In this document: in pieces, positions 1 to 64,000 of the stretch
How positions within the stretch are numbered: the first letter of the stretch is position 1
Layout: each line of letters opens with the position of its first letter
Source: Dictyostelium discoideum
Taxonomy: Eukaryota
Length of the DNA stretch: 64,000 bases
NCBI GenBank assembly: GCA_000004695.1
Contig: CM000151.3
Span: 8,064,001 to 8,128,000 of the forward strand
Direction of reading: 5' to 3'
Translations under genes and position numbers: made by a program
Notes under the pieces: model-generated
The model's database searches: none
What the model saw: only the letters and a program-made list of their open reading frames with translations
What the model was told of the DNA's origin: nothing

Positions 1-469
1 ATGTACCCTTTCAAAGTGTAAGTTATTTATAATAATTACCATTAAAAAAAATTTGACTGATAAAAATTAATATATATTTTTTTTTTTTTTGGTTAAATTT
101 TAATTTTAATTTAATAAATAATAATGGAACATCGAAAATCAAAAGAGTAAATTTTTGAATTTTTGAATTATTTAATATTTATTTTTATTTTTATTTATTT
201 TTTTTTTTCCTTTAATTTTTTTTCCTTTGTTTTTATGTATATTTACAAAAAAAAAAATATTAATAAAAAAAAAAAAGAAAAAAAAACCATTGATTAAAGA
301 AATAGATAAATTATTATAATTATTATTTGATTGTATTGTATTATATTGATTATTGTTAAATAAGTACATACAATCACCAACATACACACAAAAAAAAAAA
401 AAAAAAAAAAAAACCAACTCCACCACTTCAAAGGGGTACTAACCACTAAGCATACTGAGAAATAGAGAG

Positions 470-640
470 AGAAATAGAGAGAAAAAGAGATACACACACA
501 AACAACATAGATACTCACTCACACACACACACACGTTGACACACACTCACTCGCTCTCATATTATTTTTTCATTTAATAAAAACAGATACTCTCCCGTAC
601 ACACGGACACACTCGCACACACACATTTTTATTTTTTAAT
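470..640. repeat. CA-rich low-complexity block ((CA)n/(CACA) with CTCA interruptions)
   Basis: Runs such as cacacacaaacaac...cactcacacacacacacacg...cacacggacacactcgcacacacaca can be read directly in the sequence. They form a relatively GC-richer island in AT-rich spacer DNA. Confidence 0.8.
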
Positions 641-1279
641 AAAATTGAAAAAATATACATGTTCTCCTTTTCATTTCATATTTGTAAAAATTATTATTAT
701 TATCATTATTATCATTATTATCATTATTAATTTTTATTTAAATAAATACATCCACCACCTATATAATTTATATAATTTTAGTATGAAATTATTCCAATAA
801 TATTTTTTTTTTATTTATAGCTGATTGTAGAAGAGATGATATCAAAAATAGAAACAAACAAACAATAAAAAATAGTAATTTTTTTTTTTTTTTATTTTTG
901 GTTTTTATTATTTTTTAATTATTATTTAAATTATTATTTTTTTTATTTATTTTTTTCTTTTTTTAATTAAAATAATTTTTTTAATTTTTTTAATCAAATA
1001 CTAATTTATCTATTATATAAACTTTTTTTTTTTTTTTTTTTATTATTTGACATTCATTTAATTTAATCCAGTTTTTTTAAAATCTTGTTATAAATTAAAC
1101 CTTTTTTTTTGAAATAAAAAAAAAATAAAAAAAAAAAAAAGTTAAAATTTGTAAGTAATAGAATTTTTTTCATTTATTTATAATTTTTTTATAATTTTTT
1201 TTTTTTTTTTATTTATTATTAAAAAATAATAAATTTCATGTTCAAAATCTATTTATGTAATTAAAATTATAATTTTCAT

Positions 1280-1316
<37 letters not shown>

Positions 1317-1687
1317 TTTGATTTGTAAGTTAAATTATTGTTGGTAACAAAAATTATATATCCTTATTTTCAAAAAAATTAAAAAAAAAAAAAAAAAAAA
1401 AATTATTATTTTTTCCAATCCCATAAAATAGTGATTTAATATAATATATGATCAATATTTTTTTTCATTATTGATAAAATCTCAAAAAAAAATTAATAAT
1501 TTGTAAAAGATTTAAAGATTAATTTGGCGATACATCAACATCATTAAAATAATAAATCAATAAAAAAAAAAATTAAAAAATCAAAAAAAAAAAAAATTAA
1601 AATAATGATAATTTGGGAACAAAAATTGACAGCCAGAGATCATTTCAAGTGTTGGTTTTTTTTTTATTTTTATTTTTTTGGGTTTAT

Positions 1688-1727
<40 letters not shown>

Positions 1728-1800
1728 TGTTAGCTACATTGAATTTTGGTTTTATGTGCTTTTGGTGGTATTTAAAAAATAAAAAAAAAAAAAAGGATAA

Positions 1801-1880
1801 TTTAATATGGTGAGTGTGGTGGTGTGTTAAAGTTGTTTGTGGTAATGTGTGCTTTTTGTGTGTGAGTGTGTGTGTGTGAG
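1801..1880. repeat. GT-rich low-complexity block (inverse composition of the 470-640 block)
   Basis: The sequence reads gtgagtgtggtggtgtgttaaagttgtttgtggtaatgtgtgctttttgtgtgtgagtgtgtgtgtgtgag. It is the complement-type composition of the CA-rich block about 1.2 kb upstream. Confidence 0.8.
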
Positions 1881-2557
1881 ATATAGTGTGTATTATTTTT
1901 TTATTTTTATTATTTTTTAATTTATTTTTTTTTTATTTTTTTTTTGAATGTAATTACATATTTGTTTTTTTGTTGTTTCAAAATTGCCTTTTTATTATTT
2001 TTATTATTATTTTTTTAAAAAAAAACCAAAAAAATAACAGCTAAAAAAAAATACCAAAAACATATAATTTTTATTTTTATTTTTATTTTTTTTTTTTTTT
2101 ATTTTCCACTTTTTTATTATTATCATTATTTTTATTATTATAATTATTAAATTTGCAAACTATATTTTCTAAAGTTCACCATAAAAAATAAAATAAAAAA
2201 CATCCAAATCCTTTCAAAATACAACAATTTTCAAAAATTTTTTTCATTATTCCAAAAACATTTTTGATTTAATTATTAATATATTTTTATTTTATTTATT
2301 TTTTTTTTTTTTTAAATTTTATAATTATTTTTTTTTTATTTTTTTTTTAAAAAAAAATAAAAATTGTAAATTTGTAAAACTTAAAGTAGTTTAAAGTAGT
2401 CTCATTTAATTTTATTTTCTTTAAAAAAAAAAAAAAAAAAAAAAATAATTCCTAACTTTTTTTTTTTTATTATTTCTTAAATCCCATTTTTCCAAAAGTA
2501 AAAAAAATTTTCCAATATTTTTTTTTTTAAAATAAATTATACAAAAAAAAAAAAAAA

Positions 2558-4733
<2,176 letters not shown>

Positions 4734-4734
4734 G

Positions 4735-4786
<52 letters not shown>

Positions 4787-4927
4787 AAAACTAAACCAAA
4801 CCAAAGACTTTGTAAATAAAAACTTTAAATAAAAGTGATATATAATGAATTTTAATTTTTTTTTAAAATATCTTTTTAATTTTAATTTTTATTTTTATTT
4901 TTTTAAAAATATTTTCTTTTTTTATTT

Positions 4928-6071
4928 TTATTTACTATTATTAACAATTTCCTTAATTTCTATAATTTTTTAATAAAAAAATAAAATAAAAAAGTTTATT
5001 AGTTTATATATATATATATTTTTTGAAAAAAAAAACTTACTATTAAAAATTAAATTATATTGTTTTGTTGCTTCAGAATTTGGATGAGTTATTAAATAAC
5101 TTTTACCTTCATCACAAGAACGTGCAATTAATGGATCAATAGGTATACGACCCAAGAATGGTACATTCATATCTTGTGACATTTTTTCAGCACCACCAGT
5201 TGTTGGAATGAAAATTTGAGATTCTTTATTACATTTTGGACATACGAAACCAGACATATTCTCAACGACACCAATGATTGGAACACCCACTTTTTTACAG
5301 AAATTAATTTCCTTTCTGACATCGATTAATGCTACATCTTGTGGTGAAGTAACGATTACAGCACCTGATAAATTGGAAGTTTTCAAATATTGTACAATTG
5401 ATAAATGTTCGTCAGATGTGCCAGGTGGTGTATCGATGACAAGGTAATCCAAATCATTCCAATAAACATCTTTAAGGAATTGTTTAATTATACCATTCTT
5501 TTTTGGACCTCTCCAAATCACTGCATCCTCTTCTTTCTCCAATAGGAATCCGACTGACATCACTGCTAAATTGTCTTGAACATAAACTGGATCCCAGCCT
5601 TGACCACTGATATGAATGTTTTCACCCTCTAATCCCATTATCTTTGGTATCGATGGTCCACAAATATCAATATCCAATAATCCAACTTCAACTTTTTCAT
5701 CCATTGATAATGCAAAACTAAGTTGTGATGAAAATGTACTCTTTCCAACTCCACCTTTACCTGATAATACTAATATCTTATTTTTAACTGTTTTCATTCT
5801 TTCTTCAATTTCTATAATATCTGGATCTGGTCCTTTTGGTGCTGTTGCACAAATTTGCTTTAAAAAAAAAAAACAAAAAAAAAAAAAAAAACAAAAAATA
5901 AAAATTAAAAAATAAAAAAAATTAATATATTATATATAAATTTATATAATGTATTAATATCTAGAAACTTACTTGGTTTGGACAACCAGCGCATGCAGCT
6001 GATTTACCACTCATTTCACTTTGTGTACCAGGACAATTTTCTGGTGGTGGTGCAACTAATTGATCTGACAT
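4928..6071 (-). CDS. nubp1: Cytosolic Fe-S cluster assembly ATPase NUBP1/Nbp35 (Mrp/NBP35 family). Three exons: 6071..5973, 5857..5041 and 4959..4928.
   Basis: Exon 1 encodes [33 protein letters not shown], the N-terminal Cys cluster, followed by a GTAAGT donor. Exon 2 carries the Walker A motif [14 protein letters not shown], the CPxC motif (GFVCPKC) and Mrp-family blocks. It ends at AATA|GTAAGT. A short terminal exon follows a ttatag acceptor. The introns are poly-A/T rich. Confidence 0.8.
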
Positions 6072-6140
6072 TTCTTTTTTATATATTTTTTTATTATTTT
6101 ACAAAAATTATTATTTCTCTATTTATTGGGTAAATAAGAA

Positions 6141-6171
<31 letters not shown>

Positions 6172-6206
6172 GTTGAAAAGATTTTTTAAAATTAAAAAAT
6201 AAAAAA

Positions 6207-6245
<39 letters not shown>

Positions 6246-6249
6246 ATTT

Positions 6250-6283
<34 letters not shown>

Positions 6284-6409
6284 GGTTGTTGGTTTTGATA
6301 CCACATCATTTTTTACTCATCAAAGAATCTACATATTGTACATTATTTTATACATTTATATATTTTTATTCATCAAAGTAATATTATAATAAAAATAAAT
6401 ATATATTAA

Positions 6410-6878
<469 letters not shown>

Positions 6879-7307
6879 AAAACTTATAAATTATAAAAAA
6901 TAAAAATAAAAAATAATAATAATAATATAAAATATCAAGAGTTTAATATTTTTTTTATCAATCTCTTCAATGTACATATTTTCATTTTAAATTTATTGAA
7001 ATTTTAAAATTGGTTTAGATTTAAAAATTATTAAAGATTCATCAATTAAAAAAAAAAAAAAATAAAAAAAAAAAAAATAAAAAATAATATTATTAAAAAA
7101 AAAAAAATAAAAAAAAAATAAAAAAAAAAATAGGATTGATTTTAATCAATGTATTTTTATTTTATTGATTTGTAATTTCCATTAAAAAAGTTTCAACTGG
7201 ACGAGATAATTTACAATAGTCATGACAATAATCAGAGATAATTCTTGGATTTGTTAAAGAGGAATAATTTGAATTATTTGAACTATATTCAACATTTGTA
7301 GTTAAAT

Positions 7308-8669
7308 TTAATTGTTGAATATAGGTTGCACCATTATTTTACTGAATGCATTTCTATTGAAAACATTATCATGTTTTGCACCATTATAAGGTATCCATAA
7401 ACCTTCACAATAGAATTCTATTTGACTATGACAACCACAATCGGATATTGTAAAACCATCATCATCATCGGTATTTTCTAGTTTTCTAAATGATTTCTCA
7501 TGAATACTTCTACCACTAATATAACGAGTTGGTATATTATTATAACGAGTGATTGATGAAAAGAATGTACTAAAACTTCAAATCCGGTTTCCATAGATTT
7601 CAGTGCTTTTTGAGTACCAAATTTTACATTATAAACCATATGTTTCTTTATAAATAATGAAACTCTATAACAAAAACATAAAATTGATTCTTTTGTACCA
7701 TCATCGAATCTAATTGGTTCCAATTGATATTTTCTAATGAATTCTTGAAATTCAACTGAATCATGGTTACATAATTCGTCAGGTTTTGTATAAATAAATA
7801 TTTCTTGTTCTGAAATTGGTGTATATTCAACCTCTTCATCGTCATCATCATCAACTTCTTCCAATGCATTTGAATACATTTCAGCTTCAGTAATATGATA
7901 TACTGAAAAATTAAAACTATCATTATTATTATAATTTGATAAAATTGGTGGATTTGAATAATAAATTTTATAACATGGATATAAATTTGTAAGAATTTCA
8001 TTTGAATCGATTATTCTATTTGTTGATTCACAATGTAAATAAAATTTACTTGATGTAATATGTTGAGTTTGTATTGATTGTGGTTTATGCATATAAATAA
8101 TAAATTTGTTTAGTTGATTTAAATCTGGTTGATGGATGATTTTATTTTTTTTGATGTTTTTGTTTTCAAATGTCCATGTTTTCTTTACAGTATATCTAAT
8201 TGAAAATTTATAATTTCTATTAACTTTAAATCTTCTATTACACATTCTCTTGTGAGTTTCATGGTCATTCATTAATTCATCTATTGTTGGAATTTCTTTT
8301 GGTAATTTATATATCACTCTTTTTATATCTATAATATGAATTAACTGGAAATTGTGATACAATATCTCTTCCAACAATATTTGTAATTTGCATATTATTA
8401 TACATTAATTTTGAATATGTTAAATAAATAGGTTGTTTTTCTTTTTTTTCTTTTTTTTCTTTTTGTTGTTGTTGTTGTTGTGGATGTGGGTGTGGTTGTG
8501 ATGAATAGGTTGCTTTATTTTTTACAGTATATGAATAAGATGGAGGTGGTGAGTAAATTGGTGAGGATGAAACTGATAATGATTTTAATTTTTTAGTTAG
8601 TAATGATGTTTCTTGTTGTCGTTGGTGTTGTGATTGGGTTTCAATATTTGCCAATTGTTTTGGTAGTTT

Positions 8670-8722
<53 letters not shown>

Positions 8723-9049
8723 CTTGTTGTTGTTGTTCTTGTTGTTGTTGTTCTTGTTCACTTTGATAAGATTTTGATAAATTATTTAAAAAACTATTAT
8801 CATCCAAATAAATTTCTAAATATAATAATGTTGTTAATTAAGAGGTCTGTCTAACGAAAAAATCATTTAATTTAATTTTATTACAATACCTTTAATCTTG
8901 TCACAATAATTTGAAACTGATTCATTTAATCTTGATGAGTTTTCATATAAATTATTAAACTCTTTTTTTAATAGTACATAATTTGGATCCATTATAAGTT
9001 TTTTTTTTAAAGTGGGTCTGAAAATTGACACATGATTTTTTTTTTCCAA
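7308..9049 (-). CDS. PolyQ-containing protein of unknown function. Exon 1 is 9049..8890, followed by a 74-nt intron; exon 2 starts at 8815. The coding frame changes twice (near 8340 and near 7575), so this is a possible pseudogene or a sequence error.
   Basis: The 60-aa ORF at 8867..9049 ends at AAAG|GTATTG and splices in phase to an acceptor at 8816-8817, joining the 8307..8807 polyQ ORF (...DKIK/EIYLDDNSFLNNLSKSYQSEQEQQQQ...). The reading then continues in a +1 frame (7478..8377) and shifts again into ...RYISGRSIHEKSFRKLENTDDDDGFTISDCGCHSQIEFYCEGLWIPYNGAKHDNVFNRNAFSKIMVQPIFNN*. Both shifts sit in homopolymer runs (AAAAA near 8340, TTTT near 7575). Confidence 0.4.
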
Positions 9050-10595
9050 TCTTTCTACTATTTTAAAAAAAAAAAAAAAAAAAAAACTTAGAACGATTTT
9101 TATTTTTTATTTATAATTAAAAGATATATTCCCTCTCGTTGTTCCTCAAAATAAAAAAACCAATTACAAAAAATGGATGGTAAATAAAATTTTAAAATTA
9201 AAATTTTTGATAAAAAAAAAAAAAAAAAAAAAGAATGGTTTTAAAAAATTTTTTTTTAATTCTTTTTTTAATTCTTTTATTTTTTTAAAAACTTATATTA
9301 AGGAACATCAAAAAAAAAAAAAAAAAGTTAAAAAACAATTTTAATGCTTTTTTTTTAAAAAAATAAAAAAAAAAAATTAAAAAAAGAATTTTCTTTCTCA
9401 AAATAAATTCTTATTAATTAAATTAGTTATGTTTTTTTTTTTTATTGGATTGTTTGATTAGATTTTTTTTTTTTTTTTTACATTTGAATAATTTGATGCA
9501 TGTGGGTATTTTTTATTTACATTTTCTATTGGGAAATTATTTATTTGATTTGTAATATCATTCAACTGAACATTAAAAAAAAAAAAAAAAAAAAAATGAA
9601 AATAATACTTTAGTTTATCAATAAAAAAAATAAATAAAACTTCAATAAAAATAAAAATAAAAAATAAAAATATAAAATAAAAAAAAACATACTTTTTTTT
9701 TATATCTAATATCACTTTGGCGTCTCTATTTTTGTATACTTAATTCATATTAAAATCATTGTTAAAAAAAAAAAAAAAATCAAAAAAAATCAAGAAAAAT
9801 CAAAAAAATAAAATGAAAAAAAATAATACTTTAGTTTATCAATAAAAAAAATTAATTTATTAAATAATACAACATTAACCAATAAAAACAAAAAAAACAT
9901 ACAATTTTTTTTCTTTAGTTTTATTTTTTTTTATTTTTTTTTTTTTTTATTTTTTTTTTTTTTACTTAAACCTGGGAGATGACCAAAAAAGGAAAAAAAC
10001 AATTAATTTAAAAAAAAACCGTATTATGAGCATAGTGCAATATAAAGTTGCAGAATAGCTAAAATTCTATTTGACCAAAAATTTTGGAAACGATATGAGG
10101 TGTTAATTTAATTTTATTATCCCTATTTTTTAATTTTGGAGATTTGTTTTTCTATTTTTTTTAATTAATAAAAAAATAAAAAAAAAATATATAACAAACT
10201 TTTACCCGTAGTAGGCCGCTGACCGCTAGCTGGTGGTAGATGGTCCTTTTCAAACTCATGTTGGGAATTATAAAAATATAAAAAAAAAATATAAAAACCA
10301 AAAAGATTTTTTTTTTTTTTTTTTTTTTAATACAATTAATATGGCCCTTAATTTAATTTTATTTTCCCTATTAGGAGATTTAATTTTTCTAATAAAAAAA
10401 ATTTTAAAAAAAAATATAATAAATCAAACCTATGTTTCGGAATTATAAAAATAAAAAAAAAATAAAAACTAAATTGATTATTTTTTTTTTTTTAACTAAT
10501 TTCTATTTAAAAGGTTTTTTTTTTTTTTATTTTTTGGATTATTATTTATTTTAACTTATATATATATAGAATAAATAATACTTTTAATTAATTAG

Positions 10596-11565
10596 ATGGA
10601 TAAAATTAAAAATAATAATGAAAGTAATAATTTTAAATATTGTAAAGATTATAATATAAAAGAATTATTATTAAAAAGATTAAAATTAGATATCAACACA
10701 AAAATTCAAACTTTGGATGATATCTCAAAAATTCTTATTGTGTTTTCAAGGAAAATACCCTTTGATAGTTCTGATTTATTATTAAATGGATTTAAACCAC
10801 CTTTTTCAGTTGAAAATATTATAAAAAGAGTTTTAATTGATAAATTTGGTAATTATTATTATATAATTATTGTTTTTTAATTGTTTTCTAACTTTTTAAT
10901 TTAAAAAATTTAAAGGTAGTTATTGTATAAATTTAAATATTTTATTTGGATTATTTTTATGTGAAATGGGTATTGATGTTAAATTGATAAAAGGTATTGA
11001 AGGATCAACTTTATTCCAAAATCCATGGTTTCAAAAACATCATAGTAATATTATAAATTGGGAGAATAAATTATATTACCTTGATGTTGGATTTGGTTGT
11101 ATTACACCATTTAAACCACTTGAATTATTAAATGAAGAAACCATTAAAAATTATAATGAAAATGAAAATAAAAATGAAATTACTAATACTGTATATAGAG
11201 TTAGAAAATTAAAAAATGATGATGATAATGATGAATATTTATATGAAGAAAAAATAATTGATAAAACAAAACCTCAAAATCAATTATTTAGTCCAGTTTT
11301 TCATTTTAATTTATCACCTGCGACATATGAAATAATTGAATACAGTATTGAACAATATTCAAAATTTGATGTTGATAAAGTACTTTTATTTAAATTATTT
11401 AAAAAAGGAGGTTACCATTTATTTAAAGATAAACTAATAATTAGTTATTATGATGACAAAAATAACAATCAAATTAAAGAAATTAATGATAATATTACAT
11501 TTAATAATTATTATAAAACATTATTTTATAAAAAAAATAAAAATATTTTTATAAAAATTTATTAA
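10596..11565 (+). CDS. Arylamine N-acetyltransferase (NAT) family protein, tandem copy 1. Exons: 10596..10848 and 10916..11565.
   Basis: Splicing DKFG|GTAATT ... tttaaag|G joins the product to ...LIDKFGGSYCINLNILFGLFLCEMGIDV.... This matches the NAT catalytic-Cys motif RGGYCFELN. The later block NKLYYLDVGFGCITPF matches the NAT (Y/F)LVDVGFG block. Confidence 0.7.
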
Positions 11566-12553
11566 TTTAATTAAAATTACAAATATTTATTTTTACTATT
11601 AGAAAAAAAAAATCTAACCAAACTATCTGTTGTGCTCAAAAAAGCGAATTTATATTTCGATATTTTTTGGGATCTAAAATGAAAAAAAAGTATTTTTTTT
11701 TTTTGGTCACCTTGGTTGGAAATAATTTCTCTGGCGGTTTTCGTGTTTTATTTTTATTTTTTTTTTTTTTTTCACACTTAATTTTTTTACTTTCATTTTT
11801 TATTTATTTTCTGTAATTAATTATACATTTTATTTAAAAAAAGAGATTGAAAAAAGATAGAAAAAAAAAAAAAAAAGAGAAATTAAATGTGATCATTTAT
11901 TAGTTAAACATAAAAAGATTTTTCAATTATATTATATAATATATTATAATTAATTAAACCTATAAAGATTTTTGATTATATAATATTATATTTTACAATT
12001 AAAAAAAAAAAATTAAAATATACTTTCATTAACCAATAAAAATAAAAATAAAAAAAACATACTTTTATTTTTTTATTTTTTTTTTTTTATATTTTTTATT
12101 ATATTTTTTTTTATATTTTTTTTTTTATTTTTTTTTTATTAACACACACATATAAAAGTAAAGGGAACCTGTGACCAAAAAAGAAAATTACATTATTAAG
12201 AGAAAACGACTTGTATTATGAGCATTAAGTATAAGAAAGCTAAAAATTTTATTTTGACCAAAAATTTTTTTTTTAATTCCCAAAAACAATATGGTGTGTT
12301 AATTAAATTTTATTTTCCCTATTAGGAGATTTGTTTTTTCTAATATAAAAAATTTTAAAAAAAATAACAAATCAAACTTATGTTTCGGAATTATAAATAT
12401 AAAAATAAAAAAATAAAAACCAAATTGATTTTTTTTTTTTTTTTTTTTTTAATAACTAATTTCTATTTAGGTTTTTTTTTTTTTTTTTTTTTTTTGGATG
12501 ATTATTTATTTTAACTTATATATATAGAATAAATAATACTTTTAATTAATTAG

Positions 12554-13553
12554 ATGGATAAAATTAAAAATAATAATGAAAGTAATAATTTTAAATATTG
12601 TAAAGATTATAATATAAAAGAATTATTATTAAAAAGATTAAAATTAGATATCAACACAAAAATTCAAACTTTGGATGATATCTCAAAAATTCATATTGTA
12701 TTTTCAAGGAAAATACCCTTTGATAATTCTGATTTATTAATAAATGGATTTAAACCACCTTTTTCAGTTGAAAATATTATAAAAAGAGTTTTAATTGATA
12801 AATTTGGTAATTATTATTATTAAATTACTATTTTTTTAAAAAAGTAAACAATTATTTTCTAAATTTTAATTTAAAAAAAAATAAAAAAATAAAATAAAAT
12901 TAAAAGGTAGTTATTGTACAAATTTAAATATTTTATTTGGATTATTTTTATGTGAAATGGGTATTGATGTTAGATTGATAAAAGGTATTGAAGGATCAAC
13001 ATTATTAAAAAGTCCATGGTTTCACAACCATTTTAGTAATATTATATATTGGGAGAATAAATTATATTACCTTGATGTTGGATTTGGTTGTATTACACCA
13101 TTTAAACCACTTGAATTATTAAATGAAGAAACTATTAAAAATTATAATGAAAATGAAAATAAAAATGAAATTAATAAAACTGTATATAGAGTTAGAAAAT
13201 TAAAAAATGATGATGATGATGATGAATATTTATATGAAGAAAAATTTATTGATAAAATCAAACCTCAAAATCCATTATTTAGTCCAGTTTTTCATTTTAA
13301 TTTATCACCTGTTACATATGAAATAATTGAATATAGAGTTGAACCATATTCAAAATTTGATGTTGATAAAGTAATTTTAATTAAATTATTTAAAAAAGGA
13401 AGTTACCATTTATTTAAAGATAAACTAATAATTGATTATTATGATAATAATAAAAATCAAATTAAAGAAATTAACGATAATATTACATTTAATAATTATT
13501 ATAAAACATTATTTTATAAAAAAAATAAAAGTATTTTTATAAAAATTTATTAA
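12554..13553 (+). CDS. Arylamine N-acetyltransferase (NAT) family protein, tandem copy 2. Exons: 12554..12806 and 12907..13553.
   Basis: The structure and motifs are the same as copy 1 (GSYCTNLNILFGLFLCEMGIDVRLIKG, YYLDVGFGCITPF). The intron is 100 nt with a GTAATT donor and an aaaag acceptor. Confidence 0.7.
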
Positions 13554-13666
13554 TTTAATTAAAATTACAAATATATATTTTTACTATTATTATTGTTATT
13601 GTTATTATTATTATTATTATTTTTTTTTTTTTTTTTTTTTTTTTTTATTATTATTATTTTTTAAAA

Positions 13667-15208
13667 TTAATTTTGAATTATTTCTTCATCATTATCTTTA
13701 AATGGTTCATAATTATTATTTTCATTATCTTCATTATTAAATTCATTATAATCTGAAGAATTTATACCTTGATTTTCAATTAATGGTTTTAATAAATTTG
13801 AATATTGAGGATTTTCAATAGTTTCTTCACAATCATCAGATTGTTTAAAACTTCTACCAGTGATTTTTGCTAAGATGTTTCTAAAGATTGTACCCCAATT
13901 TTCACGAAGTAATTGATATAAAATGATAGAGACAAAAGTGGAAACACCAATTGCATCAATTTTAATTTTACCCCATTCAACATTTACACTAATCATACCA
14001 GTACCTAAAACAATTGAAATACCGGCAGTTAAAAGATTTCTTGGTTTTGAAAAATCAACTTGAGAATTAATCCAAAGTTTTGCACCAGTTATAGCAGTGA
14101 TACCAAATAAAACAATTGATAAACCACCGAAAATACCTGGAGGTATAGTTTGAACGATTGCGCCGAAAATTGGTAAACATCCCAACACAATTGCGATACA
14201 TGCAGCAAATACGAATGAAAGGGTTGAGAAAATCTTTGTTATACTCATTACACCAATGTTTTCAGCGTAGGTTGTTGTACCAGAACTACCAAAGAATCCG
14301 GCTAAAATACATGCCAATGCATCACCTATAAAAGTTCTACCCAATAAATTATCCATACTATATTCAGTCATTGATGAAACCGCTTTTAAGTGACCAATAT
14401 TCTCTGCAGCTAAAATTACGGCAACAGGTGCAATCATTGAAATGTAAGTTGAATCGAATGATGGTAAATGAGTTTGTGGTAAACCAATCCATTTTGCATC
14501 ACTTACTACACTAAAATCAATACCTGGTCCAACACCTCCCAATCCACATAATAAATAAACTACATATGATACAACCCCACCAATTAAAATGGGTAATCTT
14601 TTCAAAGGGCCAGGTGCATAACATGTAATCATCACTACCAAAAGTATGGTTAATGCAGCCATCCATGCATCAAATCCTGTGGTTGCAGCTTGACCAACTG
14701 CTGAATTTGCTAAATGGAGACCAATGGAAACGATAACGGATCCAGTTACAACGGGTGGTGTTAAAAATTCAATCCATGCATGACCTGCAACCATTACAAG
14801 CAATCCAATGGCTAAATAAATAAATCCACAAACTACAATACCACCTGCTGCTGGAGAAATGTTTGGATTCGTTGTACCAGGTGAATAAATATATCCAGTG
14901 GCTGAATTAACAACTCCAATGAATGCAAAAGATGATCCTAAATATGACGGTACCTTACCTCCAGTGCATACATAGAATATCAATGTACCAACACCAGAGA
15001 AAAATAATGCTGAATTTGTACTAAATCCCATCAATAATGGGCATAAAATATTACCTCCAAACATTGCTAAAATATGTTGAAATGATAAAAAAAATGATGG
15101 TATAATTGGTATTCTTTCATCTGGCATAATAGGTATATCACTAGTATTTTTTAATTTATATTTTGGAAAATAATCCAAAATCATTATTTTTATATTTTCC
15201 CACATCAT
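13667..15208 (-). CDS. Nucleobase:cation symporter-2 (NCS2) family permease (xanthine/uracil permease-like)
   Basis: This is a single 513-aa ORF with multiple TM helices. It carries NCS2-like blocks (QHILAMFGGNILCPLLMGF, GVGTLIFYVCTGGKVPSYLGSSFAFIG, AENIGVMSITKIFS) and a low-complexity acidic/Asn tail. Confidence 0.8.
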   Translation of the reverse strand: MMWENIKIMILDYFPKYKLKNTSDIPIMPDERIPIIPSFFLSFQHILAMFGGNILCPLLMGFSTNSALFFSGVGTLIFYVCTGGKVPSYLGSSFAFIGVVNSATGYIYSPGTTNPNISPAAGGIVVCGFIYLAIGLLVMVAGHAWIEFLTPPVVTGSVIVSIGLHLANSAVGQAATTGFDAWMAALTILLVVMITCYAPGPLKRLPILIGGVVSYVVYLLCGLGGVGPGIDFSVVSDAKWIGLPQTHLPSFDSTYISMIAPVAVILAAENIGHLKAVSSMTEYSMDNLLGRTFIGDALACILAGFFGSSGTTTYAENIGVMSITKIFSTLSFVFAACIAIVLGCLPIFGAIVQTIPPGIFGGLSIVLFGITAITGAKLWINSQVDFSKPRNLLTAGISIVLGTGMISVNVEWGKIKIDAIGVSTFVSIILYQLLRENWGTIFRNILAKITGRSFKQSDDCEETIENPQYSNLLKPLIENQGINSSDYNEFNNEDNENNNYEPFKDNDEEIIQN

Positions 15209-15324
15209 TTTTTCTTATTTATAATATATAAAATATAAATATATATATAAAATTTATATTATTTATATTTATTATTTTTTTTTTTTTTTTGATGTTGATA
15301 TCTTTTTAACAGGGTTTTGAAGTG

Positions 15325-15383
<59 letters not shown>

Positions 15384-15827
15384 TATATCTTTTTAACAGG
15401 GTCTTGGAGTGAAAAAAAAAAAAAAAATAATAATAATGCCGATGACGAAAAAAGTTTTATAAGTTTATAAAGCTCGGATAAAAAATCTTTTGACGGGCTT
15501 GTTTTGAAATTAAAATAATAAAAATAAAAACCTGGTATTCATTTTTTTTTATTTTATTTTTAATATTTTTAAATTGTTTTTTTTTTTTTTTTTTTTTTTT
15601 TAAGATATTTGCAAAACACCAAACCTGACAAAAAAAAAAAAAAAATATTTTCATTTTTTTTTTTTAGCAACTGAATAATTTTATTTATTTTTAATGTGGA
15701 TTTAGTTTTCAGAAATAGAGGATTAAAAAAATAAACAAAATGATATAAAATATAAACAAAATTAAAGTATACATTCTGATCTAAATTTTTTTTTTTTTTT
15801 TTTTATAATTATTATTATTATTTTATT

Positions 15828-18800
15828 TTAATTTGCGCTTGAAGAAAATCTTTGAAGTTTTCTTTTTAATGGGGCTTCAACAAATCTTTTTTTGTAAATT
15901 ATGAAAACAATAGCAATAATTGCAGCTAGACCTCCAACTGGAACAGCGATCACAACTGGTAAAAACCATGACTCACGATTATTATCATCACATTCATCAA
16001 TGAATTCAGGACTAATCAATACAGAGAAGTCAGGATCTAATAAACATTTCTTTGTACAATGAGGTAAATTCATACCAACTGTAATTGAATCATTTGATTT
16101 TGATACTAACACAGTTTGCATAAATGTTGATATACCATCACTTTCGATTCTGTCTATAAATCTACCATTTAAAACTTTTGCATCTTTTTTAATAGCTATA
16201 TAATTTAATGAATTATCTTGATTTGGTGTACTATTAATTTCAATTTGATCATCATTACAATCATTTTCATTATTTGTTTGAATTTCATTTACACTTGATT
16301 TCATTTGTAATTGTAATGTATTTAAATTACTTGAATATTGATAATTTTCAATTGATACTGTCATTTTAACTGATCCACTTGTTAATTTAAAATTAATGCC
16401 TGCAAATGATACATCTCTATCTTTATTAATTTCTTCAATTGTATATGTGATATTACATTTATCATTTTGAATTGATTGAATGAATGTGTAAACTGTTTTA
16501 CTAATATTTGAAATTATTGACCATTTATTTAATAATAGATACTCATTGATTTGATTACCATTGAAATCTATCTCTATTAATTTTGTAATTAAAATTTGAT
16601 AATTTGTTTGTTGATTTGTAATATTTGTATTACCAGTATTACCATCTATTGTTGTATTAGATCCTGGTAATCCACCACTATTATCGCCACCACCACTTGG
16701 ATTTGAATATAAACTACAATCATAACCGCTCCATCTTCCAATACAATTACAATATCCAGTTGTTGTATTACAAATACCATTTGATGTCGATGTACAATGA
16801 TTTGGACATTGTTTATCATTTGAATAATATTGATAAATATCTTTTGATGTTACGTTGATTGAATTTTGAATTACACTTACTGATTTTAAACCTGTACCTG
16901 GTGGTGCTTTACAAATAATTTCACTTTCAGATATATTATAAATTGGTATACATTGTTTATTACCAATGAAAACTTGTGGATCAGTATGATTATTACCAAA
17001 CCAACCATAAATTGAAGCGCTACCACCATTGGTATCACTTGGTGAAACTGCTGATATTGTATGTAATGGAATTGAACAATCAATACCAATCCATTCGTAA
17101 GGAGTGATTGGGCATGAACAAATACCAGTCTGATTATTACATTGACCAATATTATTACAATTATTTAAACATTGTTTAAATGGGATTGAGCAATCATCAC
17201 CTTGATGGTTTGAATCACATTTACATTGACCAATATCAGATAAACAGTAACCATTACCATTACAATCATTATAATTTTCAGAACAATTTAAAATTACATT
17301 TATTCCACTTGGATTTAAAGTGAATTGCGTCGTTAAACCTCCAATTGTAATATATGATAAAATATCCTCCAAAGATGGGTCTACCACACTAGAAATTGTA
17401 CAGTATATTTGATAAAATGATGTACTTGAAACTATACAATTATAATTACCAATAGTAATGTTTACAATTGATTGATTAAAAGTAAAGAATGAACCATCGA
17501 AAATTAAACTACTTGAACCCAATACCCAATCTACCATTTCTAATCTTGGTGGTATATCTTGAGTTGACAATGGGAATATATAATTTGGATTGTTACTATA
17601 TATCAAGTAAACAATTGGTGGTGGTTTTATGGTTGTGATTGCACTTATTATTTTATTTGGTTTTATTACTTTGATATCAAATCTGTCTCCATTTTCAGTA
17701 ACTAGAAAGTTTGAGTTAACCCATGAACCACCTATATTTTCACCAAAAATATAATATTCATATTCGACATAATACATTGAATAATTATATATATTTACGA
17801 GTCTAAGATTTGGAATAATAATACCTTTTAAAAAATTTGTTATTATTTTTTGATAATTTATTGTTAAAAATTGTATTTTTAATTATGAAAAAAAAAAAAA
17901 AAAAAAAAAAAAAAGAATTTTTAAACTTACTTGGTGAAGATGGTTGATTCAAATTTGAAAAAGAATTACCAATGAATCTAGATTCTAAATCTATATTAAC
18001 TAATCCAAAGAAACATGTAAAACATGATGGAATTAATCCAGTCATTGAGTTATTACTTACAATTAAATCTAATTCACAATATGAATCATCAATTGTTCCA
18101 GTTATTTGATTAAAACTAATATCGATGCTTGTTAATTTATTATTAATTGTTCTATTGAAAATTGGTAAAGAACCTGACATTACATTATCGACTAAATTTA
18201 ATTTTTTAACATTTGTAAATAATGAAAAATCAAATGTTTCAATATATGCATTTTTGAGGGTGAACTCTTCAAATTTTTCATTTGTTGGTAAAATAAAAGG
18301 AAGTGAACCACCAAATGTAAAACCTCTACCAGTATCTTTAAAAATTAATTCTTTCATTGATTTACCAACTAATGATAAATCAATTAAAGATGGTGGGCTT
18401 AAAAGTAGTGTTCTTTCAAATTCACTTTTTTTTTTTTTTTAGTGTTAGCTATTTTCAATTATCCAATTAATAAATCAATATAAACACAAATAAAACTTAC
18501 ATTCTTGTTAAATTTTCAGCTCTAATTTGTGAAAATTCAATTGATGGGAAATTTATCTCATCATATACCTGAATTGATAAAGTATTTAAACTTTCACACT
18601 GAGTAATATTAATCCATGAAGATTGGTCAAAACCTGGAAGAAGAACAAGTTGGAAATATGCATTTATATATTTAAATGAAGGTACATTTAAGGATACAAC
18701 TTTAATATAAGATGGATTCCATATGAAGGTTCCATCTAGATCATTTTCAAAATAAATTAAATGAGATCCTATTCCAATAATACTTGAAGTTTGTATTGAT

Positions 18801-18838
<38 letters not shown>

Positions 18839-19392
18839 AGGAATTAGTTAAAAATTATAAATAATATTAAATTTTTAAAATATACATACACTTGATCTGC
18901 TTTAGAAAATATTGAAAATTTAATTTGAGTAGGAAAGGTTTGAGTTTTCATTGTTACTGAAAAATATAAAACAGTAGGTGGAAGTGGTAAAAACTGTATA
19001 TTCTCTTGAATAAGATCAAATCTTGTGGTTTTTTGAGGAAGTGAAGAATATAAAATATCACTATCTAAAACAACTGTACTTAGTGAAAGAGATGTCATGT
19101 TTTCATAACATAAAAAATCATCACCCAAAACATATGACATATTTGATTGTCCAAGGTTTAAAGTGGAAATGTAATTTTTATCACAACCAATATATAACAT
19201 TGGTTGAAAAAAAAAATCAGCTTTACAAAAATCATATTTTGATGTTGTGACATTTGGTGTGAGTTTTGAAATTGTACCCAAATTGGTTAATAAAGTTTTT
19301 ATACAATCATATTCTTTTTGGCTTAACTGTTGTTGTGAATTTACACAAATTATTAAAAAAAAAAACAACAATAGTGAATTTAAAGAAAACAT
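15828..19392 (-). CDS. Type I membrane protein with LRR, EGF, IPT/TIG and TM regions, paralog A (tgr-like). Four exons: 19392..18890, 18800..18501, 18397..17931 and 17824..15828.
   Basis: Exon 1 has a signal peptide and a Cys-capped N-terminus (MFSLNSLLLFFFLIICVNSQQQLSQKEYDC...). Exons 2-3 carry plant-type LRR-like repeats (LNLVDNVMSGSLP, ISFNQITGTIDDSYC, NNSMTGLIPSCF). Exon 4 carries EGF-like repeats (CNGNGYCLSDIGQCKCDSNHQGDDCS), an IPT/TIG domain (HTISAVSPSDTNGGSASIYGWFGNNHTDPQVFIGNKQCIPIYNISESEIICKAPPGTGLKSVSV), a conserved unknown domain and a TM anchor (FLPVVIAVPVGGLAAIIAIVFIIYKKRF). The splice phases are consistent: GTATGT, GTAAGT and GTAAGT donors with aag acceptors. Confidence 0.7.
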
Positions 19393-19725
19393 ATTGTTTT
19401 GTGTGATGAGGTTGTGATGGTTCTTTATATTTATTTTTATTTTTTTTTTTTTTTTTTTTTTTGTGCAAAAACCACCATTTCAAAAAAATCTAAAAAAAAT
19501 CTGGAAAAAAAAGAAAATTCAAAAAATTTACTTTTTCCCAAAGATATTTTTTTTTTTTGAAAAAAAAATAATCAAAACCATCGTAAAAATTATTTTATTT
19601 TATTTTTTTTAAAATTTTTTTTTTTTCAAATCAAACAACCATCCTAAAACTTATTTTTTTTTTTATAATTAACAATATGACCGAATGTGCGAATTTTCAT
19701 TTTTTAGATTTTTTTTTTTTTTTTT

Positions 19726-19757
<32 letters not shown>

Positions 19758-20074
19758 GAAATATATTTCAAATAAGAATAAAGATATTTTGTTTAAATAA
19801 AAGTGATAAAAATAGAATACAAAAAGGAATAAAAAAAAAAAAAAAAAATTATAGTCCATTTTTTTAATACACATTTTTTTTTTTTTTTTTATATTTATTT
19901 TTAGATCTATTAAATTTATTTATTTTTAGATCTATTAAATTTATTTAATTTCATTTATTTTATTTTTTTATTTATTATTTTTAAATAGAGACTCTGAAAG
20001 GTTTGATGATCTTAATTTATAATAATAGAATTTTATTTTCATTATTTTGTTGACCAAAATAAGAAATATATCCG

Positions 20075-20079
<5 letters not shown>

Positions 20080-20143
<64 letters not shown>

Positions 20144-20153
20144 TTTATTATTT

Positions 20154-20184
<31 letters not shown>

Positions 20185-20185
20185 G
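20080..20185. repeat. (ATT)n microsatellite, about 35 units
   Basis: Uninterrupted tattattatt... with a few TTTTTA interruptions, read directly from the sequence. Confidence 0.9.
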
Positions 20186-20435
20186 TTTAGTAATCACCAA
20201 TAATATTATTATAAAACTTAAAAAAATAAAGTTGGTTTTAATTCATAATATTCGTTGTTTTTTTTTTTTTTTTTTTTTTTTTACATTAATGAGTAGATCT
20301 ACGAATATTTTGTTTTGCGCTTGGGATGCAGTAATGAATCTTAGCTATTTGAATTTTAATTTCTTTTTTTTTAAAGTTATTACATTTCTAAATGGGATTC
20401 GATCCCTTGACCCAAAGTTTTATTTTTAAAAAAAG

Positions 20436-20506
20436 TGCCGCGACCTGGAATCGAACCAGGGTCAACAGAGCCACAATCTGATGTACTACCACTATACTAT
20501 CACGGC
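20436..20506 (-). tRNA. tRNA-His (anticodon GTG)
   Basis: The minus-strand sequence is GCCGTGATAGTATAGTGGTAGTACATCAGATTGTGGCTCTGTTGACCCTGGTTCGATTCCAGGTCGCGGCA (71 nt). It has a cloverleaf and a canonical GGTTCGATTCC T-arm. Its acceptor, D-arm and anticodon loop (TTGTGGC) are near-identical to eukaryotic tRNA-His-GTG. Confidence 0.85.
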
Positions 20507-20555
20507 GAATTTTGATATTTTTTCAAAAAACTGCTCACACCGATTTTATATTTTT

Positions 20556-20617
<62 letters not shown>

Positions 20618-21299
20618 CCGAAAACATTCTTTCAGGGAATTTCCAGAATTTTAAATTTTTAAAGTCGAATAAAGATTTTAAAGAAAAAAAAAGAAATGAA
20701 TAAATTGGCAAATACAATAATGACAGAATCAACAGAAACATTGGCAGATAAAATCAAGAAATCAAATGAACTCAGAACAAAGTTCAAATATTTAAAAAAT
20801 ACGTACAGAACACTTGATAAAATAAGCGAAGCAATATACCACACTCAAATTGAACTAAAACAATCACAGCAAAGAAAAATGCACCTTTAAAGCAAATTTA
20901 AAGAAAAGTTGATTTAAATTGGATTTAAATTGAATTTAAAGCCGCGTTTAAAAAATTCATTTTTAAGGTAATTTTTAAGGTAATTTTTAAGATATTTAAA
21001 AATGCCTTTAAAATTTGCTTTAAAATAAATTTTTAAGCAATTTTAAAGGTGATTTTAAAGGTGATTTTAAAGGTGATTTTTAAGGTAATTTTTAAGATAA
21101 TTTTTAAGATATTTAAAAATACCTTTAAAATTTATTTTAAATTAATTTTAAATAGGATTTAAAGTAGATTTAAAGTATATTTAAAGTGAATTTAAATTTC
21201 CTTTAAACATAAATTTAAGGTTTTTAATAAAAAAGATCTAATTTTAGAACAAAAAAATGGGGATAAAATATTCTATCATTTTTAAATTTTTCATCAAAG

Positions 21300-21440
21300 C
21301 AATCAAATGGTTTAATGGTTGATGAGACTACCCTTTGATAGAGGGTCGGGGGATCGAATCCCTTTTGGTAATTTTTGAAAAATTAAAAAAAAAATTTTTA
21401 AAAAATTTATCCGTTAAATAACGGCTTCGAACTCAGGACC
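21300..21440. other. tRNA-like fragments embedded in the retrotransposon 5' region (not a functional tRNA call)
   Basis: The plus-strand segment gtttaatggttgatgagactaccctttgatagagggt folds as a D-arm plus an anticodon arm (loop TTGATAG). The T-arm-like GGGGGATCGAATCCC is degenerate and no acceptor stem pairs. A second fragment is an imperfect hairpin, ccgttaaataacgg. These may be remnants of the tRNA target or part of the element's B-module. Confidence 0.2.
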
Positions 21441-21621
21441 TCGCTTTTAAAGCCATTAAAAAGGTAATTTTAAAGGTAATTTTAACGGCGTTCTAAAGAC
21501 CCCCTAAAAATTACCTTTAAAATTACCTTTAAAATTTTTTTAATTCAGGACTTTAAAGCAAATTTAAATTTAATTTAAAGCGAATTTAAAGGTGGTTTTT
21601 TCTTCGCTGTGATATAAATTC

Positions 21622-22803
21622 ATGATCAATATCCCAGATGAGATATCCAACAACTTGAAAGCAGAATTGGAAATCCATTTACAAGGAGATGATAAGATAA
21701 TAACAAGTAAGAATAAATTCAAAATCCTCACGGACTGCAGAACTCAAGTAATCAAGTACTCTAACGTTTTCAACGGAGTACTAAAAGGAGTTCACAGAGC
21801 AATAATAAAACCAAAAAAGATCTTCAAAACATTCAACTGGGAAAAATCAATGGACATAGTAGAAAAAACATTGCATGAAGAAGGACTGGAAATAATCAAA
21901 TTAGATAATTTAGGTGAAAACCTGATAATACACTCATTCAACTCAATTATCAGTCCAGAGCACAAAGACCAGCTAATACATTGTAAACACATAACAATAC
22001 TATTCCTCACTACAACAGAAGAAACAAAAAATCAAAGAAAAACAAATAGGGAAATCGAAGACGAAATCTCAGAAAACTCAAAAATCACGGAACTACCAAA
22101 TTCCGAGACAAAGGAAAACACAAGAATAAACATAAAATCAAAAGAAGAATTCAATCATAAAAACACTAGCGAATCAAAAAATAACAACAAAAACAAAATA
22201 GAAAACAAAAAAGAAAATAATAAAGAAATCAATAATGAAAACATCAAAGACAAGAGCAAAAACGAAAAAGTAAAGGAAAAAGAAATTGAAAATAAAAAAC
22301 CCACAACAATTAGAGCAACAACAACAACCACAACGACAGAAACGACAAATACAATAAACAATATTGAAAAGAGAAAAGTACTTCGTATCCCACCAATAAC
22401 AGTAACATATAGTGTTGACAGCAAAGAGAAAAGGAGAATGGAGTTAACTGAAGATGAAGAAGCATTAGAAGTGGTAAGAAAGATGTTCGAAAATGAAGAA
22501 GAGAACAGAATTTTTGAAGAAAAAATAAATAACCAAAAAAAGAAGGAAACCCCAAGGTTAGCCTCAATCAAAAAAAGACAAACAATGTCACCTATCCAAA
22601 ATTCAGAATCTCCAGCAACGCCAGAGATAGTAAAAAGAAAAAGATTCAACTCATCTCCAAACCCAACAACTAATCACCAAGAAATTTTAACACCTTACAA
22701 AACTCCAATTAAAATAACAAAGGAAGAATCAGATTTAATGGAAGCAGCACTAAGAGACAAATTGCCCAAAGTACTCCAAGACGTACTTCCATCTGTCTCA
22801 TTT

Positions 22804-22809
<6 letters not shown>
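21622..22809 (+). CDS. Retrotransposon ORF1 (nucleic-acid-binding, Lys/Glu/Asn-rich)
   Basis: A 395-aa ORF lying immediately upstream of ORF2 and separated from it by a poly(A) stretch. Its composition is typical of LINE ORF1. Confidence 0.55.
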
Positions 22810-22853
<44 letters not shown>

Positions 22854-22856
<3 letters not shown>

Positions 22857-25802
22857 ATAAAAATAATGACCTGGAATTGCCAAGGTTGCTCAACAATCAA
22901 AAGCATGAATCAGACAAAAAATACAATTAACCTAATAAAACCTGATATATCAATACTAACAGAAACAAATCTAAAAAAGGATCAAAATCTAGCGCAAATC
23001 AAAAACCATTACTCAACAGGAGGAAAAGGAAAAGAAGCAAGAGGAAAAGGAGTAATGGCAATAAATCACCTAGAACAAATAGAAATTAAAAACTTGGAAG
23101 AAAAAGAAGGCAGAATCTTAAAATTTACTGCAATTCTAAACAATACGGAAATCAACATAATTGGCATCTATGCACCAGCCTCATATGACAGAAGAAAAGG
23201 ATGGTTTTCAAACAATATTTCCCTTGGAGATCTAGAACAGGCAGACATAGTTACTGGTGACTTTAACATCAACAAATATGCAAAAATCAAGTTCAAAGAT
23301 GGATCATCCGATAAGAGAAAATTCACAGAAAATGAAACAATAGAATTCCTAATGATGGAAGTAGGACTCACCGAAATACTACCAAATTCAACAACTAAAA
23401 CAACCTTCAAAGATAAACTAATCGATAGAACATTCTTATCAACAAAGATGCACCAACTCAATCACTCGTACAAGATAATAGATAAAATAAACAAATCAGA
23501 CCATAACATAGTAGTGATGGATTTCAAAATACCAAATTTCACAAAAATATACAAATCACCCCTATGGAAAATGAACTCAATAATAATTAAAGAAGATAAA
23601 ACAATAAAAAAGATAGAAAAAATAATCGACCACTACCAGGAAACCAAAAGAAAAAACCTTAACATAACGGAATACTGGATTAAGTTCAAAAAAAAAATAA
23701 AAAAACAATGCATTACAACAGAAAAGAAAAGAATACTAGAGAGAAAAAAAACGCTATCAAATCTAGCAAATGAACACACAAAAACAAAAAACAAATATGA
23801 AAAAGAAACAATATCGAACGAAATAACAATACTTCAAGAAGAAGAAAGAATAGACAGAATGATCAAAAGCTCAATCAACTACATCAACAATAAAGAAATA
23901 GCATCAAATCTCCTTACATCTATTCTTAAAAAAAGAGACTCGAGCTCCCAGATTCACAGAATAAAGAACCCATCCAATGGAGAAATCGAAACAGAACAAA
24001 AAGAAATAACAGATTGCTTCAGAAAATATTACGAGACACTCTTCAAAGAGAAAGAATGCGACCAAGAAACACATACAGAACTTCTAAGCACCTGGAACCC
24101 ACCAATAGATAAAAAAAAATTAACAGAGATGGAAGACAGAATCGAAGAATATGAGGTTAAGCTAGCAATAGAAAAGATAGCAGAAGGTAAATCACCAGGA
24201 GAAGATGGAATAACATCTTCATTCTATAAAATCCACCAACACAAACTAATTCCAATCCTCACAGAACTATTCAACTTCTTTTTAAACAATGAAATTCCAA
24301 CAGAATTCAAGAACGGTATCCTTACATCAATATACAAAGGTAAAGGGGATGTCTTGGAAATCTCAAACAGAAGACCAATAACGTTACTCAACGTAGACTA
24401 CAAAATCTACTCAAAAATAATCAACAATAGAATACTAAAAATCCTGCCAAACATAATCTCAAAGTACCAGAACGGTTTTATACCAGGAAGGCTACTCCAC
24501 AACAACATTATAGCTTTGGATTTAGCAATGGAAAAGAGTGATAGAAACACGATAATCACCTTTTATGACTTCGAAAAAGCCTTCGATTCAATATCTCATA
24601 AAGCGTTAATAAGGACTCTAAACCATCTAAAGTTCCCTCGGAAAATAACAAACACAATACTAAGCATGTTAACGAACACCAACATAAGGGTCATGGTAAA
24701 TGGACAACTCTCTGAATCCTTCAGAGCAGGAAGAGGTACAAAACAGGGCGACCCAATTTCACCAACTCTCTTCGCTATAGTATGTGAATGCTTATCAACA
24801 TCAATAAGAAAAGACAATACCATAATAGGCATAAAACTCAATCAGAACAATTCGATGAAGATTGGACAATATGCAGACGACACAGTCACACTAGCCAGTA
24901 ACATAGATGACGCAGATAAAATGGATATGAAAGTTATAAAATTTTGCCAAGCCACAGCAGCAAAAATAAACGATAATAAATGTGTGTGCATCACTAAAAA
25001 CCCAAAGATAAAGACCAAATATAAGACAATTGGGGCGAAAGAAGAAGAAAGATATCTTGGCTTTTTCTTCAACCGCAAAGGTGTAATAAGCAAAGTAGAT
25101 GATACGGTGAACAAACTGGAAAACCTCACAAAATGCTATTCGAGCGTGTCATCAACGCTAAAAGGTAGAATCACAATCCTCAAATCATACCTGCTGTCCC
25201 AACTAACATTCCAACTATACATCAACGAAATAAATGACATAAAGAAACTGGAGAACGTTAATGCCAACATGTTATTCAAAGGGGACAGGTGGGCTATCTC
25301 AAAAGAAAGGAGCAGAAGAGACTATGAAATTGGAGGCCTGGAACTCTGGAATATGGCAACCAGATCCAATGCCCAGAAAGCATGGATATACGAACAATAC
25401 CTCAGAGAAAAAGACGACCAGAACTGCCCTCCACATATGGAAGTCTGGAAGTCGGAAAAAGAAAACTCACTATCAAGGATTCACATCAAATGCTGGAAAG
25501 CCTGGAAGTTGTTGCACCACCCAAGAGAGCGAATAACTCTCAAACTAAACCAAGTCAAACCCAAATATGAAAACAAACAAAAATTAAAAGTAATCTATAG
25601 AAACATGATGGATATCAAATACAAGGGATGGAACAAACACCAGCCAACAACAGGTCAAAAACTGATTCAAAAGAACATTAATCACCCAATTCTACCATTT
25701 AGAGAAGCCAGATCAATCACAACTATCAAAGGAAGAGACTTAGCATGGAGGTATCTACTCAAGGCACTTCCAAAACACCATGGGGAGAATTGCCACTTGT
25801 AA
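22854..25802 (+). CDS. Retrotransposon ORF2: apurinic-type endonuclease plus reverse transcriptase
   Basis: A 982-aa ORF. It has an EEP/APE-like N-terminus, RT motifs (PGRLLHNNIIALDLAMEK; FYDFEKAFDSISHKALI; GTKQGDPISPTLFAIV; QYADDTVTLA) and a C-terminal Cys/His-rich segment (HHGENCHL). Confidence 0.85.
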
Positions 25803-26281
25803 AGAAGAAGAGTCGTCTATGCACATCTTCTTCGAATGCAAATCAATAAAACAGGATATCGACTCAATCTATCAAAAGGTCTGTAAAGACTCTAACAACA
25901 CTTACCACGGTCCATGGAGCGAAAAAGTTCTCGGAAAACTACTCACACCATTCTCATCAAATCTGATAGGAGCCATTATGGAATCGATATGGTACAGAAG
26001 AAATCAAATAAAATTCAACGATAACACTACAATAATAACAGAGAACCAAATAATTCATAAAATCAAAAAAGCGAGAGATGCCGAATGGGATAGAACAAGA
26101 AAGATAGTAGAAAAGCAACTACGTCAAGAACTAAAATGCACTGATAACCGAGAGTCAATCAATCGGACCGCATCAATAAAAAGAAGACTCGAAAAATTCA
26201 GCCACAACTGGAACTCGAAACTCATGACCATAAACATCCCGGAACACTTCATACCATACTGCTCATATAACACCAACTACT

Positions 26282-26286
<5 letters not shown>
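25780..26286 (+). CDS. Retrotransposon 3' ORF. This is a possible out-of-frame continuation of the ORF2 C-terminal Cys-rich region.
   Basis: A 168-aa ORF that overlaps the ORF2 stop. It contains CKEEESSMHIFFECKS and ends in the duplicated 3' module. It may indicate a frameshifted, non-autonomous copy. Confidence 0.3.
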
Positions 26287-26318
<32 letters not shown>

Positions 26319-26382
26319 ATAACAATAATAATAATAACAATAATATAATAATAATATAATAATAATAAAAAAAAAAATAAGA

Positions 26383-26416
<34 letters not shown>

Positions 26417-26676
26417 ACAAATAAACTCTCCTAGAACACACTCAAATTGAGTGATGTTATTAAAAAAAAAAAAAAAATTTTATATTTTACCTTTATGGAT
26501 AGTAGAAAAGCAACTACGACAAGAACTAAAATGCACTGATAACCGAGAGTCAATCAATCGGACCGCATCAATAAAAAGAAGACTCGAAAAATTCAGTCAC
26601 AACTGGAACTAGAAACTCATGACCATAAACATCCCGGAACACTTCAGACCATACTGCTCATATAACACCAACTACT

Positions 26677-26717
<41 letters not shown>

Positions 26718-26890
26718 ATAACAATAATAATAATAATAATATAATAATAATAATAATATAATAATAATAATAATAAAAAAATAAGAATAAAATAAAAAAA
26801 AAAAAATATATAAAAAAAAAAAAAACTACAAATAAACTCTCCTAGAACACACTCAAATTGAGTGATGTTATTAAAAAAAACAATGACAGC
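26104..26890 (+). repeat. Tandem duplication of the retrotransposon 3' module (about 395 bp, two copies), each with poly(A), (ATAATA)n and a shared tail motif
   Basis: The block atagtagaaaagcaactacg(t/a)caagaactaaaatgcactgataaccgagagtcaatcaatcggaccgcatc...ctcatataacaccaactactcataaaaaaa occurs at 26104-26315 and again at 26499-26715. The tail ctacaaataaactctcctagaacacactcaaattgagtgatgttatt occurs at 26414 and again at 26826. Confidence 0.8.
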
Positions 26891-26924
26891 AAAAAAAAAA
26901 AAAGTTTGTTTACAATTATTTTTA

Positions 26925-29032
26925 TTATTTTCTGTTTAATAATTTAATCTGTCTTTTGAAACGGGCCTCAACAAATCTTTTTTTATAAATTACGTATAAT
27001 AGTGCTATAATCAAAGCACATGCAACCACTGGTACGGTAATGGCAACTGGTAAAACCCAAAATTTTTGATCATTTCCACGGCACCCGTCAACGAATTCAG
27101 GACTAACCAATACAGAGAAGTCAGGATCTAATAAACATTTCTTTGTACAATGAGGTAAATTCATACCAACTGTAATTGAATCATTTGATTTTGATATTAA
27201 TACAGTTTTCATAAATGTTGATATTCCATCACTTTCGATTCTGTCTATAAATCTACCATTTAAAACTTTTGCATCTTTTTTAATTGTTATATAATTTAAT
27301 GAATTATCTTGATTTGGTGTATTATTGATTTCAATTTGATCATCGTTACAATCATTTTCATTATTTGTTTGAATTTCATTTACACTTGATTTCATTTGTA
27401 ATTGTAAAGTATTTAAATTACTTGAATATTGATAGTTTTCAATTGATACTGTCATTTTAACTGATCCACTTGTTAATTTAAAATTAATACCTGCAAATGA
27501 TACATCTCTATCTTTATTAACTTCTTCAATTGTATATGTGATATTACATTTATCATTTTGAATTGATTGAATGAATGTGTAAACTGTTTTACTAATATTT
27601 GAAATTATTGACCATTTATTTAATAATAGATACTCATTGATTTGATTACCATTGAAATCTATCTCTATTAATTTTGTAATTAAAATTTGATAATTTGTTT
27701 GTTGATTTGTAATATTTGTATTACCAGTATTACCATCTATTGTTGTATTAGATCCTGGTAATCCACCATTATTACCACCACTACTGCCACCACCACTTGG
27801 ATTTGAATATAAACTACAATCATAACCGCTCCATCTTCCAATACAATTACAATATCCAGTTGTTGTATTACAAATACCATTTGATGCCGATGTACAATGA
27901 TTTGGACATTGTTTATCATTTGAATAATATTGATAAATATCTTTTGATGTTACATTGATTGAATTTTGAATTACGCTAACTGATTTTAAACCTGTACCTG
28001 GTGGTGCTTTACAATTAATTTCACTTTCAGATATATTATAAATTGGTATACATTGTATATTACCAATGAAAACTTGTGGATTAGTATGATTATTACCAAA
28101 CCAACCATAAATTGAAGCATTACCACCATTGATGTCACTTGGTGAAACTGCTGATATTGTATGTAATGGAATTGAGCAATCATTACCAGTCCATCCAAAA
28201 GGAGTGATTTGACATGAGCAAATACCAGTTTGATTATTACATTGACCAACACTATTACAATCATTTAAACATTCTTTTAATGGTAATCCACATGCATCAC
28301 CTTGATGATTTGAATCACATTGACATTTACCAGTTAGAGTTGTACAAATACCATTACCATTACAGTCAAGTGGATTACAATCGATATATGGCAAAGAACA
28401 ATCATCACCTTGATGTGTTGAATCACATTGACATTTACCAATATCAGATAAACAATAACCATTACCATTACAATCATTATAAGCAGAACAGTTTAAAATT
28501 TTATTTATTAAACCTGGATTTAAAGTGAATTGAGTTGTTAAATTACCAATTGTAATATATGATAAAATGTTTTTAAAGGAATCTATACTATTGAAGACTG
28601 TACATGATATTTGATTAAATGATGTACTTGTTACAAAGCAATTATCGCTACCAATTGTAATATTTACAATTGATTTATTATATGTAAAGAATGAACCATC
28701 GAAAACCAAATTCAAAGCACTTGATTGCCAATCAACCTTTTCTAAAAGAGGATTAATATTTCTGGTTGATAATTTAAAAAAATAGTTTGGATCCACTGGG
28801 CTATATTTCATGGAAATAACATCTGGAAGTTTTGAATAAGACACAACCCTTATTAATTTATTAACAATTAAAAATTGACTAGCATAATAACTACCAAAAT
28901 CATCAACAACCAAGTTTGTTGGAATCCAAATACCACCTAAATTTTCACCAAATATAAAGAATTCATACTCTAAATAAGTTGTAAAATTCTTTACATTACC
29001 TGGCATAAAGTTTGGAATAATTATTGCTAAAA

Positions 29033-29086
<54 letters not shown>

Positions 29087-29666
29087 TTGTTAAAATTTAT
29101 GCACAAACTATTATTAATAATATTAAAAAACAAATACTTACATGTAGATGATGGATAGTTATTTGTAAAATTGTTACCAGAGAATTTATAACTAAAACTT
29201 GGTAATCCTAAGAAACATGTAAAACATGATGGTATAGTACCATTCATTAAATTATTTCTTACATATAAATCAACAGAACAGAATGAATCATCAATGGTAC
29301 CTGTTATTTTATTATCCATAATATTAATATATTTCAATTTTCCAAATAATGTTATATTGAAAACTAATGGAAATGAACCAGAGATAACATTATTTTCTAA
29401 TGTTAAAATTTCAACATTATTAAATAATGAGAAATCAAGTGTTTCAATATATCCACCTGAAAATGAAAATGATTTGAAATTCTTGTTTTTTGGTAAAATA
29501 AATGGGAATAAACCGCCGCCATATTGAAAATTTCTACCACATTTTGTAAAACTCATTGATTCAATTGAATTACCAATTGATGAAAAATCAATTATACTTG
29601 GCACACTAGAAATATAAGAATCAATCCAACTATTTCATAAATATATATTTTTAAAATGTTAGACTT

Positions 29667-29758
<92 letters not shown>

Positions 29759-30099
29759 TTATTAGAAAAATAATAAAACCTTACATCAACTTTAAATTAT
29801 CAGATCTAATTTGAGAAAATTCAAATGATGGAAATTGAATAAAATCATTTGAATGAATTGTTAAAGAGGTTATATTTTCGATTGTCGATATATTACTCCA
29901 TGAGGATTGTAAAAAATTGGGAAGTAATACCATATCAAATCGACCCTTAATAAATCTAAGCAATGGTATATTCCTTGTTATAATACTATTATCTGATTCC
30001 CATATTTTAGAACCATCCAAATCATTTTCAAAAAAAATTGAATGTGATATAAATGATAAACTAATCCATGGTGGAATATTTAATGAACTATTATATTGT

Positions 30100-30193
<94 letters not shown>

Positions 30194-30791
30194 TGTTGTT
30201 GTAGTAGTAGTAGTAGAAGTAGTTAGTAATTGTGAAATAAAACGAAATTTATTATATAATAATAATAATAATAATTATACATTACAATTGTATTAAGTTT
30301 TTTAAATATGAAAATTTAATTGTTGTTTCAATTGTTTGGCTAACAATGGATGCGTGAAAGTAATTTAATGATGGTTGTAATTGAGAGAATAGTAAATTAC
30401 TACCATACAAATTTAAAAATTCTAAATTTTGCGGTAATGCCGAATAAAGAGTGCTATTGTAAATTGTTGAATTTAGTGAAAGATCATTTAAATTTTCAAA
30501 ACATAAAAAATCATCACTAATCACATATGAATTTGATTGTCCAAGATTTAAACTATTAATTTGATTTTCATAACAACCTACAGATACAATTGGTTGACTA
30601 GTATTTTGAGTATTACAAAAATCATATTCAAGTGTTGAACTATTTTTAAAATTAACTTTTGAAATTGTACCTAAATTTATTAATAAATTTTCCATACATT
30701 CATTTTCTTTTGGACTTAATATTTGTTGTTGTGAATTTACAAAAACTATTAAAATAAATAATAAAAATAAAATTAGATAAAAGTTGAACAT
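26925..30791 (-). CDS. Type I membrane protein with LRR, EGF, IPT/TIG and TM regions, paralog B (tgr-like), carrying one extra EGF repeat. Four exons: 30791..30286, 30060..29785, 29605..29142 and 29016..26925.
   Basis: Its N-terminal half is closest to paralog A. Exon 4 (693 aa) adds an EGF module (CNPLDCNGNGICTTLTGKCQCDSNHQGDACGLP) and has a distinct TM and tail (VLPVAITVPVVACALIIALLYVIYKKRFVEARFKRQIKLLNRK). Donors are GTAATG, GTAAGG and GTAAGT. The introns are filled with (CTA)n and (ATT)n microsatellites on the coding strand. Confidence 0.7.
29023..29087. repeat. (AAT)n microsatellite in paralog B intron 3
   Basis: Direct read: aataataataat.... Confidence 0.9.
29668..29755. repeat. (AAT)n microsatellite in paralog B intron 2
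   Basis: Direct read: aataataat... about 30 units. Confidence 0.9.
30101..30236. repeat. (TAG)n microsatellite of about 40 units, with a short TTG/TAG/AAG degenerate end, inside paralog B intron 1
   Basis: Direct read: tagtagtag.... It reads (CTA)n on the gene's coding strand and lies between the GTAATG donor at 30285 and the attag acceptor at 30061. Confidence 0.9.
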
Positions 30792-31762
30792 ATTATAAAA
30801 ATAATGATAATAATTATTTTTTTTTTTTGATGACTTTTTATATTGTTGGGAAAATCTTTAAAATTTGATATTTTTTTTTTTTTATTAAGATATTTTGGGG
30901 GATTACATATAATTTGAAAAAAAAAAAAAAAATATTAAAAAAAATAATATTAAAAAAAAAAAAAAAATATCTAAAGAACCTTTGATTTGAAATTAGATTT
31001 CGATTGGTGGTTTATTTCTTTATTTTTTTTGTTTTTTTTTTTTGAAGAATTTAAATGATATTTTTCATTTATTTTGAATTACTATAAAAAATATATTACC
31101 AGTTCAATTTTGTTTTTTTTTTTTTTTTTTTTTTTTGTTTTTAGAAAACTCAAAGACTTTTTTTTAAAGAATGATGATATAATTGAAGAAGCTCCTACAA
31201 TCACCACCACCTGAGAGAAATAAGGTCTAATGAAACATTTCTTTTGCATTTTAACAGATCCTCAGATAACTTATTAATTTGAAATCAATACCAGGAAATA
31301 TTGTAAGTTTAGATAATATCATTACTTTTTGTTATTTTTATCAATTGATAAAAATTCTTCCATTGAAAATAAAAATAAAATAAAATGTAAAAAAAAAGTG
31401 AAAATAATAAAAATAAAAACAAACACAAAAGCACGAAAAACGGAGGGTTTTGTGGATTTATTTTTATTTTTATTTTTATTTTAATTTTTATTTTTTTATT
31501 TTTATTTTATTTTGTTTTTTTTTTTTGTTTAATTATTTTTTTTTTTTGGATGTTTTTACAAAATTTTCTTTGTCTTTTTTTTTTTTTTTTTTTACAAACA
31601 ATCATTTTTTACTAAAACTTTAAAAAGCCATGACCTATAAGTCTTAAAAAGAATTTTTGTTTTTCTGAAAGTTTGAAAATTATCGTTTGCAGTAACATGA
31701 TGTTTTTTTTTAATTTAATTTAATTTAATTTTTTTTTTTTTTTTTTTTTTTTTTTTGGATTT

Positions 31763-31805
<43 letters not shown>

Positions 31806-31939
31806 AATTTTTGAAAAAAAAACAAACAAACAACTTTATTTATTTATTTATAATGTAAGTATCTTTTTTTAAAATCCGTCAATAAAAATAAATCTGAATT
31901 GAAAAAATAAAACAAATTAAAGAAAACAGAAATAAGATT

Positions 31940-31974
<35 letters not shown>

Positions 31975-32118
31975 GAATTAAAATTATTTGAAAATTTTGC
32001 TTACACATAATGGTGTTGGGTGCCAGATAGGGCACTTTTTAAAATAATTTAATTTTAAAAAAAAAAATAAAATAAAAAAATAAAAAAAATATATTATATT
32101 CGACTTCAAAAAATTTCA

Positions 32119-32161
<43 letters not shown>

Positions 32162-32396
32162 CATTATATTTCATAACCCTCATAAATAATATTTATTAAT
32201 ACAAATCTTCTTTTTTTATTTTAATTAATTATTTAATAACTTGTAAAATATTATATATATTTTTTTATTTTAAATTTATTTATTTTTTAATTTTTTATTA
32301 ATTTTAATAACCCACTCCACAAAAACCCGTTTAATAATTTCACAAAAAAAAAAAAAAAAAAAAAAAAAATATTTTATTGTGTTTGCATATAAACAA

Positions 32397-32427
<31 letters not shown>

Positions 32428-32570
32428 AAAAAAAAACAATAATATTTAAGATATTTATAAAAAAAAAAAGAAAAAAAAAAACCTTCCGAATTTTATATAA
32501 AGAAAAAAAAAACAATAATATTTAGATATTTATAAAAAAAAAAAAAAAAAAAACAAATAAATTAAAGAAA

Positions 32571-33513
32571 ATGTATAATCCACCACCACCATCCGGTTCA
32601 CAAGGTAACAATAATTATTATAGACAACCATCATCCACACCCGGTGTTTCTAACCCAAATCCACAAGCTAATCAATTTTTACCACCTCCACCTTCTAATA
32701 CACAAGCTCCAAGACCAGGATTTCCACCAAGTGCTCCACCACCAAGTGCCCCAGCAGGACAATACAGTATGCCACCACCACCACAACAACAGCAACAAGC
32801 AGGACAATATGGTATGCCACCACCACCATCAGGTTCAGGTATAGGTACAGGTGTTTCATTAGTAAAAGATCAACAAATTTCATTAAGTAAAGAGGATCCA
32901 TATCTTAGAAAATTAACAGTAGGTTTAGGTTGGGATGTAAATACAACACCAAGTGCACCATTTGATTTGGATGCAGTAGTTTTTATGTTGGGTGCAAATG
33001 GTATGGTTCGTCAACCAGCAGATTTTATTTTTTATAATAACAAACAATCTAGGGATGGTTCAATCTTTCATCATGGTGATAATTTAACAGGTGCAGGTGA
33101 TGGAGACGATGAAGTCGTATCTGTAAACTTACAAGCAGTTTCACCTGACGTTACTCGTTTGGTTTTCGCCGTCACCATTCATCAACCTGAATTAAGAAGA
33201 CAAAATTTCGGTATGGTTCCAAGAGCTTTCATTCGTATTGCAAACCAAGAAACAACTAGAAATATATGTAGATACGATCTAACCAATGAAGGTGGTACAA
33301 ATACTGCTATGATTGTTGGTGAAGTTTATCGTGATCCTCAAAATCCTCAAAATTGGTCATTTATTGCTGTTGGTAAATCTTTCCCTGGTGGTTTACAATT
33401 CCTTTGTCAAATCTTTGGTGTAAGTTATATTTATTAATTAATTTTTTTTTTTTTTTTTAATTTTATTAACAATTATTTTTTTTTTATTTATTATATAGGT
33501 AAATGCGTCATAA
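32571..33513 (+). CDS. TerD-domain protein with a Pro/Gln-rich N-terminus (resembles the Dictyostelium CABP1 cAMP-binding protein family). Exons: 32571..33419 and 33499..33513.
   Basis: The N-terminus carries PPPP, QQQQ and GQY(S/G)MPPPP repeats. The C-terminus is a TerD fold ([19 protein letters not shown]...[14 protein letters not shown]...[29 protein letters not shown]...RLVFAVTIH). A GTAAGT donor at 33420 and a tatatag acceptor add a 4-aa terminal exon. Confidence 0.7.
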
Positions 33514-34023
33514 ATTTTTTAATTTTAATTTTTTCTTAGGCATTTTTGGCAAATTAGTTGGTTGGAATTTTCACTCATAATTTTGTATACAGATATTTTT
33601 TTTTATTCCACATAACACAATAAACAATCACTTTTTTTGTTCTAAAATTACACTTTTATTTTTTATTTTTTTATTTTTGTTTAACCCAATTTTTAACCTA
33701 CTCGTTAACGTGGGAAGATTTTTTTTTTCCCAAGTTTCCAATTGTTTTTAAAATTTTATTTTTTTATTTTTTATTTTTTTATTGATGCCCTTTCAACTCT
33801 AAACGATTTTTTTTAAAAATTCAAACAAATTTTAAATTGCCGAATCGTTTTTTCAAGATCTGATTAGGCAAGTTTTTTCCACCAAAAGAATAAAAAAAAT
33901 TTTTAAAAAGTTGGGCTAAAGATATTTTAAAATATTTTTTTTTTTTTTTTTTGCAGTTTTAATTTTTTATTATAATTTTATTTTATTATATATATTTTTC
34001 AAAGAGTATACCACTAAATTAAA

Positions 34024-34948
34024 ATGTTAAAATTTATTCAAAAAATTTCAAAATCAAGGTGTAATTTTTTATATATATTTTTAATTTTAATTTTAATTAA
34101 TTTTTCAAATCCAAAAGTAAATTCTCAAACATTAAATAAAAATGAATATGATTGTTTAAAGAGTTTGTTAACCAATTTGGGATCAATCAATAAAGTTAAA
34201 ATTAATGCAACATCTTTAGAATATTTATTTTGTGGTACAATGGAATTTTCATCACCAAATGTTCAAATATTTTGTAATGAAGGTTCAATTTCAAAACTAA
34301 ATGTAGGACAAGCTAATTTCACATATACAGTAACTGATGATTTTTCATGTTTTAAAAATATGACTGAATTATCAGTGGATGATATTGTTTATGATAAAGA
34401 TAAATTTTATAATTAATATCCTCCAAATGCAAAAGAATTTTCATTTGATGGCACTGATTTAGTTTATGGAACTATTTCACCAATTATTAAAAAATATAAC
34501 TCAATGTCAATACAAAAAATACCAACAATAATTAAATTTTCTTGGTATTTAAATACAACTAAAATGTAGGTATAAAATAAATTATTATTATAATTAAAAT
34601 TATTTTTTTTTTAATCATTTTTATTTTCCTATTTAAAAAAAAAAAAAAAGTCATATAGAACTCTTTAGTACCTTTTAAAGGATATTTTTTAGTTTCATTT
34701 GATAATGATCTTGATGGTTCAAAAATTTGGGATTGTTCTATTTTAATTCATTCTCTAAATGTTCCATCATTAAATTTTATTACAGGCGATATTTCTTTAA
34801 ATCTAATGTTAGATTACGATCAATCATCATGGGGAAATATTACAACTTTTGGAGGAATGAGATATATGTCTCTAAGAGCTTCAGATTTATCATCTTTTCC
34901 ATTAGAGTTTTCAAATTTAAGATCTGAAGTTTTAAAATCTATGTATGT

Positions 34949-34992
<44 letters not shown>

Positions 34993-37621
34993 GACAAAAA
35001 AAAAAAAAAAAAAAGATATATTGAAATACCATTTTTAGCAGTATCTTCAAAGATTGATTTATCATTAATAGGAAAATCATTAGAATCATTATCTTTTTTT
35101 CATCCAAATAATTTTACATTTGGCGGCTTATTTCCAATAATTTTACCATCCAATGAAGCATTTAAAAAATTGGAATTTGTTAATGGAAATATTGAAACAT
35201 TTGATTTTTCATTATTTACAAATGTTGAAACATTATCATTAGAAAGTAATTTAATGTCAAATGATTTTCCTTCAAGTTTCAATAGAACAATTCATAGAAA
35301 ATTAAAACACCTTGATATAAGTAATAATAAAATGACAGGTACAATTGATGATTCATTTTGTCAATTAGAAATCATTGTTACAAATAATTCAATGACAGGT
35401 TTAATTCCAACTTGTTTTACATGTTTCTTTGGATTACCAGAAATAAATTTAGAAAGATATTTTATTGGAAATAATTTTATAAATTTAAATACACCTTCTT
35501 CACCATGTAAGTGTTTTATTTTTTATTTTTTATTTTTTATTTTTTATTTTTTATTTTTTTTTTTTAATTTGTTTTTTTTTACTAATTCCATTTATGATAT
35601 ATATATATATTTGTATTTAAGCAATTATCATTCCAAATATAGTTTTTAATAATACTTCAATTATTGAGGGTATTCCAATAGTTTTTTATGAATATTTAAT
35701 ATTTGGTGAAAATTTAGGTGGTAGTTGGGTTCCATTTACAGCTGTCTCTGATTCTGTAGGAACACCAATGATTTTTTCAATGATTGAGTCAAATAGTTTA
35801 TTTAAAGTATTTTGCTATGGAGAGCCCAAGTTTCCTTTAAACTTATCATACAGTAAGTCTAACCCAAACTATACATTTACTTTATCATTGGGAATACCAC
35901 CAATATTAAATTTAGTAGATTGGCAATCAAGTACAACTGATTTAGTAATAGATGGTTCATTCTTTACATATAATGGTTCTATAATTAATATTACAATTGG
36001 TAATGAAAATTGTTTCGTTACAAATACAAATTTTTATCAAATTAAATGTAAACTTTCAAATGTTATAGATCAATCATTAGAGGATATTATATCATATATT
36101 ACAATTGGTAATTTTAAAACTCAATTCACTTTAAATCCAGGTGTAATAAATACAATTTTAAATTGTACTGAAAATTATAATGATTGTAATGGTAATGGTA
36201 ATTGTTTATCTGATATTGGTAAATGTAAATGTGATTCAACTCATCAAGGTGATGATTGCTCAATCCCATATATAGAATGTTTAAATGATTGTAATAATGT
36301 TGGTCAATGTAATAATCAAACTGGTATTTGTTCATGCCCAATCACTCCTTACGAATGGATTGGTATTGATTGTTCAATTCCATTACATACAATATCAGCA
36401 GTTTCACCAAGTGATACCAATGGTGGTAGTGCTTCGATTTATGGTTGGTTTAGTAATAATCATACTGATCCACAAGTTTTCATTGGTAATAAACAATGTA
36501 TACCAATTTTTAGTATATCTGAAAGTGAAATTATTTGTAAAGCACCACCAGGTACAGGTTTAAAATCAGTAAGTGTAATTCAAAATTCAATCAATGTAAC
36601 ATCAAAAGATATTTATCAATATTATTCAAATGATAAACAATGTCCAAATCATTGTACATCGACATCAAATGGTATTTGTAATACAACAACTGGATATTGT
36701 AATTGTATCGGGAGATGGAGCGGTTATGATTGTAGTTTATATTCAAATCCAAGTGGTGGCGATAATAATAGTGGAATACCAGGATCAAATACAACAATAG
36801 ATGGTAATACTGGTAATACAAACATTACAAATCAACAAACAAATTATCAAATTTTAATTACAAAATTAATAGAGATAGATTTCAATGGTAATCAAATCAA
36901 TGAATATCTTTTATTAAATAAATGGTCAATAATTTCAAATATTAGTAAAACAGTTTACACATTCATTCAATCAATTCAAAATGATATATGTAATATTACA
37001 TATACAATTGAAGAAGTTAATAAAGATAGAGATGTATCATTTGCAGGTATTAATTTTAAATTAACAAGTGGATCAGTTAAAATGACAGTATCAATTGAAA
37101 ATTATCAATATTCAAGTAATTTAAATACATTACAATTACAAATGAAATCAAGTGTAAATGAAATTCAAACAAATAATGAAATGAATGATTGTAACGATGA
37201 TCAAATTGAAATTGATAGTACACCGAACCAAGATAATTCATTAAATTATATAACAATTAAAAAAGATGCAAAAGTTTTAAATGGTAGATTTATAGACAGA
37301 ATCGAAAGTGATGGTATATCAACATTTATGCAAACTGTGTTAGTATCAAAATCAAATGATTCAATTACAGTTGGTATGAATTTACCTCATTGTACAAAGA
37401 AATGTTTATTAGATCCTGACTTCTCTGTATTGATTAGTCCTGAATTCATTGATGAATGTGATGATAATAATCGTGAGTCATGGTTTTTACCAGTTGTGAT
37501 CGCTGTTCCAGTTGGAGGTCTAGCTGCAATTATTGCTATTGTTTTCATAATTTACAAAAAAAGATTTGTTGAAGCCCCATTAAAAAGAAAATTAAAATCA
37601 CTTAGAAATTATAAAAATTAA
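34024..37621 (+). CDS. tgr-like paralog C, a near-duplicate of paralog E, with apparent disruptions. Exons are approximately 34024..34565, about 34651..34942, about 35018..35506 and 35622..37621.
   Basis: Its exon and intron sequence is about 95% identical to paralog E. Exon 1 carries an in-frame TAA at 34414-34416 (aat taa tat cct) where paralog E reads aat tca tat cct, which truncates the reading frame to 130 aa. An extra TAG at 34656 sits in the region used as the exon-2 start in paralog E. Exons 3-4 (LRR, EGF, TIG, TM) are intact. Confidence 0.5.
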
Positions 37622-37950
37622 AATTGAAAATAAAAAAAGAAATAAAAAATAAAAATATCTAACCCAGGCATCTATAAAGTATAAAAAAAAAAAAAATAGT
37701 GGAAATAAAAAAAAAAAAAAAAAAAAGGTTTATATTAGAACAGATCCGAGCTGTGTTTAAAAAAAAAAAACTTTTTAATATTCAAAAGGTTTTAAAAAAA
37801 AAAAAATGGAAAAAATCAAAAAAAAAAAGAAAAAACAATGATGATTTTTTGTTTAAAAAAAAAAAACGTCTTTCCCAAACATAGATTTGTTTTCCAATAA
37901 ATTTCAAAACTAAAAAACAAAAACCCGAAAAGACACTCTTATTTTTTTTA

Positions 37951-38010
37951 TTTAATATCTTTTAAATTTTTATTCATTACGTAATGAATAAAAATTTAAA
38001 AGATATTAAA
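37951..38010. repeat. Perfect 60-bp palindrome (30-bp arms with no spacer, centred on cattac|gtaatg)
   Basis: The arms read tttaatatcttttaaatttttattcattac | gtaatgaataaaaatttaaaagatattaaa and are exact reverse complements. Weaker inverted flanks (aaacgtctttc ... gaaaagacgttt) extend the palindrome-like region to about 37860-38060. Confidence 0.9.
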
Positions 38011-38197
38011 TAAAAAAAAATACGTAATTCAAATAAAATTTTGAAAAGACGTTTTTTTTTTTTTATTTTTGATCAATTAAATATATCATAATAATAATAA
38101 TAATAATAATATTAAATAATATTAAAAATAAATAAATAAAAATATAAAATAAAAAAAAAATAATTTTAAAAATAGTTAATTATTAAAAAAAAAGTAA

Positions 38198-39156
38198 ATG
38201 AAAAAATCTAAATCATTGATTTTTTATTTTTTTTTTATTTTTTTTTTATCTATTCAAGTAAATTCAAATGAATTAAATAAAAAAGAATATGATTGTTTGG
38301 TAAACTTTTTAACAAATTTGGGAAAAATATCAAATGTTGGTAAAAATGAAAAAACATTTGAATATGAATTTTGTAATCCCTTTTTTGTTTCATTACCAAC
38401 CGAAATAAAATGTAATCAAGGTTCAATCACTTATTTAGATACTGTTCAGTCAAATATTAGCTATATAATTAAAGATGAATTATTATGTTTTGATAATATT
38501 AATTATTTTTTACTTTCAAATATTAATTATGATAGTGCCATATTTTTCAATTCTTTCCCAAAGAGTTTAAATAAAGTTATTTTGACTGGAACGAATTTAC
38601 AATTTTCCAAAGTTACAAAAGATCTTCAAACGTTATCGATATCAATTATTTCTCAAAAAATTCCAACTACATTAAAATTTTCTTGGTTTTATAAAACTAC
38701 TCAATTGTATGTATTTATTAAATTTTTAAAAAGTTAAAAATTTGTATTAATTAAATATTAAATTGTTTTTTTGAAAAAAAAAAAAAATAAAAATAAAAAA
38801 AAAAAATAAAAAAAAAAAAAAAAATAAAAAAAAAAAAAAAAAAAAAAAATTAGTATTTTATCATCTACAAGTTTTTCAAGCAATAAAACACATTCAATAG
38901 CATTTGAAAATGATCTTAAAGATTCTGAAATTTGGGAAACTAATTACTTTAATATTATTTCATTAAATTTGCCAAAATTTAATAATGTTAAAGGATTTGT
39001 TCAAATCGAGTTAATAGAAGGATATAATCAAACTTCGTGGTCTAATATTAAAGAGATTGGGAATGTAACAAATATCTATATTAGAACAAATGATTTAACA
39101 GAATTTCCAAATGATCATCTATCAAATATCAGGTCTGATTCGATAGAGAAAATGTA

Positions 39157-39195
<39 letters not shown>

Positions 39196-41854
39196 ATATT
39201 AAATTAAACATTTAATTTTTTTTATTACTTAGAAATTTTGAAGTTCCGTTTAAATCTGTTAAAAAAATGTGCGATTTATCATCAATAGGTAAATCAATTC
39301 AAATTATTTCCTTTTCAAAATGTGGTAGAGATTTTTCATTTAATGGTTTAATGCCAATAATTTTACCAAATAACCAAGATTTTCAATATTTTTTTTTAAT
39401 TGGTGGCTATATTAAGAATTTTGATATTTTGCAATATAAAAGTGCTGAATATATTACATTAAGCAATAATTTGATGTCTGGTACCTTACCTTCAATTAAT
39501 AGTTTTAAATTCGGTAAATTAAAATATATTGATATTGGTTTTAATTTAATAACAGGTGAATTGGATGACTCATATTGTGAATTTGATATTATTGTAAACA
39601 ATAACTCAATGACTGGATTAATTCCAACCTGTTTTACATGTTTCTTTGGACTAACTGAATTAAATTTAAAATCGAGATTCATTGGTAATAATTTTACAAA
39701 TTTAGATCAACCTTCATCTCCATGTAAGTTGAAGTAGTATTTTTTAACTTTTTTTTAAAATTAAAAAGATTGAATAAATTTGAAAAAAAATTACTGACTA
39801 TATTTTATTTATAATAATAAAGCAATTATTTCACCAAATTTGATTTTCTCAAATATTGAAATATTTCAAGGTCAACCTCATTATAAATATTATATCTTTG
39901 GTGAAAATTTAGGTGGGGCTTGGATTGATGAATCAAATGCAGAGATTATTGGCTTTGATGTGAAATTTAGGGTAATAAAACCAAATAAACTAATATCACT
40001 TTACTCTCTTTCATCATTTTCTAGTATTGTAACATTTTCATATAGTAGAATAAATTCAAATTATAGATTTACTTTATCAGCAGATTTAATAACACCAAAA
40101 TTAATAAAGGTTGAATGGGTTAGTAATTCTCAAGATTTAGCTTTTGAAGGTTTTTATTTTTCCTATAATAAATCAATAATTAACATTTCAATTGGTGATG
40201 TTAATTGTCAAGTTACAAGTAGTACTTTTTATAATATTAACTGTACTCTTTTGGCACCAATAGATCTTACTTTAATTGATATTGTATCATTTATAACAGT
40301 TGGTAATTTAACAACTCAGTTCACTTTAAATCCAGGTGTTACAAATAATTTACTATATTGTATTAATGGATGTGGTGGAAATGGAATTTGTTTTTCCGAT
40401 ATTGGTAAATGTAAATGTGATTCGACTCATCAAGGTGATGATTGTTCATTACCATATATTGAATGTCCAATTAATTGTACCAATTTAAGTGTATGTAATA
40501 ATGTAACTGGTGAATGTTCATGTCCATCATTCTTAATTTGGAGCGGTATTGATTGCTCATTTCCATTACATACAATATCTGCAGTTTCACCAAGTGATAT
40601 CAATGGTGGTAGTGCTTCAATTTATGGTTGGTTTGGTAATATTCATAATGACCCACAAGTTTTCATTGGTACTAAACAATGTATACCAATTTATAATATA
40701 TCTGAAAGTGAAATTATTTGTAAAGCACCACCAGGTACAGGTTTAAAATCAGTAAGTGTAATTCAAAATTCAATCAATGTGACATCAAAAGATATTTATC
40801 AATATTATTCAAATGATAAACAATGTCCAAATCATTGTACATCGACATCAAATGGCATTTGTAATACAACAACTGGATATTGTAATTGTATTGGAAGATG
40901 GAGCGGTTATGATTGTAGTTTATATTCTAATCCAAGTGGCGGTGGCGATAATAGTGGTGGATTACCAGGATCTAATACAACAATAGATGGTAATACTGGT
41001 AATACAAATATTACACTGGTAATACAAATATTACAAATCAACACACAAATTATCAAATTTTAATTACAAAATTAATAGAGATAGATTTCAATGGTAATCA
41101 AATCAATGAATATCTATTATTAAATAAATGGTCAATAATTTCGAATATTAGTAAAACAGTTTACACATTCAATCAATCAATTCAAAATGATAAATGTAAT
41201 ATCACATATACAATTGAAGAAGTTAATAAAGATAGAGATGTATCATTTGCGGGTATTAATTTTAAATTAACAAGTGGATCAGTTAAAATGACAGTATCAA
41301 TTGAAAATTATCAATATTCAAGTAATTTAAATACATTACAATTACAAATGAAATCAAGTGTAAATGAAATTCAAATAAATCATGAAATGAATGATTGTAA
41401 CAATGATCAAATTGAAATCAATAATACACCAAATCAATATAATTCATTAAATTATATAACAATTAAAAAAGATGCAAAAGTTTTAAATGGTAGATTTATA
41501 GACAGAATCGAAAGTGATGGTATATCAACATTTATGCAAACTGTATTAGTATCAAAATCAAATGACTCAATTACAGTTGGTATGAATTTACCTCATTGTA
41601 CAAAGAAATGTTTATTAGATCCTGATTTCTCTGTATTGGTTAGTCCTGAATTCGTTGATGAATGTGATAATGATCGAAAATCCTTTTTTTTACCAGTTGT
41701 TATAGTGGTTCCTATTGTTTTTTTAATTTTAATAATTATTTTTGTAGTTATTACTATAAAAAAAAGATATGTTGAGATGTATTTATTTAAATCAAAAATA
41801 AAACAATTGGCAAACTTAAAAAATATTAAAATAAATAAAAAAACAGAATTATAA
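38198..41854 (+). pseudogene. tgr-like paralog D, frameshifted by a 20-bp tandem duplication. Exons are 38198..38706, 38854..39153, 39233..39723 and 39823..41854.
   Basis: The 20-mer ctggtaatacaaatattaca occurs twice in tandem (40996-41015 and 41016-41035) within the otherwise conserved GNTGNTNITNQQTNYQ region. The 39840..41063 ORF stops at ...NITLVIQILQINTQIIKF*. The conserved C-terminal domains then continue in another frame (41288..41854). The N-terminal half is divergent (MKKSKSLIFYFFF...). Its TM and tail match paralog E. Confidence 0.55.
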
Positions 41855-42400
41855 TAAATAAAAATTTGATTAACAGGATTCATTTTAAAAAATTTTTAAA
41901 TATCTTCCAAACAAATCCAAATATCCATTTTCTTTTTTTTAAAAACAAATCAACACTGAAAATTCTTAAGTTTGTACGGCCGTACACAAAGTAATTTTAT
42001 GCACACCTATTTTACCTTTATTTTCCCTTTATTTTTACATTTTTTTTTTTTTGGTGAATTTTTTAGAAAAAAAAAAAAAAGAAATAAAAAAAACGAAAAA
42101 AAAAAATCAAACACCGCAATTACCTTCCGGCAAAACATTAAAATAAAAAAATAAAAATAAGATATTTTTTTTTAATATTTTCATTTTTGTGTCTGTTCGG
42201 TGTTTCAACCAAAATTTTAATCTATTAATCGTTTTGTTTAAAAAAAAAAAAAATGTTAAAATGTTGGGAAAAAGTTTTTTTTTTTTTTTTTTTAATTTTA
42301 ATTTATTTTATTTTATAATAATTTTATTTATTTTATTTATTTTATTTAATTTTAATTAATTTTATTTTATTTATTTTTCAAAATATATCTCCAAATTAAA

Positions 42401-43337
42401 ATGTTGAATTTTATTCAAAAAATTTCAAAATCTGGGTGTAATTTTTTTTATTTATTTTTAATTTTAATTTTAATTAATTTTTCAAATCCAAAAGTAAATT
42501 CTCAAACATTAAATAAAAATGAATATGATTGTTTAAAGAGTTTGTTAACAAATTTGGGATCAATCAATAAAGTTAAAATTAATACAACATCTTTAGAATA
42601 TTTATTTTGTGGTACATTGGAATTTCTATCACCAAATGTTAAAATATTTTGTAATGAAGGTTCAATTTCAAAATTAAGTGTAGGACAAGCTAATTTCACA
42701 TATACAGTAACTGATGATTTTTCATGTTTTAAAAATATGACTAATTTATCTGTTGATAATATTGTTTATGATAAAGATAAATTTTATAATTCATATCCTC
42801 CAAATGCAAAAGAATTTTCATTTGATGGCACTGATTTAGTTTATGGAACTATTTCACCAATTATTAAAATTTTTGACTCAATGTCAATACAAAATATACC
42901 AACAATAATTAAATTTTCTTGGTATTTAAATACAACTAAAATGTAAGTTTAAAATTAATTATTATTATTATTATTTTAATGAATACTAATAAAATTTTTT
43001 TTTTTATCATTTTTATTTTTCCTATTTAAAAAAAAAAAAGTGTAATAGCCTCTTTCGTACCTTTTAAAGGATATTTTTTAGTTTCATTTGATAATGATCT
43101 TGATGGTTCAAAAATTTGGGATTGTTCTATTTTAATTCATTCTCTAAATGTTCCATCATTAAATTTTATTACAGGTGAAATTACTTTAAATCTAATGTTA
43201 GATTACGATCAATCATCATGGGGAAATATTACAACTTTTGGAGGAATGAGATATATGTCTCTAATATCTTCAAATTTATCATATTTTCCATTAGAATTTT
43301 CAAATTTAAGATCTGAAGTTTTAAAATCTATGTATGT

Positions 43338-43380
<43 letters not shown>

Positions 43381-45993
43381 CAAAAAAAAAAAAAAAAGAT
43401 TTATTGAAATACCATTTTTAGCAGTATCTTCAAAAATTGATTTATCATTAATAGGAAAATCATTAGAATCATTATATTTTTTTCATCCAAATAATTTTAC
43501 ATTTGGTGGTTTATTTCCAATAATTTTACCATCAAATGAAGCATTTAAAAAATTGGAATTTGTTTATGGAAATATTGAAATATTAGATCTTTCATTATTT
43601 ACAAATGTTGAAACATTATCATTAAAATGTAATTTAATGTCCAATGGTTTTCCTTCAAGTTTCAATAGAACAATTCATAGAAAATTAAAACACATTGATA
43701 TAAGCAATAATAGTATTACAGGTACAATTGATGATTCATTTTGTCAATTGGAAATCATTGTTACAAATAATTCAATGACAGGTTTAATTCCAACTTGTTT
43801 TACATGTTTCTTTGGATTACCAGAAATAAATTTAGAAAGATATTTTATTGGAAATAATTTTATAAATTTAAATACACCTTCTTCACCATGTAAGTGTTTT
43901 ATTTTTTATTTTTTATTTTTTATTTTTTTATTTTAATTTGTTTTTTTTTACTAATTCCATTTATGATATATATATATATTTGTATTTAAGCAATTATCAT
44001 TCCAAATATAGTTTTTAATAATACTTCAATTATTGAGGGTTCAATAGTTTTTTATGAATATTTAATATTTGGTGAAAATTTAGGTGGTAGTTGGGTTCCA
44101 TTTACAGCTGTCTCTGATTCTGTAGGAACACCAATGATTATTTCAATGATTGAGCCAAATAGTTTATTTAAATTATTTTGCAATGGAGAGCCCAAGTTTC
44201 CTTTAAACTTATCATACAGTAAGTCTAACCCAAACTATACATTTACTTTATCATTGGGAATACCACCAATATTAAATTTAGTAGATTGGCAATCAAGTAC
44301 AACTGATTTAGTAATAGATGGTTCATTCTTTACATATAATAGTTCTATAATTAATATTACAATTGGTAATGAAAATTGTTTGGTTACAAATACAAATTTT
44401 TATCAAATTAAATGTACACTTTCAAATGTTATAGATCAATCATTAGAGGATATTATATCATATATTACAAATGGTAATTTAATAACTCAATTCACTTTAA
44501 ATCCAGGTGTAATAAATACAATTTTAAATTGTACTGAAAATTATAATGATTGTAATGGTAATGGATATTGTTTATCTGATATTGGTAAATGTAAATGTGA
44601 TCCAACCCATCAAGGTGGTGATTGCTCTTTGCCATATATAGAATGTTTAAATGATTGTAATAATGTTGGTCAATGTAATAATCAAACTGGTATTTGCTCG
44701 TGTCCAATCTCTCCTTATGAATGGAGTGGTATTGATTGTTCAATTCCATTACATACAATATCTGCAGTTTCACCAAGTGATACCAATGGTGGTAGCGCTT
44801 CAATTTATGGTTGGTTTAGTAATAATCATACTTATCTACAAGTTTTCATTGGTAATAAACAATGTATACCAATTTATAATATATCTAAAAGTGAAATTAT
44901 TTGTAAAGCACCACCAAGTACAGGTTTAAAATCAGTTAGTGTAATTCAAAATTCAATCAATGTAACATCAAAAGATATTTATCAATATTATTCAAATGAT
45001 AAACAATGTCCAAATCATTGTACATCGACATCAAATGGCATTTGTAATACAACAACTGGATATTGTAATTGTATTGGAAGATGGAGCGGTTATGATTGTA
45101 GTTTATATTCAAATCCAAGTGGTGGTGGCGATAATAGTGGTGGATTACCAGGATCAAATACAACAATAGATGGTAATACTGGTAATACAAATATTACAAA
45201 TCAACAAACAAATTATCAAATTTTAATTACAAAATTAATAGAGATAGATTTCAATGGTAATCAAATCAATGAATATCTATTATTAAATAAATGGTCAATA
45301 ATTTCAAATATTAGTAAAACAGTTTACACATTCATTCAATCAATTCAAAATGATAAATGTAATATCACATATACAATTGATGAAATTAATAAAGATAGAG
45401 ACACAACTTTCGCAGGTATTAATTTTAAATTAACAAGTGGATCAGTTAAAATGACAGTATCAATTGAAAACTATCAATATTCAAGTAATTTAAATACATT
45501 ACAATTACAAATGAAATCAAGTGTAAATGAAATTCAAACAAATAATGAAAATGATTGTAACAATGATCAAATTGAAATCAATAATACACCAAATCAAGAT
45601 AATTCATTAAATTATATGACAATTAAAAAAGATGCAAAAGTTTTAAATGGTAGATTTATAGACAGAATCGAAAGTGATGGTATATCAACATTTATGCAAA
45701 CTGTGTTAGTATCAAAATCAAATGATTCAATTACAGTTGGTATGAATTTACCTCATTGTACAAAGAAATGTTTATTAGATCCTGATTTCTCTGTATTGGT
45801 TAGTCCTGAATTCGTTGATGAATGTGGTGGTGATAATGATCGAAAATCCTGGTTTTTACCAGTTGTTATAGTGGTTCCTATTGTTTTTTTAACCTTAATA
45901 ATTATTTTTGTAGTTATTACTATAAAAAAAAGATTTGTTGAGATGTATTTATTTAAATCAAAAATAAAACAATTGGCAAACTTAAATAAATAA
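42401..45993 (+). CDS. Type I membrane protein with LRR, EGF, IPT/TIG and TM regions, paralog E (tgr-like), apparently intact. Exons are 42401..42942, 43041..43331, 43399..43889 and 43991..45993.
   Basis: Signal peptide MLNFIQKISKSGCNFFYLFLILILINFSNPKVNS. All splice junctions are phase-consistent (GTAAGT, GTATGT and GTAAGT donors; poly-A introns ending in ag). The 619-aa exon 4 holds EGF x3, TIG, the conserved unknown domain and a TM anchor (FLPVVIVVPIVFLTLIIIFVVITIKKRF). Confidence 0.7.
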
Positions 45994-46956
45994 AAACAAA
46001 AAACAGAATTACAAATAAAAGTAAAAAAAAAAAAAAAAAAAATTTTTAATTAAATTGTTTATTTTATTGACATAAAAGGTTAAATCACATAAATATTTAT
46101 TCTCTTTTTATTTGTGTTGATTTTGTAAAGCAATCTTCAAAAAATGCATTGAAAATAGGTAAAAAATGATGTTTTCGAAATGATGTTGTGTCCAATTGGG
46201 TTGGGTGATAATTTAAATTTGCATACAAAAAAAAAAAAAAAAAAAAAAAAGAAAAAAAAAATTGCAACACCTGATTTGTAATTTACCAACAAAATAAGTA
46301 GTCAAAAACCTGGAAAATAGAAAAGAAGGAGGAAATAAAATAAAAAAATAAATAAAAAAAAAAAATAAAAAAATAAAAAAATAAAAAGGCATGAAACAGT
46401 GCAGTGGTTTGAAAATAATTTCTTTTTTTTTAATTTTATTTTTTCAAAACAGTAAAATTTTTATTTTTTTTTTTATTTTTTTTTAATAAAACGCTTAACA
46501 AAAAAAAAAAAAAAATCAAGCATTGTTTTTTTTTTATCCCCACCAACACATCATCAAAAAAACACATAAAACTGATATAAAAAATTTTAAAAAAAAAAAA
46601 ATTATTTTTAATATTTACACCGCACAACTATTTATAGTTCACATTAAACAAAAATAAAAAAATAAATAAAAATAAAAATAAAAAAATAAAAATAAAAAAA
46701 ATAAAAAACAAAAAAAAATAAAAAAATAAATTAAAAAAAAAAAAAAAGAAAAAAAAAACACACAGATAACCCGGGGTCTTTTATTTTTTCTTTTTTTCTG
46801 TTGTCAATCATAATTTGTAAAAAATAAAAAATAAAAATAAACACACACACACAACGAATTTTATTAATCATATAAATTATTTATAACAAAAAAAAAGCTT
46901 TTTTTTTTTTTTTTTTTTTATCAAACAATAATAAATTAATAAAACAATAATAAAAA

Positions 46957-47113
46957 ATGGATCCATTGTCAATATCAATGGAGAGTAAAGTTGTATTATT
47001 AGGTAGTTCAGATGTTGGGAAAACTGCTCTATCACTTCGTTATGTTGATGGAATATTTCCTAAACGTTTAACTTCAACAATAGGAGCATCCTTTTTAACG
47101 CGGACAATGTATG

Positions 47114-47172
<59 letters not shown>

Positions 47173-48037
47173 ATATTCTCAACACTGTTTTGAAAATAAA
47201 AATAAAAAATAAAAAATAAAAAATAAAAAATCTCATTACTTACAATTGTCACACACAATAATTTTTAAAAAAAAAATAATAATAATCATAATAATGTGAA
47301 AATACTTTTAGAAATATAGAAGGAAATAAAATTAAATATCTAATATGGGATAGTGCTGGACAAGATAGATTTCGAAGTTTAGCTACACTTTATTATCGTG
47401 GTGCATGTGTTGCAATTTTAGTATTTGATATAACTCAACAAAAAACATTTGATATAGTTAAAGGATGGGTTGAAGAATTAAAAGCAAATATTCAAGAAGA
47501 AATTAGTAAGTATATATAATGTATATATATTAATGTATATATATATATTAATTATTTATACTTTATAATTTTTTTTTTTTTTTTTTTTCAAAAATTAATT
47601 AATTAATAATAGTAATGGTATTATGTGGAAATAAAATTGATTTAGAACAAAATAGACAAGTTAAAAGTGAGACAGCAAAATTATATGCAGATGAAATTAA
47701 TGCAATGTATGTTGAAACCTCTGCAAAAGAGAATGAAGGTGTTGAAGGAATGTTTTTAGAGATTGGAAAGAAATTAATATTAAATAAACATAATGAATAC
47801 TTTAAACAATTTCAACAACAACAAAAACTTCATAAACAATTCCAACAACAAAATCAAAGCTTATATCAATATCATATACAACAACAAAAACATCAACAAC
47901 AACAACAACAACAACAACAACAAATTTTTAAAAATCAACAATTTTATAATAATGGTCATCTTCAAGGCAGTATAAATGGTCATAATAATCAAAATTCAAC
48001 AAATTATAGTGATAATAGTGATCAATGTTGTGGTTAA
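46957..48037 (+). CDS. Rab-family small GTPase with a polyQ C-terminal extension and a CCG terminus. Exons: 46957..47108, 47312..47505 and 47613..48037.
   Basis: G1 motif GSSDVGKT; switch region TIGASFLT; G3 WDSAGQDRF; G4 GNKIDL; G5 ETSAKE; prenylation-type C-terminus ...DQCCG. The introns have GTATGT and GTAAGT donors and ttttag and aatag acceptors. Confidence 0.75.
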
Positions 48038-48402
48038 CTTTTAGATATATTAAAAAACAAAAAAAACAAAAAAACTAAAACAAAAAACAAAAAACAAAAA
48101 CAAAAACAAAAACAAAAAACAAAAAGGGTGATATTAAAATAAACATGTATAAAAAAAGAAAAAACTTGTAAAAAAAAAGAAATAATATTATATTTTAATT
48201 TATTATTTATATGGAAATGCGTATTAAAACTACTAATTTAGATTTAATTTTAATTTCAAACACTTTTACAAATACGGAAGGAAATAAAATATTTAAGATT
48301 TGGAAAAGAAAATTTCCAAGTTTTCAAAAACTTTCTTTTTTTTTTTTTTAAAAAATTTTTTCTTTATTTTTTTTTATTTTTTTTTTATTATTATAATTTA
48401 AT

Positions 48403-48426
<24 letters not shown>

Positions 48427-48434
<8 letters not shown>

Positions 48435-49998
48435 AAAAATCATGACTATTAATAACAGATGAATAATGATTTTCATTACCTTGAAGTGAGATATTATGAT
48501 AAGCGAATTCACCATGTTCGACGAGATCGAGACCTAATTCTTCTTCAGATTCATCGATTTTAACACCGATAGTGGCATCGATAATCTTTAAGAGGACCCA
48601 AGTCCAAGCGGCAGCCCAAACAGCGACAGAAACGACACCGAGTAATTGAGTACCAATTAATTTTGGATTACCATAGAAAGCACCATTTGCACCATTTGGA
48701 TTAACAGAGAGTTCAGCACAGAAACCAATTGCCAATGAACCAATAATACCAGTTAAACCATGTACAGAGCTAACGTCTAAAGCATCATCGATGTGAAGTT
48801 TATGTTTTAATAATACAACGGAATAGTAAGAAGCTAAACCTAAACAAATACCCAACCCAATTGAATATTGACTATTGATATAACCAGATGCTGGTGTGAT
48901 ACCTGCTAAACCTGCAATAACACCATTGATAACCGATACAGTATTTGGTTTTCCTTTGGCGGCAGAAAGGATGATCCAAACAATAGCTGAAAAACTACCA
49001 CCAATTTGTGTGCTTGCTACTGCTGATGTTGCAATATTACCTGCTGCTAATGCACTACCTGCATTAAAACCAAACCAACCCATCCATAATAATGCTGCTC
49101 CAATTGTTGCTAATGGTAAATTTGATGGTGGGAATTCACCACCATATTTTTCAAAATCTTTTCTTCTACCAACATCTAAAATAATTAATAATAATAAATA
49201 ATATATTAATATTTATTTATTTTATTTATTTATTTATTTATTTATTATAAAATAATAATAACTTACATAATGCAATAACTAAAGCACTAACACCAGCACT
49301 TGTATGAATAACAATACCACCAGCAAAATCTAAAACACCAAAATATTTATGTAACCAACCACCACCCCAAATCCAATGAGCAACTGGATAGAAAACAATA
49401 ATTTCCCAAGCAACGGTGAGTGCGATGAATGCTTTGAATTTAACTCTTTCTGCGAATGCACCAGTCATCAATAATGGTGTAATATTTGCAAACATCATCA
49501 TAAAGAATGCATAAGCTGCTGCTGGAATATTTGGTGCATTTGGTGAACAATCGTCATATGAAACATTAATTAAAAATGCATGATCTAAATTACCAATAAT
49601 ACCTTTCTATAAATTTTAAAATAAAATAAAATATAAAAAGTTAATAAAATTAGATAAAATAATATAAAAACAATTATATATATATAAATACATACTTGAT
49701 CTGGGCCAAAAGTTAATGAATAACCAAATGCTTGCCACATGACAGTTAAAACTACAATACCAGACATAATTTGTGTGATAATTGAAAGTGTATTTTTACT
49801 TCTTAAGAGACCTGCTTCAAAGAATGCGAGTGCAGGCATCATACCTAATACTAAAATAGTTGAAAGTAAAACCCATGTTGTATTACCTGGATCTGGTGCT
49901 ACTTGATTTGCACAATCAAGATATTTTTGAACAACTGATGATGATGAACCGTTTGTTATTTCGGCTGCAACACCTTTTATTATTTCTCCTGCTACCAT
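48427..49998 (-). CDS. Ammonium transporter (Amt/MEP/Rh family). Exons: 49998..49696, 49606..49267 and 49175..48427.
   Basis: Amt signature blocks are present: WVLLSTILVLGMMPALAFFEAG, DFAGGIVIHTSAGVSALV, LWMGWFGFNAGSALAAG and VHGLTGIIGSLAIGF. The splice sites are phase-consistent (GTATGT with atag, GTAAGT with tttag). Confidence 0.85.
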
Positions 49999-50814
49999 TA
50001 TTATATTACTTATTACTTATTATTATTGGTCTTTTTTTTTTTTTTTTGTTTTTTTTCTAAAATTTTTTATTTTATTTTTTTTATTTTATTTTTTTATTTT
50101 ATTTTTTTATTTTATTTTTTATTTATATATTTATATATACACCCTAAGTTCTATTTTAAAAATAAAAAAAATAAAAAAAATAAAAAAATAAAAATAAATA
50201 GATTTAAATCTTTTTAGGCCTAAAAAAGTATAATTAAATTTTTATTTTTTATTTTTTTTTTTTTGTTTGGGGTGTCGAAAAAAAAAAAAACAAAACAAAA
50301 AAAAAAAAAAAAATTAAAAAAATTAAAATTGTTATCCCTGGGTGTTTTTTTTTTAAACAGGGTAAGGAGGGGGATATTTTGAAAACAACAATTTTTTTTT
50401 TTGTTTTTTTTTTTAATTTATTTTTATTTTTGTTTTTTTTTTTTTTGAATTGGTACCAAATTATTCCGTCAAAAATGATATCGCCCACCATACTGCCGAA
50501 TTTTGAATGAAAAAAAAAAAATATCTTCATTTTAATTACAACAAAAAAATACACACCAAAACAAAAAAAAAATGTTATAACTAATAGTTAATTTATTATT
50601 ATAATAATTATTATAAATTTTTTATTTTTTTTTAATTTTATTAATAAAATCAAAAATTTCTTGGGGAAATGAACCAAAAAAAAAAAAAAAAAAAAAAAAT
50701 ATAAAAATAAATTAATAAATAAAAAAAAGAGACTCTTTTCGCATCTTTTTGATAAACAAAATGAAATTTTTTTTTTTTTTATTCATCAAAATTTCATTTC
50801 ACAAATCTCAAAAC

Positions 50815-51443
50815 ATGAAAGATATAAGTTTACCAAAATATTTACACATTGATATTTTAAAACCAATAATTGATTATTTATTAACAAATAATAATAAAAT
50901 AAATTATGATAATAATAATAATAATAACAATAAATACATAATTAAAAACTATTATTTATATATAAATGAAATAATTAAATTATCATTAGTATCAAATCAT
51001 TGGTATCAAATAATATCAAATTTAATAATATCAAATTTAATATCAAATAATATTTTAGAGGAATGGTTCGATTTATATAGTGATTATTTACCAGAGGAGG
51101 AGAATGTTAATAAAGGAATTAATTTTATAGCATATGATTTTAATAAAATTTATGATGTTTATTTAACTCAATCAAATTTTAAAATGAAAGTTAATCAACA
51201 ATATTCAATTATCAAAATTAATCAATCAGTTATTGAAGATTATTTCAGAAATCAAGTACTATGTATTTATGATTTAACATATGAAAAATTATTACAACTC
51301 AGTAAATTAGAAACAGAAGGTAATTTAAAGTATAGAAAGATTATATCAAAAAATCCCTACTCTAAAGATGGTTTTAAAAATTTATTTTTAGAGGGTGGAA
51401 TTGCAAAAGGTATTGAAAAGAATGGTTTACTTGATATATCATC

Positions 51444-51540
<97 letters not shown>

Positions 51541-52806
51541 AATAATAATAATAATATTGTAGAATTAAATGTTTATGATTTTCTATTGGAAAATAATGCA
51601 GAAGAAGGTTTTTATAATTTATTACCAAAGGAAGAAGATGAATATGACATTTATAAAGATCCCCAACCAATACTCTATTTAAACACTATTGATTATGAAG
51701 GATCTCAAGATGATTATAATGAAAAAACATTTAGAATTTTGAAATACTTAAAATCAAAAAATATAATATTTAGATCAAATTATAATGAGAATGTTCATGC
51801 AGATTTTTCATTAATGTTTAACAATAAAATCAACAATCAAGTCGAGTCAATTAGAATAGATTCAGATTTTGTAGAACCAATCGATTTGCAAAATGTATAT
51901 GAACTTACAAATTTACATACACTTTCAATTCCATTACATTTTCATCAAATGATTCTATTACAATTGGGTATTGGAAAATTACATTGTAGGGGTGGTGATT
52001 TACTTGAACATAAAGATAATGTAATGCAAGATTGGGATAAAATGATTCGATCATTATTAGCAAGTAAATCAATTAAAAATTTTAAAATTTCTAATAAATG
52101 TTATACATATGAATGTATTAATAAAAGCATCAACTCTTATAATAATGAAAATTACAGTGCGGCCAGTAGACATGTTAAAAAAATATTCTCAAATGGTATC
52201 AAACAACTTTTATCATCATCAACATTTAAATATTTTAAATTTTCAAATATGTACGATATCATTAGTATTGATACATTTTCAGAATTAAAAAATAATAAAA
52301 CTCTTAAAAAATTGGTATATAAAGAAAAGTTTCATTATGGTTATAGGCTCTTCTTTACTACATCTGAAGAGGTTGCAGAATATCAATTTAATATTATAAA
52401 TTATTTAATTGAAAATATTTTTTCAAATGGCACCAGTGGTGGCAGTATGCTTAGTAATAATATCAAACATTTTAAATTTTCATTAGAATTTCCATATAAA
52501 TTAAAATTAATATTTGAATCATTATTTAAGCATTATAATTATTTTCAACTATATTCTATTACTATTGTAATATATGACACACTTTATGAAGAACTTTTAA
52601 ATGAAATTATTAATTTATCAAATAAAATTTCAAAAGTTCAACAACAGCAACAACAACAACAACAATCAATTAAAGAATTTAAAATTGTTATTGAGAAAAA
52701 CTTTAGTGACAATAAACATTTTCAATCAATATTAAATGATAGAAATATTAATGGTGATAATGGTTTATTTGTAATTACAGTTTCAAATAAAAAAAGACTC
52801 TGCTAA
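50815..52806 (+). CDS. Hypothetical protein with an F-box-like N-terminal motif and an internal polyN tract; tandem copy 1
   Basis: A long ORF (the track ORF starts at 50749). MKDISLPKYLHIDILKPIIDYLLTNN resembles the F-box LPxE(I/L)L..I...L motif. The middle holds (AAC)n encoding about 40 N. It is about 90% identical to the downstream copy. Confidence 0.45.
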
Positions 52807-52925
52807 AATATTAATTTCTTACCCCTTTTCAAAATAAATAAATAAATTAATAAACAAATAAAAATTAATAGTATTTAAATGTAAAAATGTTTATTTAAAA
52901 GATATTAAAATCAAAAACTTTAGAG

Positions 52926-53041
<116 letters not shown>

Positions 53042-53418
53042 ACTATTGTTGGTTGTAGATTGTGTTGATGCATCCCTTGATTCAAATTAATGTTATAGTT
53101 ATTGTTATTATTATTGGTAGTTGGTGTAAAGTTGACATAATTATTACTATTACTTGATGTTGGAATCGAGTATTTCCCCACAAAGGTTGTTTGGGTGTGG
53201 AAAAAAAAAAAAAATAAAAATGAAATATAAAAAAAAAAAAAAAAAATTTTTCAATTTTTTATATTTGTTGGACCTTTTTTATTCGATTACAAACAAATTA
53301 AAAATATAATAGTCATAATAATAAAAAAAAAAGAGTATTTTTGTCAAATGGTTTCATGAAAGACAAGACGAAATTTTTTTTTTTAATTTATCAAAATTTT
53401 ATTTCACAACCTCAAAAC

Positions 53419-55332
53419 ATGAAAGATATAAGTTTACCAAAATATTTACACATTGATATTTTAAAACCAATAATTGATTATTTATTAACAAATAATAATA
53501 AAATAAATTATGATAATAATAATAATAATAACAATAAATACATAATTAAAAACTATTATTTATATATAAATGAAATAATTAAATTATCATTAGTATCAAA
53601 TCATTGGTATCAAATAATATCAAATTTAATAATATCAAATTTAATATCAAATAATATTTTAGAGGAATGGTTCAATTTATTTGAAGAGGATTTACAGGAG
53701 GAGGAGGAGGAGGATTTTAATAAAAGAATTAATTTTATATTATATAGGTTTAATAAAATTTATGATGTTTGTTTAACTCATTCATATTTTAAAATGAAAG
53801 TTAATCAAAAATATTCAATTATCAAAATTAATCAATCAATTATTAAAGATTATTTTAGAAATCAAGTACTATGTATTTATGATTTAACATATGAAAAATT
53901 ATTACAACTCAGTAAATTAGAAACAGAAGGTAATTTAAAGTATAGAAAGATTATATCAAAAATTTTCTACACTAAAGATGTTTTTAAAAATTTATTTTTA
54001 GAAGGTGGAATTGCAAAAGGTATTGAAAAGAATGGTTTACTTGATATATCATCAAATAAAAACAACAACAACAACAATAATAATAATATTGTAGAATTAA
54101 TTGTTTATGATTTTCTATTGGAAAATGATGCTGAAGAAGGTTTTTATAATTTATTACCAAAGGAAGATGATGAATATGGTATTTATAAAGATCTCCAACC
54201 AATACTCTATTTAAACACTATTGATTATGAAGGATCTCAAGATGATTATAATGAAAAAACATTTAGAATTTTGGAATACTTAAAATCAAAAAATATAAAA
54301 TTTAGAACAACTAGTGTTAAAAATGTTCATGCAGATTTTTCATTAATGTTTAACAATAAAATCAACAATCAAGTCGAGTCAATTAGAATAGATTCAGATT
54401 TTGTAGAACCAATCGATTTGCAAAATGTATATGAACTTACAAATTTACATACACTTTCAATTCCATTACATTTTCATCAAATGATTCTATTACAATTGGG
54501 TATTGAGGAATTACATTGTAGGGGTGGTGATTTACTTGAACATACAGATAATGTAATGCAAGATTGGGATAAAATGATTCAATCATTATTGGCAAGTAAA
54601 TCAATTAAAAATTTTAAAATTTTTAATAAATGTTATTTAGGTGAATGTATCAATCAAAGCATCAAATCTTATAATAATGAAAATTACAGTGCAGCCAGTA
54701 GACAAGTTAAAAAATTATTTTCAGATGGTATCAAACAACTTTTATCATCATCAACATTTAAATATTTTAAAATTTATAATATGCACGATATCATTAGTAT
54801 TGATACATTTTCAGAATTAAAAAATAATAAAACTCTTAAAAAATTGGTATATAAAGAAAGGTTTCTATATAATTATTGCCTACGTAATAAAGAAGAGGTT
54901 GCAGAACATCAATTTAATATTATAAATTATTTAATTGAAAATGTTTTTTCAAATGGTGCTAGTGGTAGTGGTATGCTTAGTAATAATATCAAACATTTTA
55001 AATTTTCATTGGAATTTCCAAATAAATTAAAATTAATATTTGAATCATTATTTAAGCATTATAATTATTTTCAACTATATTCTATTACTATTGTAATATA
55101 TGAAACACTTTATGAAGAACTTTTAAATGAAATTATTAATCTATCAAATAAAATTTCAAAAGTTCAACAACAGCAGCAACAACAACAACAACAATCAATT
55201 AAAGAATTTAAAATTGTTATCAATAAAAAAATTAACAATAAACATTTTCAAACAATATTAAATGATAGAAATATTAATGGTGATAATGGTTTATTTGTAA
55301 TTACAGTTTCAAATAAAAAAAGACTCTGCTAA
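53419..55332 (+). CDS. Hypothetical F-box-like protein; tandem copy 2
   Basis: A paralog of the 50815..52806 gene (the track ORF starts at 53341). Its polyN tract is shorter, and it has an acidic EEEEEED insert in place of copy 1's VNKG. Confidence 0.45.
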   Translation: MKDISLPKYLHIDILKPIIDYLLTNNNKINYDNNNNNNNKYIIKNYYLYINEIIKLSLVSNHWYQIISNLIISNLISNNILEEWFNLFEEDLQEEEEEDFNKRINFILYRFNKIYDVCLTHSYFKMKVNQKYSIIKINQSIIKDYFRNQVLCIYDLTYEKLLQLSKLETEGNLKYRKIISKIFYTKDVFKNLFLEGGIAKGIEKNGLLDISSNKNNNNNNNNNIVELIVYDFLLENDAEEGFYNLLPKEDDEYGIYKDLQPILYLNTIDYEGSQDDYNEKTFRILEYLKSKNIKFRTTSVKNVHADFSLMFNNKINNQVESIRIDSDFVEPIDLQNVYELTNLHTLSIPLHFHQMILLQLGIEELHCRGGDLLEHTDNVMQDWDKMIQSLLASKSIKNFKIFNKCYLGECINQSIKSYNNENYSAASRQVKKLFSDGIKQLLSSSTFKYFKIYNMHDIISIDTFSELKNNKTLKKLVYKERFLYNYCLRNKEEVAEHQFNIINYLIENVFSNGASGSGMLSNNIKHFKFSLEFPNKLKLIFESLFKHYNYFQLYSITIVIYETLYEELLNEIINLSNKISKVQQQQQQQQQQSIKEFKIVINKKINNKHFQTILNDRNINGDNGLFVITVSNKKRLC

Positions 55333-55361
55333 AATATTAATTTGTTACCCCCTTTTCAAAA

Positions 55362-55392
<31 letters not shown>

Positions 55393-55455
55393 AATTAATA
55401 CTATTTTAAATGTAAAAGTGTTTATTTAAAAGATATTAAAATCAAAAACTTTGGA

Positions 55456-55518
<63 letters not shown>

Positions 55519-55726
55519 ATTATTATTATTGTTAATACTGTTGGTTGTAGATTGCGTTGATGTACACCTTGATTTAAATTAATGTTATGGTTTGCTTTTG
55601 AGACTATTGAGTGGATGGTGAACAAATGAACAAAATTCACTATTATTATTACTATTTGGTTGCTGGTTGTTTGTTTGTTTGTTGGTGTTAGTGTTACATT
55701 CCGAGGTTTATCGATGGTATTATTAC

Positions 55727-55800
55727 AACTTGAAAAAGAGGAAGAGTTATTTGACTTTTTCAAGTTGTAATAATAATAATACCATCGAACAATAAGAAGA
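55727..55800. repeat. Long hairpin: roughly 28-30-bp inverted-repeat arms around a 17-nt loop
   Basis: Left arm tcgatggtattattacaacttgaaaaag, loop aggaagagttatttgac, right arm ctttttcaagttgtaataataataataccatcga. It lies inside a roughly 550-bp insertion that is present downstream of copy 2 only. Confidence 0.8.
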
Positions 55801-57119
55801 GGAAGTTGATATATTTAAGTTGTTAAATGATGATGCTAAATTGCTCCCCTTATTATTTATATGGCTATTATATGATGATGTTTGTTGTGGATTTGAATTA
55901 AAATAGCCACCACTATTATTCATACAGCTTCTATTGTTATTATTTACCAAATGAGTACTACTATTCACTGATGCTCATAAATTTTGATTAGATGTTGATA
56001 CAAAACTTTCAAATTCAGAACATCATTACAAAATGTGAAAGAATTTTCGCTATTATTATTATTATTTCTTTTTTTTTTCACACCCAAACAACCAATACCA
56101 CTGCCACTATTATTCATAGCATTTTTATTACTTTTAAAATTAAATTATCATGAAGAATTTAATGAATCACCACTTATATTTGTATTGAATGCTCCAAAAT
56201 TTTGATTAGATGTTGTTGGTGATACAAAACTTTCAAGTTCAAAATCATTATCAATGTAAAAGAACCACCTCCTATCCTGGTTTAAAAAACAACCAGTGAT
56301 AACACAATAATTTTTTTTTTTTTTTTTTTTTTTAATTTTATTTTTATTTTTGTTTTTTTTCGAATTGGTGCCAAATTATTTTTCACCAAAATTGATGGGA
56401 TTACTAAATTTTCAACAAAAAAAAAAAATAAAACATCTTTTTTATTATTATGATAACAAAAAAAAAAAAATACCTTTATTATTAATAAAGAAAAAAAAAA
56501 ATTAAATAAATAAATAATAGTTAATTAATTATTATTATTTTATTTTATTTTTTTTTTTTTTATTTATCCATTTTATTTTTTTTTTTTTTTTTTTTTTGTT
56601 GAAAAAGTTCCAAACAAAAAAATTAAAAAATAAAAAAATCATGCGAAAAAAAAAAAAAACAGGTGAAAAATTTTGATTAGTTGAAACGGGTTTTAAATTT
56701 CTAACCCACCAAGTTATCACAAAAAAAAAAAAAAAAAAAAAAAACGATTTTTTTTATATTTTAAACTTTTTTTTTAAAAATATTTTACAATATTAAAATT
56801 TTTTTGTTTTTTTTTTATTTATTATTAAATAAAATACATACACACACACACACACACAATACACATAAATAATATTTTATTACAATAAAATAAAATAATA
56901 ATTTTACATTCAAATTTTGTTTAATAAACTAAAAAAAAAAAAAAAAAAAACAACAACAAACCCTCATAGCTTTTCGTTGTATCAACAAAAACACTTTGAT
57001 ACAACTGTATATATATTAGAAACAATTCCGTTAATTACCAATTTTTCAAACAATCGGAGTAACTACACACTCCAACAATTATCACCAGCAAAACAAAAAA
57101 AAAAAAGAAACAAAATTAA

Positions 57120-57152
<33 letters not shown>

Positions 57153-57318
57153 AAAAATCTTTTATATATATAAAAATAAATATTTATTTATATATATAAA
57201 AAAAAAAAAAAAAAAAAAAAAACACAAATATCAATATTTTATAATTTATACTCTCTTCTTTTATTATCAAATCCAATTTTTTAAAAAAATAAAAAAAAAA
57301 AAAAAAAAATAAAAAAAA

Positions 57319-58789
57319 ATGACAACAACAATTTCAAGTAATTTACCAAGTCAATTAGAAATTTCACCAACCAAATTATTAATTACTAAACAACCAATTA
57401 AATTAAGAGAATCCACAGAATCACCATTTAAATCAATGATGGATACTTTTAAGAATACAATAATTTCAACATCACCAACAGAATGTGAAGAATCATCATC
57501 ATCGACTATTACAACACCAAGTGAAGAATCCTTATCATCAGGTGAAGAGTCATCATCAATTTCAGATAGTGAATCAAAAATAATAACAATAGCAACTTTA
57601 TTGAAACCATCAAATAGTGTACAAGATTTTACACCATTATGTAACGGTGCACAAGAGACTGAAATCGTTAAAATTTCAAACTCAATCAATTTATCGAATT
57701 TCATAATTAAACATTTAGTTGGTAAAGGTGGATTTGGTAAAGTTTTTCAAGTGGTTCATGTCGATACTCAAAAGGTGTATGCACTAAAAGTCATTAAAAA
57801 GAATCATATCATCGCCAAGAAAAGTGTAGTAAATACATTAGCTGAAAAAGATATTCTAAAGAAGATTTCACATCCATTCATTGTCAATCTTCATTATGCA
57901 TTCCAAAATGAAAAGAAACTTTATTTAGTAATGGATTTCGTTAATGGCGGTCAATTATTTTATCATCTTCAAAAAGAAGCAATCTTCTCCGAAGATCAAG
58001 TTAGATTCTACATGGCTGAATTAATTTTAGCATTGGAACATCTTCATGACTCAAATATAGTTCATCGTGATTTAAAACCTGAAAATATCCTATTAGATTC
58101 TCAAGGTCATTGCATTCTAACTGATTTCGGTCTTGCAAAATTAGAAGTTAAAACAAATAATGAAACATTTAGTTTTGCTGGTACTTTAGAGTAAGTAAAT
58201 TTAAATATATAAAAAAAAAAAAAAAAAAGAAACACAAACATATTAACTTTTTTTTCTTTTTTTTTTTATTTTTTTTTTTTTTTTTATTAGATATATGGCA
58301 CCAGAAATGATTCAACATGCAACATGTGGTAAAGCAGTTGATTGGTGGAGTATTGGTATTTTAATGTATGATATGATGATTGGTAAACCACCATTTGAAC
58401 ATAAGAATCGTGCATTAATGCAAGAGAAAATCATTAGTGAGAAAGCAAAATTTCCAAAATTCGTTTCATCATCTGCTCGTTCATTAATTAATGGTTTACT
58501 CACTAAAGATCCAACTAAAAGATTAGGTGCAAATGGTGCAATTGAAATTAAAAGACATCCATTCTTTAAATCAATTCAATGGAGAAAGATTGAAAATAAA
58601 GAAATTACACCACCATTCGTCCCATCAACTAAAGGTATCGATGATATTAGTAATTTCGATCACGCATCTTTAAAAGCTCATCAAAGAGATTCTTTTTCAA
58701 CTTCCCCAACTTTATCATCTTCTCAACAAGCTTATTTTGATGGTTTTAGTTTTGTAAGAACTCCAGTTTTATTAGAATCTCAAAAATAA
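57319..58789 (+). CDS. AGC-family Ser/Thr protein kinase (PKB/SGK-like, no PH domain). Exons: 57319..58190 and 58291..58789.
   Basis: Kinase subdomains are present: GKGGFGKV, ALKVIKK, HRDLKPENILLD and DFGLAK. The activation loop GTLE/YMAPE is split by a 100-nt intron (GAG|GTAAGT ... tattag). An AGC C-terminal hydrophobic motif, FDGFSFV, is present. Confidence 0.85.
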
Positions 58790-59071
58790 TTTCATATTTA
58801 ATAATAATTATAATTAATTATTTAATAAATTATTATTAATATCATTCCAATTTAAATTAATTAAAAATGTGTTATTATTATTTTTTTTTTTTTTTTTTTT
58901 TAATTAAATTATTATTGATATCATTCCAACTAAAATTAATTAAAAAATGTGTTGTTATTATTATTATTTTTTTTTTTTTTTTTTAATCATTTTTTATTTT
59001 TTAATTTTTTTTTATTATTATATTATTATTATTATTATTTATTAATTAATCTCTTTTTTTTTTTTTTTATT

Positions 59072-59762
59072 TTAAACAATTGGTTGATTTTTTAAACGAA
59101 TTAAAATTTCTCTCATTCTTGAAGTATCTTTATTGGCTGGATTTGGTTTTGCTTGTAAATCGATCATTGAGACAACAGATTCCCAAGTGTGAGTAGTGTT
59201 ACCACTGGTTGAATCAGTTTCTAATGATTTATTATGATCCCTATTGTTTTTTAATGCTGTCTTTTTCTTTGCTTCACGTTCACTATAAAAATTATCTAAT
59301 GATTGTTTAGCTTCTGCAATCTTTTTTTGACGTTTTTCTTCAGATTTCTTTTTCTTTTCTTGCATTTCTTTTTCATGTTTTTCCAAATATTCTCTGTATG
59401 TTTTTACAAAATTGAGAAAAAAAAAAAAAAAAAAATTAATAAAAGAACAAATATTTTTTTTTTTTTTTTTCCTCTTTTTCTAAGTTTTAAAAAACATACC
59501 TCATTGCTGGTGCAGTTTCTTTTGGTTTCATGTCACCATCAACTGAGGATAAATCACCATCGAATCCACTATTATAGCTATTATTGTTATGGTTATTATT
59601 GTTATTGTTGTTGTTTGAGTTGTCAAATGTTGTGGTTTCAAATGAAATACCATTACCATCAACATATTCTACATTTCCATCGATTAAATCATTTTCATTG
59701 ATATCTCCTTCAACAAATTCTTCTGTGATTTCAACATTTTCTTCACCAAATGGATCTGACAT
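59072..59762 (-). CDS. clc: Clathrin light chain. Exons: 59762..59500 and 59396..59072.
   Basis: The C-terminus ...HTWESVVSMIDLQAKPNPANKDTSRMREILIRLKNQPIV matches the conserved clathrin-light-chain tail (...EWERVARLCDFNPK...AKDVSRMRSVLISLKQAPLV). The N-terminus is acidic. The intron has a GTATGT donor and a catacag acceptor. Confidence 0.7.
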
Positions 59763-60192
59763 TTTTTAAGTGTATATTATATAATTTATAAAAATTTAAA
59801 GTTGAAAAAAAAAAAAAAAAAAAAAAAAACTAAATAATATAAAAAAAAAAATTTAAAAAAAAAAAAATTAAAAAAAAAATATAAAAAAAAATAAAATTTT
59901 TTATTTTGAAAAAAAAATAATAAAAAAAAAAATAAAATTGAACTGCCACCTAAAAAACTTCTTTTTTAAACAAAAATATTTAATTTGTTTGAAGAGTTGA
60001 TATTTATTTGGTATATATAGACATTGTTTTTTTTTTTTATCTTAAATCTTTTTTTTTTTTTTTTTTACTTTTTAATTTTACTTTTTCTTATAAACATTTT
60101 ATTTAATTTTTTAAATCAAATTAATTTTTATTTTATTTTTTTTTTTTTTTTTATTTTTTTTTATTTTTATTTTTTTTTTTTTTTAATTTAAT

Positions 60193-60236
<44 letters not shown>

Positions 60237-60261
60237 CAAAATTTTTTATTTCCAAATTACA

Positions 60262-61395
60262 ATGAAAAGATTTATTTCAACAACAAGTTTACGTGTTTTA
60301 TCAAATTTAAATAAAAACAATAACAATAACAACAAGTTTAACAAATCAATTGTTGGAGTATTCAATAGAGAATTCTCAAGTTCAAATGAAGGATTAAATA
60401 AAGTTAATTTTGGTGAAAATAATAACTCATCCACCACTGAACCAACTAAAGTATTATTTAACGATTCACAATTTTATCAAGAGGATAAATATCAAGGTAT
60501 TTCAAAAGAACCATTTAGTAAAGAGATTGTTGATACTTTATTAGCAGATTTAAATCCAGACGATATTGAAATCAAACCAGATGGTTTAATTTATTTACCA
60601 GAGATCAAATATAGACGTATTTTAAATCAAGCATTCGGACCAGGAGGTTGGGCATTAAAACCATTCGGACCACCAGTTGTCGAGGGTAAAACATTGATTA
60701 GACCTTATGCACTCTATTGTTTAGGTAGATATGTAGCCGAATCCATTGGTGAGCAACAATACGTTCCAAATTCATTCATTTCATTTGCCACCGCCACTGA
60801 ATCTGCTAAATCCAATGCATTGGTTCGTTGTTGTAAAGATTTAGGTATTGGCTCAAGTCTTTGGGATCCAATTTTCATTCGTCAATGGAAATCTGAATAT
60901 GCCACAGAGAGATGGTGTGAAAATTCAAAAACAAAAGAAAGACGTTTGTTTTGGTTCCTTTCAAATCGTTCAGAAAATCAACTTCCATATCCATGGAAAG
61001 AATCTGATTTTAATCAAGTACCATCAAATTCATCATATTCATCATCATCATCATCAATAAATAACAATAGTAATAGTAGTAATAATAATAATAATAATAG
61101 TGATTCATCATCTTCAATAAATCAACCACAACAAGAAACAATTTCATATCATCAAGATGATTCATCTTCACCATCATCAAAAATTACAGAACAACAAGAT
61201 GATTCAGAAGATATTGATATCGATGATGTAGTACCACCACAATTAAAGAAATATGCAGGTAAAACATGGAGACAACTTGTTGCTGATCCAAAAGGTCTTA
61301 GTTATTTACAATGGGCTTCTTCATCATTCGATAATGCCCCCAAAATTAAAAGTCAAGCAACTGCAATTTTAGAATTTATCAATAAAAGTCAATAA
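60262..61395 (+). CDS. Mgm101-like mitochondrial genome maintenance (Rad52-related) protein with a mitochondrial presequence and an Asn/Ser-rich tail
   Basis: The presequence MKRFISTTSLRVLSNL is an amphipathic mitochondrial targeting signal. The conserved core is DIEIKPDGLIYLPEIKYRRILNQAFGPGGWALKPFGPP...LYCLGRYVAESIGEQQY. Confidence 0.7.
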   Translation: MKRFISTTSLRVLSNLNKNNNNNNKFNKSIVGVFNREFSSSNEGLNKVNFGENNNSSTTEPTKVLFNDSQFYQEDKYQGISKEPFSKEIVDTLLADLNPDDIEIKPDGLIYLPEIKYRRILNQAFGPGGWALKPFGPPVVEGKTLIRPYALYCLGRYVAESIGEQQYVPNSFISFATATESAKSNALVRCCKDLGIGSSLWDPIFIRQWKSEYATERWCENSKTKERRLFWFLSNRSENQLPYPWKESDFNQVPSNSSYSSSSSSINNNSNSSNNNNNNSDSSSSINQPQQETISYHQDDSSSPSSKITEQQDDSEDIDIDDVVPPQLKKYAGKTWRQLVADPKGLSYLQWASSSFDNAPKIKSQATAILEFINKSQ

Positions 61396-61464
61396 ATTAT
61401 TAAAATTTTAAAAAAAATAAAATTACTTTTTTATTTTTATTTTATTTTTCTCCATTATCGATTT

Positions 61465-63341
<1,877 letters not shown>

Positions 63342-63822
63342 CTAAAAAATTTTATTTTTTATTTTTATTTAATTAATTAATTAATTTTTTTAATTATAAT
63401 TTGTTATAATAATAATTATTATTTTTTATTAATAAAATTATTTTTTTAAAATTAAAATATATAATAAATTTAAAATTAAATTTTAAATTTTAAAATTTTT
63501 TTTTTTTTAATACCTTTATTTATTAAAAATATAAAAATTATAATTATATACAAATTTATAAAGAAATATTTCATTATTATTTTTATGAATTAATATTCGG
63601 AATTTCATAAAATTAAAAATTACTAATAAATTAAAAATTAAAAAATTAAATTCTAAAATTATTTATCTAAAATTATAATTATTTTATTTTTGAAATAATT
63701 ATAATTATATTTATAAATATTTATAAATAAATTTATTATATATATATATATATAAATTATATAAAGATCTTTAATTGGAGGGTGTGAAAATAAATAATTA
63801 GGTTGTTAAAGAAGAAAAGTAA

Positions 63823-63860
<38 letters not shown>

Positions 63861-64000
63861 TTTAAAAACATATATTAATAAAATAAATATTTAAAATTGA
63901 CAAATAAATAAAAATAATTTAATAAATTAAAATAGTTATGTTTATTAATTTTTTTTTTGTAGTTTACCAGTTGAGTATGTGTTGTTTGTGTGTGTGTGTC

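Follow-up and report, generated by a model that had tools for sequence, protein, structure and literature searches.

Arylamine N-acetyltransferase (NAT) genes have undergone recurrent local duplication followed by divergence of the paralogues near the active site, as in the human NAT1/NAT2/NATP cluster and in other lineage-specific clusters. Compared with these clusters, the Dictyostelium discoideum pair analyzed here is much younger (dS about 0.06), and its two genes lie 1 kb apart. With enzymes of solved structure such as (BACCR)NAT3 (4DMO), B. anthracis NAT C (3LNB), M. smegmatis NAT (1GX3) and human NAT1 (2PQT), the D. discoideum pair shares the domain match, the three-domain fold and the catalytic residues, although sequence identity to them is merely 15–21%. 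Distinguishing features are the motif at the catalytic cysteine, which reads F-G-S-Y-C instead of the usual R-G-G-x-C, and a low-complexity Asn/Asp/Glu-rich loop at residues ~160–190 (pLDDT 53–76) that is typical of Dictyostelium proteins.

D. discoideum NAT genes have already been catalogued in NAT family surveys (PMC11213898). The best protein match of the pair is (DICDI)NAT6 (UniProt D8FSX1, ‘Arylamine N-acetyltransferase 6’), a D. discoideum entry that represents the same locus and the same sequence, with 100% identity over the shared part. In this record both units are fused into one 487-aa protein model, which includes residues 1–239 of each copy and truncates both C-terminal domains, whereas we find two genes with products of 300 and 299 aa.

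The window, by which we mean the whole analyzed stretch of 64,000 nucleotides of D. discoideum DNA, contains two intact NAT genes in tandem, each with a single intron (copy 1, 10596–11565; copy 2, 12554–13553). The GT–AG intron interrupts the same codon, that of Gly85, in both genes, in phase 1. The two units and their parts are located as follows:

9854–11601, plus strand: duplication unit copy 1, comprising the upstream region, the NAT gene and 36 bp of 3′ flank; collinear with 12010–13589
10596–10848, plus strand: copy 1 exon 1, codons 1–84 plus 1 nt; 98.4% identical to 12554–12806
10849–10915, plus strand: copy 1 intron, GT..AG, 67 nt; 89.4% identity and 3 indel events relative to the intron of copy 2
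10916–11565, plus strand: copy 1 exon 2 including the stop codon; product of 300 aa
10924–10926, 11038–11040 and 11083–11085, plus strand: copy 1 catalytic codons for Cys88, His126 and Asp141, respectively, in exon 2
11602–12009, plus strand: spacer between the units, unique and AT-rich, 408 bp; 49-bp × 2.1 tandem repeat at 11899–12002
12010–13589, plus strand: duplication unit copy 2, at the putative ancestral position, adjoining the permease gene
12554–12806, plus strand: copy 2 exon 1
12807–12906, plus strand: copy 2 intron, GT..AG, 100 nt
12907–13553, plus strand: copy 2 exon 2 including the stop codon; product of 299 aa

Both copies matched the Pfam profile PF00797 (62.7 and 67.3 bits, cut-off 22.8; E = 5.7e-17 and 2.3e-18). 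A match to a solved NAT in the PDB (4dmo, E = 6e-16) aligned the catalytic cysteine, the histidine and the acidic residue. The resulting triad, Cys88-His126-Asp141, is unchanged in both copies and in both orthologues; among 52 homologues, His126 is invariant and Cys88 and Asp141 are conserved in at least 90%. An AlphaFold2 model built on the 52-sequence alignment reached a pLDDT of 87.6 and a pTM of 0.89 (a 4-sequence alignment gave a pLDDT of only 43.7). The best 40 Foldseek matches in the PDB were NAT-fold enzymes without exception (40/40; E = 2.6e-15 to 2.6e-11; target-normalised TM-score, TMt, of 0.63–0.82). With profile, triad and three-domain fold all in place, both copies are members of the arylamine N-acetyltransferase family. 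The assignment made in the initial annotation is hence borne out, including the two features on which it had been made to depend, the NAT fold and a catalytic cysteine that aligns with those of solved NATs. By the established mechanism of the family, each enzyme would use acyl-CoA to acylate an arylamine or hydrazine by way of acyl-Cys88, and Cys88 would be activated by His126 and Asp141.

Self-comparison of the window aligned 10319–11601 with 12265–13589 at 90.3% identity over 1334 columns. The start-to-start spacing of the units is 1958 bp at exon 1 and 1988–1991 bp at exon 2 and the 3′ end. Collinear homology covers coding and non-coding parts and reaches upstream to ~9854 in copy 1 and ~12010 in copy 2 (score of 162, compared with a shuffle mean of 15 and a maximum of 36); at the other end of copy 1, homology to copy 2 and to D. 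citrinum ceases exactly at 11601. The alignment of the two units and the gene models confirm the earlier view of a tandem duplication that carries two NAT genes of identical exon–intron structure.

The copies are 95.5% identical at the DNA level and 90% at the protein level. By segment, identity amounts to 98.4% in exon 1, 94.6% in exon 2, 89.4% in the intron, 94.4% in the proximal and 91.6% in the distal upstream region, and 97.2% in the 3′ flank. We obtained a dS of 0.057 and a dN of 0.044, giving a dN/dS of ~0.77, a ratio that by itself does not demonstrate purifying selection on both copies. Polarization by the outgroups assigned 10 derived substitutions to each copy, and both reading frames are intact; both copies appear to be functional still and to be diverging symmetrically under relaxed constraint. 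The closer similarity of exon 1 compared with exon 2 could reflect partial gene conversion, in which case the duplication would be older than the dS suggests.

D. citrinum and D. dimigraforme each possess one NAT gene at the syntenic site, and the orthologous loci show the same order, NAT followed by a Xan_ur_permease gene on the minus strand. Both D. discoideum copies map to one and the same D. citrinum interval; they are 90% identical to each other, compared with 71–73% to either orthologue. Because a single syntenic NAT gene is present in both sister species, the duplication is, as judged from these sequences, specific to the D. discoideum lineage. We consider it very probable that the locus as a whole is explained by a young, lineage-specific tandem NAT duplication, in which the similar upstream blocks are residual and the extra sequence of copy 1 stems from later steps. 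The ancestral state would have been a single NAT gene arranged tail-to-tail with the xanthine/uracil-family permease gene. The duplicated segment would have measured ~1.6–1.75 kb, extending from ~550–740 bp upstream of the ATG to 36 bp beyond the stop codon, and copy 2 would have retained the ancestral position. The likeliest mechanism would be unequal recombination or replication slippage in the very AT-rich, repeat-laden intergenic DNA.

The spacer contains no ORF and shows no significant similarity to 9007–9853 or to the D. citrinum intergenic region. With no counterpart detectable upstream of copy 1 or in D. citrinum, a one-step head-to-tail duplication is insufficient to explain it; either sequence was inserted afterwards, or indels turned over heavily, or the event was more complex. 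The word TTTTTTGGTCACC in the spacer resembles the Folmer COI primer site, and the spacer translation is COI-like nowhere beyond FFGH.

The upstream region of copy 1 contains extra sequence, which resolves into the following elements:

10093–10337, plus strand: sub-repeat 1a, the additional copy, on the upstream side, from a 245-bp local tandem duplication of the proximal promoter segment, which is present only once in copy 2
10200–10250, plus strand: 51-nt insert, in sub-repeat 1a only; TTTT, a 43-nt core at 63% GC and TTTT
10338–10500, plus strand: sub-repeat 1b, the gene-proximal copy, orthologous to 12289–12450 of copy 2

The initial annotation had placed this extra sequence at 10140–10330 and described it as an insertion of ~190 bp with a GC-rich core. 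Its presence and the GC-rich core stand; the bounds have to be corrected to 10093–10337, and in place of a foreign insertion we find a 245-bp local tandem duplication with 51 nt of non-homologous sequence. The local repeat of the TCCCTATT..GGAGATT block that had been noticed in copy 1 (10103–10147 and 10348–10381) proved correct, and the block occurs a third time in copy 2 (12299–12332). Sub-repeat 1a is 91% identical to copy 2 and 88.7% identical to 1b, and identity between 1b and copy 2 is about 94%. We propose that, after the gene duplication, a 245-bp local tandem duplication would have generated sub-repeats 1a and 1b, and that 1a would then have received the non-homologous, GC-rich 51 nt, most probably filler or DNA captured during the repair of a break. 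Filler DNA is the default and not a demonstrated origin of the insert. The order of these steps is tentative, as 1a is no nearer to 1b than to copy 2 and each comparison involves a small number of differences (15–19).

The 43-nt core of the insert comprises 27 G+C, compared with an intergenic background of 14% (binomial P = 2.5e-13). Only ten 40-nt segments with at least 55% GC exist in the 64 kb, and the insert is the only one between 633 and 20430, which agrees with its earlier description as the sole strongly GC-rich stretch in the area. The 42-mer at 10205–10246 is unique within the window, and a word-7 blastn search with the 51-mer revealed no similarity of at least 11 nt, either elsewhere in the 64 kb or in the sister-species loci (42 kb). 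Sub-repeat 1b, copy 2 and the two sister-species loci all lack the GC core. Neither inverted ends nor a target-site duplication were found at the insert.

An alternative origin, which we regard as unlikely, is that the 51-mer represents a fragment of a mobile element or the retro-inserted 3′ end of an RNA; the minus strand would then read an element fragment followed by AAAA. Such an event is suggested by CAAAC on both sides of the insert, by the short T/A runs at both its ends and by a tRNA-targeted non-LTR retrotransposon 11 kb away. However, the apparent 5-bp target duplication pre-exists, since the empty site reads CAAATCAAAC and TAAATCAAAC in copy 2 and 1b. A terminal inverted repeat is absent, and the insert is unlike the nearby retrotransposon and the rest of the window at the 11-nt level given above. 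The specific reading as a target-site duplication, fragment and A-tail was rejected, as a (T/C)AAAT-CAAAC near-repeat is already present at the empty sites of 1b and copy 2. We retain filler or captured DNA as the preferred explanation of the insert.

The blocks shared by the two upstream regions had initially been suggested to be shared promoter elements or a small ncRNA. The distal blocks are identical in 91.6% of aligned columns, a level that does not exceed that of the intron (89.4%) or of synonymous sites (dS 0.057). Promoters of the D. citrinum and D. dimigraforme orthologues can be aligned with D. discoideum for just ~125 bp next to the start codon, and global alignment of the blocks to these promoters yielded merely z = 2–3.4. 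With identity at the neutral level and blocks that cannot be aligned in the orthologues beyond ~125 bp, the suggestion of a special element is not supported. On the strength of these alignments, the upstream blocks are residual duplication homology and give no evidence for an ncRNA; they match because divergence has not yet occurred. Gain and loss of bases in the AT-rich runs between words would make the G/C-containing words appear as ‘blocks’. The locus thus provides a caution for scans of the D. discoideum genome, where indel turnover in AT-rich intergenic DNA makes residual homology resemble ‘conserved blocks’. A faint TTAAT..ATGGC..TTAA / AGGA..TTTTTCTA likeness of the blocks to D. citrinum was also seen and is not convincing.

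A selective explanation for the same blocks would be that they are cis-regulatory elements co-regulating both NAT genes. The candidate is the word TGACCAAAAA, whose TTGACC form is W-box-like and which is found at these positions:

9980–9989, 10072–10081, 12172–12181 and 12255–12264, plus strand: exact copies of TGACCAAAAA
11700–11709, minus strand: exact copy of TGACCAAAAA in the spacer

All five exact copies in the 64 kb are confined to the NAT locus, compared with an expectation of 1.06, and only 1 of 100 shuffles reached five. Once the gene duplication is discounted, three independent occurrences remain, given two per unit and the inverted one in the spacer, and the blocks lie 330–620 bp ahead of each ATG, within the expected promoter range. 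Nevertheless, we consider selection on the blocks distinctly unlikely: their identity is not above that of the intron or synonymous sites, and TGACCAAAAA was not found upstream of the D. citrinum or D. dimigraforme NAT genes. One-mismatch variants show no enrichment in the window (22 found, 26 expected), and the two copies per unit are part of a wider repeat (TGACCAAAAA ... ATATGAG) that points to an earlier local duplication and not to selection on the motif; a factor binding TGACCAAAAA is conjectural. Full-text matches for TGACCAAAAA are presumably to the Folmer COI primer HCO2198. It is very improbable that TGACCAAAAA serves as a genuine binding site, defining a NAT-specific module, and that the 245-bp sub-duplication and the GC-rich insert shifted expression of copy 1 from that of copy 2. 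If true, the TGACCAAAAA module would represent early regulatory subfunctionalisation of a xenobiotic-metabolising enzyme pair.

Each NAT unit has its own promoter-like region and its own stop codon, which counts against the fused model of the public record. That model, according to which the locus is one gene for a 487-aa two-domain NAT, requires a 1174-nt intron (11380–12553) that ends right at the ATG of copy 2 and another of 28 nt (13371–13398). In addition, it loses the last ~60 residues of each NAT domain, which are conserved in the 295- and 285-aa orthologues and form the third NAT domain in the predicted fold. A single gene has the standing of the public record in its favor, and we consider it highly improbable; splitting of the 487-aa ‘NAT6’ model into two ~300-aa genes is probably warranted. 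No called genes matching the NAT models, the fused model or the neighboring permease were present in the contig collection.

Dictyostelium ncRNA genes are marked by a DUSE (WCCCAYAA) ~60 nt upstream. A small ncRNA gene in the blocks (~10015–10090 and 12208–12275) or in the GC-rich core (10200–10250) would fit the presence of the blocks in both units and the composition of the GC-rich island, which resembles small RNA genes of an AT-rich genome; comparable islands nearby are only tRNA sequences. We nonetheless judge such a gene extremely improbable. Rfam returned nothing at the gathering score, its best matches being at chance level (E of at least 0.47, scores far under gathering), and nothing at E ≤ 10 in small-window scans, which left the GC-rich segment, proposed earlier for comparison with ncRNA sets, as well as the blocks without a match. 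The consensus fold of the two block copies (two sequences only) contains 0 predicted pairs, and the fold of the GC core is not more stable than that of shuffled sequence (plus strand, z = +0.11; minus strand, z = +1.76). A DUSE was not found within 8 kb, the only three matches in the window being at 1419, 22299 and 40651, none of them near the NAT locus. The restriction of the GC core to sub-repeat 1a also counts against an ncRNA gene.

That the GC-rich segment is a cloning vector, an adaptor, a bacterial contaminant or an assembly artefact, as its 63% GC, foreign to the locus, and an internal GCTAGC (NheI) site might suggest, is scarcely credible, because it is set without a break in a repeat copy, the flanks of which remain in register, and has no meaningful match in plasmids (blastn, chance-level matches only, best E = 0.4, coverage at most 47%), in 5,426 E. 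coli genomes and phages (blastn, no match) or, by exact-word scans with 20–24-mers, in 185,579 prokaryotic species genomes, viral contigs or JGI metagenomes. A full-text literature search for the insert sequence gave no match either. The concern raised at the outset, that the segment might be vector or contaminant sequence, is not borne out, the segment being neither vector nor E. coli sequence.

The NAT pair is already known through the UniProt record and is an ordinary finding apart from the 51-nt GC-rich insert, with little weight beyond annotation. It is a clean case of a very young NAT duplication (dS about 0.06, dN/dS about 0.8). Several substitutions between the copies are located close to the catalytic histidine and could be of interest to work on the evolution of NAT substrate specificity. 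Other duplications, with 80–93% identity, are present in the same window and comprise a set of five ComC-like copies as well as a pair located at 50.7 and 53.3 kb.

Comparison of the window with itself aligned 10319-11601 with 12265-13589 at 90.3% identity over 1334 columns, in DNA of 14-30% GC whose A/T runs are long and whose introns are short and AT-rich. The two units are spaced 1958 bp apart at exon 1 and ∼1990 bp at exon 2, and each gene contains one identically placed GT-AG intron, which interrupts the Gly85 codon in phase 1. These data bear out the initial annotation, which had described two tandem genes of the arylamine N-acetyltransferase (NAT) family with the same exon-intron layout; every element of that first description is present in the sequence. 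The locus comprises the following features:

10093-10337: sub-repeat 1a of the proximal promoter segment, 91% identity to copy 2
10200-10250: non-homologous insert of 51 nt within 1a, TTTT-ACCCGTAGTAGGCCGCTGACCGCTAGCTGGTGGTAGATGGTCC-TTTT
10338 to ∼10500, then on to the ATG: sub-repeat 1b, 94% identity to copy 2
10596-11565, forward strand: NAT copy 1, ATG at 10596, intron 10849-10915, stop codon ending at 11565, 300 aa
11602-12009: spacer between the units, 408 bp
12554-13553, forward strand: NAT copy 2, ATG at 12554, intron 12807-12906, stop codon ending at 13553, 299 aa
13667-15208, reverse strand: Xan_ur_permease gene, counterpart of the permease found at orthologous positions in D. citrinum (locus L001) and D. 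dimigraforme (locus L002)

The protein closest to the spliced product is UniProt D8FSX1 ('Arylamine N-acetyltransferase 6', D. discoideum; 100% identity over the shared part); the next are one D. citrinum protein at 70% and one D. dimigraforme protein at 66%. The two products score 62.7 and 67.3 bits against Pfam PF00797 (threshold 22.8) and match the solved NATs 4dmo (E = 6e-16) and 3lnb (E = 1e-12). In the 4dmo alignment, Cys88 (F-G-S-Y-C) lies opposite the catalytic Cys, His126 opposite the catalytic His and Asp141 (L-D-V-G-F-G) opposite the acidic triad residue. All three are unchanged in the two copies and the two orthologues. When distant homologues are aligned (52 sequences), His126 is invariant and Cys88 and Asp141 are at least 90% conserved. 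An AlphaFold model computed from this alignment reached a pLDDT of 87.6 and a pTM of 0.89 (a 4-sequence alignment gave an unusable pLDDT of 43.7), and its best 40 PDB neighbours, of bacterial, human and fungal origin, all have the NAT fold (TMt 0.63-0.82, target-normalised). With the fold predicted and the catalytic Cys in place, the NAT family membership of both products stands, as judged from alignment and model; their enzyme activity and substrates we only infer.

The NAT genes of D. discoideum have already been catalogued (PMC11213898), and the locus is already in UniProt; only its gene model calls for a small correction. 'NAT6' as given in D8FSX1 (487 aa) strings together residues 1-239 of each copy, copy 1 first, and 9 further residues, a fusion that needs a 28-nt intron (13371-13398) and an implausible one of 1174 nt (11380-12553). 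It loses ∼60 conserved C-terminal residues per NAT domain, and its second half reads G-N-Y-C in place of G-S-Y-C. The orthologues (295 and 285 aa) support the prediction of two separate ∼300-aa genes rather than one fused gene.

L001 and L002 each carry a single NAT gene and, after it, a Xan_ur_permease gene in opposite orientation. By blastn, 353-9006 is collinear with L001 1-9546, and 10470-11601 (copy 1) and 12422-15288 (copy 2 plus permease) both align to one L001 interval starting at 9886. Paralogue-paralogue identity is 90%, versus 71-73% between paralogue and orthologue. Together, these comparisons place the duplication within the D. discoideum lineage, copy 2 being ancestral in position as judged from gene order. 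Nei-Gojobori analysis of the two copies yielded a dS of 0.057 and a dN of 0.044 (ratio ∼0.77). They differ at 30 positions (29 substitutions and one single-residue indel); with two outgroups, the derived state was assigned to copy 1 at 10, to copy 2 at 10, and was ambiguous at the remaining 10. Neither copy looks like a decaying pseudogene. Several of the differences are grouped near the catalytic His (FQNPWFQKHH in copy 1 vs LKSPWFHNHF in copy 2). Exon 1, at 98.4%, is more similar between the copies than exon 2 (94.6%); a short tract of gene conversion may account for this. For the 408-bp spacer, neither the DNA upstream of copy 1 nor D. citrinum gave significant similarity, so either it arrived later or the duplication was more complex than one head-to-tail step.

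The extra sequence in copy 1, initially annotated as a ∼190-bp insertion, is real; its description as an insertion does not hold. When 10091-10347 and 10330-10595 were each aligned alone to the single copy 2 segment 12280-12553, the segment was found once in copy 2 and twice in copy 1 (1a vs 1b: 88.7% identity; period 245 bp). The proximal promoter segment has thus undergone a secondary, local duplication in tandem, and only 51 nt of the extra sequence are non-homologous. Besides this 245-bp repeat, a ∼221-bp repeat occurs upstream of copy 1 at 9355, 9575 and 9796, and the intergenic DNA that separates the first NAT gene from the divergent gene upstream measures ∼1.6 kb (8991-10595) vs 468 bp in D. 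citrinum (L001 9534-10000). Local duplication has evidently been repeated at this locus. The upstream neighbour's place is taken in D. dimigraforme by a called gene of 209 aa (L002 8871-9693; no Pfam match on record), which from its sequence looks like a retroelement fragment.

Further upstream, gapped alignment of 9854-10092 with 12010-12288 gave a highly significant score of 162 (shuffles: mean 15, maximum 36), with the collinear words CATTAACCAATAAAA, AAAACATAC, GGGA..TGACCAAAAAAG, GTATTATGAGCAT, AGCTAAAA, TTGACCAAAAATTTT and ATATG..GTG. Identity over the aligned columns is 91.6%, and 25 indel events account for 88 gap columns; the corresponding identities are 89.4% in the intron, 94.4% in the proximal upstream DNA and 97.2% in the 3' flank. 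By this comparison, the conserved blocks (∼10015-10090 and 12208-12275) are not conserved beyond the level of equally old neutral sequence, and they look like islands because the intervening A/T runs grew and shrank. Only ∼125 bp adjoining the ATG can be aligned with the sister species, the remaining upstream DNA giving z = 2-3.4 in global alignments. Rfam returned no family for the blocks at gathering score, nor at E ≤ 10 in small-window scans; a consensus fold of the two block copies had zero predicted base pairs in common, and no DUSE-like WCCCAYAA was found near the locus. Neutral-level identity and these negative results leave the suggestion that the blocks are promoter elements or a small ncRNA without positive support; some promoter function is likely, because the DNA lies upstream of genes.

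That the 10-mer TGACCAAAAA is a cis-element has a low probability. All five exact copies in the 64 kb lie within the NAT locus (9980, 10072, 11700 on the reverse strand, 12172 and 12255; 1.06 expected by chance), but one-mismatch variants are not enriched, and neither the D. citrinum nor the D. dimigraforme orthologue has the word upstream. Moreover, an older local duplication is suggested by the larger pattern, TGACCAAAAA ... ATATGAG, to which the paired copies in each unit belong.

The GC-rich stretch noted upstream of copy 1 was confirmed: its 42-mer (10205-10246) occurs once in the window, and the 43-nt core region (27 G+C vs a 14% intergenic background; P = 2.5e-13) is the sole GC island between 633 and 20430. 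The 51 nt are missing from 1b, copy 2 and both sister species, which makes a single insertion into 1a the parsimonious reading. Vector or bacterial contamination, a concern of the initial annotation, is rejected, since plasmids gave no significant match, E. coli genomes and phages no match, and prokaryotic species genomes, viral contigs and metagenomes no exact 20-24-mers of the insert. The CAAAC...CAAAC flanks were rejected as a target-site duplication; the empty sites already read (C/T)AAAT-CAAAC. The insert has no inverted termini and, on both strands, a fold no better than that of shuffled sequence; it matches no Rfam family and nothing in the rest of the window or the sister loci. By default, it would be filler DNA captured at a repaired break, its donor most likely in the rest of the D. 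discoideum genome.

The NAT pair is real, correctly assigned and ordinary; its 90% identity is unremarkable because the window also holds five ComC-like paralogues (15763-18455, 26905-29594, 33923-37655, 39273-41864 and 42309-46066; 80-93% DNA identity) and a second tandem duplication (50686-53154 vs 53291-55653; ∼90% identity). The ComC-like genes (LRR_ComC, EGF and ComC_SSD domains per sister-species annotation) include a tandem array of period ∼4.2 kb at 35-46 kb, and D. dimigraforme likewise has two adjacent copies. The ORFs of the second pair (50749-52806, 685 aa; 53341-55332, 663 aa) have no Pfam match. Between 20 and 27 kb lie:

20435-20506, reverse strand: tRNA-His (GUG)
21301-21371, forward strand: degenerate tRNA-like sequence, 20 bits, under the Rfam threshold
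21622-22809, 22854-25802 (RVT_1, E = 4e-37) and 25780-26286: non-LTR retrotransposon ORFs

A B-box-like GGGATTCGATCCC (20394-20406) lies immediately downstream of the tRNA-His gene, an A57 run at ∼20558-20614, and a direct repeat of ∼370-390 bp (26103-26472 vs 26498-26883; 93.5% identity) after the retrotransposon. The arrangement across 20380-26900 looks like a tRNA-gene-targeted TRE-type element. The tRNA-His segment (20395-20530) is inverted relative to D. citrinum (L001 18037-17907), with collinear flanking genes. Finally, CA-rich, relatively GC-rich tracts at 490-630 (e.g. ACAGATACTCTCCCGTACACACGGACACACTCGCACACACACA at 583-625) stand amid AT-rich intergenic DNA, within a block collinear with D. 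citrinum; they could form a C/A-rich regulatory element, G/T-rich on the other strand.

Follow-up and report, generated by a model that had tools for sequence, protein, structure and literature searches.

Gene conversion confined to one block of domains in five clustered ComC-family genes of Dictyostelium discoideum

The variable exons of the clustered protocadherin (Pcdh) genes of fugu and zebrafish undergo regional gene conversion, with the membrane-distal domains (EC1-3) remaining divergent and orthologous (PMC1852091). The locus described here resembles them in that tandem genes of the surface-adhesion type keep their outer domains divergent and orthologous, while the stretch of that exon which encodes the region nearer the membrane is homogenised in a lineage-specific manner, synonymous sites included, although the protein family and the kingdom are unrelated. 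The likeness has limits: the fugu tracts are >99% identical and enriched in GC3 (PMC1852091), whereas those reported here are 96-97% identical and lack the raised GC3 that is the usual side-signature of conversion in the vertebrate examples; further, the transmembrane (TM) segment and tail lie outside the tract as separate cassettes, and inverted copies exchange as well. The Tgr proteins (TgrB1/TgrC1) are likewise Dictyostelium surface glycoproteins with IPT/TIG folds, encoded in clusters with pseudogenes, recombination and conversion. Their ectodomain is defined by repeated IPT/Ig E-set domains (bioRxiv 10.1101/2025.10.22.684067), whereas the present genes combine one TIG with LRR, EGF and supersandwich modules, lack the B/C pairing and use conversion to keep a constant stalk. 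The ComC family is matched fully in domain architecture and TM topology, with all three ComC-named Pfam domains found; the five genes are nevertheless uncharacterised paralogs and not comC itself. ComC was reported by Kibler et al. in 2003 to have a role in developmental cell-cell communication, and the five genes, to judge by their Pfam naming, may be tied to ComC biology. Both the process, domain-limited gene conversion, and the family are known already; the present cluster is a clean new example, in genes that are not tgr.

The window, by which we mean the whole stretch of 64,000 nucleotides that was analysed, is AX4-type sequence of D. discoideum chromosome 2 and contains five ComC-family paralogs, two of which (A, B) lie on the minus strand and three (C, D, E) on the plus strand. 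Splice models and translation, supported by Pfam matches in A and E, defined four of them. Gene A (15828-19392, minus; exons 19392-18890, 18782-18501, 18412 or 18397-17931 and 17824-15828) is intact, with 1082-1087 aa depending on the choice of intron 2 acceptor. Gene C spans 34024-37621 (plus; exons 34024-34565, 34651-34942, 35016-35506 and 35622-37621), gene D 38198-41854 (plus; exons 38198-38706, 38854-39153, 39233-39723 and 39823-41854) and the intact gene E, with 1108 aa, 42401-45993 (plus; exons 42401-42942, 43041-43331, 43399-43889 and 43991-45993). Gene B (26925-30791, minus; exons 30791-30286, 30087-29785, 29629-29142 and 29026-26925) is DDB_G0277525, to which its exons are 99-100% identical; it was placed by an exact match to the AX4 model P0049 and by Pfam. 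It is intact, with 1132 aa from the ATG at 30791, an upstream start that supplies the signal peptide, versus the start at 30695 in P0049. All five genes have three introns at homologous positions, in phases 2, 2 and 1, and the common four-exon architecture noticed earlier is thereby borne out.

Pfam assigned all five genes to the ComC family through LRR_ComC (PF24141), Beta-sand_ComC_2nd (PF24143) and ComC_SSD (PF22933). The membrane-adjacent ComC_SSD was matched over the complete profile (1-222/222) in A, B, C and E, with E-values from 1.7e-99 to 2e-102, and the part of D that follows its frameshift aligns with this zone of the others at 96-97% nucleotide identity. The N-terminal LRR_ComC was likewise recovered over its whole profile (1-288/288), above the 27-bit cut-off, in full-length B (E 5.5e-16) and in E (E 1.5e-13), and exon 3 by itself matched it in both A and B. 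Beta-sand_ComC_2nd scored 31.6-41 bits in A, C, D and E and 24.9-25.7 bits, slightly under the 27-bit cut-off, in B. EGF_2 and TIG matches were also present, with a single TIG above threshold (27-33 bits). The translations read as type I topology: a hydrophobic N-terminus precedes a polar stretch, and a hydrophobic segment of ~23 residues after the SSD is followed by a K/R-rich tail of 20-35 aa. Each gene probably encodes a type I membrane glycoprotein, with its parts predicted in the order signal peptide, ComC-type LRR, two beta-sandwiches, 2-3 EGF, one TIG, one EGF, ComC_SSD, a single TM helix and a basic tail.

The conserved region of ~250 aa that the earlier note had called unknown is already curated in Pfam as ComC_SSD, and is predicted to form a galactose-mutarotase-like supersandwich of ~220 aa; it has thereby gained both a name and a fold. 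An AF2 model of the TIG-EGF-SSD segment of gene E (44743-45849) reached a pLDDT of 81.5, and its predicted two-sheet sandwich can be superposed on known galactose-mutarotase-like members; a sequence search of the PDB found no chains related to the SSD. The model also resembles the luminal domain of GLMP (8r8q_B), which serves the MFSD1 transporter as its accessory subunit (PMC11252000). This resemblance is one of fold to a predicted model, at only 11% identity, and is not evidence for a transporter partner. A protein search yielded 48 homologs with the same Pfam set, nearly all from Dictyostelium except for two Logan entries; all are unnamed EGF-like or ComC-domain proteins (DDB_G0277525 is on record as 'EGF-like domain-containing protein') and none bears a Tgr or lag name. 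A second protein search with the D head as query gave 3 proteins, among which the annotated D orthologs were lacking, so that absence from it proves nothing. Our literature search found no published description of clustering or domain-limited concerted evolution of these five paralogs, no matches for DDB_G0277525 and none for comC together with lagC; comC itself appeared solely in a gene table (PMC4931340).

Comparison of the five genes revealed that they diverge in zones: 1) The N-part differs by 26-35% between paralogs, with the exception of C and E (3.4%), at a synonymous divergence (dS) of 0.54-0.90, and the introns are equally diverged. 2) An intermediate EGF zone (A 17363-17087; B 28568-28187; C 36086-36362, plus; E 44452-44728) sets D apart from the other four genes by 20-26%, these four differing among themselves by 6-13%. 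3) The TIG-EGF-SSD zone of exon 4, ~1.1 kb long (A 15993-17086 and B 27084-28186, minus; C 36363-37456, D 40546-41662 and E 44729-45822, plus), differs by 2.6-4.3% in every pair, with a dS of 0.07-0.10 and a dN/dS of 0.16-0.33. 4) In the TM segment and tail dS rises to 0.9-1.6, except between A and C and between D and E. The 7-10-fold fall of dS marks a bounded tract with breakpoints common to pairs: maximum-likelihood 3' breakpoints agree within ~25 bp in 8 of the 10 pairs, the others being A-C and D-E, which are alike through the TM segment and tail. The near-identity previously ascribed to the TIG, unknown-domain and stalk region amounts to 96-97% identity, and synonymous sites, said to be identical as well, are not. 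GC3 showed no increase in the converted zone (0.086-0.102 vs 0.105-0.183 in the N-part).

Uniform divergence with no segment-specific tree discordance, the outcome that the earlier note had named as telling against it, is not what we observed. Chance can be dismissed as an explanation. Three-segment models were favoured over a uniform rate by a 2*dLL of 143-404, and along the gene the informative sites first support CE/AB, then 8 different partitions side by side, and at the end AC/DE. The PHI statistic observed for exon 4 was reached in 0 of 5000 permutations; within the homogenised zone alone PHI gave p=0.65 on 19 sites, too few to be informative. The grouping of TM segments and tails as A with C, D with E and B by itself was recovered as first described. 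In the N-terminal halves C pairs clearly with E. A also pairs genuinely with B, though weakly: their exon 1-3 protein identity is 51% vs 43-48% in other pairs, informative sites split 23 AB, 14 BD and 9 AD, and A-B bootstrap is 94-100%. C and E differ by 1.7-4.9% over the 5' part, introns included, and within exon 4 by 1.7% over the first ~490 bp vs 4.2% from there to the TM segment. As their stalks differ more than their heads, the heads last shared sequence before the stalk of C or E was overwritten.

Trees from seven genomes extend this pattern. N-part sequences cluster by ortholog type, with 100% bootstrap for both the B-type and the D-type, and so do the tails (D/E type 100%, A+C 98%). 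Sequences of the TIG-EGF-SSD zone cluster by genome, with 75-100% in four lineages and 0-2% for the ortholog clades; for the R and W genomes the by-genome clades received 0% each and 27% jointly. In this zone the dS between paralogs amounts to about two thirds of that between orthologs (0.11-0.17). L002 and L006, labelled D. discoideum, are ~8-10% diverged in flanking DNA and served as outgroup, not as population samples. The gene order C-D-E is conserved, and the TerD gene between A/B and C/D/E is in place in all genomes seen. The locus offers, for an amoebozoan, a well-controlled seven-genome case of concerted evolution restricted to certain domains.

A run test identified a 342-column tract identical between A (15858-16193, minus) and C (37256-37591, plus), with a global p<0.0005; several further longest-run matches at the extreme 3' end arose artificially from gap columns held in common, and we disregarded them. 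The tract spans the end of the SSD, the TM segment and the start of the tail, in copies that are inverted and ~20 kb apart, and is the most recent conversion tract. Since A and C are inverted and yet share it, it points to conversion and not crossover. Exchange within the family, as previously proposed, is upheld: interlocus gene conversion that homogenises the TIG-EGF-SSD zone is strongly supported, and from dS and by-genome clustering it has recurred in several lineages. Against it count the missing GC3 rise, a homogenisation that by its paralog dS is not extreme, the R and W genomes with their poorly supported clades, and PHI, which was not significant inside the zone.

Two of the five genes, C and D, had been described as disrupted, and both carry lesions in the window. 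Gene C has a TAA stop in exon 1 (34414-34416, plus) and one extra A near 34659. In the long-read assembly L001 (GCA_054883475.1), from which the window differs mostly in a retroelement and outside it at 4 substituted sites, both lesions are absent, the stop being a TCA codon, and with the two L001 variants gene C reads through to 1107 aa; hence its pseudogene status is doubtful. Gene D is frameshifted by a 20-bp tandem duplication (ACTGGTAATACAAATATTAC, two copies; 40995-41034, plus), found by alignment and translation, which lies inside its homogenised zone; minus one copy it encodes 1103 aa. The AX4 pseudogene status of C, and perhaps of D, calls for rechecking. Birth-and-death turnover of the locus is confirmed by the wider comparison, in which copy number varies (5 in the window vs at least 6 in GCA_054859235.1) and which members are broken depends on the genome, C being truncated in W and Y.

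Taken together, we put at about 85% the probability that these five ComC-family genes evolve in zones, with a middle block overwritten by interlocus gene conversion; their products would probably be receptors or adhesion proteins of the cell surface that have a common stalk. On this reading the heads, which take in exons 1-3 plus ~475 bp at the start of exon 4, are old and have kept their orthology between genomes, and the ~1.1-kb TIG-EGF-SSD block is overwritten repeatedly in all five genes through non-reciprocal conversion between loci, resulting in concerted evolution of the copies within each genome. In the EGF zone upstream of it conversion is rarer and excludes D, and the TM segment and tail constitute three old cassettes (A/C, D/E and B type) reassorted relative to the heads. 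The spread of conversion into heads and anchors may have been halted by selection or by the sequence divergence of the flanks. The products probably act at the surface through differing ligand-binding heads and short tails on the common membrane-proximal stalk. A bolder extension, which we regard as unlikely, is that they constitute a second variable-head, constant-stalk recognition system in Dictyostelium, separate from tgr. In such a system the old and diverse LRR heads would set ligand or partner specificity and the three tail cassettes would give differing outputs; uniformity of the stalk would be selected because all members dock on one membrane partner, by analogy with GLMP on MFSD1; and conversion with cassette reassortment would yield new head-tail combinations in which strains differ. 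Should polymorphism of the heads turn up among close isolates, the locus would become a candidate recognition system.

Unequal crossing-over between tandem copies, producing hybrid genes and changes in copy number, might have been the main process instead of non-crossover conversion; it fits the varying copy number, the truncation of C in W and Y, and the make-up of C, which looks like the head of an E-type gene followed by stalk and tail of the A type. We consider it unlikely, as A and B exchange with the inverted C, D and E around an unmoved TerD gene, the C-D-E order is conserved, and the middle zone contains many short incompatible partitions.

That the genes are tgr-like, a polymorphic kin-recognition family diversified by conversion, was the identification first suggested, and we now judge it improbable. 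It has in its favour that these are clustered surface proteins with a TIG, conversion and pseudogenes, that similar dynamics are described at tgr loci (PMC12745789, bioRxiv 10.1101/2025.10.22.684067), and that the N-part protein changes 2-3 times faster than the stalk (omega 0.43-0.73 vs 0.15-0.32). However, the family search recommended earlier returned a ComC-type set: the repeated IPT/TIG or Ig E-set ectodomain is absent from all five genes, whose LRR, EGF and supersandwich modules fall outside the tgr definition, and the assignment is corrected from tgr to ComC. Further, the homologs include no Tgr-named protein, the divergent B/C-type pair arrangement is missing, comC and EGF go unmentioned in both papers on tgr (PMC12745789, bioRxiv 10.1101/2025.10.22.684067), and conversion evens out the constant region instead of diversifying the recognition part. 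Head orthology is retained across genomes 8-10% diverged, and the N-part dN/dS between orthologs is 0.2-0.7, not >1.

Recent duplication of five whole genes, with heads and tails then changing very fast under positive selection, would suit the closeness of C and E over their entire 5' part. It has very little chance of being correct, being contradicted by the N-part dS with its equally diverged introns, by an omega of ~0.5, and by B-type and D-type heads with orthologs in other genomes. We hold as scarcely credible, too, that collapsed or mis-joined repeats created false mosaics and false lesions: L001 does lack both C lesions and differs from the window chiefly in the retroelement, but over 15.3 kb it matches the mosaic B, C and D start with 99.45% identity, and five further independent assemblies repeat the zonal pattern. 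Finally, strong purifying selection acting on an old domain, whether through its protein or its RNA, without sequence exchange would agree with the low dN/dS of the zone, but is next to impossible given the 7-10-fold drop in dS, the clustering by genome and not by ortholog, and the low identity to gene E, only about 50% and 43%, of the distant members DDB_G0270704 and DDB_G0271636 in best local protein alignments that include the ComC_SSD domain.

Gene conversion of the TIG-EGF-SSD zone has practical consequences: trees and ortholog calls for the ComC family should avoid it, and short reads falling in it will cross-map between paralogs. A 32-mer quoted in the earlier note occurs once in each gene; the copies in A, C and E are exact and those in B and D have 2 mismatches, where shuffles lead one to expect 0 matches. 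Within the window B alone has an additional EGF repeat of 108 bp (28276-28383, minus), detected by alignment.

The five paralogs proposed in the earlier note are present where it had placed them in this window of ~20% G+C, whose gene content corresponds to Dictyostelium discoideum: genes A (15828-19392; 1082-1087 aa) and B (26925-30791; 1132 aa from an upstream ATG) on the minus strand, and genes C (34024-37621), D (38198-41854) and E (42401-45993; 1108 aa) on the plus strand, with A, B and E uninterrupted. Intron placement in all five was guided by the AX4 protein DDB_G0277525 (P0049, chromosome 2), to which the exons of gene B are 99-100% identical, and the proposed four-exon architecture holds, each gene having three introns at homologous positions in phases 2, 2 and 1. 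The 32-mer quoted in the earlier note occurs once in each gene, against a chance expectation of zero matches. The AX4 model of gene B (1100 aa) takes an internal Met as its start. Beginning instead at the in-frame ATG at 30791, 96 bp upstream, adds 32 residues (30695-30791) with a typical signal peptide like that of the other four genes. Gene B further carries an extra EGF repeat of 108 bp (28276-28383) absent from A, C, D and E, and as an extra EGF is also found in an E-type ortholog of D. cf. discoideum (P0002, Z_5), the number of EGF repeats differs among cluster members. A TerD-domain gene (32571-33437, E 6e-69) separates the minus-strand arm (A, B) from the plus-strand arm (C-E), and its position is kept in L001, L006 and L007, all the other genomes examined for it.

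The cluster had been described as tgr-like, with a conserved 250-aa region of unknown identity; Pfam searches bear out neither statement. LRR_ComC (PF24141) is matched across its full profile, and is followed by Beta-sand_ComC_2nd (PF24143), EGF_2, one TIG and ComC_SSD (PF22933, E about 1e-100), the last of which is the supposedly unknown region. By domain content the five genes belong to the ComC family and not to the tgr family, whose defining feature, repeated IPT/Ig E-set domains (bioRxiv 10.1101/2025.10.22.684067), they do not have. Searching the protein collection for homologs recovered Dictyostelium proteins sharing the same domain set, none of them named tgr. A search for PDB chains with sequence similarity returned none. 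An AlphaFold2 model of the TIG-EGF-SSD portion of gene E is all-beta (pLDDT 81.5), and its lower-ranked fold relatives, namely the galactose-mutarotase-like supersandwich domains of glycoside hydrolases and phosphorylases, aldose epimerases and YidC P1, agree with the Pfam name of ComC_SSD. Kibler et al. in 2003 reportedly found that ComC acts in developmental cell-cell communication. The comC gene itself is listed in PMC4931340 as developmentally essential, containing EGF domains and restricted to group 4 dictyostelids. The family is already known and curated in Pfam, and conversion is a well-known process. Our literature searches turned up no account of this cluster, nor of ComC-like genes evolving in concert.

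Sliding identity together with an exon-4 alignment defined four zones: 1) The head spans exons 1-3 plus ~475 bp at the 5' end of exon 4. Nucleotide divergence in its exon-4 part is 35-43%, and exons 1-3 are 43-51% identical at the protein level; the exception is the C-E pair, in which heads are only 1.7-4.9% divergent. 2) The EGF zone differs by 6-13% among A, B, C and E, and by 20-26% between these and D. 3) The TIG-EGF-SSD zone, or stalk, of ~1.1 kb diverges by just 2.6-4.3% in all ten pairs. 4) In the TM/tail zone A equals C, D is close to E and B stands apart. The earlier groupings of heads and tails were right, though the pairing of heads A and B is weak, and the shared region said to be near-identical is 96-97% identical. 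Inside this homogenised zone E alone bears a 5-substitution patch (45400-45415; DRDTTF vs DRDVSF) that resembles one in the ortholog R_E (P0001; DRDTIF), a small island in which orthology has been kept.

Synonymous divergence, estimated by the Nei-Gojobori method, follows the same zones: dS is 0.54-0.90 in the N-terminal part of exon 4 (0.047 for C-E), drops to 0.07-0.10 in the TIG-EGF-SSD zone, and reaches 0.9-1.6 in the TM/tail (0.095 for A-C, 0.03 for D-E). Judged by these synonymous sites, constraint at the protein level cannot account for the pattern, and the heads are truly old. A three-segment likelihood model outperformed a uniform rate in all ten pairs (2*dLL 143-404). Its 3' boundary lies just before the TM helix, and eight of the ten pairs place it within about 25 bp of the same point; the exceptions are A-C and D-E, whose similarity continues through the TM/tail. 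At the 5' end the boundary coincides with the TIG start in pairs involving D and lies about 380 bp further upstream in the others. Along the exon, parsimony-informative sites first favor CE/AB, then eight partitions mixed together and finally AC/DE, and in a PHI test of exon 4 none of 5000 permutations fell at or below the observed value. Although genes A and C lie in opposite orientations some 20 kb from each other, they have in common an identical tract of 342 columns (global permutation p<0.0005), and such exchange between inverted copies favors conversion over unequal crossover, both of which had been entertained earlier. Segment-specific tree discordance, the drop in dS and this tract uphold gene conversion. 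Further, divergence between C and E is 1.7% in the initial ~490 bp of exon 4 and 4.2% in the remainder up to the TM, implying that this latter part was replaced in one of the two after their heads last shared sequence. In their 5' halves (33923-35621 vs 42309-43991), introns and upstream DNA included, C and E are 4.9% apart, less than C from its W ortholog (5.6%) and E from its own ortholog (6.6%); hence this pair seems to have exchanged head sequence too, more recently than other pairs.

Syntenic loci were drawn from a further six assemblies published by Holland et al. (PMC12745789): an independent long-read assembly near-identical to the window (L001, GCA_054883475.1; 99.45% identity across a 15.3-kb stretch that takes in B, C and the beginning of D), two labelled D. 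discoideum with flanks 8-10% diverged (L002, R; L006, W), D. cf. discoideum (L003 and L005, Z; L007, Y) and D. dimigraforme (L004, M). In neighbor-joining trees with bootstrap, built per zone, different zones of the same genes gave opposite answers. The N-part tree recovers ortholog clades with 100% support for both the B-type (AX_B, W_B, Y_B) and the D-type (AX_D, R_D, W_D, Y_3, Z_4), and the TM/tail tree recovers the D/E type (100%) and A+C (98%). In the TIG-EGF-SSD zone the R and W copies are intermixed with no clear grouping, and ortholog dS (0.11-0.17) exceeds paralog dS within the window (0.07-0.10), which indicates that conversion went on after the lineages split. These sequences show non-reciprocal exchange limited to the stalk and repeated in several lineages, with three tail cassettes reassorted relative to the heads.

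The ortholog dN/dS of the exon-4 N-part is 0.43-0.73 in the B-, C- and E-types and about 0.2 in the D-type, and that of the stalk is 0.15-0.32; by this measure the heads evolve faster than the stalk, with no gene-wide signal of positive selection on them. The closest parallel to such domain-limited conversion is offered by the clustered protocadherins (PMC1852091), in which GC3 is raised in the converted zone; in the ComC-family cluster, however, it is not (0.09-0.10 vs 0.11-0.18). We propose that the proteins are surface receptors or adhesion proteins in which differing LRR heads are mounted on a shared stalk, and that conversion may be stopped at the zone borders by divergence of the flanks, selection or both.

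Genes C and D had been considered disrupted. In the window, gene C has a stop (TAA, 34414-34416) and an extra A near 34659, and gene D a 20-bp tandem duplication (40995-41034). The two gene C lesions are among the very few differences between the window and L001 outside the retroelement, and because L001 has neither, with C reading through to 1107 aa, they are either AX4-specific or reference errors. In R, W and Y the D-type genes have open reading frames; in Z they are broken. W and Y each have a truncated gene C, and D. dimigraforme has one broken copy; copy number ranges from five in the window to at least six in Z. Such differences in copy number and in which copies are broken show that the birth-and-death turnover inferred earlier is real, but the earlier tally of two dead genes may not hold for AX4. 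The D. cf. discoideum cluster (GCA_054859235.1; L005 1-13534, L003 5527-12617) holds at least six ComC-like genes, one of them split (L005 10001-12532 and 12625-13534); additional genes without annotation (862 and 939 aa) are interspersed among the six or more.

The interval 20435-26900 holds a non-LTR retrotransposon on the 5' side of a tRNA-His(GTG) gene (20435-20506, minus), a position typical of Dictyostelium TRE5 elements. The element encodes ORF1 (21622-22809), ORF2 (22854-25802; RVT_1, E 4e-37) and a further ORF (25780-26286), and its 3' end contains a 386-bp direct repeat (26103-26472 and 26498-26883, 93.5% identity). Within ORF2, at 24608, the window ceases to be colinear with L001; of the 22 substitutions separating these two assemblies, 18 fall in this element. 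Two tandem ORFs at 50749-52806 (685 aa) and 53341-55332 (663 aa), neither with a Pfam match, cross-match at the DNA level in the comparisons with other genomes and look like another local paralog pair.

Follow-up and report, generated by a model that had tools for sequence, protein, structure and literature searches.

A Dictyostelium discoideum tRNA-His gene very probably hit twice by an L1-like TRE5-class non-LTR retrotransposon, most likely TRE5-B

The window analysed here is a stretch of 64,000 nucleotides of the Dictyostelium discoideum genome with a GC content of ~20%. It contains a tRNA-His(GUG) gene on the minus strand (20435–20506, with its 5′ end at 20506) which was found with ARAGORN and which is covered over the full model by Rfam RF00005 with 65 bits (E = 1.7e-13). 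This gene is the integration target of the retrotransposon described below. Upstream of it lie 48 bp of original target DNA (20507–20554), a long retrotransposon copy on the plus strand (20557–26477; 5,921 bp including a nested element of 747 bp) and a 383 bp stump, also on the plus strand (26498–26880). The two genes flanking this arrangement belong to a cluster of comC-like paralogs that has at least five members. The initial annotation had described them as a paralog pair; they are paralogous, but do not form an isolated pair. About 29 nt downstream of the tRNA-His gene, past its T7 terminator, the B-box-like motif GGGATCGAATCCC can be read directly from the sequence on the minus strand (20394–20406), and it looks like a putative “external B box”. 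It also forms an inverted-repeat pair (I4) with a tRNA-like piece of the nested 747 bp element. A possible TRE3 remnant to the left of the tRNA-His gene, at a T26 run and its neighbouring sequence (20258–20350), was dropped; when BLASTed against all comparison loci this region matched only the same locus.

The long copy is 97–99% identical to six full-length copies of its family (L001–L006). Its first inserted base (20555/20557) is 48–50 bp away from the 5′ end of the tRNA-His gene and the two are oriented head to head. The earlier placement of the element, upstream at a distance of about 50 bp and in this orientation, thus agrees with the 48 bp of target that we measured. The 11-mer TTTTATATTTT, found at 20544–20554 and at 26478–26488, is the target site duplication (TSD) of the long copy. 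The left copy makes up the final 11–12 bp of the target, (A)TTTTATATTTT (20543/4–20554). As the plus strand of the 64 kb window contains the 11-mer only seven times, its presence at both junctions by chance would be expected in roughly 1 in 1000 cases. A TSD had been anticipated near 20545 and 26890; the left copy is indeed near 20545, whereas the right copy is not at 26890 but directly behind the first poly(A) tail. When the 5′ junction is compared with the right TSD copy and the full-length copies, two additional bases “tc” become apparent (20555–20556, plus strand), which match neither the target nor the family sequence. Untemplated 5′ additions are known for elements using target-primed reverse transcription (PMC5391098).

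The long copy starts with a run of 58 A (20557–20614, plus strand), and it had been left to be checked whether this run belongs to the element or to the target. Judged by the other copies it is element sequence and not target: the arrangement ...GACTT-A(36–49)-CCTCCGAAAAC is present in all six full-length copies, and an A-run also precedes CCTCCGAAAAC in L007, a member of a 75% identical sister family. Upstream of the A-run the full-length copies carry 1.4–5.4 tandem A-module-like units of 198 bp, and therefore the long copy is 5′-truncated. As part of an explanation which as a whole we hold with good confidence, the truncation would lie within the internal A-run, so that this copy never had the A-module-like promoter repeats. 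It is very unlikely that the copy inserted at full length and lost the repeats by a later deletion, or that the A-run is untemplated or derived from the target. Such a history could draw on the greater length of the A-run (58 here vs 36–49 elsewhere) and on the slippage that is common in A-runs. But apart from two bases the left TSD abuts the A-run, and a deletion after insertion would need to end precisely at this junction; the constant position of the run before CCTCCGAAAAC in the six copies and L007 marks it as element sequence, and the same 5′ junction is present in the allele of GCA_054883475.1. The truncated copy continues with a B-module-like 5′ UTR and the start of ORF1 (20615–20864, plus strand). 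The first ~55 nt of this 5′ UTR (from 20615) are conserved with the B-module of TRE5-A. ORF1 starts with the ATG at 20696, and its first 56 authentic codons precede the nested element.

The remainder of ORF1 follows on the plus strand behind the nested element (21612–22809), with an open frame from 21622 to 22809 of 395 aa in comparison to 454 aa for the intact ORF1. [quoted passage not shown] Within its first part (22854–25802) Pfam detects RVT_1 with E = 3.8e-37 and gives a weak match to Exo_endo_phos. The intact ORF2 of the family has 1,144 aa and aligns to residues 2–848 of the human LINE-1 ORF2p (E = 2e-57), and the ORF2 is 100% identical to one D. discoideum protein. Relative to five other copies, the two nucleotides “CA” are deleted after position 25797, which splits ORF2 into the frame 22854–25802 and a shifted, overlapping frame 25780–26286 (168 aa). 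Thus, ORF1, the APE and RT containing ORF2 and the short, possibly frameshifted 3′ ORF of the initial annotation are all present, the latter being a product of the deletion. The “CA” is present in the same insertion in GCA_054883475.1, and its absence from the sequenced strain could reflect a sequencing error of that assembly.

The 3′ UTR (26287–26477, plus strand) is composed of an A-run, an (AAT)n microsatellite, a further A-run, a conserved terminal module of 47 nt and an A16 tail (26462–26477). The terminal module contains a hairpin (26435–26458) with a predicted RNA folding energy of −9.2 kcal/mol (z = −2.8), in which one pair of the stem shows a compensatory change from U-A to C-G in L007. 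The 5′ truncation, the splitting of ORF1 by a DNA element and the 2-nt deletion breaking ORF2 together make the long copy a dead relic for which autonomous movement is impossible; it is probably also devoid of transcription from a promoter of its own.

The element that splits ORF1 (20865–21611, plus strand) is a foreign foldback/TIR element of 747 bp. It ends with CACAGC...GCTGTG, carries subterminal repeats of the type TTTAAAG, is flanked by the 2 bp TSD AT (20863–4 and 21612–3) and has a DNA folding score of z = −10.9. The matching position is an empty site in L001–L006, whereas L001 and L006 harbor the same element at other positions and in the opposite orientation; a 2 bp TSD accompanies each of seven insertions of this element. 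The tRNA-like sequence reported at 21300–21440 is present, but it is not a part of the retrotransposon as it resides in this nested element: the stretch 21301–21371 reaches 20 bits with the Rfam tRNA model (threshold 29 bits), and the B-box-like motif GAGTTCGAAGCC is found on the minus strand at ~21415–21430. Weak matches to miRNA precursors in Rfam are far below threshold and were rejected, as they reflect the foldback repeats and not known miRNAs. The three independent insertions of the element all fall within ~18% of the sampled DNA, and by our own estimate, with coding DNA discounted, its enrichment in TRE5-B is not significant (P about 0.06). The literature on thug-S, DDT-S and Tdd-4 yielded no sequence for a comparison. 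It is a quite unlikely, tentative reading that the 747 bp element is an undescribed non-autonomous DNA transposon with a preference for TRE5-B or for nests of Pol III-associated transposable elements. This reading is based on the variable sequence of the 2 bp TSD, on the degenerate tRNA-like A/B-box module and on the location of all seven insertions inside other transposons. If it were true, the tRNA-derived module might serve the targeting of the element or might provide TREs with a decoy target.

Behind the right TSD copy follow 9 bp, “acctttatg” (26489–26497, read from the sequence between TSD and stump), which may be either old target DNA or filler, and then the stump. It retains ~190 nt from the end of ORF2 together with the 3′ UTR and ends in an A8 tail, the tail being interrupted (A8-caatgacagc-A13). 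An A-run closes both 3′ modules. The initial annotation had interpreted them as a tandem duplication of one module, a reading which did not hold, because the TSD encloses the long copy only and the second module is more diverged. Being outside this TSD and more diverged, the stump is in our reading of the sequence an older, independent, 5′-truncated insertion of TRE5-B at the same tRNA-His gene; a TSD belonging to the stump was looked for and not found. The two modules are adjacent, have the same orientation and are just 20 bp apart, and they could in principle stem from a single event, namely template switching of the RT, read-through from a tandem donor or tandem duplication at the locus. 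We regard this as highly improbable, since the TSD closes right behind the first tail and not behind the second and since the 20 bp spacer begins with target sequence. In addition, the identity of the two modules is no higher than 94% (26103–26469 vs 26498–26880). The stump diverges from the family by ~3% (97.1% identity to L001) as compared to ~1% in the corresponding part of the long copy (two differences in ~183 bp of this stretch). Finally, an identical layering, involving different TRE5 families, is found in L001 and L004, and it has been published that new TRE5-A copies insert between a tRNA gene and a copy already residing there (PMC5391098, PMC9012585). The stump as a separate insertion and the tRNA-like pieces of the nested element are a warning that such features, including a second poly(A) module, should not be taken for features of the retrotransposon.

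Seven other copies, the full-length copies L001–L006 and the 75% identical sister L007, are located at seven different tRNA genes. Their distances upstream of the tRNA gene are 47 bp for L001 (tRNA-Ala), 49 bp for L002 (tRNA-Gly), 48 bp for L003 (tRNA-Arg), 51 bp for L004 (tRNA-Asn), 43 bp for L005 (tRNA-Phe), 41 bp for L006 (tRNA-Asp) and 44 bp for L007 (tRNA-Thr). The orientation is head to head in eight out of eight copies when the copy of the window is included, so that eight copies confirm the range of 41–51 bp at the level of the family. TSDs of ~9–13 bp directly behind an A14–16 tail are present in all copies in which this junction was read (L001, L003–L006 and L007). The published values for TRE5 are a distance of 47 ± 3 bp, a strict orientation and TSDs of 10–16 bp (PMC5391098, PMC9012585). 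The seven further copies at 41–51 bp upstream of different tRNA genes in one orientation support the assignment to TRE5, and together with the RVT_1 match and the weak APE match they bear out the earlier call of a TRE5-class non-LTR element. An insertion of this kind is already well described and the targeting to ~50 bp upstream has been known for decades. As a separate observation, a TRE3 copy is located downstream of the tRNA-Asn gene in L004.

The name TRE5-B rests on exclusion, on the apparent relatedness to TRE5-A and on published descriptions, and not on a direct consensus alignment; with this basis we consider it most likely. TRE5-A fragments in L001 and L004 served as reference for TRE5-A, their identity being verified in two ways. 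All four published positions of C-module mutations (T15, C26, A35 and C38) fit the sequence of the TRE5-A fragment ...GCGTTATCCAATTC, and the ORF1 primer Rep-108 matches the TRE5-A fragments in L004 with one indel. Four TRE5-A qPCR primers (taken from PMC4559204), used as a proxy for the ORF1 and ORF2 sequence of TRE5-A, gave no match with up to three mismatches in the window and in six copies of the family. A self-BLAST of the element revealed no B-module repeated at the 5′ and 3′ end. The terminal 87 nt at the 3′ end are 59% identical to the C-module of TRE5-A, with shuffled sequences reaching 58.9 ± 2.7%. In contrast, the 198 bp 5′ unit and the A-module of TRE5-A share 77% identity (shuffles 59 ± 1.9%). 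TRE5-B is described as lacking the C-module and the 3′ B-module (PMC3159450), and it has been stated that “TRE5-A and TRE5-B are closely related” (PMC4559204). The N-terminus of ORF1 is 41% identical to that of TRE5-A, a comparison made over the N-terminal 54 aa; the published characteristic of TRE5-B is an identity of ~25% between its ORF1 and that of TRE5-A. Both the A-module-like unit and the ORF1 N-terminus would fit a kinship of TRE5-A and TRE5-B.

That the element is instead TRE5-C or an undescribed TRE5 subfamily is unlikely. In its favour, TRE5-B and TRE5-C were told apart by published descriptions, a short motif CTACAAATAAA just ahead of the terminal hairpin region is shared with the C-module of TRE5-A, and other isolates contain divergent sisters with 75% and 57–59% amino-acid identity. 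But the C-module of TRE5-C is 78% identical to that of TRE5-A (PMC3159450), and the 3′ end of our element reaches only the level of shuffled sequences. Moreover, just three TRE5 families, among seven TREs in total, have been described in D. discoideum (PMC5391098, PMC3159450), and the missing C-module, the missing 3′ B-module and the apparently close relationship to TRE5-A match the description of TRE5-B.

Comparing the TRE5-B-like copy with TRE5-B itself, both share the head-to-head insertion ~50 bp upstream and an ORF1 followed by an ORF2 with APE, RT and zinc finger; within the description of TRE5-B (Glockner et al. 2001) as rendered in PMC3159450 and PMC4559204, with which our comparison was made, nothing contradictory was found. 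The 5′ truncation, the nested DNA element in ORF1 and the 2-nt deletion in ORF2 are changes of the window copy itself. With TRE5-A (DRE), the best-studied element, the family shares target, distance, orientation, TSD length and the overall ORF layout, as well as a homologous A-module and 5′ leader; TRE5-A also has a terminal 3′ hairpin, which is likely required for reverse transcription. However, ORF1 and ORF2 overlap in TRE5-A and are here separated by an A-run, the duplicated B-module of the TRE5-A structure AB-ORF1/ORF2-BC is absent, and the C-module is unrelated to the 3′ end of our element. TRE5-C belongs to the TRE5 class and is likewise devoid of a 3′ B-module, but it ends with a C-module which is absent here. 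TRE3 elements have a related ORF2 with APE and RT (26–32% amino-acid identity to TRE3-type ORF2), but insert downstream of tRNA genes in the orientation of the tRNA, whereas the family of the window inserts head to head on the upstream side. Human LINE-1, whose ORF2 could be aligned across EN, tower and RT, resembles the family further in its poly(A) tail and TSDs, in being often 5′-truncated and in a CCHC-like motif at the C-terminus; it differs in having no tRNA gene targeting and an unrelated ORF1.

The mechanism of insertion is established for TRE5-A, and by analogy we carry it over to this locus. The ORF1 protein would dock on TFIIIB at the tRNA gene, as suggested by in-vitro work with the ORF1 proteins of TRE5-A and TRE5-B in the passages of PMC3159450 citing it. 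The ORF2 protein with its APE and RT would nick the target and reverse-transcribe the RNA from its poly(A) end (target-primed reverse transcription). Docking and ORF2 activity combined would lead to an insertion ~47 bp upstream of the tRNA gene with the 5′ ends facing each other. Sequence comparison shows a history of four steps. An early insertion left the 383 bp 3′ stump, then ~57 bp away from tRNA-His. A second insertion took place 48 bp from tRNA-His between the gene and the stump, duplicating 11–12 bp and yielding a copy 5′-truncated inside the internal A-run. Subsequently, the 747 bp foldback/TIR element entered ORF1 with a 2 bp TSD, and in the sequenced strain the 2-nt deletion broke the C-terminal Cys/His motif of ORF2. 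In the corrected annotation the locus holds a dead 5′-truncated copy resembling TRE5-B, the stump of an older insertion and, nested in the dead copy, a TIR element. TRE5 targeting is under experimental dissection, and this locus matters little beyond annotation.

The initial annotation had further proposed that the tRNA genes and TREs act as recombination substrates or boundaries. In fact, strain GCA_054859385.1 lacks a segment of 11.6 kb comprising the tRNA-His gene, both TRE copies and parts of two paralogs, as would be expected if the tRNA gene and the TRE marked or caused recombination of the flanking paralogs. Nevertheless, the breakpoint of this structural polymorphism, the only one found, is within paralog coding sequence. 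The 5′ part of the resulting chimeric gene is 95% identical to the right and ~65% to the left paralog, its 3′ end and flank are 97–98% identical to the left paralog, and the switch point is in the near-identical, conserved region coding for ComC_SSD, a hallmark of unequal crossing-over of the two genes with one another. Moreover, the three further paralogs at 34–46 kb of the window have neither a tRNA gene nor a TRE between them. A marking or causal role of the tRNA gene and the TRE is therefore not supported and seems highly unlikely. Of minor interest for specialists of Dictyostelium transposable elements are the variable number of A-module-like repeats and the compensatory change in the 3′ hairpin.

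The locus is a dead TRE5-B-like copy (20557–26477) together with an older stump (26498–26880) and a nested TIR element. The long copy is a well-known kind of element, and there is nothing new in this main finding. The initial annotation had identified the element correctly, and all the features it listed were found in place, whereas several of its secondary readings did not hold. On the plus strand the copy has a 395-aa open reading frame (21622–22809, the remainder of ORF1), a 982-aa ORF2 (22854–25802) and a 168-aa reading frame overlapping ORF2 (25780–26286). The 982-aa product shares 100% identity with a protein of Dictyostelium discoideum; it hits RVT_1 at E = 3.8e-37 and, at a weak level, Exo_endo_phos, a family of APE type. 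The intact ORF2 of the family has 1,144 aa and can be aligned with human LINE-1 ORF2p (residues 2–848, E = 2e-57). These domain matches and the alignment identify it as an L1-like non-LTR retrotransposon of the APE+RT type.

The tRNA-His gene is separated from the element by 48 bp of target DNA (20507–20554), the last 11 bp of which are TTTTATATTTT (20544–20554). At the 5′ junction this 11-mer is followed by two extra bases, tc, the A-run 20557–20614 and CCTCCGAAAAC; at the 3′ junction the terminal module ending in ...GAGTGATGTTATT is followed by A16 (26462–26477) and a second TTTTATATTTT (26478–26488). In the whole window, the plus strand contains this 11-mer only seven times. The two copies of TTTTATATTTT represent a genuine target-site duplication (TSD) around the element. 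The initial annotation had left undecided whether the A-run is element or target. It is element sequence: an A-run of 36–49 A stands immediately 5′ of CCTCCGAAAAC in all six full-length copies of the family. Upstream of it these copies have a tandem array of 1.4, 3.4 or 5.4 units of 198 bp (e.g., 8815–9870 in locus L004); the unit is 77% identical to the A-module of TRE5-A (shuffled sequence, 59 ± 1.9%). No such A-module-like unit is found in the window copy, which starts in the A-run directly past the TSD. The copy was therefore most probably 5′-truncated at insertion, and the presumed promoter repeats were never present. The 5′ junction is identical in the orthologous allele of assembly GCA_054883475.1.

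Other genomic copies were retrieved via their proteins: six full-length copies in GCA_054883475.1 (loci L001–L006) and one of a sister family, 75% identical to the window family, in GCA_054859355.1 (L007). The family element starts with GAGTAAGAGAAAAAACATC..., and a minus-strand tRNA gene adjoins all seven copies in head-to-head orientation. The distance between the 5′ ends of tRNA gene and element is 47 bp for tRNA-Ala (L001), 49 bp for tRNA-Gly (L002), 48 bp for tRNA-Arg (L003), 51 bp for tRNA-Asn (L004), 43 bp for tRNA-Phe (L005), 41 bp for tRNA-Asp (L006), and 44 bp for tRNA-Thr (L007). An A14–16 tail followed by a TSD of ∼9–13 bp was seen in every copy whose 3′ end was read, namely L001, L003–L006, and L007. 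Published TRE5 insertions lie 47 ± 3 bp upstream of the tRNA gene in strict orientation (PMC5391098) and have TSDs of 10–16 bp (PMC9012585). Distance, orientation and TSD length of the family agree with these values, and therefore the proposal of a TRE5-class element upstream of tRNA-His is supported by measurements on the family itself.

Which TRE5 family is present was approached by comparison with TRE5-A, fragments of which are found in L004 (15131–15870, 16800–17320) and L001 (14432–14760). These fragments were checked by the published ORF1 primer Rep-108, which is present with one indel, and by their 3′ end ...GCGTTATCCAATTC, which fits all four published mutation positions (T15, C26, A35, C38). 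The window element departs from TRE5-A in three respects: none of the four TRE5-A primers matches it, a repeated B-module is not found in it, and the identity of its 3′-terminal 87 nt with the TRE5-A C-module is 59%, equal to shuffled sequence. The C-module of TRE5-C is 78% identical to that of TRE5-A, and TRE5-B is described as having neither a C-module nor a 3′ B-module (PMC3159450) and as a close relative of TRE5-A (PMC4559204). This description fits, as relative to TRE5-A the element has a homologous A-module, a B-like leader and a homologous ORF1 N-terminus (41% identity over 54 aa). TRE5-B is the probable assignment, made by exclusion and from published descriptions. At L001 14432–14760 the ORF2 end of a 5′-truncated TRE5 fragment passes directly into an A-run and a C-module of TRE5-A type, the B-module being missing; this fragment may represent a TRE5-A variant or TRE5-C.

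The six full-length copies all have the base corresponding to 20864 joined directly to that at 21612; the 747 bp between them (20865–21611) are extra in the window copy. This segment has inverted ends (CACAGC...GCTGTG), TTTAAAG-type subterminal repeats and a flanking 2-bp duplication (AT), and its DNA forms a foldback structure (fold z = −10.9). Further copies of this ∼750-bp element lie in the 3′ UTR of the L001 copy (13467–14225) and in the ORF2 C-terminus of the L006 copy (13156–13915), both in orientation opposite to the window. Four more belong to a 9.85-kb nested TE cluster, which also has integrase (rve) ORFs and interrupts ORF2 of the TRE5-B copy in GCA_054883475.1 (window 24608–24613 versus 15311–23009 of L010 and 2641–4790 of L009, which hold the same TRE insertion); both sides of the cluster carry ∼6 bp of window sequence. 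These four occupy L010 16456–17215, 18647–19404, 20456–21215, and 22326–23009, the last extending past the locus end. All seven independent insertions are inside other transposons, each with a 2-bp TSD (AT, AA, AA, TA, AA, AA, GA). The 747-bp segment is a separate non-autonomous element of the cut-and-paste type that splits ORF1 (454 aa when intact) into a fragment at 20696–20890 and the 395-aa remainder. Its interior contains a minus-strand B box and a degenerate tRNA-like sequence (21301–21371; 20 bits with the Rfam tRNA model, threshold 29 bits). The reading of the tRNA-like fragments as part of the retrotransposon has to be revised, as they lie within this nested element, whose site is empty in L001–L006.

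The tRNA-His(GUG) gene itself (20435–20506, minus strand) scores 65 bits over the full Rfam model and is the sole tRNA gene in the very AT-rich window (GC near 20%). About 29 nt downstream of it, past the T7 terminator, is a minus-strand B-box-like GGGATCGAATCCC (20394–20406), and a 24-nt stretch around this motif is identical at 21 positions to the T-arm-like part of the nested element's tRNA-like piece. A T26 run (20258–20283), which lies ∼150 bp downstream of tRNA-His, may represent the tail of a very small retroelement remnant on the minus strand; among the fetched loci its flanking sequence has no match beyond the same locus.

The short 3′ ORF, suspected of being frameshifted, is so: relative to five other copies CA is missing after 25797, and as a result of this 2-nt deletion the reading frame changes within the C-terminal CX2CX7HX4C motif of ORF2. 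The orthologous allele in GCA_054883475.1 is without the deletion, which is therefore either private to the window sequence or an error. Divergence of the window copy from the others is ∼2% in the ORF1 part (21612–22809) and only ∼0.45% in the ORF2 part (22854–26286), which may point to a mosaic or to a different ORF1 sub-lineage.

The stump is not enclosed by the TSD that brackets the long copy. Between the two is a 20-bp spacer that starts with target sequence, and the stump shares 94% identity with the 3′ end of the long copy. Divergence from other family members is ∼3% for the stump and ∼1% for the corresponding part of the long copy; a TSD of the stump was not found. The stump is an older, heavily 5′-truncated insertion, and the long copy inserted later, between stump and tRNA-His. 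Tandem insertions are documented for TRE5-A (PMC5391098, PMC9012585), and in L001 and L004 TRE5-A fragments are distal to TRE5-B copies, with the same duplicated target common to both. The second 3′ module, formerly read as a tandem duplication, is accordingly a separate and more diverged stump outside the TSD. All copies share a conserved 47-nt terminus, which includes a hairpin (26435–26458; −9.2 kcal/mol, z = −2.8). In the 75%-identical sister family (L007, ∼10595–10618) both partners of one stem pair are substituted, CACTC/GAGTG becoming CACCC/GGGTG (U-A to C-G), and this compensatory change supports a functional 3′ stem, comparable to the C-module hairpin that TRE5-A requires (PMC3159450).

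Both neighbouring genes are comC-like (LRR_ComC, EGF, TIG, and ComC_SSD domains), the left and right paralogs being 75% identical. The window has at least five such paralogs in a cluster, two on the minus and three on the plus strand (15828–19392, 26925–30790, ∼34100–37600, ∼39500–41700, ∼43400–45870), with 3′ halves 90–94% identical and 5′ halves far more diverged. Prior to the arrival of the TREs, only ∼100 bp separated the tRNA gene from the right paralog's stop codon. GCA_054883475.1 has the same TRE insertion (99.3–99.5% identity). Strain GCA_054859385.1 is without ∼11.6 kb including tRNA-His and both TRE copies (window ∼15355–26950 versus 11400–14560 of its corresponding locus L008), and has one chimeric comC-like gene in place of two. 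The idea that the tRNA gene or the TRE served as a recombination substrate is not supported, as the switch point of this gene is within the near-identical ComC_SSD-coding region. In the 5′ part of the chimera, identity is 95% with the right paralog and ∼65% with the left; the 3′ end and flank match the left paralog at 97–98%. The gene looks like the product expected of unequal crossing-over between the paralogs.

Follow-up and report, generated by a model that had tools for sequence, protein, structure and literature searches.

This locus raises the question whether a member of a tandem receptor cluster on chromosome 2 of Dictyostelium discoideum AX4 has been disabled or is intact and only appears broken in the reference sequence. 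The window, that is, the whole stretch of 64,000 nucleotides that was analyzed, has a base composition of about 20% G+C with short, AT-rich introns and harbors a tandem cluster of genes for ComC-family receptors. This family of Dictyostelium EGF-like and LRR transmembrane proteins takes its name from communication mutant C, and its members in the window consist of a ComC-type LRR, a β-sandwich, EGF, TIG and the ComC supersandwich, followed by a putative transmembrane helix. The translation of gene E equals DDB_G0277557 exactly over all 1108 aa, gene D (from 38198) matches DDB_G0277555, including a Phe that is found only in AX4 where other compared copies have Trp, and a minus-strand paralogue at about 15.8-19.3 kb of the window is DDB_G0277431. 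A transcript coordinate for gene D puts the window near 8.1 Mb of the chromosome. The gene order TerD, C, D, E, Arf/Roc GTPase, ammonium transporter is the same in all three D. discoideum loci fetched. In the AX4 protein collection there is no entry for gene C, though D, E, and DDB_G0277431 are all there, and the annotators evidently accepted the lesions described below. Searches found no literature on the gene C locus, with DDB_G0277555 alone surfacing in two supplementary or incidental contexts, and no dictyBase identifier or status for gene C.

The features of gene C and, for comparison, of gene E are as follows.

34024..34565, plus strand: gene C exon 1, with a putative signal peptide (hydrophobic N-terminus, judged by eye) and the first part of the ComC-type LRR; homologous to exon 1 of gene E, 42401-42942
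34414..34416, plus strand: in-frame TAA, codon 131 of gene C; the AX2 copy of C, gene E and the C/E orthologues of strains CR116C and OT3A all have TCA (Ser)
34566..34650, plus strand: gene C intron 1, phase 2, with one more base private to the AX4 reference at 34579 (A; T elsewhere)
34651..34942, plus strand: gene C exon 2, 292 nt in the window versus 291 nt in AX2 and in E
34659..34660, plus strand: AA doublet with one surplus A, giving a +1 frameshift; single A in the AX2 copy (GAAC versus GAC), all other copies being of the shorter, in-frame length
34943..35015, plus strand: gene C intron 2, poly-A rich, its A-run 10 nt shorter in the Nanopore-based AX2 assembly
35016..35506, plus strand: gene C exon 3, LRR region, open, without any difference in AX2
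35507..35621, plus strand: gene C intron 3, with the acceptor AG (35620-35621) that public paralogue models employ
35622..37621, plus strand: gene C exon 4, encoding β-sandwich, EGF, TIG, ComC supersandwich, putative transmembrane segment and short tail, open and identical in AX2
42401..45993, plus strand: gene E, DDB_G0277557, comparison copy, with exons 42401-42942, 43041-43331, 43399-43889 and 43991-45993

Exon 1 of gene C runs from the ATG at 34024 to the GTAGGT donor at 34566, which is homologous to the GTAAGT of gene E at 42943, and its full length is 542 nt, or 180 codons plus 2 nt. At 34411-34422 gene C has AAT TAA TAT CCT where gene E has AAT TCA TAT CCT (42788-42799), and the TAA is in frame from the ATG. 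The nonsense change reported in a first-pass annotation of the window is present as described, apart from the position given for the TCA of gene E, which occupies 42791-42793 and for which 42793, the coordinate quoted, is only the last base. Reading the frame from 34024 also bears out that the ORF of exon 1 is cut to 130 aa. At 34415 the window has A, whereas all six other copies examined have C. An extra stop, TAG at 34656, had been listed as well. These letters are indeed at 34656-34658 and fall in the frame of the remaining exon 2, but they are not the lesion itself: they occur also in the intact AX2 copy, out of frame and harmless, and the TAG is a by-product of the +1 frameshift, the underlying change being a net gain of one base at 34659/34660. 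Behind the ag of the acceptor, exon 2 starts with TCATATAGAACTCTTTAG in the window versus TCATATAGACTCTTTAG in the AX2 copy of C, and E and the wild-strain copies have other bases there with the same in-frame length as AX2 C. When read from the E-type acceptor at 34650, gene C is out of frame and encounters a stop, TAA, at 34676-34678.

Downstream of these two places the gene is undamaged, as had been claimed for its 3′ exons: no stop interrupts the remainder of exon 2 or exons 3 and 4 ahead of the terminal TAA at 37619-37621, and the exonic indels between C and E, apart from 34659/34660, are all multiples of 3. To call gene C a near-identical twin of gene E was an overstatement, with a DNA identity of 92.7% over 3.76 kb and a dS of 0.094. 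Intron 1 and the start of exon 2 differ between the two genes, and C-specific flanks for telling C from E are, for example, TCATATAGA...CTCTTTAG.

Splicing does not lead around the two lesions. Every GT donor at 34027-34900 of the window was combined with every AG acceptor up to 34935, and 85 of these combinations formally give an open frame of more than 700 codons. They are the argument in favor of gene C being expressed as written, be it with another intron-1/exon-2 boundary, as the first-pass annotation had considered, by stop-codon readthrough, or by downstream re-initiation. However, the TAA lies upstream of intron 1, and all 85 combinations need a donor upstream of 34414, within sequence that E and all orthologues conserve as coding, and cost the LRR domain 60 or more of its conserved codons. 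The frame-restoring introns would be 272-869 nt long and composed of coding-type sequence, and their GT sites are also present in E, where they evidently do not serve as donors. If the conserved phase-2 donor at 34566 is used, exon 2 is not brought into frame past the TAG by any AG acceptor (direct reading of 34651-34670), and a downstream start would lose the signal peptide. The exhaustive GT..AG search on the window sequence yields no splicing pattern with an intact gene C product, a different exon-2 boundary is unsupported, and expression of the gene as written is scarcely credible.

Nanopore plus Illumina assemblies exist for AX2-214, the wild D. discoideum strains CR116C and OT3A, and sister species (Holland et al., 2025, PMC12745789). 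One assembly, GCA_054883475.1 (locus tags ACTFIT_; locus L003), is collinear with 26000-55998 of the window at 99.73% identity, and we infer that it represents AX2-214, since it is the sole D. discoideum genome of that study not described as diverged from AX4; an AX2/AX4 identity of 99.5% has been given for another locus (Holland et al., 2025, PMC12745789). Over 33800-37800 AX4 and AX2 differ at five places only.

34415: A (TAA) in AX4 versus C (TCA) in AX2, exon 1, codon 131
34579: A in AX4 versus T in AX2, intron 1
34659: extra A in AX4, absent in AX2, start of exon 2
34954-34963: A-run, 10 nt shorter in AX2, intron 2
37702: G in AX4 versus A in AX2, 3′ flank

Within the 3.3 kb of coding sequence of gene C, the only two differences between AX4 and AX2 are the two lesions, with no synonymous or missense change besides, and gene C with the AX2 bases encodes 1107 aa without interruption. 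The AX2 assembly has neither lesion, and the apparent pseudogene is most likely no real feature of the DNA of this organism. In the AX2 annotation, C, D, and E are fused into one prediction of 3150 aa (ACTFIT_004848; L003 10001-21945), an automated merge which hides the intact gene C from protein searches.

In the 30 kb compared, 11 substitutions and 1 non-homopolymer indel (34659) separate the AX4 reference from AX2, in addition to differences in homopolymer length, the shorter run being on the Nanopore-based AX2 side at nearly all of the latter. Eight point differences of this region can be aligned to the diverged strains and thereby polarized; at all 8 the AX4 reference is derived and AX2 ancestral, and AX2 has the outgroup base also at single-copy sites (TerD gene, intergenic DNA). 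Random errors of the AX2 assembly would not agree with the outgroups in every one of these cases. Among the AX4-only substitutions, transversions make up 9 of 11, and 10 of 11 copy a neighboring base versus 4.3 expected (P = 0.0005); the extra A at 34659/34660 likewise doubles its neighbor. Such neighbor-copying changes have the appearance of peak-shift base-calling errors. The difference rate amounts to about 4e-4 per base, which, at a D. discoideum mutation rate of 2.9e-11 per site per generation (Saxer et al., 2012, PMC3466296), places the two sequences orders of magnitude too far apart for two NC4 stocks. Independent AX4-derived lines have 1,916 substitution discrepancies versus the reference in common, which the authors put down to errors in the reference or to differences between stocks (Saxer et al., 2012, PMC3466296). 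With about 1e-4 per site, those discrepancies, which are not new mutations, are of the same order as the 4e-4 encountered here, with the limits that non-uniquely-mappable sequence, which may include this cluster, was excluded in that study and that 34415 and 34659 were not matched to its sites. Considering polarity, spectrum, and rate of the differences together with these published discrepancies, most of the AX4-only differences in the 30 kb must be reference errors, the lesions of gene C among them, and the data suggest about one reference error per 2.5 kb in 26000-56000 of the window.

We assign a probability of about 0.8 to the reading that both stop-causing changes are base-call errors of the reference and that gene C is intact. 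The TAA at 34414-34416 and the extra A at 34659/34660 would then be base-calling errors of the Sanger-era AX4 chromosome-2 reference, and gene C would be an intact and functional gene for a predicted ComC-family type-I cell-surface protein. This reading is based on lesions that are absent from the sister-strain assembly and derived in the AX4 reference alone, and on a repaired gene that is open, constrained, and equipped with all domains. A sequencing correction had been named in the first-pass annotation as an outcome that would overturn its pseudogene, and the evidence points there, the coding sequence of C in AX2 being identical apart from the two lesions. Our inference that the real AX4 DNA is also free of both lesions is drawn from the frequency, polarity, and spectrum of the AX4-only differences and not from AX4 reads.

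If, instead, the lesions were real and private to the AX3/AX4 lineage, they would constitute a very young null allele with two hits, acquired once AX2 and AX3 had been derived separately from NC4, and AX4 would lack a ComC-family surface receptor that AX2 keeps intact, the locus giving at most a secreted fragment of 130 aa without recognizable domain. Gene C does have the look of a fresh disablement in the window, which had led to its description as a very young pseudogene; both lesions are in the reference and derived with respect to every other copy, the AX4 protein model is missing, Pfam recognizes nothing in the 130-aa product, at least one wild strain can dispense with C, given the truncated orthologue in OT3A, and the neighboring paralogue D has a real frameshift in this lineage. 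Moreover, AX3, the parent of AX4, was reportedly isolated after chemical mutagenesis, which increases the prior for real mutations in the AX4 lineage. However, nitrosoguanidine is expected to cause G:C to A:T transitions, which account for at most 1 of the 11 AX4-only substitutions, and this mutagen was rejected as their source. Two independent hits in one 3.3-kb gene within a few decades of culture are extremely unlikely at 2.9e-11 (PMC3466296), the roughly ten other AX4-only differences in the 30 kb bear the same transversion-rich, neighbor-copying signature, and C shows no further coding change, synonymous or missense. With both lesions missing from AX2, a very young pseudogene is only a minority reading, as an allele private to AX3/AX4, and we consider a true double-hit null in AX4 unlikely.

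Conversely, the whole NC4 lineage including AX2 might carry the lesions, with the AX2 assembly, a mixture of Nanopore and Illumina reads, being wrong because paralogue reads entered its polishing. For about 60 nt on each side of 34415, gene C is identical to E, and the paralogues agree with AX2 in having a C at 34415, so that polishing with mis-mapped E reads could in principle yield it. At 34659, in contrast, the flanks are C-specific, AX2 having TCATATAGACTCTTTAG where E reads TGTAATAGCCTCTTTCG, and mis-mapped E reads are therefore no source of the AX2 state there. AX2 also agrees with the outgroups at single-copy sites, and chance assembly errors would not reopen the frame at two separate places, which makes an error on the AX2 side very improbable. 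Assembly chimeras derived from paralogues were rejected as the origin of the lesions, as the A at 34415 and the extra A are found in no paralogue. C/E gene conversion as a source of differences was rejected in that no patchiness is demonstrated, the longest identical tract of 167 nt lying within the permutation expectation (99th percentile 176 nt). Exact look-ups of the 130-aa and 617-aa ORFs of C in public assemblies gave no match, and neither did the exon-1 ORF of E as a control, which renders them uninformative. In JGI metagenome contigs scanned for either allele of the frameshift site, none was found.

For the preferred reading, that gene C is intact, the window sequence was repaired with the AX2 bases and the domains of its product were scored against Pfam gathering thresholds. 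The proposed product would carry a signal peptide, the ComC-type LRR, β-sandwich, EGF repeats, TIG, the ComC supersandwich, a transmembrane helix and a short tail. The ComC supersandwich ComC_SSD (PF22933) reaches 340.5 bits (cutoff 24) at residues 829-1045 and is encoded by exon 4, a part that is open in the unrepaired window sequence as well, whereas LRR_ComC (PF24141), with 62.1 bits (cutoff 27) at residues 106-404, is disrupted in the window as written, both at the TAA of codon 131 and at the frameshift. The second β-sandwich PF24143 (31.2 bits, cutoff 27), EGF_2 PF07974 (36 bits, cutoff 22.1) and TIG PF01833 (30.4 bits, cutoff 20.9) are recognized too, and hydrophobic stretches seen by eye are NFLYIFLILILINF near the N-terminus and WFLPVVIAVPVGGLAAIIAIVFIIY ahead of the basic tail. 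The truncated product of 130 aa, in contrast, gives no match in Pfam. With the AX2 bases, dN/dS of C is 0.34 versus the CR116C orthologue and 0.47 versus E. Judged from the dN/dS of 0.34 and from exonic indels that are otherwise multiples of 3, gene C has been under purifying selection. These patterns exclude an old pseudogene only, as a pseudogene that is only decades old would show no relaxation.

Orthologues of C are ACTFIR_005927 from CR116C (1090 aa), ACTFIY_004374 from D. cf. discoideum (1109 aa) and the first third of ACTFIT_004848 from AX2. They are syntenic, located between the TerD gene and D, and are open copies with the start of exon 2 in frame; they read ...DKFYNSYPP... at the lesion site and have the C-type tail ...KRKLKSL(G/R)NYKN in common. 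The CR116C copy of C is about 93% identical to the window. For the whole locus, including the flanking single-copy genes, CR116C and OT3A show just about 91-94% identity to AX4 (L001 and L002 versus 30000-50000 of the window). With about 93% identity to its syntenic orthologue and 91-93% to the E copy of the other strain, C is no nearer to the former than to the latter, which blurs C/E orthology. The OT3A copy of C (L002 6584-9600) has a 12-nt in-frame deletion in exon 1 and breaks off after ...NFYQIKCTLSNVL, past the second β-sandwich, into unrelated sequence; it has been called as a gene of 522 aa and is devoid of the EGF, TIG, supersandwich, and membrane parts. It represents either a natural truncation or a misassembly in a more fragmented genome. 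At its other end, gene C shares with DDB_G0277431 a segment of 162 nt that is 100% identical (37430-37591 versus 15858-16019 on the minus strand, about 18 kb apart) and comprises the last 162 coding nt of C. Overall, C and DDB_G0277431 are only about 84% identical, and C and E only 74% over this segment. By its sequence, the segment, which covers the membrane segment and tail, looks like a gene-conversion tract.

Gene D is a different case. In its conserved exon-4 coding sequence, 40996-41015 and 41016-41035 on the plus strand form a 20-nt tandem duplication (CTGGTAATACAAATATTACA twice) that causes a +2 frameshift. The duplication is the same in AX2 and AX4 and is present neither in the CR116C orthologue nor in E, both aligned directly, and the OT3A D protein is in frame through this region. 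Being identical in AX2, the 20-nt duplication is real. The 1113-aa AX4 model of D spans it by a 62-nt "intron" (41019-41080), at the expense of about 15 conserved residues, and a de novo transcript overlapping D contains an ORF of 565 aa only (Singh et al., 2017, PMC5282741, Table S2). At 41828-41830 the ancestral stop, TAA in the CR116C orthologue, has become AAA in AX4 and AX2, whereby the frame is extended, and the AX4 model introduces a further intron (41777-41847) and ends in a C-terminal tail that looks unrelated. The truly damaged paralogue of this lineage may thus be D and not C. In addition, AX4 reads TTT (Phe) at 41685-41686 of gene D versus TGG in AX2 and in the aligned D and E/C orthologues, where it codes for the Trp of a ...SWFLPVV... 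motif directly ahead of the putative membrane segment. This tandem GG-to-TT change within a T-run is a probable further reference error, carried into the AX4 protein.

Two more parts of the window stand out. Adjacent segments at about 50686-53003 and 53291-55534 are about 92-93% identical to each other and correspond in the AX2 annotation to two tandem genes of 663 and 637 aa without Pfam hit; they are another young tandem duplicate pair. The stretch at about 22000-26300 has unusually high G+C (up to 0.37) and a strong AT skew (0.3-0.5), its right end overlaps a reverse-transcriptase (RVT_1) gene of the AX2 annotation, and it is probably a retrotransposon. Just past it, there are AX4/AX2 substitutions at 26530 and 26611.

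Under either reading, errors or real lesions, the biology is ordinary. In the case of reference errors, a real ComC-family receptor of 1107 aa is missing from the AX4 gene set and a two-base correction restores gene C, which bears on uses of the AX4 proteome such as knock-outs, proteomics, and family counts. The difference of about 1 base in 2,500 over 30 kb between the Sanger-era chromosome 2 and a modern assembly calls for caution, and apparent young pseudogenes of AX4 should be checked against AX2 before they are interpreted. If the lesions were real, AX2 and AX4, the two laboratory strains of Dictyostelium in widest use, would have a hidden functional difference in a family with a link to intercellular communication in development, and the double hit would be a hint that loss of gene C was selected for in the AX3/AX4 lineage.

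Among known systems, the ComC family itself is the closest. Gene C shares the four-exon structure and the domain order of gene E (LRR_ComC, second β-sandwich, EGF, TIG, ComC_SSD, transmembrane segment), and its closest named relatives are DDB_G0277557, DDB_G0277555, and DDB_G0277431; in the transmembrane and tail segment it conforms to the DDB_G0277431 type and not to that of E. A wider parallel exists with birth-and-death receptor families such as tgr, of which 26 pseudogenes are known in AX4 (Holland et al., 2025, PMC12745789). These are likewise tandem TIG/EGF surface proteins with strain-wise gain, loss, and truncation, for which the OT3A copy of C and the frameshift of D are counterparts at this locus. 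Unlike young pseudogenes of the tgr type, however, gene C has in the reference disabling changes that are not even found in the sister strain, and its sequence shows purifying selection.

Follow-up and report, generated by a model that had tools for sequence, protein, structure and literature searches.

A perfect 20-bp tandem duplication in exon 4 of DDB_G0277555, a ComC-family gene of Dictyostelium discoideum, breaks its reading frame in the laboratory strain AX4 and has most probably turned the gene into a young, strain-polymorphic pseudogene whose membrane-anchored function is lost. The gene is paralog D of five clustered genes for ComC-family type I membrane proteins (A–E) in the window, a 64,000-nucleotide stretch that can be assigned to AX4 chromosome 2 because paralogs A, B, D and E correspond at 100% to four AX4 proteins (DDB_G0277431, DDB_G0277525, DDB_G0277555 and DDB_G0277557, respectively). 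Taken as a whole, the account in which a real germline duplication in the laboratory-strain lineage produced this pseudogene appears to us probable, and we place good confidence in it.

The 20-mer CTGGTAATACAAATATTACA stands twice, head to tail and without a mismatch, just as a sequence-only reading of the region had described (Table 1). Tandem Repeats Finder reports it with period 20, 2.0 copies, 100% match and a score of 82 (span 40995–41035), and the 20-mer is absent from all 100 dinucleotide-preserving shuffles. Exactly one 20-mer is present in each of paralogs A, B, C and E, and in a five-way alignment the additional 20 bp are an insertion private to D. That reading also held that the frame of D is broken, which is borne out since 20 is not a multiple of 3. 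The shift falls after residue 831, about 15–16 residues into the ComC supersandwich domain (ComC_SSD), and the upstream frame then soon closes: from where the second copy begins there are 15 aberrant codons (LVIQILQINTQIIKF*), not the 18 first given. The downstream domains do continue in another frame, with the conserved protein running on in the +2 frame to 41854: translated, 41018–41854 matches Pfam ComC_SSD positions 11–222 (E=1e-101), the native domain being split between 16 residues in the upstream frame and the remainder in the +2 frame. The two frames overlap at 41001–41063. Among the paralogs, tblastn finds the last exon divided between frames in D only, and the 20-bp insertion is the sole frame-breaking difference between D and its intact orthologs. 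The predicted product would be an 846-aa secreted ectodomain fragment with signal peptide, LRR, beta-sandwich, EGF, TIG and EGF modules, and almost the whole supersandwich domain would be missing from it, as would the transmembrane (TM) helix and the cytoplasmic tail.

Table 1. Features of paralog D and corresponding sites in the other paralogs (positions in the window)
Feature	Position	Strand	Remarks
Exon 1 of D	38198..38706	+	ATG, putative signal peptide, start of LRR domain; P0029 maps exactly
Exon 2 of D	38854..39153	+	flanking GT..AG introns conserved with orthologs
Exon 3 of D	39233..39723	+	C-terminal part of LRR_ComC
Exon 4 of D, up to duplication	39823..41015	+	beta-sandwich, EGF, TIG, EGF, first 16 ComC_SSD residues (SSD start 40968)
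First copy of 20-bp unit	40996..41015	+	upstream frame encodes ancestral ...T-GNT-NIT
Second, inserted copy of 20-bp unit	41016..41035	+	frame shift +2; private to D versus A, B, C, E and versus L001, L003, L004 orthologs
62-nt "intron" of AX4 model	41019..41080	+	bridges frameshift, cuts out conserved NQHTNYQILITKLIE
Ancestral rest of exon 4, +2 frame, open	41036..41854	+	ComC_SSD remainder (to 41638), putative TM helix (41684-41758), cytoplasmic tail, stop 41852-41854
Premature TAA, upstream frame	41061..41063	+	after 15 aberrant residues (LVIQILQINTQIIKF)
Second D-only "intron" of AX4 model, 68 nt	41779..41846	+	replaces conserved C-terminus; dubious
Lost ancestral D stop	41828..41830	+	AAA here, TAA in wild-isolate orthologs; +8 codons in ancestral frame
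Single 20-mer, paralog A	16617-16636	-	
Single 20-mer, paralog B	27708-27727	-	
Single 20-mer, paralog C	36810-36829	+	1 mismatch
Single 20-mer, paralog E (DDB_G0277557)	45179-45198	+	represents ancestral state
~1-kb homogenised block, D	40570..41605	+	
~1-kb homogenised block, A	16050-17062	-	
~1-kb homogenised block, B	27141-28162	-	
~1-kb homogenised block, C	36387-37399	+	
~1-kb homogenised block, E	44753-45765	+	

Removal of one copy of the 20-mer yields a gene with three conserved GT-AG introns whose 1103-aa product is colinear and has every module of the family (signal peptide, LRR, beta-sandwich, EGF, TIG, ComC supersandwich domain and TM). ComC_SSD (PF22933) is found at residues 816–1032 of this repaired protein (E=6.6e-106), LRR_ComC at residues 94–396 (E=4.4e-22), the second beta-sandwich (Beta-sand_ComC_2nd) at residues 533–604 (E=1.1e-9) and TIG at E=2.5e-7, while EGF_2 scores 21.8 bits, slightly under its 22.1-bit cut-off. 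An N-terminal LRR_ComC and second beta-sandwich followed by EGF/TIG modules place the repaired protein in the ComC family. Judged by eye, the hydrophobic N-terminus MKKSKSLIFYFFFIFFLSIQVNS is a putative signal peptide, and the hydrophobic stretch FFLPVVIVVPIVFLILIIIFVVITI a putative TM helix that is out of frame in AX4. The family's namesake comC, found only in group 4 dictyostelids, encodes an EGF protein with a signal and a TM segment, and aggregation is aberrant in the comC mutant (PMC4931340, PMC2873529); D, in contrast, is an uncharacterised paralog within a five-gene cluster, and AX4 has its supersandwich domain, TM helix and tail in another frame. The only paper found that names the gene merely lists it near a methylated cytosine (bioRxiv 10.1101/166033), and a literature search on comC together with lagC returned nothing. 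With the upstream ORF of D as query, a homolog search gave only four distant or partial matches, and a search with the reconstructed sister-species ortholog reached AX4 and wild-isolate proteins. Exact-product look-ups with the window ORFs 41288–41854 and 44134–45993 found no identical product on record; for eukaryotic gene models, it is the spliced product that is stored.

Comparison of the region across strains, which had been proposed as a check, finds the duplication only in the window and in one near-identical assembly (L005), and a single copy elsewhere. Intact D orthologs are encoded at L003 (1098 aa), L006 (1098 aa) and L001 (1094 aa), which represent two wild isolates of D. discoideum and a sister species; the orthologs at L001, L003, L004 and L006 carry a single 20-mer, and the L006 protein (P0031) reads through intact. 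Comparison of these sequences marks the duplication as the derived state, because each of the other four paralogs and every ortholog examined across five other genomes has one copy. A gene that is colinear but for one disabling lesion, with the lesion absent from orthologs and from other strains, is what a young pseudogene would present.

Substitution patterns also suggest that the lesion is young. Pairwise omega between D and its ortholog is 0.25, and on the D lineage it is ∼0.23 upstream of the shift (23 synonymous and 21 non-synonymous changes) and ∼0.34 downstream of it (5 synonymous and 7 non-synonymous), a downstream relaxation of constraint that is not significant (Fisher p=0.21–0.75; binomial test against neutrality p=0.06). 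The lesion appears recent: the downstream frame is still fully open, and lineage dN/dS is still well below 1. Downstream of the shift D has also lost its ancestral stop (TAA>AAA) and carries a private 6-bp deletion and a W>F replacement; these would fit incipient decay and are suggestive only.

Inactivation of D, as claimed in the sequence-only reading, is likely. It might be argued that the 846-aa product is made and kept because the secreted ectodomain works on its own, perhaps by modulating ComC-family signalling in soluble form, in which case function would have changed and not been lost. The 831 codons upstream of the shift, the signal peptide and the three introns are intact, the low upstream omega on the D lineage would be in keeping with retention, and exon-junction-dependent decay should not apply to a premature stop in the last exon. 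However, upstream constraint cannot be informative for so young a lesion, and the D ortholog at L004 has been separately destroyed by a nonsense mutation and a frameshift, which, together with a truncated family copy at L001 and one with in-frame stops at L002, points to dispensability. A retained ectodomain is accordingly an unlikely outcome.

The reference annotation treats the locus differently. DDB_G0277555 is filed as protein-coding and not as a pseudogene (XP_642642.1 / Q54ZK0, 1113 aa), and two annotation pipelines have both modelled it as coding. A 62-nt intron exactly reproduces the AX4 model (P0029, 1113 aa), including its stretch ...NITL|IDFNGNQ..., and an independent AX2-type model (P0030) uses an 80-nt version, 40999–41078. 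Were either annotation right, the spliced transcript would encode an in-frame membrane protein whose supersandwich domain has lost 14–20 residues at its beginning. Both candidates have GT..AG boundaries and restore a frame that is still fully open to 41854, yet their features are atypical. They begin at a GTAATA donor, finish at a GAG or TAG acceptor and have an AT content of 80–82% (for the 62-nt candidate GTAATA, GAG and 82%), whereas the 12 bona fide introns shared by the family measure 67–198 nt, have GTA[AT]G-type donors (GTAAGT or GTATGT in 10 of the 12), end without exception in [AT]AG and in 10 of 12 cases reach 87% AT or more. The 62-nt candidate is shorter than every one of these, and use of the AG two bases upstream of its acceptor (41077–78) would remove 60 nt and leave the frame unrestored. 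All intact paralogs and orthologs translate the identical stretch of sequence, and in them a 62-nt splice would cause a frameshift, so the stretch is evidently no efficient splice substrate. The residues removed are invariant across genomes, and the choice of different "introns" by the two pipelines is typical of frame-fixing by gene predictors. With atypical features, a position unique to D and coding status in all homologs, 41019–41080 does not qualify as a bona fide spliceosomal intron. That the reference annotation is right is therefore distinctly improbable, and we regard rescue in vivo by a newly usable 62- or 80-nt intron, with its donor in the duplicated GGTAATAC motif, as a slim prospect. 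Such an intron would amount to a natural, strain-specific conversion of coding sequence to intron after a frameshifting microduplication, and in the resulting ComC paralog the supersandwich domain would have its first strand shortened.

The arrangement does recall intron gain by tandem duplication of AGGT, in that a GT-motif copy has been doubled within an exon and the annotated intron starts in the duplicate. Unlike in that model, which we reject here, the unit CTGGTAATACAAATATTACA has GT and no AG, excision would not be exact, and the frame-restoring candidates would also remove 42–60 nt of ancestral coding sequence. The 62-nt intron is most likely an annotation device, a workaround of automated prediction. 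A second D-only intron in the same model lies where the orthologs and paralog E read straight on (...KKRFVEMYLFKSKIKQLANL...). The reference entry is built on these two D-only introns, which mask the frameshift and an altered C-terminus, and therefore the deposited 1113-aa sequence is probably not a real protein; the main value of the present analysis is this correction of the annotation.

AT-rich Dictyostelium DNA is difficult to clone and assemble, and the duplication might for that reason be an artefact that entered the reference genome during sequencing, cloning or assembly, an alternative that the sequence-only reading had itself raised. It is contradicted by L005 (GCA_054883475.1), an independent Nanopore+Illumina de novo assembly that has the same duplication within an identical 86-bp sequence (L005 9931–10016). 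L005 is 99.69% identical to the window over 18 kb and was not copied from the reference, because there are 16 other differing sites, mostly homopolymer lengths and also SNPs. The methods of this assembly are given in PMC12745789, and from the strain list of that study the strain is probably AX2-214. In addition, an exact 20-bp tandem insertion is an untypical error for Nanopore or Illumina sequencing, and an artefact is very hard to credit. Agreement of AX2 and AX4 confirms the sequence and not its natural frequency, because both descend from NC4. Programmed ribosomal frameshifting (−1 or +2) past the shift, for which the overlap of the two frames would offer room, can be dismissed as next to impossible: a −1 site is rejected since no zero-frame X XXY YYZ slippery heptamer occurs in 40990–41066 (the sole AAATTTT lies in another register), the shift stems from an insertion that is derived, strain-specific and missing from the orthologs, and conserved residues would be replaced whichever shift were used.

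The sequence-only reading took D for a recent duplicate in perfectly conserved surroundings, and neither description holds. In the 5' part of the last exon, D has diverged by 36–39% from the other paralogs and by only 7.8% from the positional ortholog in the sister species, which makes D an old paralog, and conservation around the duplication is only nearly perfect (a D-private A>C at 41044 replaces Q with H). The 93–100% identity among paralogs near the site is attributable, from the divergence pattern, to gene conversion of a ∼1-kb 3' block in all five copies. Across six genomes, paralogs within a genome are 2.1–4.1% apart in this block compared with 4.5–5.4% for orthologs between genomes, and the flanking 5' part and tail follow orthology, as would be predicted for a conversion block. 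The ComC cluster in this respect resembles other cases of concerted evolution among tandem or inverted paralogs, with paralogs closer than orthologs in the ∼1-kb block. Gene conversion in the 3' block also blurs the assignment of substitutions to lineages.

A gene-disabling mutation of this ordinary kind is unsurprising in such a family. In AX4 the tgr family counts 38 genes alongside 26 pseudogenes, and close isolates differ by gains and losses of genes (PMC12745789); D similarly sits in a clustered TIG/EGF surface-protein family with frequent truncated or disabled copies (here at L001, L002 and L004), although it belongs to the ComC family and is filed as protein-coding. D would be a further young polymorphic pseudogene in a cell-surface family with fast turnover, and the locus is a clean, small example of birth-and-death and concerted evolution in a developmental cell-surface gene family. 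AX4/AX2-type laboratory strains are probably without a membrane-anchored form of this ComC paralog, and two wild isolates retain one, which is relevant to work on ComC-family function and to comparisons of laboratory with wild strains.

As to mechanism, we infer that the 20-bp duplication arose in the lineage of NC4-derived laboratory strains, possibly by a template slip or by microhomology-mediated repair within a region of degenerate 9-bp (GNT/NIT) repeats. Replication slippage, which had been put forward as the cause, is only one possible mechanism because contiguous microhomology at the duplication junction amounts to no more than 1 nt. In-register slippage on the 9-bp GNT repeat can be rejected as the sole mechanism, given that it predicts multiples of 9 bp and not 20. 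A multiple-of-9 pattern is seen elsewhere in the family, in the truncated copy at L001, which carries an extra in-frame GNT.

The duplication and frameshift in paralog D (DDB_G0277555), one of five clustered ComC-family genes in the window, are real. As the sequence-only reading had it, CTGGTAATACAAATATTACA lies head to tail in two copies without mismatch at 40996–41035, and Tandem Repeats Finder returns an array (40995–41035; period 20, 2.0 copies, 100 per cent match, score 82) that is one base longer because of a single A of microhomology. The motif occurs four other times in the window, each as a single copy within one of the four paralogous ORFs, and was found 0 times in 100 shuffles of the window, whose G+C is about 22 per cent overall and 16–37 per cent across 2-kb windows. 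A DNA alignment of the five paralogs places the 20-bp insertion in D alone, which is also the only one with a last exon split between frames. The frameshift was likewise confirmed: the upstream frame, open from 39840, passes from GNTGNTNIT into LVIQILQINTQIIKF and ends at TAA 41061–41063, after 15 aberrant codons rather than the 18 first counted, and the conserved NQHTNYQILITKLIEIDF... resumes in the +2 frame, which is open until 41854. Translated, 41018–41854 matches positions 11–222 of Pfam ComC_SSD (E = 1e-101), and removing one 20-mer yields a colinear protein of 1103 aa. ComC_SSD covers residues 816–1032 of this repaired protein. With the frame broken after residue 831, the native product, which begins with a signal-peptide-like N-terminus, would lack the putative TM helix, the tail and nearly all of the supersandwich domain. 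This is a recent disabling mutation restricted to one lineage and ordinary in kind (a microduplication); in NC4-derived lab strains DDB_G0277555 is most likely a polymorphic pseudogene, or at best codes for a truncated fragment that is secreted.

Coordinates of features in the window and of D orthologs (ortholog positions are those of each locus)
Feature	Position	Strand	Remarks
Cyclin-N-domain protein	2558–4420	+	neighbouring gene; long poly-Asn tracts
Xanthine/uracil permease family protein	13667–15208	-	neighbouring gene
Paralog A ORF	15828–17777	-	DDB_G0277431, 100% identity; one 20-mer copy
Homogenised block A	16050–17062	-	
Paralog B ORF	26925–29006	-	DDB_G0277525, 100% identity; one 20-mer copy
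Homogenised block B	27141–28162	-	
TerD-domain protein	32571–33437	+	flanks C-D-E end of cluster
Paralog C ORF	35768–37621	+	one 20-mer copy
Homogenised block C	36387–37399	+	
Paralog D exons 1–4	38198–38706, 38854–39153, 39233–39723, 39823–41854		DDB_G0277555, 100% identity
Homogenised block D	40570–41605	+	
D-only intron 1	41019–41080		62 nt; donor GTAATA, acceptor GAG; 82% AT
Putative TM helix of D	41684–41758		downstream of frame break
D-only intron 2	41779–41846		68 nt; donor GTATTT, acceptor CAG; 87% AT
Paralog E ORF	44134–45993	+	DDB_G0277557, 100% identity; one 20-mer copy
Homogenised block E	44753–45765	+	
D ortholog, L003	5833–9404		D. discoideum wild isolate, probably CR116C; intact, 1098 aa, one 20-mer
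D ortholog, L006	6001–9580		D. discoideum wild isolate, probably OT3A; intact, 1098 aa; protein model P0031 reads through
D ortholog, L001	16110–19667		D. cf. discoideum; intact, 1094 aa, one 20-mer
D ortholog, L004	10001–13546		second D. cf. discoideum genome; one 20-mer; independently disabled

The domains found in the ORFs (LRR_ComC, Beta-sand_ComC_2nd, EGF, TIG and ComC_SSD) identify the Dictyostelium ComC family. Four AX4 proteins match the window at 100 per cent identity through GT-AG exon chains, which places the window on chromosome 2 of D. discoideum AX4, and four exons and three homologous introns are common to all five paralogs. The AX4 protein of D (P0029, 1113 aa) crosses the site as ...GNTGNTNITL|IDFNGNQ..., and its exact sequence requires that, besides the three family introns, both D-only introns be spliced. 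The first is shorter than every family intron; most of the 12 shared family introns begin with a GTAAGT or GTATGT donor, and all 12 have an [AT]AG end and a length of 67–198 nt. In all the paralogs and orthologs compared, the stretch that the AX4 model excises is read as coding sequence and does not vary. Because the D-only introns are atypical and the excised stretch is coding elsewhere, they are read as frame-fixing by gene predictors that would mask the lesion; an independent fused model (P0030, from locus L005) skips 40999–41078 instead (...TIDGNT|EIDFNGNQ...). In the AX4 model the second D-only intron replaces the conserved C-terminus. Intron gain by tandem duplication is ruled out since the duplicated unit contains no AG, and programmed frameshifting has no slippery heptamer in its support. 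The practical use of the finding lies in a correction to the reference gene model of DDB_G0277555 and in flagging a lab-versus-wild strain difference at this gene.

An assembly error, in which the second copy would exist only in the reference, is contradicted by L005, which derives from a D. discoideum genome (GCA_054883475.1) of a project in which Nanopore and Illumina reads were assembled de novo (PMC12745789). We infer its strain to be AX2-214, the sole near-AX4 strain in that project's list (PMC12745789). L005 is 99.69 per cent identical to window 31002–48995 and differs at 16 sites, mainly homopolymer lengths and a few substitutions, and it contains the identical 86-bp duplicated stretch at 9931–10016. 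The duplication thus belongs to the NC4-derived laboratory lineage and is not an error in the reference. The 3150-aa P0030 merges paralogs C, D and E of L005 (3001–14945) into one gene model, an annotation artefact through which cluster-level protein counts would miscount the ComC family.

Comparison of strains, which the sequence-only reading had put forward, recovered positional orthologs of D with a single 20-mer in L001, L003 and L004. The L004 ortholog has a TAT>TAA nonsense mutation (DIYQ*Y), is frameshifted in the EGF region as well, and is annotated as two genes of 752 and 292 aa. L001 also holds a truncated ComC copy (10001–11393) that carries one additional in-frame GNT unit of 9 bp, and a copy in D. 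dimigraforme (L002, 10001–13192) has in-frame stops (NQQTNF*, SSN*) near the duplication region. Given these disabled copies, the family undergoes birth-and-death turnover, and D seems dispensable.

The view of D as recently duplicated did not hold. The 5' part of its last exon differs by 36–39 per cent from A, B, C and E and by 7.8 per cent from the L001 ortholog, and the TM and tail segment also follows orthology (4.6 per cent). The 5' halves of the ComC paralogs are 30–40 per cent diverged, and a block of ∼1 kb (TIG, EGF, ComC_SSD) is 93–100 per cent identical among all five, including A and B on the opposite strand. Within five discoideum-clade genomes, block copies differ by means of 2.1–4.1 per cent versus 4.5–5.4 per cent between genomes, and in D. 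dimigraforme by 8.1 versus about 12 per cent. This greater closeness of same-genome copies in six genomes is characteristic of concerted evolution through gene conversion, which operates even on copies in inverted orientation. D is thus an old paralog with the duplication located in its homogenised tract, and gene conversion could in principle erase or spread it.

The duplication itself appears young. When changes are polarised with L003 as the sister and L001 as the outgroup, the D lineage has 23 synonymous and 21 non-synonymous substitutions upstream of the duplication (omega about 0.23) and 5 and 7 downstream (omega about 0.34), a difference that is not significant; downstream neutrality is only marginally disfavoured (p = 0.06). 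In the orthologous 5' part, a pairwise comparison of D with its L001 counterpart gives a dN/dS of 0.25. Since 272 downstream codons are still open in so AT-rich a genome, the frameshift is young relative to roughly 4.5 per cent synonymous divergence on the D lineage. There are hints of incipient decay downstream: the ancestral stop is lost (AAA at 41828–41830 versus TAA in L003 and L006), extending the ancestral frame by eight codons; a 6-bp deletion is private to D; and at 41685–41686, inside a T run, AX4 has TT versus GG in L005 (TGG>TTT, W>F). This Trp is kept in four aligned homologs (paralogs C and E, and the L001 orthologs of C and D), and the AX4 bases are either a lab-lineage mutation in an already out-of-frame region or a base-call error in the reference.

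The site falls within a degenerate 9-bp periodic stretch (TGGTAATAC / TGGTAATAC / AAATATTAC) that varies in frame elsewhere, as in the extra GNT unit of the L001 copy, and the Gly/Asn linker nearby has 3- and 9-bp indels. A gain of 20 bp breaks the register of this periodicity, and contiguous microhomology at the junction is 1 nt only. A template slip or a microhomology-mediated repair event may plausibly have produced the duplication, with the sequence favouring neither.

Paralog E (42400–46000) is chimeric: its 5' part is C-like (2 per cent from C), its TM/tail is D-like (2.8 per cent from D and 3.2 per cent from D's ortholog in L001), and the sequence 3' of the gene aligns to the flank downstream of that ortholog, which suggests that a C-D unit was duplicated and then recombined within the homogenised tract. 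The window and wild isolates L003 and L006 have the C-D-E order in common; L001 lacks it. The position of TerD adjoining ComC genes is conserved in L001, L002, L005 and L006, and in L001, L003, L005 and L006 the last ComC copy is followed downstream by an annotated Arf-family gene. Between A and B, an ORF pair (21622–26286, +) of higher G+C (30–37 per cent) and strong A-skew lies about 1.1 kb from a tRNA-His gene (20435–20506, -); the larger ORF (22854–25802) has a reverse-transcriptase domain (RVT_1, E = 4e-37), and the element looks like a tRNA-gene-associated non-LTR retrotransposon.
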